Notes under the pieces: model-generated | Databases searched by the model: none | What the model was told of the DNA's origin: nothing | The model's input: only the letters and a program-made list of their open reading frames with translations | Assembly (NCBI RefSeq): GCF_003966335.1 | Contig: NZ_CP034549.1 | Span: forward strand, 540,001 to 572,000 | Origin: Nonlabens ponticola | GTDB lineage: Bacteria; Bacteroidota; Bacteroidia; Flavobacteriales; Flavobacteriaceae | Reading direction: 5' to 3' | DNA length: 32,000 nucleotides | Part shown: piece after piece, positions 1 through 32,000 of the stretch | Layout: the number at the start of each line of letters is the position of its first letter | Position numbering within the stretch: position 1 is the stretch's first letter | Position numbers and translations under genes: made by a program

Positions 1-423
1 CTTACTTTCAATTATTGCTATGAACAGGCACAAGCAGGAAATCTTATCAAATTTAATAACGGGTATGCCATCTTTGATGGTGATGAACTTATAAGTTCTT
101 ATGTATTCAATACGCTGGATCCAGATGTAATCATTGACATTTATGGCCTTCATGCTAGGCGTTTATGGACTGGAATAGGTTATAATAATGTCCAGCCAGA
201 CGATATACACTTACCAATATGGCATTTACCCGCAGCAAAACAAGATGGGTTGCTGGCACTATTTCACGAACTTACTAATGCTTCTCAATCTAGATTTTTT
301 GAAATGGACAGTGGTCTTGATCTGTTCCTGGGCAAATATTTTGGTATTCCTTATGGCAACTATCCCTTAATGAAAAAACCAATAAGGTTTATCAAGAAAA
401 CTGTGCGTCGCTTTTTGAAATAG
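1..423 (+). CDS. 3' end of a CDS truncated by the window start (C-terminal ~140 aa, unknown function)
   Basis: Frame 1 is open from nt 1 to TAG at 421-423 by my own translation (...GYAIFDGDELISSYVFNTLDPDV...KKTVRRFLK*). It is absent from the ORF track because it has no in-window ATG. It converges on and overlaps the next gene by 32 nt. No family recognised. Confidence 0.5.
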   Translation, partial: LTFNYCYEQAQAGNLIKFNNGYAIFDGDELISSYVFNTLDPDVIIDIYGLHARRLWTGIGYNNVQPDDIHLPIWHLPAAKQDGLLALFHELTNASQSRFFEMDSGLDLFLGKYFGIPYGNYPLMKKPIRFIKKTVRRFLK

Positions 424-1684
424 CAGCTGTTACATCTATTGGAGTAATTGATATTGACTTCTTGTTTTTTCCTTTAAATACTTGGTAGAAAACAAAGGTG
501 AAAAATGCAAAATATAAAACACCGTTTTCTCGCTCAAGAATGTTTTCTGAGAACATGATGAGCAGGTAAAAAGACACTACAGCTATAGCCAGATGCGCTT
601 CTCTCTTTCTAAGCCTATAGAGTATAAAAAGCATTAAAACTATAAAGGTTATCGCTCCAATCGCTCCTACTCTCAAGAAAATACTCATAAACTGGTTATG
701 GGTATTATACTTGTATTTGGCTAACGTTGGATTCTTTTCATTGTAACATTTCAATAACTCATCTTTTGCATCACCTACTCCATAACCAAAGAGACCTGCT
801 TCTGGTGCGATGTCATTGACGCAATCAAATATGGCGACCCTAATATTAGTTGAAGACATTTGCTCACCGCTCGTTTGTCCAGAAATATTGAGCAATTCAG
901 AGAATTTTCTATTGACTTTAGGTTGAAAAATGATCACACAGATAAACAACCCGCAAATGCTTGTTAGTGCGATAATCGCACTTTTATTCTTGTAAGCAAA
1001 AACGAGATAAAGCGCTGTTATAACCAGAGAAATAATCGGTCCTTTTTTTATTACAATAAGCATGAAACATGCGATAATGATACTCATGAAGATGAGGACA
1101 GCAAATGCCCATTTCTTTTTGAGCTTTGACAACAAATAGAAGGAAAACAAGATTGCTACCGCACCATGCATTGCTAGATAGATAGGGTGCAAATTGTAAG
1201 GGCCCAAATCCTTATTGATGACTGTCGGGAAATGCTGGAAAAGAGACATTCCATAATGTTCTATAAAAATGCACCAGAATATGATTAGAGTCAAGGTGAC
1301 CGAGACTATGTAAACCCAAAGAAATTGAGAGAAATTGCGCTTTATTTTTTCTATAACGGCGATAGGTAGCAAACCACTGAAAATAGGAATGATGAGCAAG
1401 GATAGACCTGTCTCCATCTTTCGCAGCCCTATTTCCATATTTTCTGTGTAGGATAGGCTTACAGCATATAAAATGTATAAAGCAGATCCAGCGATCATCA
1501 TGCGATAATCTTTTATACTGCGCTCTGGCTGTTTAAAAAATAAAAAAAGTGTGGTTGCTGTTATCAGCCCCAGCAAAATGTTGCGAGCAAAGTTGGGTAG
1601 CAGCGGCATTGTAAAAGCCACCATCAATAATGTATAGAGGTAGTTTTCGATACGATCGATTTTTAAAGTGCTACTTTGTGGCAT
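392..1684 (-). CDS. O-antigen ligase / Wzy_C-family polytopic membrane protein
   Basis: 430 aa with roughly 10 or more hydrophobic segments and a large loop followed by YNTHNQFMSIFLRVGAIG, which resembles the O-antigen-ligase signature. Last gene of the glycan operon. Its start overlaps the upstream stop by 14 nt. Confidence 0.65.
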   Translation of the reverse strand: MPQSSTLKIDRIENYLYTLLMVAFTMPLLPNFARNILLGLITATTLFLFFKQPERSIKDYRMMIAGSALYILYAVSLSYTENMEIGLRKMETGLSLLIIPIFSGLLPIAVIEKIKRNFSQFLWVYIVSVTLTLIIFWCIFIEHYGMSLFQHFPTVINKDLGPYNLHPIYLAMHGAVAILFSFYLLSKLKKKWAFAVLIFMSIIIACFMLIVIKKGPIISLVITALYLVFAYKNKSAIIALTSICGLFICVIIFQPKVNRKFSELLNISGQTSGEQMSSTNIRVAIFDCVNDIAPEAGLFGYGVGDAKDELLKCYNEKNPTLAKYKYNTHNQFMSIFLRVGAIGAITFIVLMLFILYRLRKREAHLAIAVVSFYLLIMFSENILERENGVLYFAFFTFVFYQVFKGKNKKSISITPIDVTAAISKSDAQFS

Positions 1685-3113
1685 TCTTTTTTCTAGAGTA
1701 AATTATCATGTCTAGTACTTGTTCCATAGATTTAGGAAGCAAATACATACTAAATAAGGCGCCGCCTAAATAGGCTATACCATTGGTAAAATCACCCCTT
1801 AATAGCATGAGTAAATGCAATGCAAAATAGATCGCCATACATTGTTTAAGCAATTGGCCAGAAAGTAACCATTTTCTAAAATACATCATGGTTATCACCA
1901 ATAAAAACGCAAAAATGACCATTCCTATATGACCAAAGTTATCATAGGCTTCAGACACAAAAGGGTTTGACAAGTTGGTAAAGGTAAACCCATAATTGTC
2001 TTTCAAGGTATTTCCCACAATTAATCCTGAGGATGGTGGCTTTGATGGCCATATGGCTCTGGGAACAAAGAACAATAAACCGCTAAGCATCTGATATCCA
2101 TAACTGAATCCCTTATTGGCAACATGTTCAATCACCACTCCTATATTCATAAAGGCATCATAATTCAAGCTATAATAACCCTTAGTCAATACACCTTCTT
2201 CTATCCCTGATAATAATAGGGAAGGATCTTGCACAATATCTTCTAGCGGGTAATCTATATGTGTCAACAATTGTGCTAGCGGGAAACCTACCAGCATCGC
2301 CAGAAATATCATGGCCGTGGTTTTCAAATTGCTGGTAATGAGCCTAGGTATAAATAAGAAGATCAAAATAAAGAAGATAGGTCCCAACTCGTGACGCTTT
2401 GTCGCTAGCGGATTCTTAAAAAAGAGCAGCAACAAAAAGAAACATGCTAGAGCCATATAGTAAATCATCTTATTTGAAAGCTTGCCGGCAGCGCGCAGTG
2501 CTTTGACAGTAATGATGATACCTACGAGAGGAAAGACAAAAAGAATTTTTGTCTTGACTAATCCTTCTATAACCGACACATCATGTGACTGCCACGATGG
2601 TCTATTGAGCTCGTCAATTACAAATTGAAATTGAGTGACGAGTATGAGCAAGGTCAGCACCAGCCATATAACAATCATGTACGGAGTCGTTCTTCTGGCT
2701 GTGCGGTTTTTTAATTCGCCAACGATACGTTTACTGGTGAATCGCGATGAAAATGCAACGTAGAGTATTGAGAACACTGTATTAAAAAGTGCAATGAGCC
2801 ACAACGTATGGATCACAAGATCTTCCTGATATGGAAACTTGTGTACAAAAACAGGATCGTCCATGGCCGCGAGTGTGGTAATTTGCGACATGGGTGCCAC
2901 TAGAAAAAACAGGTAGTTGAATACTAGAAAAGTGGATAAAAATGGACTATATCCTTTCTCAAGATATAAGTGGTAAAAAAACAGGAATGTAATTATGCAG
3001 AAGTTGAGCGTGAACAATCCATAAATCACATTGTTCTCTGGTTCAAAATTGTAAAAATGAAACAGACTGACAATAAAATATATGAGCACAAAAACCTCCT
3101 TTAATCTAAACAT
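1671..3113 (-). CDS. Oligosaccharide repeat-unit polymerase-like (Wzy-type) polytopic membrane protein
   Basis: 480 aa, highly hydrophobic and multi-spanning. Sits between a glycosyltransferase and a ligase-like gene and overlaps the GT4 stop by 8 nt. The family call rests on context and topology. Confidence 0.55.
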   Translation of the reverse strand: MFRLKEVFVLIYFIVSLFHFYNFEPENNVIYGLFTLNFCIITFLFFYHLYLEKGYSPFLSTFLVFNYLFFLVAPMSQITTLAAMDDPVFVHKFPYQEDLVIHTLWLIALFNTVFSILYVAFSSRFTSKRIVGELKNRTARRTTPYMIVIWLVLTLLILVTQFQFVIDELNRPSWQSHDVSVIEGLVKTKILFVFPLVGIIITVKALRAAGKLSNKMIYYMALACFFLLLLFFKNPLATKRHELGPIFFILIFLFIPRLITSNLKTTAMIFLAMLVGFPLAQLLTHIDYPLEDIVQDPSLLLSGIEEGVLTKGYYSLNYDAFMNIGVVIEHVANKGFSYGYQMLSGLLFFVPRAIWPSKPPSSGLIVGNTLKDNYGFTFTNLSNPFVSEAYDNFGHIGMVIFAFLLVITMMYFRKWLLSGQLLKQCMAIYFALHLLMLLRGDFTNGIAYLGGALFSMYLLPKSMEQVLDMIIYSRKKNATK

Positions 3114-4185
3114 CTACAAGGTTTAAAAAAGGTTGAGCCATTCTTTCTATACTGTATTTTTCCTTACAAGATTGCATGATATTCTCACGCTGTTCTACCC
3201 AATACTGTTTGCTGTGATAGATATCTATTAAGCTTTTTGCTAGACCATCAACATCATCTGTCTTTATAAAAATGCTATTGTTTGAGTTTGCCGCCTCAAT
3301 TTCTGGACTGTGGATCTCATCTTTGCTGATGATCATGGGCACACCAAAACTCAAGCTCTGTATCAAATTCAAGCCTACATATCCTGGCGAAACGCTCACG
3401 AGAGATTCTAGATAATATTCTTTTAAAACACTATTATCAAATATAGGGTCTTTGACAAGGATACATTTATCCAGCTCATGCGCTTTGATATAGGCGTTTA
3501 TCAATTCCTTTTCTGGTCCTGATCCTATCACGATTAACTTGGCAATCGTCGGTAAATTCTTGATCGCTTGATGAAAGCCTTTTACCAGTAGCATGGGTTT
3601 CTTTTCTGGTACCAGTCTGCCTACATAAATGACGTTATTGATGCCGGCTGGATCTGTAGACGTGGTCATCTCTTCTTGACGCATCAATGCATTTGACGAG
3701 GCGCTTATGGATGCTTGTGGCATGCGCTCTTGCAATTCTTTTTTTTGGCTAGTCGTATATGTAATGATATGTGTAGCTAGCGATCGCATAGCATTGCGCA
3801 ACTTATCAGATGCAGAATCACTACCAGATCTAGGCCAAGCATGACCCCATAGAGTTGTCTTAAGTCCTCTAAGCTTACGATATATTAATATGGACCACAC
3901 AGTCACATTACGTGGATTGAGCTCTAGAACCAGCGAGTCGTGTGTATTCTTTAAGTTGCTGATGCCTTTGTTATAGATAAACTTTCTGCGCAATAAATAG
4001 CGATTGATTATTCTTTTATCAATCTCAATAGAATCATCAGATTTTATGGACCTTTCAAAAGTGCTATCGCCTGCAACGAGTTCAAATCGATCGCCTAAAT
4101 GCTCTTTTAAATACTCAAAAAAAGGCACGCGATATCCTGGTATGATATTCTGGACTATGATCAATTTTTTGGCGCGCTCACTCAT
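3106..4185 (-). CDS. Glycosyltransferase, GT4 (GT-B fold) family
   Basis: 359 aa with the GRLVPEKK motif and a downstream E-x7-E-like region (SKDEIHSPEIEAA) typical of GT4 enzymes. 4-nt start/stop overlap with wzx. Confidence 0.8.
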   Translation of the reverse strand: MSERAKKLIIVQNIIPGYRVPFFEYLKEHLGDRFELVAGDSTFERSIKSDDSIEIDKRIINRYLLRRKFIYNKGISNLKNTHDSLVLELNPRNVTVWSILIYRKLRGLKTTLWGHAWPRSGSDSASDKLRNAMRSLATHIITYTTSQKKELQERMPQASISASSNALMRQEEMTTSTDPAGINNVIYVGRLVPEKKPMLLVKGFHQAIKNLPTIAKLIVIGSGPEKELINAYIKAHELDKCILVKDPIFDNSVLKEYYLESLVSVSPGYVGLNLIQSLSFGVPMIISKDEIHSPEIEAANSNNSIFIKTDDVDGLAKSLIDIYHSKQYWVEQRENIMQSCKEKYSIERMAQPFLNLVDV

Positions 4186-5441
4186 GTAGTTTTAATGTCC
4201 AGATTTTTATCCTTAAAGCAAAATAAATACACAGAAATACTCAACATGATCACCTCAACACTAGTAAAAATAATAGCTGCGGCATGAATATCATGATCCG
4301 GTATAAATATCAAACCAGAAATAATCGCAATAATGGCTCCAGTAGCTAGCACCTGCAACCTGCGATTGTAAAGTTTGCGTGCTGGTGCATATAAGGTGAC
4401 GTAAAGCATTGTCAAGGACGATGTGAATGATACTATCGTCATGATTTCAAACAACCAGATATAATCTAGAAATACCGTATTGTCAAAAAGCAACGTCAAT
4501 AAAAATTCACCAAAAAAGAAAAAGAAACATGACAGCGACAAACCTATCATGGCAATATATGGTATCAACTTCTTAATGTGGTCTCTCATACTTCCTGCCG
4601 CCTTTCTTGAAATGAATGGATAAAGCACTTGATAAATAGGCATGAAAACGCTCTTTGAAGCGACAATCATCTTCTCAAAGATGCTGTAGATACCTACGAT
4701 CTTATCACCATGAAAAATACCCAAAATCAAACCAGTAGAAATAAGCCCAGCCGTTGAAGTGATATTAGAAACCGTGACAGCAAAACTCTCCTTGATAAAA
4801 GTTTTAAACTCTGGAATGATGACCATTTTCAAGCGCGTATGCTTAAGCGCCAGAATTAAACTAAGCAATCCAGCCACAATAAATCCTAGACTATTGAAAG
4901 CTGGCACATACATGTAATCATCTGGAGTTGATACAAAAAACAAAATACTTAGGGTAAAAATCACCTTGGCAATCACGTTCACGATCGTGATAACCTGCAT
5001 TTTTTCAATCCCTTGAAAGAACCACACGGGAAATATCGCTTGTCCCATGACCATTCCATAGCTTAAAAGATATACCAGCCACTCTTCCCTAAATCGCTCA
5101 AAACTAAAAACCACACCAACCAAGACCACAAACAACACCGTGATCATGATCGATCTAAACCAGATGATACTCGAGAAAAAATCTGAATAGTCCTGCTTGT
5201 TTTCCCGCATGATAGCGACCTCACGCGTTGCAGTAATATTGAACCCAAAGTCTGATATTACTAGGAAAAAACTCATGAGATATTGGGCAAACATCACCAG
5301 ACCAAATTTCTCCAGACCCAATCGCTGCTCCAGTAATGGTAGGATGATGAGCGGCAGTATAAAATTGAGGCCTTGTAAGGTAGCTACATAAAAATAGTTC
5401 TTGACAACTGCCCTTTTATCACTGGTAAATTTGAACGCCAT
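4182..5441 (-). CDS. wzx: Polysaccharide/O-unit flippase (MOP superfamily, Wzx-like)
   Basis: 419 aa with about 12 predicted TM helices and an N-terminus typical of polysaccharide biosynthesis (Wzx) proteins. Position within the glycan operon supports the call. Confidence 0.7.
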   Translation of the reverse strand: MAFKFTSDKRAVVKNYFYVATLQGLNFILPLIILPLLEQRLGLEKFGLVMFAQYLMSFFLVISDFGFNITATREVAIMRENKQDYSDFFSSIIWFRSIMITVLFVVLVGVVFSFERFREEWLVYLLSYGMVMGQAIFPVWFFQGIEKMQVITIVNVIAKVIFTLSILFFVSTPDDYMYVPAFNSLGFIVAGLLSLILALKHTRLKMVIIPEFKTFIKESFAVTVSNITSTAGLISTGLILGIFHGDKIVGIYSIFEKMIVASKSVFMPIYQVLYPFISRKAAGSMRDHIKKLIPYIAMIGLSLSCFFFFFGEFLLTLLFDNTVFLDYIWLFEIMTIVSFTSSLTMLYVTLYAPARKLYNRRLQVLATGAIIAIISGLIFIPDHDIHAAAIIFTSVEVIMLSISVYLFCFKDKNLDIKTT

Positions 5442-5462
5442 GAGCAGTCTAGCTTTATCTAT

Positions 5463-6509
5463 TTATGCCTTGTCTAGATATGCTTCATACATCATATCAA
5501 CACCTTTTTCTAGGCTCACCTCATGTTTCCAGCCTAGTGCGTGCAGCTTTGACACATCAGTCAACTTGCGTGGTGTGCCGTCAGGTTTTGAGCTGTCCCA
5601 ATTTAATTTGCCAGTGTAACCTACTGTTTTCTTGATCAATGCTGCAAGTTCCTTGATCTCGATGTCTTCACCAGTACCTATGTTTAGGTGTGTGTTTCTT
5701 ACCTCTTTTTGCTCGCCTGCAACGTCCTTAAAATCTATGTTGTGCATTAGATACACACAAGCTTTGGCCATATCGTGTGACCACAAAAACTCTCTTCTAG
5801 GCGAGCCTGTTCCCCATAATTCGATGCTTTCTTTTGTAATGCCGTGTTTGGATAGTTCCGCTTTCGCGAAAGCAAAATTCTCAACATCCATTTCCTTGAC
5901 AAGAGCTTGCTCGTTACCATCCATGAGTAATTTACCCAGGTGCATTTTCCTGATCAAAGCTGGCAACACGTGACTTTTTTCTAGATCAAAATTATCATTT
6001 GGGCCATACAGATTTGTAGGCATGACGCTTATGAAATTGGTGCCGTACTGCAAGTTATAGCTCTCGCACATCTTGATACCAGCGATTTTGGCAATGGCAT
6101 AAGGTTCATTGGTATATTCCAGCGGTCCAGTGAGCAAACTGTCCTCTGGCATAGGCTGTGGCGCCATTTTAGGGTAGATACATGTACTGCCCAGAAACAA
6201 TAATTTCTTCACGCCATTCAAGTAACTGTGATGGATCACATTGTTCTGGATCATCAAGTTCTTGTAGATAAAGTCTGCGCGATAGATGTTGTTTGCTACA
6301 ATGCCACCTACCGTCGCTGCGGCGAGAAAAACATAATCAGGCCTATGATCCTTAAAGAATTGCGCGGTTTGCTGCTGGTCTGTAAGATCTAGTTGCTTGT
6401 GCGTTCTCAAGATCAGGTTTTCATAGCCTTGATCCTTGAGCTCCTGTAAAATGGCGCTACCCACGAGACCGCGGTGACCAGCAATATAGATTTTGGCAGA
6501 TTTCTCCAT
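5463..6509 (-). CDS. fcl: GDP-L-fucose synthase (GDP-4-keto-6-deoxymannose 3,5-epimerase/4-reductase)
   Basis: 348 aa. Matches include [13 protein letters not shown] (Rossmann motif), [31 protein letters not shown] and KPDGTPRKL, which align closely with E. coli Fcl as I recall it. Confidence 0.95.
5860..5873. repeat. Iterated 14-bp palindrome GCTTTCGCGAAAGC, copy 1 (inside fcl)
   Basis: Exact match. Read in the gene frame as GCT TTC GCG AAA GCG, giving AFAKA ([11 protein letters not shown]). Confidence 0.95.
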
Positions 6510-6582
6510 TAGGTATTTTCTATAGACTTACTTGTCTCATGACAAAACTTCTTTTTATAAAGAAGATTGCATGGATATTGAT

Positions 6583-7698
6583 CTACTCATAGTAATTATT
6601 AATGCGGTAACCTCCTCTATTCAAATACTCGTCGCGAGACATGAGATGCAAGTCACTCTTCATCATGTCGTTGACCAGTTCTTGCAGTTCTATTTGTGGT
6701 ACCCAGCCCAGTTTTTCCTTGGCTTTTGATGGATCGCCTATCAATAGGTCTACCTCCGTTGGTCGGAAGTATCTCTCGTCCACTGCAATTACTTCCTTTC
6801 CTATTTCTAGCTGGTAATCAGGATTTGAGCAAGATTTTATGGTTCCCTTTTCATCAACTCCAGTGCCTGTAAATTCTAGCTCTACACCTATGTATTCAAA
6901 CGCCATGCGCACAAAATCACGCACGCTGGTAGTTTTTCCTGTGGCTATTACCCAATCTTCTGGCTCATCATGCTGCAGGATCATCCACATCATGCGAACA
7001 TAATCCTTCGCGTGACCCCAATCGCGCTTGGCATCCAGGTTTCCTAGATAACAGGTGTCTTGCAAGCCTTTGGCGATTTTAGAAACCGCACGAGTAATTT
7101 TTCTAGTCACAAACGTCTCACCGCGCACGGGCGACTCATGATTAAATAAGATACCATTACAGGCAAACATGCCATAAGCCTCGCGGTAGTTAACCGTTGC
7201 CCAGTAGGCATACATTTTGGCCACCGCATACGGGCTGCGTGGATAGAAGGGCGTCGTTTCTGACTGCGGTACTTCTTGCACCTTACCATAAAGCTCTGAT
7301 GTTGAGGCCTGATAGACGCGTGTCTTTTTTTCCATGCCTAGTAACCTCAGTGATTCTAGGATACGCAGGGCGCCTATACCATCCGCATTAGCAGTGTATT
7401 CTGGCATTTCAAAAGATACCTGCACGTGAGACATGGCCGCAAGATTGTAAATCTCATCAGGTTGGGTCTCGTTGATGATTCTTGTCAGGTTTGTAGTGTC
7501 AGTCAAATCGCCATAATGCAGGTGGAATTTGACATTTGCCTCATGCGGATCTTGATACAGGTGGTCAATACGGTCTGTATTGAAAAGGCTGGCGCGACGT
7601 TTTATACCATGAACGGTATATCCTTTCTTTAATAAAAACTCGCTCAAATAGGCACCGTCCTGACCTGTAACTCCAGTAATTAAGGCTACTTTACTCAT
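6583..7698 (-). CDS. gmd: GDP-mannose 4,6-dehydratase
   Basis: The track ORF runs to 7824, but homology starts at [23 protein letters not shown] (ATG at 7696-7698). The upstream extension would overlap rfbD. Conserved GMD motifs are present throughout ([27 protein letters not shown]). Confidence 0.93.
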
Positions 7699-7735
7699 GC
7701 TACTTTTCTTAACAATTCTAATGTGCGAAAATACA

Positions 7736-8578
7736 CTAACTCCTAGACTTATACCTTTCCAGAACTTCTTCAAGCGCGGTATCAATTGTTGGAATGTCAT
7801 AATTAAAGGTCCTTCTAATAGCATCAGTATTCATGACGCTGTACGACGGCCTACTTGCAGCAGTCTTGAATGAGCTTGTAGGATGTATGTTTTTAGGTAC
7901 GTTGGATTTTTGGGATATCGCTTTCGCGAAAGCATACCACGTCAACTCGCCTTGATTAGTATAATGATAAACACCGTGCTCGTCAGGATCATTCTCAACC
8001 AGATGGTTGATGAACAGCGCTACACTGTCTGCGCTGGTAGGCGACCCTAGCTGATTATCAACTACGTGCATCTCTTCTAGGTTATTTTCTAGCACCCATC
8101 GCATGAAATTCTTACCATGAGCAGCGTACAACCAGCTTATTCTAAAAATGTAAAAGCTGGACATGTTATCCTGGATATATTGTTCTCCCAGCAACTTGCT
8201 AGCGCCATACACATTAATAGGTCTCACGGCATCGTGCGGTCTATATGGTAGTGTGGCATTCCCGTCAAAAACATAGTCCGTGGAAAAGTGAATAAGCGTG
8301 ACCCGATGATGCTCGCAGATTTGTGCCAGCTGCCTGACTGCGGTGGCGTTTATTTTGTAGGCTTTCTCGACTTCAGTTTCTGCAAGATCCACTGCGGTGT
8401 AGGCCGCACAGTTGATAAAATAATTTGGCCGATACCTAATTATGGCTGCGGTAATATCTCTAGTACAGCTAATGTCAAGCTCGTCGCTGCCCAGCGCGAT
8501 CAAATCATGATCTACCAGCGCTTGTTGCATGCTTATTCCCAGCATACCATTTGCGCCAGCAAGTAGAATCTTTTTCAA
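7736..8578 (-). CDS. rfbD: dTDP-4-dehydrorhamnose reductase
   Basis: 280 aa with [12 protein letters not shown] (Rossmann motif), TDYVFDG and YGASKLLGE (the YxxxK catalytic motif), typical of RmlD. Confidence 0.88.
7920..7933. repeat. Iterated 14-bp palindrome GCTTTCGCGAAAGC, copy 2 (inside rfbD)
   Basis: Exact match, encoding AFAKA ([11 protein letters not shown]). Confidence 0.95.
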
Positions 8579-8581
8579 AGG

Positions 8582-9628
8582 CTAGGCTGTTTGCTGAGAG
8601 TCTGGGTAATTCTTAAGGAATTTCCAGATAGTGGGTATTATTGCGATAAGCAACCCTAATCCAAAAAATACAAGCAAATATTTGAGCTTCAAGTGCTTCT
8701 TTTCGATAGTACCGCGAGTGATGAATTGCGATTGTATGTTGACCGTGTCTTCATTGAGGTATTTGGTCTCTCTCAACTCATTCAACTGCGCCAACACGAT
8801 CCTTTTTTCATCAAAAAGCTGAGTAAGCGCGTCTGATGGCTTTTGATCTCCTAGATATAGGGTCGTTCCTGCATTAACTGGTATGTCTTGAGCGGTGATG
8901 GCTTTTTGATAACCAGAAATTAGCGAGTCCAGTTCCTGCAACTGGTAATTGAGTGCCTTGATATCAAATTCTGTATTCTCCAGCGTTGATTGCTTTGCGC
9001 CCTTTATGGCGGCGTTGACTTCAACCTTGACGAGATCATCAATGATCTCTACTAATGTTGCACGATCCTTGCTTGATGCTGTGATTTCATAGTATTGATA
9101 ATCGATCTCACGCTTTGCTTCCTTAAAACCCTCAAAGCTGAAGTTCTCCAGCGCCATAGTATCTGACCTTCTCGCCAGCTCGTCATATTCCTTGAGCAAC
9201 TCAGTATCATTATAACTAGGCTCTATGTAAAATCCAGAAAGATTTTCGGCTTCTACTGTGGTGATGTCAAGTTCTTTGGCCAGTTTATCATACACACCTT
9301 CTTCCACCAAAGCGTTGTAATACTTAACGTTAGAAATGAGCTGGGTAACGCTATTAAAATTAGGTTCAACGCGCACCAAGGCACTGTATTTATCCTTGAC
9401 CTGTTGATCCATGTAATACCCTAGGCCTAAGCCTATAAGCACAAAAACACCTATCAAGATAATGTTGCGTTGCAGGAAAACAAAAAACAACAATATCCCG
9501 TGAATGATTGCCTTGAATAAGTTGGCTATTCCACGACCTAGATTTTTAAATCCATTTCCTATCCATTCAAAAACGGGTAAAAGATCTGCTTCTTGATCCT
9601 CTTGCGGCTTATTATATGGGTCACTCAT
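8582..9628 (-). CDS. Polysaccharide co-polymerase / chain-length determinant (Wzz-like) protein
   Basis: 348 aa. One TM region near residues 45-70 and one at the C-terminus (YLLVFFGLGLLIAIIP) flank a helical periplasmic-type region, which is PCP topology. First gene of the glycan operon. Confidence 0.6.
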   Translation of the reverse strand: MSDPYNKPQEDQEADLLPVFEWIGNGFKNLGRGIANLFKAIIHGILLFFVFLQRNIILIGVFVLIGLGLGYYMDQQVKDKYSALVRVEPNFNSVTQLISNVKYYNALVEEGVYDKLAKELDITTVEAENLSGFYIEPSYNDTELLKEYDELARRSDTMALENFSFEGFKEAKREIDYQYYEITASSKDRATLVEIIDDLVKVEVNAAIKGAKQSTLENTEFDIKALNYQLQELDSLISGYQKAITAQDIPVNAGTTLYLGDQKPSDALTQLFDEKRIVLAQLNELRETKYLNEDTVNIQSQFITRGTIEKKHLKLKYLLVFFGLGLLIAIIPTIWKFLKNYPDSQQTA

Positions 9629-9654
9629 GCTCGTCGTGGCTTAATTTTAATGCT

Positions 9655-9662
9655 CAAATATA
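9655..9662 (-). promoter_or_regulatory. Bacteroidota -7 promoter box TAtaTTTG (minus strand) upstream of the wzz-like gene and glycan operon
   Basis: Plus-strand CAAATATA, 26 nt upstream of the ATG at 9628. Confidence 0.5.
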
Positions 9663-9685
9663 GTGGATGCGGTGATAACCTGTGC

Positions 9686-11413
9686 TTACGCATCTGGCGC
9701 AACAGGTTTTACAACGCTGTTTTCTAGAATTTGTTCTAGGATCTTTTCAGTAATTACATAAACTGGCTTTACACCTGTAAGACCTAAACCACCACTGGCA
9801 AGTGTATGGCCTGTTTTCAATGGATTATCGCTAGCATAATATGCATAACGCACTTTTACTTTCTTACTGATGCTGCGACGCACTTTGGATGCCGCTTGAA
9901 TCGCTTTTTGATAATGTGCACCTTCCATTTCAAGACCTATCACACGCCAGCTACTGTTGTAGAAGTATTCAAGTACATCCTTGTTTTGAAGAGAAGTTCC
10001 CAAAACAGTGACCATAGAGCCGCTCACGACGCTCAATCCATCTGTTTTGAGATCTTTTTTACTCAGTCTATTTTTAAATGGATAATTATCTGCCGTGCCT
10101 TCAAAAACGTGGGCATCTGGCACCATAATATCACCTTTCTCGCCTTCAAGAATTCCAGCTTTACCCATAATACTGATGGACTTGATATTCATCATTTTAT
10201 AATCATCCTTGCCGGCTTTGTAAGGTTTTAATAATTCATCCAGTGTTTCATAAGCCTGTTCTCCAAATGCGTAGTCCATAACTATGATGACTGGTTTTTG
10301 ATCTGTTCCGCTTTCGCGAAAGCTGTCTTCACAAAATCCTACCTGCTCAAATTGGAATCTCGCGGTATCAAATATCTGCACGTCAATATTAGTACCGCTC
10401 TCATCCTTGAGTTCTTGCATACCGTTCTTGAGCGCCATTTTCTTGATCACATCGCGGTTTTTCTTGCCTGCATCGTTACTCAAAGAAGCAAAAACTTCCA
10501 TTCTACCTTTTTTTTCCATTTCTGTTTTTAAGGCTTTGGGGCCATAAATGGAATTCATTACACTGTGCAAGTTGGCACTGATGATGTGCAGCGGTCGATC
10601 AAATAAATCATGATCGATCAAATGCTTTTTGATGCGTGTTGCCCAGCGATCACCATGAATATGGTGACCTAATCTCTCGCGTAATACGGGTGAAAATGTA
10701 ACGACACGCTTTTGCTCGTCCATAATCTCACGCTTGCCTAGCAATCCTAAATGGTAAATCGTACTCAAGAATTGATTAGGATTATGCGGCGTTGCAAAGT
10801 CATCATATACGTTCACGACCTCTTCAAAGGTTCTACCCAGAATATTTGCCGTGTGTGTTATGGCGACTTCTTTCTCTTCCTGGCTTAGTTTCTTTTTTTG
10901 AACGGCGTCTTCCAGACAATTCCAGTCTCTGGTCGTGTTGCCGTTCTCGCCAATAATCACGCGTTTCATGATCTTGTGAGATTCAATCATCAGGAATGTC
11001 AAGTGCGTGAGGATATCATAGATCTCTGATCTACCACGAGTGATCTCAATATTCATCTGGTGCTTATCGATGCGATAGCAGTTACGGCGGCGTTTTTTAG
11101 GAACAATCGCCTTGAAGTGGCTGCCAGAATAACCTTCATCACTGGTCAAATTGATATAGGTACATTCCTCGATGCCCATGGGCAATCGATCCATGACATA
11201 AAGCAAGCCACTCAACTCGATCTTATCCTCTGCAATGGAACCGTAGATTTCAGGACGTATGGTAAGCAGCGACTCGCGCAAGGATTCACCACTCACGCCC
11301 ATAGGCTTGTAAAATCCACGATTGAATAAGTGACGCATGGTGATATACATGCGCTCGATAGCATTGGTACTTTCTTGTGCTCTAGTTCTAGGCTCTACGT
11401 TAATGATGGGCAT
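9686..11413 (-). CDS. Uncharacterised conserved protein with a C-terminal AMP-nucleosidase / nucleoside-phosphorylase (PNP_UDP_1)-like domain
   Basis: 575 aa. The C-terminal ~200 aa contain IMGKAGILEG..GDIMVPDAH, VIGLEMEGAHYQKAI and YYASDNPLKTG. These parallel the E. coli AMP nucleosidase core (MIGHCGGL..GDYVLAHA, AIDMESATIAAQ, CVSDKPLHGE) as I recall it. I do not recognise the N-terminal ~370 aa. Confidence 0.6.
   Translation of the reverse strand: MPIINVEPRTRAQESTNAIERMYITMRHLFNRGFYKPMGVSGESLRESLLTIRPEIYGSIAEDKIELSGLLYVMDRLPMGIEECTYINLTSDEGYSGSHFKAIVPKKRRRNCYRIDKHQMNIEITRGRSEIYDILTHLTFLMIESHKIMKRVIIGENGNTTRDWNCLEDAVQKKKLSQEEKEVAITHTANILGRTFEEVVNVYDDFATPHNPNQFLSTIYHLGLLGKREIMDEQKRVVTFSPVLRERLGHHIHGDRWATRIKKHLIDHDLFDRPLHIISANLHSVMNSIYGPKALKTEMEKKGRMEVFASLSNDAGKKNRDVIKKMALKNGMQELKDESGTNIDVQIFDTARFQFEQVGFCEDSFRESGTDQKPVIIVMDYAFGEQAYETLDELLKPYKAGKDDYKMMNIKSISIMGKAGILEGEKGDIMVPDAHVFEGTADNYPFKNRLSKKDLKTDGLSVVSGSMVTVLGTSLQNKDVLEYFYNSSWRVIGLEMEGAHYQKAIQAASKVRRSISKKVKVRYAYYASDNPLKTGHTLASGGLGLTGVKPVYVITEKILEQILENSVVKPVAPDA
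10310..10323. repeat. Iterated 14-bp palindrome GCTTTCGCGAAAGC, copy 3 (inside the PNP-like protein gene)
   Basis: Exact match and the only copy in a different frame: AGC TTT CGC GAA AGC, giving SFRES. It lies in the apparent linker just before the PNP-like domain. Confidence 0.95.
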
Positions 11414-11430
11414 AAAAGGTAATTTCTATG

Positions 11431-11438
11431 CAAAGATA
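11431..11438 (-). promoter_or_regulatory. Bacteroidota -7 promoter box TAtcTTTG (minus strand) upstream of the PNP-like protein gene
   Basis: Plus-strand CAAAGATA, 17 nt upstream of the ATG at 11413. Confidence 0.5.
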
Positions 11439-11547
11439 GGCTTATGGTTGATGAGGATAAAAAAGCTGTGGTTGGGTTCAATTAAATCGCATCAATTGGG
11501 CAACACAACAATTTCCTCCTGCCAAGGAACAACTCGTCAATTGGGAT

Positions 11548-13044
11548 CTAGGGCTCATCAAAAAACTTCGCAATTTTCCTGTCGTTAGACAATCTGGGTA
11601 GCTTATTCTGACCTCCTAATTTGCCAATGCTTTTCATGTAGTTTTTAAAGCTGCCTTGTGGTAATATCCTAACTTTAAGTGGTTGCAGGACTTTACCAGT
11701 AATAAGATCATCGTAATAACTATTTTGCTCGCGCATCGCTAGATCTAGAGATGTGGCAAAATCTATTAGCGTTTTATCATCTGGAGCTTTTTCCAGCTCT
11801 AGAAACCACTCGTGATAAGGCAACTCACCAGTTGGTGTATCCAGCTGCGGTGCGACCGTGAATTCGTCAATGATGACATGGTGTTTTGTCGCAGCTTGAT
11901 TGAGTGCCTCTTCTACCTCTTTGCCTATCACATGCTCGCCGCTGGCGCTTATGTAATGCTTGATGCGGCCTGTGACAACTACTCGATAAGGTGCTGTGCT
12001 GGTAAATGCAATGGTATCGCCTATGTTGTACGCCCAAAGTCCTGCGGTAGTTGAGATAATCATCACATAATTGACGCCTATCTCTACCTGACCAATAGTT
12101 AATCGCGGTGGCCGCTCATCATAAAACTGATCTGCTGGTATGAATTCATAAAAGATTCCTGCATCAAGCAATAGCAGCATGCCTTTCTCATTCTGCTTGT
12201 CCTGATAGGCAAAAAAGCCTTCACTGGCTGGAAATAGTTCAATGGTATCTGGCTCGCGACCTATAAGTGATTTGAATTTGGCTCGATAGGGTTCAAAATT
12301 AACGCCACCATAAATAAGCAAATTAAATTCTGGGAAAACCTCGCCCACTTTCTTGCCTGTGCGTTGCACGATGCGCTCAAAATACATTTGTAACCAGCTG
12401 GGAATTCCTGAAATAACGCTCATTCGTTCTGGAATGGTCTCGTCGATGACGGCCTCAACCTTGGTTTCCCAATCGTCAATTAAGTTTGTTTCCCATGACG
12501 GCAGCCTGTTGCGCTGCAAATAGTTAGGCACATAATGAGCTACAATGCCGCTCAACCTACCTAGTTTGATTCCGTTTTTTTCTTCCATTTCTGGGCTTCC
12601 TTGCAGGAAGATCATCTTACCGTCCACAAACTTTGAATTGCCAGTCTCATGTATATAACTCAAGATAGCGTTGCGTGCCGCCTTGATGTGCTCTGGCATA
12701 GATTCTTTTGTAATTGGGATGTATTTGGCGCCGCTGGTAGTTCCACTGGTTTTAGCGAAATAAAGTGGTTTCCCTGGCCATAGAACGTCTTTATCGCCAG
12801 CTACCACTCGGTCGATAAAGGGCTTAAGGTCTTCATAGTCACGCACTGGAACGTTATCTGCAAACTCTTGATGTGTGGAGATGATTGAGAATGAGTGCGC
12901 TTTCGCGAAAGCGGTATCACCAGCCACCTTCAATAACATCTTAAATACATTTTCTTGAGAACGTACTGGATTTTGTGCCCATCGCTGGGTCTTGCGGTTT
13001 ACTCGTGCGGCAAAAACGCGCGCGGCAATGGCTTTAATCGACAT
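11548..13044 (-). CDS. GH3 (auxin-responsive promoter) family acyl-acid amido synthetase-like adenylating enzyme
   Basis: 498 aa with FAKTSGTTSGAKYIPIT (the GH3 nucleotide-binding motif) and the overall GH3 length and pattern. Its start overlaps the M23 stop (TAATG). Confidence 0.85.
   Translation of the reverse strand: MSIKAIAARVFAARVNRKTQRWAQNPVRSQENVFKMLLKVAGDTAFAKAHSFSIISTHQEFADNVPVRDYEDLKPFIDRVVAGDKDVLWPGKPLYFAKTSGTTSGAKYIPITKESMPEHIKAARNAILSYIHETGNSKFVDGKMIFLQGSPEMEEKNGIKLGRLSGIVAHYVPNYLQRNRLPSWETNLIDDWETKVEAVIDETIPERMSVISGIPSWLQMYFERIVQRTGKKVGEVFPEFNLLIYGGVNFEPYRAKFKSLIGREPDTIELFPASEGFFAYQDKQNEKGMLLLLDAGIFYEFIPADQFYDERPPRLTIGQVEIGVNYVMIISTTAGLWAYNIGDTIAFTSTAPYRVVVTGRIKHYISASGEHVIGKEVEEALNQAATKHHVIIDEFTVAPQLDTPTGELPYHEWFLELEKAPDDKTLIDFATSLDLAMREQNSYYDDLITGKVLQPLKVRILPQGSFKNYMKSIGKLGGQNKLPRLSNDRKIAKFFDEP
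12899..12912. repeat. Iterated 14-bp palindrome GCTTTCGCGAAAGC, copy 4 (inside the GH3 gene)
   Basis: Exact match that extends to the 16-bp palindrome CGCTTTCGCGAAAGCG. Encodes AFAKA (GDTAFAKAHS). Confidence 0.95.
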
Positions 13045-13901
13045 TACTCAAAGTTTATAAAATTGGTAGGATCTAGTGGATAGCCATTGCTCCACAACTC
13101 AAAATGTAAGTGCGGCCCATTAGTGAGCTCGCCAGTGTTGCCCACGCTAGCGATGACCTCACCTGCGAGAACCTGATCATTTTGCTCCTTATTCAAGGTC
13201 TCGCAATGTTTGTAAACCGTAATCAAGCCGTTACTGTGCTCCAGCAAAATGGTATAACCAGTCTGTGCTGCCCATCCTGAAAAAATCACGGTGCCAGGTG
13301 CGGCGGCCTTGATAGGTGTGCTCACTGGCGCGGTAACATCAACCGCATAATGGCGTTCCTTGACATTAAAACCATTTGAAATACTGCCTTTTACAGGTGT
13401 ATAGAAAACAAAATTGGTACGCGCGGTGGCACCTTCTAGCACATTGTATCTATCTTCTCGTGCTACTTCTTCACGCAGCAGGCTATCCTCACGACTTATG
13501 CTGAAGTCTGCACTGGCGGCAGTCTCTACTCGCGCGATGCTGTCGATGCGTTCATATTCTTCACTAGTGATATTACCACTCAACACCATCTGGATGCGGT
13601 CGTACTGTTGTTCATTGATTGCCAACTGTGATTTGAGCGAGTCTGTCTCTCGCAACAGCGCCATGGTTTGTGGCCTGTTATCAATGCCTGAATATCCAGG
13701 AATGAATTCGCGCACTGGTGTAAAAGCGATAAATAATGTTGTGAGACCTATTAAAATCACGGCACTTACCACAGTCATTACAAACACATTGAGTCTGGTG
13801 AGTTTGAGTGAGAAACGCTCTTCAAACGTGTCGTCATTAAGCACCACCATGCGGTAATGGTGTCTCCACTTACTTTTATATTTTTTAGGGCTTTCACTCA
13901 T
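13044..13901 (-). CDS. M23 family (LytM-type) metallopeptidase, membrane anchored
   Basis: 285 aa with an N-terminal TM helix (VFVMTVVSAVILIGLTTLFIAF), HYAVDV and a C-terminal GNTGELTNGPHLHFELW (M23 zinc-ligand motifs). Confidence 0.88.
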   Translation of the reverse strand: MSESPKKYKSKWRHHYRMVVLNDDTFEERFSLKLTRLNVFVMTVVSAVILIGLTTLFIAFTPVREFIPGYSGIDNRPQTMALLRETDSLKSQLAINEQQYDRIQMVLSGNITSEEYERIDSIARVETAASADFSISREDSLLREEVAREDRYNVLEGATARTNFVFYTPVKGSISNGFNVKERHYAVDVTAPVSTPIKAAAPGTVIFSGWAAQTGYTILLEHSNGLITVYKHCETLNKEQNDQVLAGEVIASVGNTGELTNGPHLHFELWSNGYPLDPTNFINFE

Positions 13902-13909
13902 GTACTCTA

Positions 13910-13917
13910 CAAATATA
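13910..13917 (-). promoter_or_regulatory. Bacteroidota -7 promoter box TAtaTTTG (minus strand) upstream of the M23 peptidase gene
   Basis: Plus-strand CAAATATA equals minus-strand TATATTTG. Only 8 nt separate the box from the ATG at 13901, which implies a very short leader. Confidence 0.4.
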
Positions 13918-13998
13918 AATAAACGTTACCGCTGCTCACAGATTGTGGTAAGTAGGTAATCGACTGGTACAGATAATAATTTGTCTATGACAGTGTTG

Positions 13999-14006
13999 TA
14001 TCTTTG
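13999..14006 (+). promoter_or_regulatory. Bacteroidota -7 promoter box TAtcTTTG upstream of tatA
   Basis: Exact match to the TAnnTTTG consensus, 20 nt upstream of the tatA ATG. Confidence 0.5.
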
Positions 14007-14026
14007 TTATACTAAAACTTTATGTT

Positions 14027-14224
14027 ATGATCACTGGATTCATTTTAGGAATGTTTGGCGTTTGGCAAGTTGTTCTTGTTGTTTTGGCTATTTTATTACT
14101 CTTTGGTGGTAAAAAAATTCCTGAGCTCATGCGCGGTTTAGGTGGTGGTATCAAAGAATTCAAGGATGCAACCAAAGAAGATAAAGAGGACGCTACCAGT
14201 AAAGGCATCGACTCCAACAAATAA
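14027..14224 (+). CDS. tatA: Twin-arginine translocase subunit TatA/E
   Basis: 65 aa with one TM helix followed by LLFGGKKIPELMRGLGGGIKEFKDA, the canonical TatA hinge and amphipathic helix. Confidence 0.9.
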   Translation: MITGFILGMFGVWQVVLVVLAILLLFGGKKIPELMRGLGGGIKEFKDATKEDKEDATSKGIDSNK

Positions 14225-14241
14225 TATGCGTTGATCGCATT

Positions 14242-14278
14242 AAAAAAGCCCTGTAAGATGATCTTACAGGGCTTTTTT
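14242..14278. terminator. Bidirectional rho-independent terminator between convergent tatA and the lipoprotein gene
   Basis: AAAAAAGCCCTGTAAGA-tga-TCTTACAGGGCTTTTTT. Perfect GC-containing stem flanked by an A-run and a T-run. Confidence 0.85.
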
Positions 14279-14300
14279 ATGGATTACAATCGGCTTAACC

Positions 14301-15278
14301 TTATTGATTGTCTTCCTTTTCTACAAAGCGTATGCTGTTGAGAATTGCCTCAATCTCAAATAGATAATTGCGCTGCACAGCATTGGGTGCAGAAATGTAG
14401 CCTTCTACAATTAACCACTTTTCTTTATCTGCATTGTAAATAGCATAGTTCAAGAACGGACCTGCCATGAACATATCCCTGACTTCCCAAGTACCTTTAG
14501 TCTCAAACGCAAACCTGCCATCGACTTGTGTCTCATTCACATAGGGTGAAAAAGCAGGCTCTGTACGGAACGGACCACCGTCAGTTGGGATCTTAATCAA
14601 TCCTATGGAGTCTCTCACGGCAACAATGTCTTGCACCACGCTGCTATCGCGTTGTATCTGGCTCAACGGTACTTCATAGATAAGCATGTCCATCGTTCCT
14701 TCTACAATATTGCGTCGCAACCAGGTGAAATCTGGATCGTCTACCGCGGCATATCTATAGGCTGTAGGCACATTCATATCAATACCAAAACGGTCTGTAA
14801 TACGATCTGTATTTAAGCGCACACGATCAATAAGGCGTTGCTTTTCAGTTAATTCTCCTTGTTTGAAAATGGTAACGATGTTATCGGCATTTTCGCTTAT
14901 TTGCTCGGCGATTTCACGTGTGTCTTTTCCCTGAACGATTACGCCTATTTGCGGTGTGGCGTATTTATTCTTGCGTATGCCAACGCTTGCAGTATCTGAC
15001 TTTCTTACAAAAAGGTAATTGCGGGATTTCTTGAGCATGCCCTTAAATGACTCTGGCTTGACCTGATTGAGCGTGAACATTGCCTCGTCACGTACCAATC
15101 CATCAATAGGTCGTGCCAGCACATTCCTGATCGTGTCACCTATCTCGCCATCCCAGTTCTCACTGTTCACAACAATTAATATATCGTTGAGTTTACCTGC
15201 GCTGTCGTTTATACGCACTGGCTCTTCCTTACAGGAAATAAGCACTAATGCAACAAGTAATGTGGTTATAATTCTCAT
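14301..15278 (-). CDS. Lipoprotein of unknown function (possibly DUF4837 family)
   Basis: 325 aa with signal peptide and lipobox MRIITTLLVALVLISC. The family name is from memory of flavobacterial annotations and is unverified. Confidence 0.6.
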   Translation of the reverse strand: MRIITTLLVALVLISCKEEPVRINDSAGKLNDILIVVNSENWDGEIGDTIRNVLARPIDGLVRDEAMFTLNQVKPESFKGMLKKSRNYLFVRKSDTASVGIRKNKYATPQIGVIVQGKDTREIAEQISENADNIVTIFKQGELTEKQRLIDRVRLNTDRITDRFGIDMNVPTAYRYAAVDDPDFTWLRRNIVEGTMDMLIYEVPLSQIQRDSSVVQDIVAVRDSIGLIKIPTDGGPFRTEPAFSPYVNETQVDGRFAFETKGTWEVRDMFMAGPFLNYAIYNADKEKWLIVEGYISAPNAVQRNYLFEIEAILNSIRFVEKEDNQ

Positions 15279-15282
15279 ACTA

Positions 15283-16776
15283 TTATTTTAAGACCAGCGT
15301 CATTCCTGGTTTTAGATTCTTAGAAGCCTTAGGGTTTAATCGCTTAAGTTCCTTGACGGTCATGTTATTGCGCCTAGATATTGCCCATAGGCTGTCACCA
15401 GATCGCACGACATAATTTTTGACCTTTGCCGTTTGCCTAGTTGCACCGGTCGTGGTGTTAATTTTAAGACGCTGCCCAATTGTCAATTTATTGCTGCGTA
15501 GGCGATTCCATCTTTTGATTTCGGAAACCCTAACATTATATCGTGCTGCGATTTTACCTAGATAATCACCGCTGCGCACCCTATAAGTAATGCTGGTTGA
15601 TGGCTTGAGAAGCTCTGGTAATGGTTGTTCTCTTTTTTCAAATTCTGCTTTCGCGAAAGCGTAAACCTTATCCTCATTACCTGCAATAACGGCAACCTGC
15701 TCTATAGGTAGCCTCAAATAATGTGGTTTGCCTTGCTCTATAGGTATGATTCCCAATTTGTAACTAGGATTAAAAAACTCGATGGTTTCCTTGTCAATGT
15801 CTAGCTGGCTCTCGATTTGATCAAAGGAGATTTGATTCTTAATCAGGACCGTATCAGTCTCCATCATAAGCCTAGAAGTGCGCTGTGGTTTAAAGCCATG
15901 CTCTTGGGCATATGTGAACAAATACATCATCGCCTGGAATTTAGGCACGTAACCAGCAGTTTCCCTAGGTAAATGCGGTCGCAAATTCCAGTAATTTTTC
16001 TTGCCGCCACTACGGCGTATGGCTTTGTTGACATTACCAGCACCGCTGTTGTAAGCGGCGAGAGCCAGATCCCAATCATCATAAATGCTGTAGAGTCTGT
16101 TGAGATATTTACATGCCGCTATGGTTGATTTATTGGGATCCATGCGCTCGTCAACATAAGAGTTGACCTCGAGCCCATAACCTTTGCCCGTTGCATACAT
16201 AAACTGCCAGAGTCCGGTTGCACCTACTCTACTCTTTATTTTCGGATCCAGAGCGCTCTCAACAACGGCTAGATATTTCATCTCTAACGGTATGTCATAG
16301 CGATCCAGCTGCTCCTCAAACATGGGGAAATAATAATCACTAAGCGTCATGATGCGTTCTAGATACACACGCTTGTAGGTAAGTTGCTTTTTTATAAGCT
16401 GCTCAAGAATTGGGTTGTATTCAATATTAAAAGGCGTGCGCTCATTTATGCGCTGTAATCTCGCCTTGAGCGTATCTGTGCTTAATGTTGAGTCACCTAC
16501 ATTAGGTAAGCTATCTATATTTTTAAATAAATACTCATAGCCATCATGATCATACAGCATGTCCATGTAGGCCTGATCAAATCGATCTACCTCTTCATAG
16601 TTCTTCATCACTAGTGAGTCCAGCGATTGCAAGGGATCGATTGCTCGATCAACGCTAGTCGTTTCCAGAAACTTGACACTATCCACGGCAACGACCATAG
16701 AGTCTGTAACCTGCCCTTGCATCAATGCGCAGGACAACAGGATAAAGAGTGTCCACATTTTCTTGAGGTACATCAT
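15283..16776 (-). CDS. Membrane-bound lytic murein transglycosylase D-like protein (SLT domain plus two LysM domains)
   Basis: 497 aa with a signal peptide, the SLT catalytic region VVESALDPKIKSRVGATGLWQFM...AAYNSG, and two C-terminal LysM repeats (YRVRSGDYLGKIAARYNV..., YVVRSGDSLWAISRRNNM...). Confidence 0.88.
   Translation of the reverse strand: MMYLKKMWTLFILLSCALMQGQVTDSMVVAVDSVKFLETTSVDRAIDPLQSLDSLVMKNYEEVDRFDQAYMDMLYDHDGYEYLFKNIDSLPNVGDSTLSTDTLKARLQRINERTPFNIEYNPILEQLIKKQLTYKRVYLERIMTLSDYYFPMFEEQLDRYDIPLEMKYLAVVESALDPKIKSRVGATGLWQFMYATGKGYGLEVNSYVDERMDPNKSTIAACKYLNRLYSIYDDWDLALAAYNSGAGNVNKAIRRSGGKKNYWNLRPHLPRETAGYVPKFQAMMYLFTYAQEHGFKPQRTSRLMMETDTVLIKNQISFDQIESQLDIDKETIEFFNPSYKLGIIPIEQGKPHYLRLPIEQVAVIAGNEDKVYAFAKAEFEKREQPLPELLKPSTSITYRVRSGDYLGKIAARYNVRVSEIKRWNRLRSNKLTIGQRLKINTTTGATRQTAKVKNYVVRSGDSLWAISRRNNMTVKELKRLNPKASKNLKPGMTLVLK
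15647..15660. repeat. Iterated 14-bp palindrome GCTTTCGCGAAAGC, copy 5 (inside the MltD-like gene)
   Basis: Exact match, encoding AFAKA (KVYAFAKAEF). Confidence 0.95.
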
Positions 16777-16804
16777 ATAACTTACACGATCAATCTTCTT
16801 GCCA

Positions 16805-17989
16805 CTATTGTTCTTGCACTGCTTTGATTCCTGGTAATGTTTTTCCTTCCAGCATTTCTAGCATGGCGCCACCACCAGTAGATACGTAACTTACTTTATT
16901 CTCAAAGCCAAATTGTTTTACCGCTGCAACCGAGTCGCCACCACCGACAAGTGAGAAAGCACCATTAGCCGTAGCATCTGCGACAGCATTACCAATGGCA
17001 ATGGTTCCTTTAGAAAAAACGTCCATCTCAAAGACACCTGCTGGGCCATTCCAAAGAATCGTTTTACATTCTTTAATAACAGCAGCAAAATTTTTTCTTG
17101 ATTGCTCACCTATGTCCAGTCCCATCCATCCATCGGCTATTTGATCGATTGGAGAAAGGTCGCGTGTGGCCTGCTCAGAAAATGAGTCTGCAATCACAGA
17201 ATCTACTGGTAGGTGAATCTGTGTATTAAGTTCTTTGGCTTTTTCAAGAAGTTCAAGAGCCAATTCTTGCTTGTCATCCTCGACAAGCGAATCACCTATC
17301 TCGCCGCCTTGAGCTTTCACAAAGGTATAGGCCATACCACCAGCTAGGATCAAGTGATCTACTTTAGGTAAAATGTTCTCGATCACTGTAATTTTTGAAG
17401 AGACCTTTGCACCACCCAAAATAGCAATTACCGGAGATGTAGGAGAATTCATGACTTTATTAAGACTATCCAATTCCTGCTCTATCAGCTTACCGAAGCA
17501 CTTTTCTTTAAAAAATTGAGCAATAATAGTGGTTGATGCGTGTGCACGATGTGCAGTACCGAAGGCATCATTGACGTAAACGTCACCTAATTGAGCCAAT
17601 TGCTGTGCAAAGTCTGTGTCGCCTTGCTCCTCTTCCGGATGAAATCGTAAGTTTTCTAATAGTAAAACTTGTCCTGACTCCAGTGTTTTTGATTGTTCCA
17701 GAGTTTCCTCACCAACACAATTACTAGCAAAAATCACTTGCACTCCTAAAATATCAGATACTGTTTCTACAATATGTTTGAGCGAGTATTTATCCTCAAT
17801 ACCATCTGGACGTCCTAAGTGCGACATAAGCACGACAGATCCACCATGCTCAAGTATGTGGACGATAGTTGGTTTTGCAGCCTCAATTCTAGTAGTATCC
17901 GTTACTTGTAGCTCCTCATTAAGTGGTACATTGAAATCTACTCGTATGAGCGCTCTTTTATCTTTAAAATCTATTTGTTCTATGTTCAT
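16805..17989 (-). CDS. pgk: Phosphoglycerate kinase
   Basis: 394 aa with RVDFNVP, SHLGRP, FENLRFH-type LLENLRFHPEE and STGGGA. Confidence 0.97.
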   Translation of the reverse strand: MNIEQIDFKDKRALIRVDFNVPLNEELQVTDTTRIEAAKPTIVHILEHGGSVVLMSHLGRPDGIEDKYSLKHIVETVSDILGVQVIFASNCVGEETLEQSKTLESGQVLLLENLRFHPEEEQGDTDFAQQLAQLGDVYVNDAFGTAHRAHASTTIIAQFFKEKCFGKLIEQELDSLNKVMNSPTSPVIAILGGAKVSSKITVIENILPKVDHLILAGGMAYTFVKAQGGEIGDSLVEDDKQELALELLEKAKELNTQIHLPVDSVIADSFSEQATRDLSPIDQIADGWMGLDIGEQSRKNFAAVIKECKTILWNGPAGVFEMDVFSKGTIAIGNAVADATANGAFSLVGGGDSVAAVKQFGFENKVSYVSTGGGAMLEMLEGKTLPGIKAVQEQ

Positions 17990-18013
17990 ATATCAGGCAT
18001 TTGTGAGCCTACA

Positions 18014-18021
18014 CAAATATA
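18014..18021 (-). promoter_or_regulatory. Bacteroidota -7 promoter box TAtaTTTG (minus strand) upstream of pgk
   Basis: Plus-strand CAAATATA, 24 nt upstream of the pgk ATG (17989). Confidence 0.5.
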
Positions 18022-18053
18022 ATGGTTATGGTATAACCTGCTTTACAGACTAG

Positions 18054-18061
18054 TATATTTG
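18054..18061 (+). promoter_or_regulatory. Bacteroidota -7 promoter box TAtaTTTG directly upstream of holB
   Basis: Exact TAnnTTTG match. Only 4 nt (CAAT) separate it from the holB ATG at 18066, suggesting a leaderless or near-leaderless mRNA. Confidence 0.4.
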
Positions 18062-18065
18062 CAAT

Positions 18066-19196
18066 ATGTCTCAGGAAGCAGTCATAGGTCTAGATCACAT
18101 AAAAAATCATTTGAAGAGCACTGTTTCAAATGATCGAGTTGCTCATGCACAACTATTCATAGGTAGCAATGGTTGTGGTGTATTACCACTAGCGCTAGAA
18201 TATGCCAAAAATATTCTTGCTAGCAACGGCGATAAGGATGCCATGAGACGCGTAGAACAATTAGTTCATCCTGATTTACACTTTGTTTTTCCCGTGGCAA
18301 CCACCACAAGGATTACTAGTAAACCAGTATCTGACGACTTTATTCAAGAATGGCGTGCTTTTTATAAGGAACAGCCCTATGGATTATTACAGGACTGGTA
18401 TCAATATGCAGACATTGAGAAGAAATCTTGTGAAATACGAGTGCATGAAGCTGCAGACCTTTCAAGAAAACTGAGTTTGAAATCCTATGAAGGTGGTGCC
18501 AAAATCTGCATTATTTATGGTGCCGATTTCATGAATGTTGCTGCGTCAAACAAACTGCTCAAGATCATCGAGGAGCCGCCAACTGGTACAGTTCTTATTC
18601 TTATCGCTGAAAGCGAAGAGCAGATTCTCAACACCATAAGATCAAGATGCCAAGTGCTTCACGTACCAAAGTTGAGTGCCGCTGATATTTCGCAAGGCTT
18701 ACAAACCCATTATGGAATTGATGCCTCACGAGCAGAAATGATTTCTAGACAAGCAAACGGAAGCTTTAATAAAGCGATCAAATTGTTAAGCAATCATACG
18801 GAAGATAAGGAATTTGAGGAATGGTTTATTTACTGGGTGCGTACAGCCTTTAGTGCTAAAGGAAAGCCCAGCGCTGTTGCCGACCTGATAGCGTGGGCAG
18901 AAAACATTGCTAGTAAAAACCGTGAAGTACAAAAGAGGTTTTTATCCTATTGTTTAGAATTCTTCAGACAAGCCATGCTTACCAATTATAAAGCTGATAC
19001 GGCGGTTTATCTAGAAACCAGTCCCAGTTTTGATCTGAAAAAATTTGCTCCATTTATTGATGGACATCGTATCATTGAGATCACAAAGTCCATTGAAGAT
19101 GCGCTTTATCATATAGATCGTAATGCTAATGGTAAGATCGTAATGACTGATTTGAGCATAGGATTAACTCGAATTCTGCATAAAAAGTCACGATAA
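18066..19196 (+). CDS. holB: DNA polymerase III delta-prime subunit (AAA+ clamp-loader subunit)
   Basis: 376 aa with HAQLFIGSNGCGVLPLALEYAKNIL, KLLKIIEEPP and SRCQVL (sensor motifs). Confidence 0.85.
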   Translation: MSQEAVIGLDHIKNHLKSTVSNDRVAHAQLFIGSNGCGVLPLALEYAKNILASNGDKDAMRRVEQLVHPDLHFVFPVATTTRITSKPVSDDFIQEWRAFYKEQPYGLLQDWYQYADIEKKSCEIRVHEAADLSRKLSLKSYEGGAKICIIYGADFMNVAASNKLLKIIEEPPTGTVLILIAESEEQILNTIRSRCQVLHVPKLSAADISQGLQTHYGIDASRAEMISRQANGSFNKAIKLLSNHTEDKEFEEWFIYWVRTAFSAKGKPSAVADLIAWAENIASKNREVQKRFLSYCLEFFRQAMLTNYKADTAVYLETSPSFDLKKFAPFIDGHRIIEITKSIEDALYHIDRNANGKIVMTDLSIGLTRILHKKSR

Positions 19197-19276
19197 TCGA
19201 TATTTTACATTGAAAGTCTCTTATTTGAAGTCATTTAGCCTAAACCTGACTATTATTGCCACACTAAAATTGAAAA

Positions 19277-19684
19277 ATGGACTTTAACGCGGCTGGTATT
19301 ACCATCCTTCTTTCTTTCTTGCTCTTGACATTTCTCATGTCTGCTTATGAGAAAATGATTGAATGGAGCAAAACGTTAGAGCATTACCAAAAAATGTATT
19401 CAAAAACATTTTTGAAACCCATTATTAAACCTCTTATTGTTTTAATTCTAGGATTTGAAGCAACCGTAAGTACGTTTTGTGGTCTAGGAATCTATGATTT
19501 GATAACGATGGGTAATTATGAATTTGCCTGTTATGGATTTTTTACCGCCTCTTTGCTCTTCTTCATATTTTTATTTGGATTACGCTTGATCAAAGACTAT
19601 CAAGGAACGTCAAGAATTGGGGTTTACTTTTTAATTGCAGTTTTAGGTCTATACTGGGCTCAATTACTTAATTCTATACCTTAA
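19277..19684 (+). CDS. Small 4-TM membrane protein (DoxX-like)
   Basis: 135 aa with four hydrophobic helices. The family assignment is tentative. Confidence 0.45.
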   Translation: MDFNAAGITILLSFLLLTFLMSAYEKMIEWSKTLEHYQKMYSKTFLKPIIKPLIVLILGFEATVSTFCGLGIYDLITMGNYEFACYGFFTASLLFFIFLFGLRLIKDYQGTSRIGVYFLIAVLGLYWAQLLNSIP

Positions 19685-19801
19685 GGAAATAATATAGTTT
19701 TTTACTATTTCAAACTGCACATTGCGATGACTTTAGAGAACGTTTTAGAGCTTTAAATTATCAAACATACACTAAATCCGAAATGGTTCGTCAAAACGCC
19801 T

Positions 19802-20638
19802 CTATTGTGCTTTTTTGAAGATGTAAATATGCGAAGATGCTTGATTGGTGAAAATCGTAGCAATATTTGAAAATAAACCTATGATTCCGCCTATGACTAA
19901 TGGAAGCGGCCATTTTTTATATCGCGCTGATAAAATAGAGACATAGAAACTATCAAGCCACATAACTTTTGTATTGACCAATTCAAACTTACCATCAAAA
20001 ACTGATTGAATACCGTTTTTATCAAAATGCCACAAATGCCTAGGAACATCCCACGCGGCCCAATACTTACCGAATAATTTTGCGTCTAGGGATTTATGAT
20101 TAGGAACCGCAATAATTACATGACCATCTTCCTCTACAATTTTAGATAAATAGTGTAATTGCTCACTTAAATCCTCAACATGCTCTAGGACATGAAACAT
20201 GGTAACCACTCGATAGGATTTTATTTGAGCATCGGGTAGCTCATCCAGCAGCTGAATCCCTTTTTGATAAGCAAACTTTCGCGCAAGCGGGCTAGGCTCA
20301 AAACCAATTGCATCAAATCTATTTTCTCTCAAATAGGAAACTAGCTCACCGTTGCCCGCTCCAATATCTAACATTGGACCTTCTGGCAAGTATTTACTGA
20401 TCAAAGATTTTTTGCTATTAAGATTCCAATTCCTTGCTGTCTTATATAAGCTTGCAAATAATCCTGTGTTAGAGTCGTCATGACTCAAGTATTCATCACT
20501 TTGATAATACTTGTCCAGGTTTGATGGAATAGGCATGGTTTTCAGCAAACCATCAATTGTAGTTTTGACAATATCAAAATGCTCTTGAGTCAAAAAATAA
20601 TCCTGGGTACTGCTATGTAGTTTCTTTTTTTTGCTCAT
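19802..20638 (-). CDS. Class I SAM-dependent methyltransferase
   Basis: 278 aa with motif I MLDIGAGNGELVSYL and a downstream VVTMFHVLEHV. Last gene of the mnmG operon. Confidence 0.8.
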   Translation of the reverse strand: MSKKKKLHSSTQDYFLTQEHFDIVKTTIDGLLKTMPIPSNLDKYYQSDEYLSHDDSNTGLFASLYKTARNWNLNSKKSLISKYLPEGPMLDIGAGNGELVSYLRENRFDAIGFEPSPLARKFAYQKGIQLLDELPDAQIKSYRVVTMFHVLEHVEDLSEQLHYLSKIVEEDGHVIIAVPNHKSLDAKLFGKYWAAWDVPRHLWHFDKNGIQSVFDGKFELVNTKVMWLDSFYVSILSARYKKWPLPLVIGGIIGLFSNIATIFTNQASSHIYIFKKAQ

Positions 20639-20654
20639 TGTTTCACGTGAAACT
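20639..20654. promoter_or_regulatory. parS: parS-like centromere site (15/16 match; inner 14 bp perfect)
   Basis: TGTTTCACGTGAAACt versus consensus TGTTNCACGTGAAACA. It fills the 14-nt gap between the mnmG stop and the methyltransferase start. Confidence 0.7.
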
Positions 20655-22524
20655 ATCGACCCATATGAACCAATAATACAGAAATATCGCTAGGTGAAAC
20701 GCCTGATATACGTGATGCCTGCGAAATGCTTACTGGCTGAACCGCCTTTAATTTTTCTCTAGCTTCAAAACTAATGGACTGTATGTGACTGAAATCAAAG
20801 TTATCTGGAATACGAACGTCTTCTAGCCTATTCAGTTTATCGGCATTCGCTTTTTCTTTAGCAATGTATCCCGCATATTTAACTTGTACCTCTACTTGCT
20901 CTAAGATATCGTCGTCTAAATCATTTTCTTTTAAATATTGATCGACTTGAGAAATAGTGCTTATGTCTTTTAAGTCAATGACTGGCCTTGAGAAAACTTT
21001 AAATAGCTTCGCATTTTGGGTAACTCGAGCACTGCCTTTTTTATCCAATAACTCGTTCATCTCATTAAAATCAAAGCTGGTATCGCGTAAAAATGAGACC
21101 ATTTTATCGGCTTCGCGAGCCTTGCGCTCGACCCTTCGGATTGCTTCTTCGCTAACAGTACCTATTTCGTGGCCCATAGGCGTCAATCTCAAATCTGCAT
21201 TATCCTGGCGCAGCAACGTACGATATTCTGCTCTTGAGGTAAACATACGATAAGGCTCGTCTGTTCCTTTTGTGATAAGGTCATCTATTAACACACCAAT
21301 GTATGCGTCATCACGACGTAGAATGAAGGCTTCTTCTTCTCTGATTTTTCTCACGGCATTAATACCGGCCATCAAGCCTTGTGATGCGGCTTCTTCATAA
21401 CCTGTGGTTCCATTTATCTGACCCGCAAAATAAAGTCCATCGATAATCTTAGTTTCTAACGTGTGTTTGAGTTGCGTCGGTGGGAAATAATCATACTCAA
21501 TGGCATAACCTGGCCTAAAGAATTTGACTTTCTCAAAACCAACTACAGATCGCAGCGCTTTAAATTGCACATCTTCTGGTAGTGAAGTGCTGAATCCATT
21601 TACATAGACCTCTACCGTATCCCAACCTTCTGGTTCAATAAACATCTGGTGTCTGTCCTTACTTGCAAAGCGGTCGATCTTATCCTCGATTGACGGACAA
21701 TAACGTGGACCTATTGATTGAATGCGTCCATTAAACATAGGACTGCGATCAAATCCTTCTCGAAGTAAATCGTGAACCAAAGGACTTGTATAAGTCATGT
21801 GACAGTCGCGCTGATGTTTCAGCTTGCTAGTGCGATTACCATAGCTGAATTTTGACACCTCTACATCACCTGGTTGCGGCACCATCTTAGAGTAATCTAG
21901 CGATCGACCATCCACTCTTGGCGGCGTTCCTGTCTTCATTCTACCAGACTCGAAACCAAGATCAATTAATTGCTCGGTGATTCCGGTACTAGCTCGCTCA
22001 CCAGATCTACCACCACCGAATTGCTTTTCTCCAATATGGATCAATCCATTTAGAAAAGTTCCATTAGTCAGCACTACTGATTTACCTCGTATTTCTAGTC
22101 CCAGAGATGATCTAACGCCGACTACCTTTTCGCCTTCTATAATGAGGCCCGAAACCATTTCTTGATAAAAGTCGAGATTTGGTAAGGCTTCTAACTGTAA
22201 ACGCCACTCCTCAGCAAAACGCATACGGTCATTCTGTGTACGAGGAGACCACATTGCTGGACCTTTGCTTTTATTAAGCATCTTGAATTGGATGGCACTT
22301 TTATCGCTTATAATGCCGCTATATCCACCTAAAGCGTCAATCTCACGTACAATTTGGCCCTTGGCAATACCACCCATCGCAGGATTGCAAGACATTTGCG
22401 CGATTGTTTGGAGGTTCATGGTGACCAATAAAGTACTTGCGCCCATGGTCGCGGCAATAGCAGCTGCCTCGCTTCCTGCGTGGCCTGCACCAACTACTAT
22501 AACGTCATATTCTTCTAAAAACAT
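20653..22524 (-). CDS. mnmG: tRNA uridine 5-carboxymethylaminomethyl modification enzyme MnmG (GidA)
   Basis: 623 aa with YDVIVVGAGHAGSEAA, NPAMGGIAKGQIVREIDALGG and GQINGTTGYEEAASQGLMAGINA. Confidence 0.97.
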   Translation of the reverse strand: MFLEEYDVIVVGAGHAGSEAAAIAATMGASTLLVTMNLQTIAQMSCNPAMGGIAKGQIVREIDALGGYSGIISDKSAIQFKMLNKSKGPAMWSPRTQNDRMRFAEEWRLQLEALPNLDFYQEMVSGLIIEGEKVVGVRSSLGLEIRGKSVVLTNGTFLNGLIHIGEKQFGGGRSGERASTGITEQLIDLGFESGRMKTGTPPRVDGRSLDYSKMVPQPGDVEVSKFSYGNRTSKLKHQRDCHMTYTSPLVHDLLREGFDRSPMFNGRIQSIGPRYCPSIEDKIDRFASKDRHQMFIEPEGWDTVEVYVNGFSTSLPEDVQFKALRSVVGFEKVKFFRPGYAIEYDYFPPTQLKHTLETKIIDGLYFAGQINGTTGYEEAASQGLMAGINAVRKIREEEAFILRRDDAYIGVLIDDLITKGTDEPYRMFTSRAEYRTLLRQDNADLRLTPMGHEIGTVSEEAIRRVERKAREADKMVSFLRDTSFDFNEMNELLDKKGSARVTQNAKLFKVFSRPVIDLKDISTISQVDQYLKENDLDDDILEQVEVQVKYAGYIAKEKANADKLNRLEDVRIPDNFDFSHIQSISFEAREKLKAVQPVSISQASRISGVSPSDISVLLVHMGR

Positions 22525-22525
22525 A

Positions 22526-22945
22526 TCATTGTTTCACGTGAAACATTTGCATCTTCTGCGATTCCAATAGTCTCATTTTGGCAGACTCTTCGTCGGTCTT
22601 ATCTCCATAACCTATCATGTGTAAAAGACCATGAACCATGACTCTTCTTAACTCGTCATCTTGACTGACATTGTAGATGAAAGCATTCTCATTTACACGA
22701 TCCGTAGAAATGTATATCTCGCCTTCCAAAACATCATCTACCGAATAATCAAAAGTGATAATGTCCGTAAAGGTATCATGATTCAAGTGCTGTTGATTAA
22801 TGTCCAACAAGAACTCGTCACTACAAAAAACATAATTCAATGACTTGATAGAGCAATTCTCACTATCTGCAACACGATTCAACCACTCAATGTAATTCTT
22901 CGGAGAGGAGAATTCAAAGTTGTTCTGCGAATCAAACTCAATCAT
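22526..22945 (-). CDS. ybeY: rRNA maturation endoribonuclease YbeY
   Basis: 139 aa with the HGLLHMIGYGD metal-binding motif. 8-nt overlap with the upstream gene and a 1-nt gap to mnmG. Confidence 0.9.
   Translation of the reverse strand: MIEFDSQNNFEFSSPKNYIEWLNRVADSENCSIKSLNYVFCSDEFLLDINQQHLNHDTFTDIITFDYSVDDVLEGEIYISTDRVNENAFIYNVSQDDELRRVMVHGLLHMIGYGDKTDEESAKMRLLESQKMQMFHVKQ
22530..22545. promoter_or_regulatory. parS: parS centromere site (16/16 match to consensus)
   Basis: TGTTTCACGTGAAACA, a perfect 16-bp palindrome. It encodes the last residues of YbeY (M-F-H-V-K-Q) and ends 5 nt before the mnmG ATG. Confidence 0.85.
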
Positions 22946-25900
22946 TGGTTTTGAAATAGGATTTCACCTTACCCTTGTATTGTGGTTGCAAAGGTAATAC
23001 TTGTCTATTGAGTATTTCTTTGTTCTCAAAGTATCTCTGTATAGTGGCATCCAGCTGTGAAGCGGTATTGATATACTGGCGCTGGTTTGCATTTGATTGA
23101 CGTTGCTCGTCCTTTCCTTGTTCAAGGTTTGCATCTTTGAGCTTGAGCAAATCATACAAGATCTCAGACATCTCATTTTGCACATCGCGGTTGAACCCTT
23201 GATCCAGCAACTTACGTTCCACACCTTTCATCTGATCGCGTATCTCATCCACCTTTTGCTGCAAGCCTTCATCAATAATCATATCTTCTAACTGATTGCG
23301 CAATTCTTGTTGTTGTTTGTAAATTTCGTAAATACGCTGACTTTCCTCTTCAGACTCTTGATAAGACTGCTTGTCGCCATTTAAGCCTTCACCAGATCCA
23401 TTCCCATCTCCATTACCTTGACCTGTTGATCCATTAGTACCATTTTGACTTTCGGATCCTTGACCTTGTCCGTTTTCTCCTTGTTGACCTTGCCCAGCCT
23501 GGCCTGGATTTCCTGATTGACCTGCTTGCCCGTTCTCGCCCGATTGACCAGAACCTTGTCCAGATGTGCCTTGACTGCCATGTGATTGCCCTGATCCACT
23601 CGTGCCACTTTCACCTTGCTGGCCTGGTGCGCCACTATTGCCCGGCTTTCCTTCTCCTGGTTTATCACCTTTGCCGTCACCAGGCTTTTCTCCATCGCCA
23701 TCGCCTTCTTTCTCTCCTTCACCTTTTTTTTCACCTAGGCTTTTTTGTTTCTTAATAATATCTGGCAATTGGAATCCAGCGCCTTGACCTCCTTTTTGAG
23801 GTTTACCAGGAATAGCTGGAGAGTTAAGCTGATCAAGCACACCGCTTAACATCGCGGCAAGTGCATTTGCCCCTTTGAGACTTGATTGCTGTGACACCTG
23901 TCCAGCCGGTATATCAAGATCACCCAATCTTTCTAAGGATTTTTCAAGATTGTAGTAGATATCTATCACCTCTTTATTGATCTTCTCACCTACCTCAGGA
24001 TTGCGGGTACTTAACGAAAACAAGCTATCATCCACGTGCTTAAAAACAGTCTCGAGCTCTTTTTGTAAACGCAACGTCTTGCCATAAGATAGGCTATTGG
24101 CGGTGATACTTTTTACCTCATCGAGTAAATCCTCTTGCTCTTGAGAGAAAACAATTAGGTTGTCCAATACCTGACGTAAAGATTCGGCATCCTCTTCCTT
24201 TGCCTCAGCCTCCATGCTTTGCATATCTTTTTGCATCTTGGCAGCTTGCTTTTTCATAAGCTGTGCTGCCTTACTTTGATTGTCTTGTGCATCCTTAGGT
24301 GACGCCTTTTCCAAATCGTCCGTTGCCTGTTGCTGCTCATCCTTGATCTCATCACCATCTTCTGGATAAAAATCGAGATTCATGTCTTGCTTGAGGTCCT
24401 CATTCTCCTTTTCCAGGTCTCTAAGTTCCTGTTCCCATTTCTTGTATTCCTCATTGAGTATCTCTTGCGCTTCCTTAGTATTAGTAGCATCACTTTTTTT
24501 GGATAACTCTTGTTGACGCTGCGCTATTTCTTGTAACTTCTTACCTAATTGCTCGAACTTTTGGGCAACATAATAGCGCTTAGTCAACTCCAACAATTGC
24601 TCTAGACTGCGCTGTTGTTGCTTAGTGTTTTTTTGTGCCTTTTGTAATTCTTCCTGCAATTCTTCTTTGGATATCTTATCCTGATATTCCTCTAGTTGTT
24701 TGAGTAATTCTTCATTCTTTTTGGATTGCTTGACTGATTCTTGCATGCGCTCCTGTAATTGCTTTTTGCGCTCATCCGGCTCTGATGTTTTGTCAAGTTG
24801 CTTGTCTAGTTGTTTAAGTTGCTGCTGTATAGTTTTTTCCTGCTGCTGCTGTTTTTGTAGCGCTTGTTCAAGCTTACGCCTATCACTAAAGGATCTTGAT
24901 CGCTTCTCTATTTGCTCTTGAGACAGATTTTCTAAGGCTTTTTGCTCCTGTTTTTGCTCTTCAAGTGCCTTTTCAAGGCTGGAAAGCGATTGTTTCTGGT
25001 TCTTCAACTGTTCTTCTTGCTCTTGTGGCAATGTGGGCTGTGAGAATGTGAACGTTTGTGATTTTACAGACTTGTAATTGTGGATCGCATCATTGTCGAC
25101 AACTTCAAAATAGAGGCTGTACTCATGACCACGCTCTAATTGTACGTCGCCAGGAAAGCTTGTCAAGAATTGGTGAAAGGCAGCACCGCTGGAGAAGGCA
25201 ATCTTCTTGAGTTGCAATTCCTGTGGTTGATCATTTTTAAAATATACCAGATCAATGGATCTAAGGCCATAATCATCTGCGGCCTGTCCATTAAAATACA
25301 TCACACGCTCCTCGATGGAGTCTCGCTTCATTTCTACCTTTAACTCAGGAAACTCATCTGTGATGACTTCGAGATTAAAGTCCAATTGTTCATAGCCTGA
25401 TACATTCTCGTTGCTAGTACTTACGGTATAGGGTAGGTCGTTAAGTACCGCTTTCGCGAAAGCAAAATCATCACCAACCTTATCAAAATTGATAGCCTCA
25501 TCACCACCCGATTTGTATTGTACCAACTGTGTTGACAGCGCGCCAATGTTCCACGTGACCACGGTTCCCTGCGGTATTATAGCGTTACCGGTGCCGTTGA
25601 TCTTTTCATCTACTTTACCCGTATAATTAGGGTAGTCCAGCATCATGGTAAACTCACTGATGGTAGGAACGCTGTTTACCTGAAGCTTATAATCCATACT
25701 GCGCACATCGTTTGCAGCGATATAGAAATCAATATCATCTTCTGGGCGCTCAAAGTCAAATGTGTACGAGCTAGGCGATATTTGTGTCATGAAATATTCT
25801 TGACCGTCGTATAATATGCTTGCATTCTCTGGGAGCTTGTCACCTGTAACATTTACTTGTAACTGAAAGTTCGTTCCCTGCAGGGTCGATAAATCACCAT

Positions 25901-26501
25901 TGACTACCGTAAAAGTGAATGGCGCTGGTGGAATGTATTCATTAGAATAATCTACTACTCTACTGGCACTAGAGGTTAGCATCTCGTCATTATTGGTAAA
26001 GAAAATGGCTGCAATAATCACTAGCGGTATCGCGAGGTATTTTAAGTACTTCTTGTTACTGCCTAAATCAATGGCTAGTGAAAAAGGTATAGGCTTAAGT
26101 TCTTCACTCTTCTGATTGATACTAGCCCATGTGAGATCGTCATCGCCACCGCTAGAGTGCAACTGCAACACGTTGACCAGCTTGTCAGACACTTCTGGAA
26201 AATAATTGCCAATGATATTACTAGCATCTCTAAAATCGATGCCGCGAGCCAATCGTAGCAAACGCGCCAATGGAATAAAGACAAACTTGATTAAAAGTGC
26301 TAACTCTACAATGATAAACAACCAGAATAAAATGGTTCTTCCCAAGCTGCTGAGCCATAAAAAATGCTCTATTAGCGCGGTCGTGAGAAAATAAAGCAAA
26401 CCAATAGCAAGAAATAACAGCGCACCTCGCAACAGATCATTGAGGTAAAATTTACCTATGAACTTTTCAAGCTTTACCTGTATGATTTCAAAATTGCTCA
26501 A
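22938..26501 (-). CDS. Large membrane-anchored protein with N-terminal TM helices, a beta-rich region, a long K/E/Q coiled coil and a Gly-rich collagen-like segment (possibly DUF4175 family)
   Basis: 1187 aa. TM helices lie within aa ~25-80 and ~155-170. The heptad-like K/E/Q-rich region spans aa ~490-780 and the G-rich region aa ~923-1043. The family name is from memory and unverified. Confidence 0.7.
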   Translation of the reverse strand: MSNFEIIQVKLEKFIGKFYLNDLLRGALLFLAIGLLYFLTTALIEHFLWLSSLGRTILFWLFIIVELALLIKFVFIPLARLLRLARGIDFRDASNIIGNYFPEVSDKLVNVLQLHSSGGDDDLTWASINQKSEELKPIPFSLAIDLGSNKKYLKYLAIPLVIIAAIFFTNNDEMLTSSASRVVDYSNEYIPPAPFTFTVVNGDLSTLQGTNFQLQVNVTGDKLPENASILYDGQEYFMTQISPSSYTFDFERPEDDIDFYIAANDVRSMDYKLQVNSVPTISEFTMMLDYPNYTGKVDEKINGTGNAIIPQGTVVTWNIGALSTQLVQYKSGGDEAINFDKVGDDFAFAKAVLNDLPYTVSTSNENVSGYEQLDFNLEVITDEFPELKVEMKRDSIEERVMYFNGQAADDYGLRSIDLVYFKNDQPQELQLKKIAFSSGAAFHQFLTSFPGDVQLERGHEYSLYFEVVDNDAIHNYKSVKSQTFTFSQPTLPQEQEEQLKNQKQSLSSLEKALEEQKQEQKALENLSQEQIEKRSRSFSDRRKLEQALQKQQQQEKTIQQQLKQLDKQLDKTSEPDERKKQLQERMQESVKQSKKNEELLKQLEEYQDKISKEELQEELQKAQKNTKQQQRSLEQLLELTKRYYVAQKFEQLGKKLQEIAQRQQELSKKSDATNTKEAQEILNEEYKKWEQELRDLEKENEDLKQDMNLDFYPEDGDEIKDEQQQATDDLEKASPKDAQDNQSKAAQLMKKQAAKMQKDMQSMEAEAKEEDAESLRQVLDNLIVFSQEQEDLLDEVKSITANSLSYGKTLRLQKELETVFKHVDDSLFSLSTRNPEVGEKINKEVIDIYYNLEKSLERLGDLDIPAGQVSQQSSLKGANALAAMLSGVLDQLNSPAIPGKPQKGGQGAGFQLPDIIKKQKSLGEKKGEGEKEGDGDGEKPGDGKGDKPGEGKPGNSGAPGQQGESGTSGSGQSHGSQGTSGQGSGQSGENGQAGQSGNPGQAGQGQQGENGQGQGSESQNGTNGSTGQGNGDGNGSGEGLNGDKQSYQESEEESQRIYEIYKQQQELRNQLEDMIIDEGLQQKVDEIRDQMKGVERKLLDQGFNRDVQNEMSEILYDLLKLKDANLEQGKDEQRQSNANQRQYINTASQLDATIQRYFENKEILNRQVLPLQPQYKGKVKSYFKTND
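23373..23735 (-). repeat. Low-complexity Gly-rich, partly G-X-Y (collagen-like) coding repeat inside the 1187-aa CDS
   Basis: The translation reads GEGEKEGDGDGEKPGDGKGDKPGEGKPGNSGAPGQQGESGTSG...GENGQAGQSGNPGQAGQG...GNGDGNGSGEG. Degenerate triplet periodicity at the DNA level opens spurious ORFs in other frames. Confidence 0.8.
25450..25463. repeat. Iterated 14-bp palindrome GCTTTCGCGAAAGC, copy 6 (inside the 1187-aa protein gene)
   Basis: Exact match, encoding AFAKA (DDFAFAKAVLN). Confidence 0.95.
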
Positions 26502-26545
26502 TGGCTAATTGTTGCGTTGTTGATTACTTGTGCATTTAATGACTA

Positions 26546-26553
26546 CAAAGGTA
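26546..26553 (-). promoter_or_regulatory. Bacteroidota -7 promoter box TAccTTTG (minus strand) upstream of the 1187-aa gene operon
   Basis: Plus-strand CAAAGGTA, 44 nt upstream of the ATG at 26501. Confidence 0.4.
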
Positions 26554-26671
26554 ATGACTATCAACCTAGTAGAAGTTCCTATAAATCTGAATCGTCTTGA
26601 GGTTGCAGCATCAAAAGATTTGATTAACAAATTTTTATGGTTTACTTTTAATCCTGCAGTAAATTAAAATT

Positions 26672-27727
26672 ATGAAAGATCTCAAATATTTAACCGCATA
26701 TGTTGTACCTATATTGTGTGTTGTCAGCATCTATTATGGTGGCTGGTCTTTATACCTGACACCATTGGTCATTTTTGGGATTGTTCCATTTCTGGAATTG
26801 TGGATGCCGTCCTTAAAAAGCAATCTTGAAGATGACGAGCGTGAAGAAAAAATAGCCAATAAATTTTTTGATATGCTGCTATGGCTTAATGTTCCTATTG
26901 TTTTTGGGGTGTTGGGCTATGGTTTCTATACCTACTCCATTAGTGCGTTTGAAACCTACGAGATTATTGGCTTAGTATTTTCCCTAGGTATCGTTGCAGG
27001 AAGTAATGGTATCAACGTGGCTCACGAACTAGGTCACCGTCAAGATACGTGGGAACGCTTTTTGGGCAAGGCCTTGCTATTACCTAGCCACTACATGCAT
27101 TTTTATATCGAGCACAATTACGGTCATCATTTGAAAGCTGCCACTCCAGATGATCCAGCAAGCGCACGATACAATGAGAATTTGTATGCTTTCTGGATAC
27201 GATCAGTGAGCAGTCAATATTCTAGCGCTTGGGAAATTCAATCCAGATTGAACAACGCAGCCGAAAGGTCTTTCTTCTCGTTCAAGAATGATATGCTGTG
27301 GTACACGATAATTCAAATATCCTATATCGCGCTCATTGCTGTAGTCTTATCGCCAGCGACGGCTCTTATTGCTATAGCAGTAGGAATTGTAGGCTTTACC
27401 TTATTGGAAATTATCAATTACCTGGAACATTATGGTTTGCGCCGTGCACAGAAAAAATCTGGGCGATATGAAATCGTGCGAGAAATGCACAGCTGGAATT
27501 CTAATCATGCTTTAGGTCGCATTTTGTTATACGAATTGACCAGACACAGCGATCACCACTATCGTGCAAGCAAGAAATATCAAGTACTGGATTATCACGA
27601 CATAAGCCCACAACTGCCTTACGGGTATCCTACCATGATGGTAATTGCTACCATACCACCGCTATGGTTTGCCATTGTAAACAAGCACGTGCCTAAAGAG
27701 ATGGTGGCATTGCAAACAGCTGCTTGA
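26672..27727 (+). CDS. alkB: Alkane 1-monooxygenase (AlkB-type integral-membrane di-iron hydroxylase)
   Basis: 351 aa with the histidine boxes HELGHR, EHNYGHH, NYLEHYGL and HSDHH in AlkB order and spacing, plus N-terminal TM helices. Confidence 0.85.
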   Translation: MKDLKYLTAYVVPILCVVSIYYGGWSLYLTPLVIFGIVPFLELWMPSLKSNLEDDEREEKIANKFFDMLLWLNVPIVFGVLGYGFYTYSISAFETYEIIGLVFSLGIVAGSNGINVAHELGHRQDTWERFLGKALLLPSHYMHFYIEHNYGHHLKAATPDDPASARYNENLYAFWIRSVSSQYSSAWEIQSRLNNAAERSFFSFKNDMLWYTIIQISYIALIAVVLSPATALIAIAVGIVGFTLLEIINYLEHYGLRRAQKKSGRYEIVREMHSWNSNHALGRILLYELTRHSDHHYRASKKYQVLDYHDISPQLPYGYPTMMVIATIPPLWFAIVNKHVPKEMVALQTAA

Positions 27728-27815
27728 AAAACATCTTGTTAGCTCCTAATCTATTACGCAATCCGTTCGTAACGACATAAGATCAACATCCCTTTTACTC
27801 GCGATAAGCATTCTT

Positions 27816-27823
27816 TATCTTTG
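27816..27823 (+). promoter_or_regulatory. Bacteroidota -7 promoter box TAtcTTTG upstream of gltX
   Basis: Exact TAnnTTTG match, 23 nt upstream of the gltX ATG. Confidence 0.5.
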
Positions 27824-27846
27824 CAATCTCAAAAAATTGCCTAGAT

Positions 27847-29361
27847 ATGACTCAAGATGTACGTGTAAGATTTGCTCCTAGCCCAACTGGGCCGTTGCAT
27901 ATAGGTGGTGTGCGCACAGCGCTTTTCAACTACCTGTTTGCCAAAAAACATAACGGCACTTTCATCCTACGTATTGAGGATACTGACCAGAATAGATATG
28001 TTCCTGGTGCAGAAGATTACATCATCGAGGCACTCAACTGGTGTAACATACCTTATGATGAAGGACCTGGAAAAGAGGCTAATTACGGTCCATATCGTCA
28101 AAGCGAGCGCAAGGATAGATACCGTGATTACGCCTTACAATTAGTAGAAAAAGGTGCTGCTTACTATGCGTTTGATACTGCTGAGGAACTTGCAGAAGCA
28201 AGACAAAAAGCAGAATCTAATAAGGAAACTTTTATCTACAACCATCACAACCGCGACCAGTTTACCAACTCATTGACACTATCCAATAACGAGGTGCGTG
28301 ATCGCATTGCATCTGGTGATGCCTATACCATACGTTTTAAGCCAGAGCTTAAGACGTTATTCATGCATGATGAAATACGCAAAGGCATTGAGATTGACAC
28401 AAGCTTACTGGATGATAAGGTGTTGTTCAAAAGTGATGGTATGCCTACCTATCACCTCGCGAATATTGTGGACGATCACGAGATGAAAATATCGCACGTG
28501 ATACGTGGTGAAGAGTGGTTGCCTAGTATGGCTTTGCACGTGTTATTGTATGAAAGTTTTGGTTGGGACGCGCCTAAATTTGCGCACTTACCATTGATCC
28601 TCAAGCCTACCGGTAAAGGAAAATTAAGCAAGCGCGATGGTGATAAGCTGGGTTTTCCTGTTTTCCCGCTAGCGTGGAATCCTGAAGTAGGTTCATCCAG
28701 TACTGGTTATCGAGAAGACGGTTATTTGCCTGAAGCCGTAATCAACATGCTTGCTTTTCTAGGTTGGAATCCAGGAACTGAGCAGGAATTATTTACCTTA
28801 AAGGAGCTTATTCATGCCTTTGACCTAGATAGAGTGAATTCATCAGGTGCTAAATTTGATCCTGAAAAAACTAAGTGGTTTCAGCAACAGTGGTTTGTGC
28901 AGCAGGACGATGCCGTCATAGGTTCCGCTTTCGCGAAAGCGTTACAAGAAAAAAACATCGACTACAAGTCACAGGATTATGTCAATATCATCGTTGGTCT
29001 GGTGAAAGAACGTGCCGTGTTTGTAGAAGACTTATTTGAACTCGCAGGCTTTTTCTTTACTGCACCTAAGGAATTTGATAACAAAGCTGCTTCAAAATCA
29101 TGGAAAGATGACACGAGCGACCTTATGCAACATGTTATTGATGTGATTCAAAAAGCAGGAGACACGACAGCATTAGAATTAAGCAATGCGGTAAAAGGCT
29201 GGATCAAGGAACAGGAAATGGGTTTTGGTAAGGTGATGATGCCGCTTAGACTATCGCTGGTAGGTAGCCTTATGGGACCCGACGTTTTTGAAATCGCGAG
29301 TATGATAGGTGTTGATGAGACAATTTCACGCATACGGTTTGCCAGCGAACAGTTAGGCTAG
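27847..29361 (+). CDS. gltX: Glutamate--tRNA ligase
   Basis: 504 aa with RFAPSPTGPLHIGGVRTALFNY (HIGH motif), RIEDTD and KLSKR (KMSKS motif). Confidence 0.97.
   Translation: MTQDVRVRFAPSPTGPLHIGGVRTALFNYLFAKKHNGTFILRIEDTDQNRYVPGAEDYIIEALNWCNIPYDEGPGKEANYGPYRQSERKDRYRDYALQLVEKGAAYYAFDTAEELAEARQKAESNKETFIYNHHNRDQFTNSLTLSNNEVRDRIASGDAYTIRFKPELKTLFMHDEIRKGIEIDTSLLDDKVLFKSDGMPTYHLANIVDDHEMKISHVIRGEEWLPSMALHVLLYESFGWDAPKFAHLPLILKPTGKGKLSKRDGDKLGFPVFPLAWNPEVGSSSTGYREDGYLPEAVINMLAFLGWNPGTEQELFTLKELIHAFDLDRVNSSGAKFDPEKTKWFQQQWFVQQDDAVIGSAFAKALQEKNIDYKSQDYVNIIVGLVKERAVFVEDLFELAGFFFTAPKEFDNKAASKSWKDDTSDLMQHVIDVIQKAGDTTALELSNAVKGWIKEQEMGFGKVMMPLRLSLVGSLMGPDVFEIASMIGVDETISRIRFASEQLG
28927..28940. repeat. 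Iterated 14-bp palindrome GCTTTCGCGAAAGC, copy 7 (inside gltX)
   Basis: Exact match that extends to the 16-bp palindrome CGCTTTCGCGAAAGCG. Encodes AFAKA (IGSAFAKALQE). Confidence 0.95.
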
Positions 29362-29987
29362 AAATACAGCCTCAAACCGGCGGATACATAACTTAATTTT
29401 CCATCGACATCGCTGCCGCTTACTGTTTGGCTATCTAGTGAATCTAGGAAAGCATAATGATAATGTGCCGTAATGCGCACATTGTTGATACCGGCAGAAA
29501 AGCCACCAACAGCATTGATGTTGATAGGGTTGGTTTTTTCAAATTCTGATACTAGAATAGGGTCTGTCGTACCTACAAACCTGCTGAGATCTGAATCGTC
29601 AATTTTGAACTCACCATTGACCATGACGGCAGGACCGGCTTCTATCGTGAAGTATGGTGAACCAAAAACGCGCCAGGCTAGCAGAAGCTTCACCTCTGCA
29701 CCTATCACGCTCATGTCAATCGTTTCAGTAGATTGAAATTCTTCTACATTGAATTTATGATTGAAGATCCCAACAGAATAGACCATATCAAAATACCGAT
29801 TGAAATCACCTCTAGTCTCTAGATATCCTGCAAATCCTGTCTCGCTTTCTATATTGACCTGATCGCTTTCTAATTGTAGAAAGGTAGCATCGGCTCCTAT
29901 TCCTAGTCTATTAATACTACTGTAAGTGCGTTGAGCTGATAAGTACAGACCGAACAAACAAAAAGAAAGTACGAGGTAGATTTTCAT
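29358..29987 (-). CDS. Outer-membrane beta-barrel protein (porin-family/OmpA-barrel-like)
   Basis: 209 aa with signal peptide MKIYLVLSFCLFGLYLSAQ, an alternating beta-strand pattern and a C-terminal aromatic residue (…GLRLYF). Confidence 0.65.
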   Translation of the reverse strand: MKIYLVLSFCLFGLYLSAQRTYSSINRLGIGADATFLQLESDQVNIESETGFAGYLETRGDFNRYFDMVYSVGIFNHKFNVEEFQSTETIDMSVIGAEVKLLLAWRVFGSPYFTIEAGPAVMVNGEFKIDDSDLSRFVGTTDPILVSEFEKTNPININAVGGFSAGINNVRITAHYHYAFLDSLDSQTVSGSDVDGKLSYVSAGLRLYF

Positions 29988-30054
29988 AATTTGTAACTAT
30001 ACTCGTAAACTTAAGACTAATCAATTGTTAATCACTTAAAAATTTACACTAACC

Positions 30055-31053
30055 ATGGATTTAATTGTTCTCGTACCGCTGCTATTGATAGGTTTCTTTA
30101 TCATTATCGCAGCATTTTTTACTGTTAAGCAGCAAACTGCTGCTATTATAGAACGTTTTGGAAAATTTACCAGCATACGCCACTCGGGACTGCAATTTAA
30201 AGTGCCAGTGATCGATCGTGTTGCTGGACGTATCAATTTAAAGATCCAGCAACTGGATGTTATTGTTGAAACTAAAACTAAGGATGATGTATTTGTACGT
30301 CTTAAGATCTCCGTACAATTCCAAGTGCGTAAGGAAAAAGTTTATGACGCATTCTATCGTCTAGAGAATCCGCGTGATCAGATTACTGCTTATGTGTTTG
30401 ATGTGGTACGTGCCGAGGTTCCTAAAATGAAACTGGATTTTGTTTTTGAGAAAAAAGATGATATCGCGATAGCAGTAAAGCGTGAACTTAATGAAGCCAT
30501 GATGGATTATGGTTATGACATCATTAAAACGCTTGTAACAGACATTGATCCTGATGTACAGGTCAAGGCTGCTATGAACCGTATAAACGCCTCAGAGCGC
30601 GAGAAAATAGCCGCAGAATATGAAGCAGAAGCAGAACGTATCAAGATAGTCGCAAAAGCACGCGCAGAAGCAGAATCTAAGCGCCTACAAGGTCAAGGTA
30701 TTGCAGACCAGCGTCGTGAGATTGCTCGTGGACTGGAAGAAAGTGTTGATGTACTGAATAACGTAGGTATCAACTCTCAAGAAGCAAGTGCGCTTATTGT
30801 TGTGACACAACACTATGACACACTGCAATCCATAGGTGAAGAAACTAATTCTAATCTCATCCTATTACCTAACTCGCCACAAGCAGGTAGCGACATGTTG
30901 AATAATATGATTGCAAGTTTTACCGCAAGTGCGCAGATAGGTGAACAAATGAGAAAGGATAATGTTAAGAGAGAAGCACGTGAGAGGAAAGAGAAACGTG
31001 AACTGCCTCCTAGTACAGACCTTCCTGAAAGTGGATACGATGATGACTTATAG
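30055..31053 (+). CDS. SPFH/band-7 (stomatin/prohibitin-like) family protein
   Basis: 332 aa with an N-terminal TM helix, an SPFH core (IIERFGKF...GLQFKVPVIDRV...) and an A/E/R-rich coiled coil (AAEYEAEAERIKIVAKARAEAESKR). Confidence 0.88.
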   Translation: MDLIVLVPLLLIGFFIIIAAFFTVKQQTAAIIERFGKFTSIRHSGLQFKVPVIDRVAGRINLKIQQLDVIVETKTKDDVFVRLKISVQFQVRKEKVYDAFYRLENPRDQITAYVFDVVRAEVPKMKLDFVFEKKDDIAIAVKRELNEAMMDYGYDIIKTLVTDIDPDVQVKAAMNRINASEREKIAAEYEAEAERIKIVAKARAEAESKRLQGQGIADQRREIARGLEESVDVLNNVGINSQEASALIVVTQHYDTLQSIGEETNSNLILLPNSPQAGSDMLNNMIASFTASAQIGEQMRKDNVKREARERKEKRELPPSTDLPESGYDDDL

Positions 31054-31075
31054 ATCATCAAATAACTTATAATGC

Positions 31076-31111
31076 AAAATCGGCTAGACGTGATGTCTAG
31101 CCGATTTTTTT
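31076..31111. terminator. Bidirectional rho-independent terminator between the SPFH gene and the convergent small-protein operon
   Basis: AAAATCGGCTAGAC-gtgat-GTCTAGCCGATTTTTTT. Confidence 0.85.
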
Positions 31112-31131
31112 ATTTAGGGTAATGATATTTA

Positions 31132-31344
31132 TTATTTACCTATGAGCTTATTGACCGTTTTTAGTATCAAAGCCTTTTTGATGATATTCCCAAAGATTCC
31201 TGATACCACGTTGATGGGTGAAAAACTTTCTTTCACGTCTTGAACGTTCATCTTCATCTTTTCAAAGTCAATCTTCTGCTCCAACTTGAGGATTTGAAGA
31301 TCTCTATCTATTTGTTCAAAATCAGTGTACGTCTTCAGGCTCAT
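31132..31344 (-). CDS. Small hypothetical protein (70 aa)
   Basis: ORF that overlaps the upstream holin-like gene by 23 nt and ends just before the terminator. No family recognised. Confidence 0.4.
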   Translation of the reverse strand: MSLKTYTDFEQIDRDLQILKLEQKIDFEKMKMNVQDVKESFSPINVVSGIFGNIIKKALILKTVNKLIGK

Positions 31345-31708
31345 CTATCGTGATGTCTTTAGGTGAATTGAAAAAAGATTGACTTGTTCTAGTCAAGATA
31401 ATCTTAGTTAAGATAGGCTTCAATACAATGGCACATATGACCATTATGACTAAATAAATGGCACCCACAATCAGATATCCTAAAGGAAGGCTATCTACCG
31501 CATTACCTATATAAATACTCAATGCAACACTTAAAAAGAGTAACGCAATGAGTAAGAAGAATGCGAGAATAATCTTGTGTACGCCGTCGATGATACCTTT
31601 CATCGACTTCTTATAAAAGTCTAATTGGTAATAAGCAATCGACGACTCAATATAATCTTGAGCCGTCGATGTAAATTCTTCAAAATTGTCTTTGATGCCT
31701 TTTCCCAA
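31322..31708 (-). CDS. Small 2-TM membrane protein (phage-holin-family / Holin-X-like as commonly annotated)
   Basis: 128 aa with an amphipathic N-terminus followed by two long hydrophobic helices. It starts 5 nt after the YtxH-like stop. Confidence 0.55.
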   Translation of the reverse strand: MGKGIKDNFEEFTSTAQDYIESSIAYYQLDFYKKSMKGIIDGVHKIILAFFLLIALLFLSVALSIYIGNAVDSLPLGYLIVGAIYLVIMVICAIVLKPILTKIILTRTSQSFFNSPKDITIDEPEDVH

Positions 31709-31713
31709 ATCTA

Positions 31714-32000
31714 TTATGCTTTGGTCTTAGCTGCTGCAGTCTTCACTGCACCATTTACACTGCTAGGCTGCTGTAATTTTGCGTTTTTTGCTCTCAATTG
31801 CTCCAGCTTATTTTCTAGTGCAACAATAGCATCATCTGCTGCATAGCTTGCAGTTGATAGTGCGCTGTCTATACGCTCGCTCACCGTTCCTTTAAATTCG
31901 GTAGCCTTAGTGGTAAGATCATTATAAGTCTTACGGGTTGAAGCCTCGATATCAGCTTGTGTTTTCTTTGCTTTCTTAGAAAGATTCTTACGAGTTTTCT
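31714..32000 (-). CDS. YtxH-like general-stress protein, 3' part (5' end beyond the window)
   Basis: My own reverse-strand translation is open from the window edge to TAA (31714-31716): KTRKNLSKKAKKTQADIEASTRKTYNDLTTKATEFKGTVSERIDSALSTASYAADDAIVALENKLEQLRAKN... This is a helical A/K/T-rich YtxH-type sequence. It is not in the ORF track because it has no in-window start. Confidence 0.55.
   Translation of the reverse strand, partial: KTRKNLSKKAKKTQADIEASTRKTYNDLTTKATEFKGTVSERIDSALSTASYAADDAIVALENKLEQLRAKNAKLQQPSSVNGAVKTAAAKTKA

Follow-up and report, generated by a model that had tools for sequence, protein, structure and literature searches.

Results

The window, a 32-kb stretch of Nonlabens ponticola DNA analysed as a whole, contains exact copies of the palindrome GCTTTCGCGAAAGC (n=7) versus 0.00 expected from 100 dinucleotide-preserving shuffles, which bears out the view of the earlier note on this DNA that seven exact 14-bp copies are beyond chance. 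Six of them are found in minus-strand genes: copy 1 at 5860..5873 in fcl, encoding GDP-L-fucose synthase (ORF 5463-6509), copy 2 at 7920..7933 in rfbD (ORF 7736-8578), copy 3 at 10310..10323 in the gene of a DUF6909 protein (ORF 9686-11413), copy 4 at 12899..12912 in a GH3-family gene (ORF 11548-13044), copy 5 at 15647..15660 in the gene of an SLT+LysM lytic transglycosylase (ORF 15283-16776), and copy 6 at 25450..25463 in the gene of an 1187-aa protein (ORF 22938-26501), for which a Pfam search gave no match. Copy 7 is in a plus-strand gene, at 28927..28940 in gltX (ORF 27847-29361). These hosts agree with the gene names proposed earlier. Six of the seven copies are read in codon phase 0 and encode AFAKA; copy 3, in codon phase 1, encodes SFRES. 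The near-neighbour count, named as a check in the earlier note, gave no one-mismatch copy in the window and a single two-mismatch copy, ACTTTCGCGCAAGC, at 20275. In the window, TTCGCGAA and the half-site GCTTTCG are confined to the full motif, while TCGCGA outside it has roughly its expected frequency, being neither enriched nor avoided. Canonical parS sites are present elsewhere in the window, and their sequence differs from the iterated palindrome.

The window is a sample of a genome-wide, lineage-specific palindrome that is hyper-abundant in Nonlabens and Dokdonia, with a copy about every 3-5 kb. Among 120 public 8-kb blocks with the 14-mer, 85 belong to Dokdonia, Nonlabens or uncultured low-GC Flavobacteriaceae; a block usually contains 1-3 copies. 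Since most pooled copies come from blocks chosen for holding the motif, density estimates rest on a few regions fetched by protein homology: three Nonlabens species have 4, 8 and 4 copies in 21.5 kb each, and three Dokdonia species have 8, 9 and 4 in 22.85 kb each. A genome would have about 600-1100 sites. Over-representation is about 10^5-fold under a zero-order model. No copies were found in syntenic DNA of the nearest relatives, Salinimicrobium, Patiriisocius and Rasiella, even allowing up to 2 mismatches. Nonlabens and Dokdonia appear to be non-sister genera, as judged by the similarity ranks of two proteins and not by phylogeny. In Dokdonia sp. R86516, blocks with the motif lie at 0.88, 1.38, 1.73, 2.15 and 2.82 Mb, along the whole chromosome; this spread, together with the different sequence of the parS sites in the window, speaks against the origin-proximal protein site of Noc, SlmA or MatP type suggested earlier. 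No description of the motif was found in the searchable literature, in line with the earlier note, whose author knew of none in Bacteroidota, and the signal is apparently undescribed.

Motif copies also occur at host-like density in a bona fide tailed-phage contig and in a provirus. The isolated lytic Nonlabens phage P12024S (35.7 kb) has 0 copies, a comparison made on the phage side alone with one isolate. The syntenic region of Nonlabens dokdonensis includes a gene for a DUF559 protein, of Vsr-like fold.

The unit is longer than the 14-mer, with a consensus of about TTnC-GCTTTCGCGAAAGC-GnAA. Most species have it as the 16-mer CGCTTTCGCGAAAGCG, which is complete in window copies 4 and 7, and the palindrome extends to 16-22 bp. 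C occupies position -1 in 84% of arms and T occupies position -3 in 67%, and lineages differ in dialect at position -2. Beyond this, about 25 nt on either side are strand-polar: on either strand, the 5'->3' run into the core is C-poor and G/T-rich. The GC skew of the arms reaches +0.54 at 6-10 nt and is about 0 past 30 nt, and both arms are skewed at 114 of 155 sites. For window copies 1 to 7, the arm skews are +4/+7, +5/+5, +3/+6, +8/+7, -2/+7, +6/+7 and +3/+2, respectively; background copies in unrelated genomes have no arm skew. The architecture is alike in Nonlabens and Dokdonia. The skew extends to non-synonymous positions and amino-acid composition, the depletion in the flanks being about equal at codon positions 1 and 3 and amino-acid usage being shifted. 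The earlier description of flanks sharing at most 1-4 nt overlooks the 16-22-bp palindrome, these 25-nt polar flanks and the codon-phase bias. No conserved arms were seen past about 4 nt, real arms pair with each other no better than chimeric ones, the hairpin has only about -4 kcal/mol (z about 0), and no Rfam family corresponds to the motif. T-rich sequence lies upstream of it and A-rich sequence downstream, the reverse of a terminator.

Copies repel each other and lie at least about 0.85 kb apart. The smallest distance between two copies is 856 bp, and none of 69 intervals is <800 bp versus 14.9 expected (0/2000 simulations); the mode of the intervals is 2-3 kb and close pairs are absent. 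The reading GCT TTC GCG AAA GC(G), Ala-Phe-Ala-Lys-Ala, accounts for 55% of genic copies, and the other two frames (RFRES, xLSRKR) for 45%. About ten copies are placed exactly at the end of N-terminal signal peptides. That copies are always genic holds for the window, where long ORFs enclose 7/7, but not clade-wide, where about a quarter have no long ORF around them.

Comparison with orthologues shows that the copies were not inserted, and that they were written by point substitutions over resident sequence at tolerant sites, mostly in the AFAKA frame. Motif-free orthologues align across the site without gaps, and resident codons for EFGKD, DFARE and GYAQA are changed to AFAKA via point substitutions, with 5-6 changes per site in codon alignments, the replacement of a conserved Gly among them. 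At copy 1, fcl aligns without gaps to EEAKN/EEAKE of PDB orthologues, and at copy 7, gltX aligns likewise to P-EFKKV-L of PDB 6b1z. The outgroup has GAT TTT GCC AGA GAA (DFARE) at copy 2 and GGG TAT GCC CAG GCA (GYAQA) at copy 5. At copy 4, T-AFAKA-H is found in 50 of 120 homologues, versus a conserved T-EFGKD-H in outgroups, and at copy 3 the outgroup sequence is unrelated, with a 2-codon gap nearby. The gap-free alignments and the absent arm-to-arm pairing uphold the previous exclusion of a MITE/REP element or a duplicated segment.

Once written, copies are kept unchanged at orthologous positions. With 70-83% nucleotide identity in the sequence around them, orthologous copies still agree at every position, the synonymous ones included, and flanking synonymous sites drift while the copies stay identical; the synonymous positions of the motif are invariant, contrary to the codon preference of the genome. 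Orthologous copies were located for copy 1 in a Nonlabens MAG (L038) and in N. dokdonensis (L162:20158), for copy 2 in N. marinus (L161:15268) and N. dokdonensis (L162:15799), for copy 3, as RFRES, in the same two species (L161:12888 and L162:12698), and for copy 5 again in both (L161:7380 and L162:5560). Pooled copies are distributed as 133 exact, 12 with one mismatch and 14 with two. The one-mismatch copies retain typical flanks and are therefore decayed true sites.

Discussion

Our best explanation, held with somewhat less than even confidence, is that a homodimeric DNA-binding or DNA-processing protein of high sequence specificity recognises the palindrome, and that selection or recombination-coupled drive may retain the sites as a self tag of resident chromosomal DNA. 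The determinant of this protein would be transferable, because two apparently non-sister genera share the element and their nearest relatives are without it. A signal for DNA uptake and/or recombination, working like DUS/USS or Chi, is favoured, and is unproven. Processing at the dyad would give single strands with 3' ends that are G/T-rich over their last ~25 nt, a composition preferred by RecA. The polar flanks might then be selected for such G/T-rich 3' tails, or be the mutational trace of short-patch resynthesis that has run 5'->3' from the site again and again; the skew has at least two other readings, as a mutational by-product or as the contacts of a spreading or wrapping protein. Several points count against an uptake signal: to our knowledge, neither Nonlabens nor Dokdonia is known to be naturally transformable, and we know of no system in which an uptake sequence is cut; moreover, known uptake sequences and Chi are asymmetric and of 5-12 nt, not 14-22-bp palindromes. 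The literature makes such a signal plausible: TGG/GT-rich DNA similar to Chi is preferred by RecA (PMC3763553), Riemerella columbina, of the Flavobacteriaceae sensu lato, combines natural competence with a preference for DNA of its own kind (PMC7965970), and a helping role in transformation is now argued for HIP1 (bioRxiv 10.64898/2026.06.24.733823).

It has also to be considered that the sites organise the nucleoid. A dimeric chromosome-structuring protein would bind the palindrome in the manner of Noc, SlmA, MatP or ParB, or of the HIP1 role suggested by Xu et al. 2018, selection would keep a regular array, and the flanks would reflect spreading or wrapping. The operator-like size and exact conservation of the palindrome, its regular spacing, its genome-wide spread and the copy-free lytic phage all fit, and the periodicity of HIP1 has been interpreted likewise (PMC5861425). 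We nevertheless regard this as unlikely, if with an appreciable chance of being right. The number of sites far exceeds that of known occlusion or partition sites, the motif is restricted to neither origin nor terminus, conserved copies exist in circulating phage genomes, and proteins that bind or wrap the duplex do not normally read strand-polar base composition. Furthermore, with two non-sister genera and motif-free nearest relatives, the protein and hundreds of sites would have to be acquired together, which is harder without drive.

The sites may, on the other hand, have no function. An orphan or restriction-modification methyltransferase acting on the TCGCGA/CGCG core, with site-specific nicking or very-short-patch-type repair, would convert near-sites and restore decayed copies, and repeated 5'->3' patch resynthesis from nicks at the palindrome would imprint the polar skew. 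Both TCGCGA and CGCG do lie within the core, such gene pairs are mobile, in keeping with the patchy spread across genera, and the signs of all four base shifts in both arms follow from a polar patch model, as does a length scale of 20-30 nt with gradual decay. A methyltransferase link has been proposed for HIP1 (Elhai 2015, PMC4390886). The DUF559 gene of N. dokdonensis would suit this scheme as well; such genes are widespread, so it is not specific evidence. This seems quite unlikely to us, with a small chance of being correct. VSP-type repair, as far as it is known, corrects a single position within a site of 4-6 bp; to assemble or proofread a word of 14-16 bp from pre-sites with 3-7 differences is beyond it. 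Under a purely mutational drive, copies should be spaced at random, whereas repulsion is seen, and the flank depletion shared by codon positions 1 and 3, the shifted amino-acid usage and the unremarkable frequency of TCGCGA outside the motif also argue against a by-product.

It is very improbable that a product is under selection, be it the peptide AFAKA (e.g. as an AXA site for signal peptidase) or an RNA hairpin or terminator. Such selection would account for the majority frame and for the copies at signal-peptide ends, but the frame distribution contradicts it, as do the invariant synonymous sites; in addition, about a quarter of copies lie outside long ORFs, the host proteins are unrelated, the RNA has neither an Rfam family nor significant structure, and the layout is that of a reversed terminator. 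Insertion of a miniature palindromic element (REP/MITE, or in-frame like the Rickettsia palindromic elements), suggested by many identical palindromic copies in coding sequence, is scarcely credible, being refuted by the gap-free alignments and at odds with the short conserved arms, their lack of pairing, the weak hairpin and half-sites that are never found alone.

REP/BIME, MITEs and Rickettsia palindromic elements are likewise palindromic, repeated and dispersed, the last also in-frame in genes, but they arise by insertion and have conserved arms and stable stem-loops, none of which applies to the motif, and REPs are extragenic. The parS, Noc-binding, SlmA and MatP sites are 12-16-bp palindromes bound by dimers, and parS and NBS have TTTC...GAAA arms in common with the motif; however, the spacer between TTTC and GAAA is 4 bp in parS and 2 bp in the motif, canonical parS lies elsewhere in the window, and these sites are regional, at 1-70 per genome versus roughly 600-1100 genome-wide. 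Chi resembles the motif in its frequency of about one per 5 kb and in marking chromosomal 'self' DNA. It differs in being asymmetric, of 5-8 nt, read as single-stranded DNA and co-oriented with replication, and a 14-22-bp palindrome is beyond anything we know of for RecBCD or AddAB. Chi is G/T-rich, a kind of sequence favoured by RecA (PMC3763553), and the motif arms would yield 3' tails of this composition that end at the site.

HIP1 and the DUS/USS, chosen as analogues in the earlier note, proved to be the right ones. HIP1 (GCGATCGC) of cyanobacteria is a hyper-abundant palindrome across the coding and non-coding DNA of one lineage, laid over genes by substitution with a reading-frame preference, conserved at orthologous sites, absent from some related lineages and of unresolved function. 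Its conservation at orthologous sites implies selection (PMC5861425). It is unrelated to the motif in sequence and phylum, has 8 bp instead of 14-16 bp (about 22 with soft flanks), and is over-represented 15-300-fold rather than about 10^5-fold. The motif further differs in having next to no mismatched neighbours and no known cognate methyltransferases. We know of no report of polar 25-nt compositional flanks or short-range copy repulsion for HIP1.

Neisseria DUS and Pasteurellaceae USS also run to hundreds or thousands of copies and occur in either orientation; many are genic, at tolerant positions and in preferred frames, and they arise by point mutation and persist at orthologous sites. The spacing of USS is reportedly just as even, and more so than random. 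However, DUS/USS are asymmetric, of 9-12 nt, with one-mismatch copies being common; the flanks of USS are AT-tracts, not strand-polar keto/amino skews, and competence and a receptor have been demonstrated there. In these systems as in the motif, the core and its compositional flanks form a unit longer than the core, and the signals are lineage-specific with dialects, at position -2 in the motif. Taken together, the motif is HIP1/DUS-like in behaviour and a member of neither family.

Results

The palindrome GCTTTCGCGAAAGC was found in seven exact copies in the window, at positions 5860, 7920, 10310, 12899, 15647, 25450 and 28927, against 0.00 copies in dinucleotide-preserving shuffles of the same sequence, so the claim of the earlier note that they lie beyond chance holds. 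All seven fall within long ORFs, defined by length alone, which correspond to fcl, rfbD, a DUF6909 gene, a GH3-family gene, an SLT+LysM transglycosylase gene, the gene of a 1187-aa protein and gltX; fcl, rfbD, GH3, gltX and others were thus re-identified as first named. No one-mismatch copy is present in the window, and the single copy with two mismatches, at 20275, is without skewed arms (the ~25 nt on each side of the core) and looks like a chance occurrence. Neither the 8-mer TTCGCGAA nor the half-site GCTTTCG occurs in the window outside the full palindrome, and therefore the 14-mer is the unit; its perfect palindromic core spans 14-16 bp. The codon phase had been overlooked: six of the seven copies are in phase 0, where GCT TTC GCG AAA GC(N) is read as AFAKA, and the remaining one reads SFRES.

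Two stretches of the window are free of copies. The first (1-5859) is a polysaccharide-biosynthesis cluster at the left end, and the second (15661-25449) comprises 9.8 kb of core genes, including pgk, holB, a methyltransferase gene, mnmG and ybeY. Two canonical parS sites, one with a single mismatch (20639-20654, TGTTTCACGTGAAACT) and one perfect (22530-22545, TGTTTCACGTGAAACA), flank mnmG/gidA (20653-22524), which suggests that the window is probably close to the replication origin. The 14-bp core of parS, GTTTCACGTGAAAC, is the sole other repeated long palindrome in the window, and no second repeated long palindrome was found in the clade or in the outgroups. In the syntenic locus of N. dokdonensis (L162), a 122-aa DUF559/MTES_1575 protein with a Vsr-like endonuclease fold is encoded between holB and pgk (2006-2374); neither the syntenic window nor N. 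marinus has this gene. This protein, a member of a widespread family, could be a lead to a nicking or repair partner.

An exact scan for the 14-mer in one genome per species, covering 185,579 species, returned at least 120 blocks of 8 kb. Among the 120 listed, 33 belong to Dokdonia, 24 to Nonlabens and 28 to uncultured low-GC Flavobacteriaceae-like MAGs; Aquimarina, Leeuwenhoekiella, Altibacter and Flavobacterium contribute a few singletons, and the remainder are singletons from unrelated, mostly high-GC taxa. Blocks from the clade usually hold 1-3 copies per 8 kb. On one complete Dokdonia chromosome, motif blocks lie at 0.88, 1.38, 2.15 and 2.82 Mb, with another region at 1.73 Mb, which makes the motif genome-wide rather than origin-proximal. 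The reading of it as an origin-proximal protein site, proposed earlier, does not fit.

Density was estimated from regions fetched by protein homology, independently of the motif. Stretches of 21.5 kb contain four exact copies in N. marinus, eight in N. dokdonensis and four in a mostly non-syntenic N. tegetincola-like contig, and stretches of 22.85 kb contain eight in Dokdonia sp. R86516, nine in D. donghaensis and four in D. pacifica. The syntenic regions of Salinimicrobium tongyeongense (21.5 kb), Patiriisocius marinus and Rasiella rasia (22.85 kb each) hold no exact copy and none at ≤2 mismatches. Motif-rich relatives thus carry 4-9 copies per ~22 kb versus about 1e-4 expected, and the homology-fetched regions hold ~1 copy per 2.5-5.4 kb. 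Extrapolation from seven such regions plus the window, itself chosen for its seven copies, gives several hundred to about a thousand copies per genome. By similarity rank, the closest GH3 proteins outside Nonlabens are those of Salinimicrobium, and the closest GcvP proteins outside Dokdonia are those of Patiriisocius, Rasiella, Aureisphaera and Altibacter, so that, on these ranks and not on a tree, the two motif-rich genera appear to be non-sister, each nested among motif-free relatives.

An uncultured Aquimarina block (L110) has copies at 157 and 1090, 933 bp apart and with typical flanks, one of them of the signal-peptide type described below; blocks L071, L107 (Altibacter) and L101 were noted beside it. 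The Aquimarina pair with its typical flanks suggests that the motif system may reach further genera, at lower density or in some species only.

Alignments with motif-free orthologues are free of gaps. In fcl, NF-AFAKA-EL stands opposite SI-EEAKN-YL and NF-EEAKE-YL of solved orthologues, and in gltX, GS-AFAKA-LQ is aligned to LP-EFKKV-LA. The T-EFGKD-H conserved in outgroup GH3 proteins is T-AFAKA-H in 50 of 120 homologues (most Nonlabens), with intermediates such as AFGKA in a few species. In codon alignments, GCT TTC GCG AAA GCG takes the place of outgroup GAA TTT GGA AAA GAT, GAT TTT GCC AGA GAA or GGG TAT GCC CAG GCA. Lineage-specific gains were seen in PGK of N. dokdonensis, from E/G/D-FAK-K/Q, and in GcvP of part of Dokdonia, where the pre-site is GTT TTT GCA AAA GC. 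These gains include the synonymous changes TTT->TTC and GCA->GCG, contrary to the preference of the genome for A/T-ending codons, and the force therefore acts on DNA and not on the peptide. Such alignments indicate that the motif has replaced resident gene sequence and has not been inserted. A mobile element or insertion is excluded by the gap-free alignments and the unconserved arms, and REP, MITE or Rickettsia palindromic elements by the lack of an indel between filled and empty sites and of any consensus past ~4 nt; on this point the earlier exclusion of a MITE/REP-type repeat was correct.

Once gained, the sites persist. N. dokdonensis keeps five of the window sites at orthologous positions and N. 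marinus keeps four, at ~70-76% nucleotide identity around them; synonymous sites vary in the flanks but are invariant in the motif. Two Dokdonia species have seven of eight sites in common at 70-83% identity. Between Dokdonia and Nonlabens, the randomly sampled blocks contained no orthologous genes. In pooled clade blocks, exact, one-mismatch and two-mismatch copies number 133, 12 and 14, respectively. Fourteen one-mismatch copies from a larger pooled set retain typical flanks, and for one of them the orthologous site of a sister species is perfect; the one-mismatch copies are decaying true sites. Neighbouring copies repel each other: among 69 intervals the shortest measures 856 bp and lengths of 2-3 kb are the most frequent, and no interval is shorter than 800 bp versus 14.9 predicted by random placement in the same blocks, a result matched in 0 of 2000 simulations.

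Among copies in ORFs of at least 120 codons, 55 are in phase 0 (AFAKA), 23 in phase 1 (R/S-FRES) and 22 in phase 2 (x-LSRK-R/Q). A further 39 pooled copies have no long ORF around them, and the statement that the motif is always inside genes is thus true of the window and not of the pooled set. About ten phase-0 copies fall precisely where an N-terminal signal peptide ends, in the context …hydrophobic-AFAKA-Q/E/Y-SQQ… (for example, in pooled blocks, L026:4855, L100:6347, L015:5484, L089:1667, L057:5241, L103:3355 and L043:1303), where AFA is plausible as a signal-peptidase I site. The codons of signal peptides suit the polar flanks described below, being T-rich and hydrophobic upstream and A/C-rich and polar downstream. 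The frame bias looks like tolerance rather than function, and selection on the peptide is rejected by the existence of copies in all three frames and outside genes and by the invariance of synonymous sites.

Flanks were analysed in ~155 pooled copies (310 arms), most of them from blocks selected for holding the motif. Counting outward from the core, C occupies position -1 in 84% of arms, and T occupies positions -3 and -4 in 67% and 59%, respectively. The 16-mer CGCTTTCGCGAAAGCG accounts for all 16 copies in three other Nonlabens species and for only two of the seven in the N. ponticola window, where the outer pair is relaxed, with C at position -1 in only 9 of 14 half-sites. Dokdonia favours A at position -2 (TAC...GTA), a small difference between the groups. 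The variation in the outer pair and at position -2 looks like species dialects. Past ~4 nt from the core, no sequence consensus was found in the pooled arms. The earlier description of flanks sharing at most 1-4 nt missed a strong polar composition over ~25 nt: on either strand, the ~25 nt running 5'->3' into the core are C-poor (~8% versus 19%) and G/T-rich. GC skew of this in-running strand is +0.54 at 6-10 nt from the core, +0.52 at 11-15 nt, +0.45 at 16-20 nt, +0.33 at 21-25 nt and +0.12 at 26-30 nt, and about 0 beyond 30 nt. Both arms are skewed at 114 of 155 sites, as are 13 of the 14 arms in the window; the skew is seen in each of the three phases within genes and also outside genes, and its form is shared by the copies of Dokdonia, of Nonlabens, of the uncultured group and of viruses. 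No flank skew was seen in 31 background copies from unrelated genomes.

In coding copies, synonymous codon choice flips across the motif. NNY codons end in T in 88% of cases upstream and 49% downstream (background 71%), and four-fold sites carry C in 8% and 30% (background 18%) and G in 21% and 4% (background 14%), respectively. Amino acids are affected as well: upstream of the motif, D, E, V and F are clearly and G and M slightly enriched, with P, H and Q depleted, and the downstream side has more T, Q, H, I and P and less G, V and D. The depletion in the arms is about as strong at codon position 1 as at position 3.

The 16-mer also occurs in 40 IMG/VR stretches, several of which are low-GC contigs with 3-6 copies. 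One of them, L150 (IMGVR_UViG_3300039191_000376), which has genes for portal, HK97-type capsid, protease and tape measure, is a true tailed phage. Its copies, at 4579, 9059 and 14113, lie 4.5-5 kb from one another and are conserved in related viral contigs. L128 and L157 are further viral loci; one motif-bearing contig other than L150 has an isolate-genome provirus identifier. Motif density in L150 and in the provirus is host-like. The one isolated phage checked, P12024S of Nonlabens (Persicivirga) (L165, 35.7 kb), has no motif, even at two mismatches. No close isolated relative of the motif-bearing phage contig was found, the best match being 35% identical. Motif density might aid the separation of temperate from lytic phages or the assignment of hosts.

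Discussion

The element left to explain is dyad-symmetric and ~60-70 bp long, with an exact core of 14-16 bp. Its exactness, the lack of isolated half-sites, the operator-like size and an architecture common to both non-sister genera speak for recognition by a putative homodimeric, highly specific protein, and the on/off distribution in relatives speaks for a transferable determinant. Per-site selection, or a drive that resembles selection, is required for maintenance, and it fits the spacing of copies, the replacement of conserved residues and the near-equal replacement and silent effects in the arms better than plain mutational bias does. By analogy, the uptake-sequence-like combination of features favours a putative chromosomal 'self' tag for DNA uptake and/or recombination. 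If processed at the dyad, the DNA would have 3'-ended strands with ~25 G/T-rich terminal nt, and RecA is known to prefer G/T-rich sequence (PMC3763553), so that such ends would be of the preferred kind. Moreover, natural competence with a preference for own DNA occurs in Riemerella columbina, another member of the Flavobacteriaceae (PMC7965970).

Alternatively, the polar arms may be a by-product of repeated 5'->3' short-patch resynthesis from nicks in the palindrome, by which C->T damage would be fixed on the in-running template strand and erased on the out-running strand; this model predicts all four base shifts and a decay over 20-30 nt. Long-range resection after a break is disfavoured, since the skew is gone by ~30 nt. 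A one-directional replication-fork effect is rejected, as the same site is skewed on both arms. The flanks do not extend the palindrome into a longer hairpin or cruciform: arm complementarity of real sites equals that of chimeric ones, folding energy equals that of random genomic flanks, and the motif itself forms a hairpin of ~ -4 kcal/mol (z about 0). No intrinsic period-3 or trinucleotide pattern of the RecA or DnaA-trio type was found in the arms, where periodicity tracks codon phase and trinucleotides match composition.

Taking the 'self' tag up again in its most specific form, we tentatively suggest, while considering it rather doubtful as a whole, that Nonlabens and Dokdonia harbour a horizontally transferable system, unknown to date, in which a homodimeric protein would act on a 16-22-bp palindrome at roughly 600-1100 chromosomal sites, with strand-polar processing (nicking, cutting or strand loading) that leaves or requires the ~25-nt G/T-rich in-running arms. 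If true, this would be the first sequence-specific 'self' signal for uptake or recombination in Bacteroidota, and the first with a footprint in the codon and amino-acid usage of host genes. The polar flanks point to strand-specific processing, and the on/off pattern between sister genera makes the determinant traceable by simple phylogenetic profiling in model marine Flavobacteria that can be cultivated (Dokdonia sp. MED134, N. dokdonensis). A signal in the DNA can prevail over the conservation of a protein, as with the conserved Gly replaced in GH3, and can reshape local codon and amino-acid usage. The motif bears on annotation, on inference of recombination and HGT, on phage-host assignment and on genetic tools for Nonlabens and Dokdonia.

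Hyper-abundant genomic words such as DUS/USS, Chi, KOPS and HIP1 have each led to a DNA transaction system. To our knowledge, HIP1 is still unexplained after 30 years, and we know of no iterated signal with such core length and exactness, polar flanks that reach amino-acid composition or short-range repulsion. In line with the earlier note, which knew of no description in Bacteroidota, the motif string or an iterated palindrome in Nonlabens or Dokdonia was not found in open-access text.

Several known classes can be set aside. The window copies are intragenic, the pooled flanks are T-rich upstream and A-rich downstream, and the hairpin is weak, which rejects an intrinsic terminator; an RNA family is rejected by the same weak hairpin and the lack of an Rfam match in the window. 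TCGCGA outside the motif occurs at about the expected frequency in the window, giving no signal of restriction avoidance. REP, MITE and Rickettsia palindromic elements have a stable extended stem-loop that is lacking here. The parS and Noc NBS classes, the latter named earlier as an analogue, do not apply: the motif departs from their family consensus, few copies and origin or terminus restriction, canonical parS is separate in the window, and the TTTC...GAAA spacing differs from that of parS. The likeness to HIP1 and uptake sequences stands. Chi, which modulates RecBCD/AddAB, is short, asymmetric and co-oriented with replication, whereas the motif is a palindrome without orientation and, at 14-16 bp, too long.

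Like HIP1, the motif is abundant beyond composition in genes and spacers and conserved beyond neutral expectation, orthologous copies being identical at 70-83% surrounding identity; however, HIP1 is GCGATCGC of cyanobacteria and the motif is GCTTTCGCGAAAGC of Flavobacteriaceae. It is a second, independent iterated palindrome in another phylum, with specificity far above that of HIP1 (14-16 exact bases, ~10^5-fold over-represented under a zero-order model). A current preprint argues that HIP1 promotes transformation (bioRxiv 10.64898/2026.06.24.733823). With DUS/USS the motif shares hundreds or more copies, point mutation at tolerant sites, orthologous stability and even spacing, but DUS/USS have a short asymmetric core of 9-12 nt and the motif is a 14-16-bp palindrome. 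It thus behaves like HIP1 and DUS/USS, yet lies outside their definitions by sequence and shape. Taken together, the abundance of the motif, its substitution into tolerant sites with one frame preferred, its stability at orthologous positions, its even spacing, its soft-flanked core, and its presence in resident (pro)phages but not in a lytic phage form a combination that is closest to DNA uptake sequences, with Chi next and HIP1 as the only palindromic precedent.

Follow-up and report, generated by a model that had tools for sequence, protein, structure and literature searches.

A 14-bp palindromic DNA word in Nonlabens and Dokdonia: exact copies, even spacing and skewed flanks

We describe GCTTTCGCGAAAGC, a 14-bp palindrome that is a previously undescribed DNA word and forms a genome-wide family in the marine flavobacterial genera Nonlabens and Dokdonia. 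The force that acts on it targets the DNA word rather than the encoded peptide, and its copies repel each other, so that they are evenly spaced (over-dispersed).

Abundance and clade range of the word

The window, a 32-kb stretch of Nonlabens ponticola DNA, holds 7 exact matches to GCTTTCGCGAAAGC, against 0 expected from 100 dinucleotide-preserving shuffles (Table 1). The copies were located by exact search and placed on open reading frames, with gene identities assigned via Pfam. This reproduced what a sequence-only reading of the window had described, namely seven palindromes of which six are read as AFAKA with the same codons and the seventh as SFRES. Five of the AFAKA copies use GCT TTC GCG AAA GCG, and one has GCA as its final codon. 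Allowing up to 3 mismatches adds two sites to the perfect ones (the one listed in Table 1 and another at 30460 with 3 mismatches), against 1.3 expected; since this count is at chance level, the window contains perfect copies practically without a degenerate cloud. It is uncertain whether the first of these sites belongs to the family; the methyltransferase gene in which it lies carries perfect copies at different positions in N. spongiae and Dokdonia. Genuine parS sites are present in the same window as the seven copies.

Table 1. Copies of the word and related features in the 32-kb window
Feature	Position	Gene, span and strand	Reading or remark
Copy 1	5860..5873	fcl-like GDP-fucose-synthase-like epimerase, 5463-6509, minus	A-F-A-K-A
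Copy 2	7920..7933	rfbD/RmlD, 7736-8578, minus	WYAFAKAIS
Copy 3	10310..10323	DUF6909 gene, 9686-11413, minus	S-F-R-E-S, frame +1 (one base off register)
Copy 4	12899..12912	GH3-family gene, 11548-13044, minus	DTAFAKAHS
Copy 5	15647..15660	SLT+LysM (MltD-like) transglycosylase gene, 15283-16776, minus	VYAFAKAEF
Copy 6	25450..25463	1187-aa protein gene, 22938-26501, minus	DFAFAKAVL
Copy 7	28927..28940	gltX, 27847-29361, plus	GSAFAKALQ
Possible decayed or nascent copy, ACTTTCGCGCAAGC	20275..20288	methyltransferase gene	2 mismatches
Skewed flanks, ~25 nt per side of each copy	within 5835..28965		clade-wide profile; seen by eye in 7/7 window copies

Across Nonlabens and Dokdonia, we found 32 copies in 155 kb from loci chosen by gene rather than by motif, or about 1 per 4.8 kb, with densities resting on this ~155 kb of gene-anchored, largely origin-proximal DNA plus motif-selected blocks, not on whole genomes. 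Extrapolated from that density, a 2.9-Mb genome would carry roughly 600 copies. By contrast, GCTTTCGCGAAAGC was absent (0 copies) from 1.03 Mb of other Flavobacteriaceae. A genome scan returned at least 120 blocks with the word; among the matches listed, 91 of 120 were flavobacterial, nearly all from uncultured members of the Flavobacteriaceae or from Nonlabens and Dokdonia, and a good many blocks had 2-3 copies within 8 kb. In prophages, the portal, protease and major-head genes bear the word at host-like density. Within a syntenic region, the positions of the motif differ between Dokdonia and Nonlabens.

Reading frames, origin and maintenance of copies

We conclude that the DNA word is the target because all three reading frames and non-coding DNA bear GCTTTCGCGAAAGC. 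The 129 confidently coding copies of the clade divide into 73 in the AFAKA frame, 27 in FRES and 29 in LSRK. Of all copies, 78% are inside genes; the non-coding share of 22% compares with 9.4% of random positions, a 2.4-fold enrichment (p=4e-7). The LSRK frame, with 22% of coding copies on a par with FRES, needs rare codons (TCG, 8% of Ser; CGA, 13% of Arg), and the AFAKA frame needs non-preferred ones (TTC, 29% of Phe; GCG, 17% of Ala). On codon frequencies, FRES should be the commonest frame, but the observed order differs.

The sequence-only reading had argued for selection or drive on the DNA word and not on the peptide, and this view is borne out by the use of three frames, by the non-coding copies and by the persistence of the exact 14-mer amid diverging synonymous sites. 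Likewise, orthologous positions in distant taxa lack a conserved AFAKA, and frame usage is non-uniform across the clade (73:27:29). The same ratio makes the bias of six in seven, which is true of the window, too strong as a general rule. The earlier idea that the bias reflects what proteins tolerate fits the non-uniform usage, but its expectation for the third, rare-codon frame fails, as that frame is not avoided. The AFAKA bias arises because copies form most easily at existing x-[F/Y]-[A/G]-[K/R/Q]-x peptides.

Alignments indicate that copies arise in place, through nucleotide substitution that preserves length. At every site examined (GltX, Fcl, RmlD, GH3, PGK, the MltD-like protein, the methyltransferase and the 1187-aa protein), length equals that of motif-less homologues, and copies typically formed at x-F-A-K-x-like peptides. 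The RmlD copy, common to N. ponticola and N. ulvanivorans, stands in place of E-F-A-K-K (3sc6) or D-F-A-R-E (Salinimicrobium), and the MltD-like copy, also found in N. ulvanivorans, in place of Salinimicrobium G-Y-A-Q-A, both at equal length. For Fcl, PDB homologues have a corresponding same-length segment, ..EEAKN.., and the motif is also present at the fcl-like site in Nonlabens L038 and N. ulvanivorans L322. In GH3, copy 4 overwrites a conserved T-E-F-G-K-D-H motif, and other Nonlabens show intermediates from E-F-G-K-D (AFGKD, AFGKA, AFGKS and AFSKA). At the DUF6909 site, the sequence of N. ulvanivorans, GCTTCCGCGAAAGC, is one mismatch away from the word, and that of Salinimicrobium is unrelated. 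The site in the 1187-aa protein is exact at the orthologous codon in N. agnitus and N. spongiae, has one mismatch in the metagenomic Nonlabens L122 and reads S-L-T-K-R in Dokdonia. In GltX, AFAKA occurs in 84/89 Nonlabens-clade sequences, the outgroups having a same-length x-F-x-x-L segment, and the word is exact at the DNA level in 5 Nonlabens genomes whose flanks differ. The earlier suggestion that the gltX motif came about by substitution rather than insertion is therefore upheld, and the same applies to all other sites examined. The proposal that copies sit in linkers or variable segments does not hold as a general rule, given the RmlD copy, which lies in a conserved segment, and the overwritten GH3 motif. 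It is also at odds with structure models, in which both the GltX copy (helix 355-368, pLDDT ~95, predicted structure) and the GH3 copy (helix 45-49, AF2 model) are placed in confidently modelled helices.

Once formed, copies stay letter-perfect across the genus amid diverging DNA. In 17 pairs of orthologous sites, the core was 98% identical and the flanks 70%. The clade counts were 168 perfect, 16 one-mismatch and 17 two-mismatch words in 767 kb, against 0, 0 and 3 in 1.01 Mb of outgroup DNA. Perfect copies thus outnumber one-off copies by ~10:1, and two-mismatch words are ~7-fold commoner in the clade than in outgroups. The changes in one-off copies are distributed over all positions and are not concentrated at CpG.

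Extended unit and spacing

The whole unit spans ~60 bp and consists of TT(A/C)C-GCTTTCGCGAAAGC-G(T/G)AA plus ~25 nt of skewed flank on each side. Read along either strand, G and T are enriched and C is depleted on the 5' side, and A and C are enriched and G is depleted on the 3' side; the frequency of C is 0.07-0.08 at -5 to -16, against a background of 0.19, and regains the baseline by about -30. The same skew accompanies copies in all frames, non-coding copies and both genera, and was not found around chance matches in other phyla. At 11/11 sites the motif-bearing orthologue was more skewed than the motif-less one (mean +0.23, p=0.001). The skew is confined to copy-bearing lineages and alters the encoded amino acids. 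The flanks are conserved only as composition, not as sequence, and their changes comprise equal shares of transitions and transversions, a parity more in keeping with selection or drive on composition than with a scar left by deamination. Isolated half-sites were not enriched, so the unit is the whole palindrome.

The closest two copies are 856 bp apart. Gaps below 500 bp numbered 0, against 9.7 expected, and gaps below 1 kb numbered 2, against 18.3 expected. This even spacing, the skewed ~25-nt flanks and the clade specificity had no place in the sequence-only reading.

Candidate functions

Taken together, the dyad, the exactness of the copies, the footprint in the flanks and the even spacing point to a DNA-binding protein that acts as a homodimer and is highly specific for its sequence. 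By analogy with known systems, we give roughly even credence to the reading that GCTTTCGCGAAAGC is a HIP1/USS-like "self" word bound by such a dimeric protein, with a probable role in DNA uptake or recombination. A site would then give its locus an advantage in transmission or fitness that saturates at ~1 site per few kb, acting as a "self" tag favoured during uptake and recombination. Decayed alleles would be displaced by perfect ones, new sites would be assembled step by step at positions that proteins can tolerate, and weak preferences in the flanks would build up later.

Unlikely, though deserving serious attention, is the alternative that a chromosome-organising protein binds the word, for instance a nucleoid-associated protein, a type II topoisomerase or a ParB/Noc-like clamp loader. 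Ordinary selection would then keep regular sites to structure or relax the chromosome, with no transfer-related drive. The dyad and the symmetric ~60-bp footprint resemble a protein dimer touching flanking DNA, the sites are long-lived and evenly spaced without close pairs, the TTTC...GAAA half-sites are loosely like parS and Noc sites, and the central CGCG would suit a type IIA topoisomerase, whose cuts are staggered by 4 bp. However, the binding sites of chromosome-organising proteins are usually degenerate, and here 14/14 positions are kept in ~90% of copies. Furthermore, TTTC and GAAA are separated by 2 bp here, against 4 bp in parS/NBS, which rules the site out as a canonical ParB-family one, and the host-like density in prophage structural genes is not an obvious consequence of chromosome structuring.

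We consider it improbable that a double-strand-break helicase-nuclease of the AddAB/RecBCD type reads the word as a Chi-like "self" signal, with a palindrome that would serve both directions and a G/T-rich 5' flank of each strand that would form the 3' tail for RecA loading. The density is close to that of Chi in E. coli, and the word is found in prophage genes, host Chi carriage being of benefit to phages. Whichever side the enzyme arrives from, the motif would lie at the end of the preserved 3'-ended strand with the G/T-rich flank behind it, and RecA favours GT-rich/TGG-type single-stranded DNA (PMC3763553). Yet a half-site should suffice for such a signal, which does not agree with the lack of half-site enrichment, and the "GT-rich islands around Chi" offer a weak precedent, as later papers are reported to have put them down to codon usage. 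Chi sites are 5-8 nt long, asymmetric and read as single strands; to our knowledge, a Chi-type signal read over 14 exact bases would have no precedent.

More doubtful still is the neutral model formerly put forward for HIP1, in which the word would have no function and would result from biased repair linked to a DNA methyltransferase that recognises an internal word such as TCGCGA or CGCG. The palindrome does have a restriction-site-like centre, TCGCGA being the NruI site. The GH3 intermediates show directional substitution, and orphan methyltransferases are associated with HIP1 (PMC4390886). Nevertheless, a methyltransferase word of 4-8 bp cannot dictate 14-22 bp and 25-nt flanks, and 24 TCGCGA outside the motif in the 155 kb indicate that the internal word does not suffice for conversion. 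Mutation by itself would also scatter copies at random, whereas they are strongly over-dispersed. One-off copies are rare, and their changes fall anywhere in the word instead of at CpG.

It is scarcely credible that the word marks a REP/MITE-like mobile micro-element, or the excision footprint of a transposon, within genes: a dispersed identical palindromic repeat with intergenic enrichment would suit such an origin, but such insertion is contradicted by the same-length homologues at every examined site and by the stepwise GH3 intermediates, most copies lie in genes, where inserting 14 nt would break the reading frame, and the flanks are alike in composition and not in sequence. We give equally little credence to protein-level selection for AFAKA or to a transcript RNA hairpin, as suggested by the six AFAKA copies of the window and by a 22-nt extended form foldable at -8.3 kcal/mol, because frame use, non-coding copies and outgroup orthologues without AFAKA contradict a peptide driver, while for RNA the 14-mer reaches just -1.9 kcal/mol (z=0.05), native contexts are no stabler than shuffles, sequence rather than base pairing is conserved, flank-flank pairing does not extend beyond +/-2, and Rfam gave no family match.

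The "self" word reading can be set beside known systems. The uptake sequences known so far are 9-12-mers without such symmetry and occur at ~1 per kb, whereas GCTTTCGCGAAAGC is a 14-22-bp palindrome at ~1 per 5 kb. In the DUS, USS and HIP1 literature we found no counterpart to the keto/amino flank skew, which could point to another type of protein, such as a topoisomerase, a nucleoid protein or recombination machinery. On the other hand, GCTTTCGCGAAAGC resembles the DNA-uptake sequences of Neisseria and Haemophilus and the cyanobacterial HIP1 palindrome. USS and DUS show frame bias and proteome effects (PMC2817400); HIP1 is conserved in all frames with non-random spacing (PMC5861425) and has been tied to transformation (bioRxiv 10.64898/2026.06.24.733823); and natural competence with a preference for own DNA is described in a related family (PMC7965970). 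Among known mechanisms, that of DUS and USS, now also proposed for HIP1, would seem to fit best.

Distribution and spacing of the palindrome

An exact search of the window for the palindromic 14-mer GCTTTCGCGAAAGC returned seven matches, and none was found in dinucleotide-preserving shuffles of the same sequence. Its 10-bp centre, TTTCGCGAAA, does not occur in the window outside the seven copies, and besides the perfect copies only two sites lie within three mismatches of the 14-mer, which is the chance level. When the copies were placed on open reading frames (ORFs), with genes annotated by Pfam, six of the seven read GCT TTC GCG AAA GCN on the gene's own strand and encode A-F-A-K-A. These six lie in the genes for an fcl-like epimerase, RmlD, a GH3-family protein, an SLT and LysM domain transglycosylase, an 1187-aa protein and GltX, and the remaining copy, in the gene for a DUF6909 protein, encodes S-F-R-E-S; the counts, codons and frames reported by the sequence-only reading were therefore correct as first stated. 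The longest ORF at the RmlD locus has a TTG start, and about 90 of its bases also belong to the 3' end of the ORF next to it; the RmlD stop and the start of its neighbour are probably fine, and the start of the upstream ORF is likely over-extended.

Positions of the 14-mer and of associated features. L-numbers denote retrieved sequence blocks.
Feature	Source	Position	Reading or remark
14-mer copies (starts)	window	5860, 7920, 10310, 12899, 15647, 25450, 28927	
RmlD, longest ORF	window	7736-8578	
ORF neighbouring RmlD	window	6583-7824	
Class I methyltransferase gene	window	19802-20638	
Canonical parS sites	window	20639-20654, 22530-22545	immediately flanking mnmG/gidA
Copy in methyltransferase gene	N. 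spongiae	L320:1572	perfect, AFAKA frame
Variant in methyltransferase gene	N. agnitus	L319, about 3680	CGCTTTGCGCGAAAGC, read R-F-A-R-K-L
Copy in methyltransferase gene	Dokdonia	L321:2496	perfect, LSRK frame
Copy in gltX	Dokdonia	L321:10280	
AFAKA copies on predicted signal-peptide cleavage sites (examples)		L043:1303, L113:3059, L015:5484, L026:4855, L100:6347	
Isolated copies, other flavobacterial genera		L110:157 and 1090; L071:7055 (Aquimarina)	
Isolated copies, other flavobacterial genera		L030, L112 (Leeuwenhoekiella); L107 (Altibacter); L101 (Flavobacterium sp. LPB0248)	
Phage or prophage region	IMG/VR	L289:191-11198	three copies
Phage or prophage region	IMG/VR	L253:4210-10968	three copies

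When one genome of each prokaryotic species was scanned (596 Gb in all), at least 120 eight-kb blocks contained a match to the 14-mer. Among the matches listed, 91 of 120 blocks are flavobacterial, nearly all from Dokdonia, Nonlabens or unnamed Flavobacteriaceae, and many of these hold two to three copies each; the other 29 listed blocks carry single matches in unrelated, mostly GC-rich phyla, as chance would give in 596 Gb. Listed blocks of single chromosomes lie megabases apart, so the word is no local peculiarity. We measured density at loci chosen by gene and not by motif, which makes the estimate unbiased. Alongside the seven copies in the 32-kb window of N. ponticola, we counted five per 21.5 kb in each of N. 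agnitus, N. spongiae, N. ulvanivorans and a Dokdonia sp., four per 21.5 kb in an N. tegetincola-like locus and one in 15.4 kb of a metagenomic Nonlabens, giving 32 copies in 155 kb of gene-anchored sequence from the two genera (the clade), or one per 4.8 kb. No copy was present in 1.03 Mb of outgroup DNA, made up of 78 metagenomic gltX neighbourhoods of other Flavobacteriaceae and Salinimicrobium tongyeongense. The core is common to Nonlabens and Dokdonia, with a small difference at position -2, and a search of the accessible literature returned no description of this 14-mer or of any iterated palindrome in Bacteroidota.

Isolated copies occur in a few other flavobacterial genera, among them an orthologous outer-membrane gene in two species of Aquimarina, where the word lies at the signal-peptide cleavage site. 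Chance, transfer and a low-level version of the same process are each possible sources of such copies. A viral sequence collection gave 118 matches, most of them single chance ones (mean GC 0.51), and a few contigs with a GC content of 0.36-0.39 carry two to three copies per 11-14 kb. Two IMG/VR regions of this kind, with portal, head-maturation protease and major head genes, have a host-like density, some copies being inside structural genes, and the word could serve to assign such phage contigs to Nonlabens or Dokdonia hosts.

Within blocks, copies repel each other. The smallest of 71 gaps between neighbours is 856 bp; random placement in the same blocks predicts 9.7 gaps below 500 bp, 18.3 below 1 kb and 33 below 2 kb, against 0, 2 and 12 observed, respectively. 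None of 2000 simulations produced spacing as extreme as this strong over-dispersion.

Reading frames, maintenance and origin of the copies

The identical codons of six unrelated genes had been taken as a sign that the force acts on the DNA word and not on the peptide, with a frame bias set by what proteins tolerate and a third frame that would be hardly usable. Of the clade copies, we tabulated the 167 whose flanks reach 27 nt or more on both sides. Confidently coding copies use the AFAKA frame 73 times, the FRES frame 27 times and the LSRK frame 29 times, and 38 copies lie in short ORFs or non-coding DNA. Although 78% of copies are intragenic, non-coding copies make up 22% of 177 clade copies versus 9.4% of random positions classified by the same rule (p=4e-7). 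Codon preference fails as the source of the frame bias, since codon frequencies of the window genes predict the wrong order (FRES > AFAKA >> LSRK; 0.63, 0.34 and 0.03), and the AFAKA reading relies on minority codons (TTC for 29% of Phe and GCG for 17% of Ala in these genes). The use of all three frames and of non-coding DNA, together with these minority codons, indicates that the word is selected or driven as DNA, as first proposed. The frame bias itself is real and non-uniform, but weaker than the six of seven in the window, and the 29 LSRK copies contradict an unusable third frame.

A conserved protein motif, which would appear as AFAKA kept in distant orthologues with varied codons, is contradicted at both ends: outgroup proteins carry, among others, HFKQL, EFAKK, EFGKD or GYAQA at these sites, and the in-group codons are identical. 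An RNA element or hairpin was rejected because folding energies are weak and Rfam gave no match. A large share of the AFAKA-frame copies fall exactly on predicted signal-peptide cleavage sites, as a hydrophobic stretch, A-F-A-K-A and then Q or S. Such sites suit the element through the A-x-A rule and a codon composition that is T-rich and then A/C-rich.

The word is maintained with high precision. At orthologous sites (17 pairs) the 14-mer is 98% identical, versus 70% for the 24-nt flanks, and 14 comparisons of the window copies with other Nonlabens orthologues gave ten exact matches, two with one mismatch and two absences. Decayed copies are rare in the clade: 767 kb of its DNA contains 168 perfect, 16 one-mismatch and 17 two-mismatch copies, and the corresponding counts in 1.01 Mb of outgroup DNA are 0, 0 and 3. 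Single changes are scattered across all seven half-site positions, and this, with the predominance of perfect copies, means that every one of the 14 positions matters. Moreover, isolated half-sites are not enriched (65 per Mb in the clade vs 95 per Mb in outgroups), and TTCGCGAA and longer words occur almost exclusively inside the motif, so that the unit is the whole palindrome. The internal, restriction-like TCGCGA was discarded as the real unit because, unlike these longer words, it is common outside the motif. Its 24 in-group sites outside the motif, often TCGCGAG, amount to about threefold more per Mb than in other Flavobacteriaceae.

The GltX of the window is 100% identical to the N. ponticola protein. 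Comparison of 120 GltX homologues showed AFAKA in 84 of 89 Nonlabens-clade sequences, and a same-length x-F-x-x-L/I segment in Aquimarina, Dokdonia, Salegentibacter and others, which bears out the earlier suggestion that the gltX copy arose by substitution and not by insertion. In the codon alignment GCT TTC GCG AAA GCG is common to Nonlabens genomes while neighbouring synonymous sites differ, and Dokdonia has CAT TTT AAG CAG CTT; the Dokdonia gltX bears its own copy 270 codons upstream, in place of R-D-Y-A-L-Q-L and at equal length. Other motif-less homologues likewise present a peptide at the site: EEAKN in Fcl homologues of known structure, E-F-A-K-K or D-F-A-R-E in RmlD, E-F-A-K-Q in PGK, Q-F-A-K-R in the methyltransferase and G-Y-A-Q-A in the MltD-like protein. 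In the GH3 protein the motif overwrites T-E-F-G-K-D-H, which is conserved in outgroups, and other Nonlabens show the intermediates AFGKD, AFGKA, AFGKS and AFSKA; the N. ulvanivorans site (GCT TTC GGT AAA TCA) is three mismatches from the word. Together, the same-length orthologue peptides and the GH3 intermediates support a stepwise build-up, preferentially at pre-adapted x-[F/Y]-[A/G]-[K/R/Q]-x peptides, which accounts most simply for the bias to the AFAKA frame. Insertion of a mobile element of the REP or MITE type is contradicted by a length equal to that of homologues at every site examined and by the intragenic majority of copies. Nor are the copies confined to linkers or variable segments, as had been supposed: besides the overwritten GH3 motif, in AlphaFold models the GltX copy forms part of helix 355-368 (pLDDT about 95) and the GH3 copy part of helix 45-49. 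Thus the core idea of a DNA word survived from the sequence-only reading, and the linker location was lost together with the unusable third frame.

The class I methyltransferase gene shows three states inside a 10-codon stretch across relatives. N. spongiae has a perfect copy, N. agnitus the word plus one extra base, and Dokdonia a perfect copy six codons downstream; the stretch may be a local hot spot of motif birth. Across a syntenic 21-kb region none of five Dokdonia copies lies at a Nonlabens position, although densities are equal, and within Nonlabens motif sites persist even where GltX identity is as low as about 72%. This pattern suggests that the two genera accumulated their copies independently, or that each acquired the responsible system separately.

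Composition of the flanks

Symmetrised flanks revealed a dyad-symmetric footprint of about 60 bp around the core. In the inner flank, C occupies position -1 in 80% of copies, A or C position -2, and T positions -3 and -4 in 60-70%; non-coding copies form a 22-bp palindrome, TTAC-core-GTAA; the 22-bp duplex is TTACGCTTTCGCGAAAGCGTAA. Further out, the composition of the 5' flank of each strand is altered between -5 and -16 and is back at the background level by around -30: C falls to 0.07-0.08 (background 0.19), and T and G rise to 0.37-0.46 (0.31) and 0.25-0.27 (0.19). The 3' flank is the mirror image, A/C-rich and G-poor. Neither the reading frame, a location outside genes nor the genus alters this skew, which is absent around chance 14-mer matches in other phyla. 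A long hairpin or cruciform was rejected, because beyond +/-2 the two flanks are no more complementary than their composition predicts. Translated in AFAKA-frame genes, the skew gives GNT-type codons (D, V, G) ahead of the copy and A/C-rich ones (K, Q, N, T) after it, so that the element biases about eight codons per side.

Codon-aligned orthologues bearing the motif were more skewed than motif-less ones at 11 of 11 sites (mean skew index +0.24 vs +0.01, Wilcoxon p=0.001). Therefore, the skew arrives together with the motif; the site did not have it beforehand. Shared copies had a skew of 0.33 and single-species copies of 0.14, a difference that is not significant with 11 sites. The skew could be a deamination scar of exposed single strands, since the skewed strands are just those that nicking or breakage at the centre would uncover; however, transversions and transitions contribute equally to the net G/T shift. 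This demotes the scar and points tentatively to selection or drive on flank composition, a conclusion limited by divergence that is high and near saturation.

Interpretation and comparison with known systems

To our knowledge, hyper-abundant exact genomic words are present in few bacterial lineages, namely as the DUS of Neisseriaceae, the USS of Pasteurellaceae and HIP1 of cyanobacteria. The origin and role of such words are still debated. With its extreme over-representation, clade specificity, stepwise in-place origin, use of all frames with a non-coding excess, exact long-term conservation and even spacing, the 14-mer matches the small class of DNA uptake sequences and HIP1. By analogy, we favor a 'self' word whose reader in DNA uptake or recombination would be a homodimeric DNA-binding protein. 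The spacing would follow from an advantage that saturates once there is about one site per few kb, and graded preferences would yield a strong core, weaker flanks and stepwise build-up. The most specific version of this proposal is that the word belongs to a system of Nonlabens and Dokdonia for the sequence-specific recognition of 'self-DNA', the first to be described in Bacteroidota, in which a homodimeric receptor or processing enzyme reads the 22-bp palindrome and its strand-skewed flanks during uptake or recombination, with a drive that overwrites conserved motifs and biases about eight codons per side; we regard it as possible, if rather unlikely.

Three rivals remain. The footprint and spacing would suit the site of a chromosome-organising protein or topoisomerase, which accords less well with the exactness of the copies and their presence in prophages. 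A Chi-like signal would be in keeping with the density and with the geometry of the G/T-rich strands, yet does not account for the requirement for a palindrome, and neutral methylation-linked repair bias can specify neither so long a word nor even spacing.

Whatever its reader, the word offers an independent, unusually long, clean and tractable case in abundant, culturable marine Flavobacteriaceae with complete genomes, among them N. ponticola, N. spongiae (CP019344), N. ulvanivorans (CP136694) and Dokdonia sp. R86516 (CP138998), its 14-22 bp making chance copies negligible. Its history is readable from stepwise intermediates, from sites that differ between genera and from stable sites within Nonlabens, and a second, weaker layer of sequence preference has left its trace in the flank footprint. 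It thereby opens tests of drive versus selection, of the reader protein and of the cost to protein evolution, which are of interest to work on bacterial genome evolution and horizontal transfer. As a precise taxonomic marker, the word also allows metagenomic and phage contigs to be binned to Nonlabens and Dokdonia. Efficient genetic manipulation of these proteorhodopsin-bearing model flavobacteria may require it, as seems to be the case for HIP1 in cyanobacteria.

Among known elements, parS and Noc-binding sites of the ParB family are also perfect palindromes of 14-16 bp with TTTC...GAAA arms and are often intragenic. The parS consensus (TGTTNCACGTGAAACA) differs in sequence, has 4 bp rather than 2 bp between the arms, and is present in a few copies near oriC instead of hundreds. 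Two canonical parS sites (TGTTTCACGTGAAAC) in the window, both with a counterpart in the same place in N. agnitus, N. spongiae, N. ulvanivorans and a metagenomic Nonlabens, are a separate palindrome family, and this conserved pair makes the window probably origin-proximal. REP and BIME elements share with the 14-mer a dispersal of palindromic repeats in hundreds of copies, but are extragenic, imperfect and inserted, whereas the 14-mer is mostly intragenic, exact and formed by substitution. Chi sites, asymmetric words of 5-8 nt oriented with replication, have a similar density; the 14-mer would, like Chi, be a lineage-specific 'self' word and lies in G/T-rich sequence on the would-be 3'-tail strand, yet it is a whole 14-bp palindrome with half-sites that are not enriched.

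Closer parallels exist with DUS and USS, for which the frame argument of the sequence-only reading had already been made by Findlay and Redfield (PMC2817400). As in those systems, there are hundreds of exact copies of a word of at least 9 nt common to related genera (PMC2817400), mostly intragenic, with a frame bias set by what proteins tolerate, a measurably distorted proteome and accumulation by substitution at tolerant positions; the strong core with weaker flanking preferences recalls USS. Unlike the asymmetric DUS and USS, the 14-mer is its own reverse complement, is longer and about fivefold sparser, and can overwrite conserved residues (GH3), and in contrast to USS its frame choice disregards preferred codons. 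In a related family, Riemerella is naturally competent and prefers its own DNA, with no uptake word identified (PMC7965970).

HIP1 (Highly Iterated Palindrome 1, GCGATCGC) of cyanobacteria, with the cognate orphan methyltransferases DmtA/DmtC (PMC4390886), is conserved in all frames and non-randomly spaced (PMC5861425), and is now being linked to transformation (bioRxiv 10.64898/2026.06.24.733823). Both words are short, perfect, clade-specific palindromes over-represented by orders of magnitude (PMC5861425, PMC4390886). Each occurs outside genes and in every reading frame within them, is kept between orthologues more strictly than codon conservation would give, and has palindromic extensions (for HIP1 in some genomes); the non-random spacing of HIP1 may have its parallel in the strong over-dispersion of the 14-mer. 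The 14-mer differs in being unrelated in sequence, in belonging to another phylum, in its length (14-22 bp vs 8-10 bp), in being about tenfold sparser (about 0.2 per kb vs 0.3-2.7 per kb), in the rarity of one-mismatch variants, which are common for HIP1 (PMC4390886), and in its keto/amino-skewed flanks of about 25 nt, of which we found none reported for HIP1. With another word in another phylum, it is analogous to HIP1 and not HIP1 itself. By these comparisons the 14-mer resembles a HIP or uptake sequence, yet is a member of neither HIP1, DUS nor USS, because sequence, phylum, length and the architecture of palindromy plus flanks all differ.
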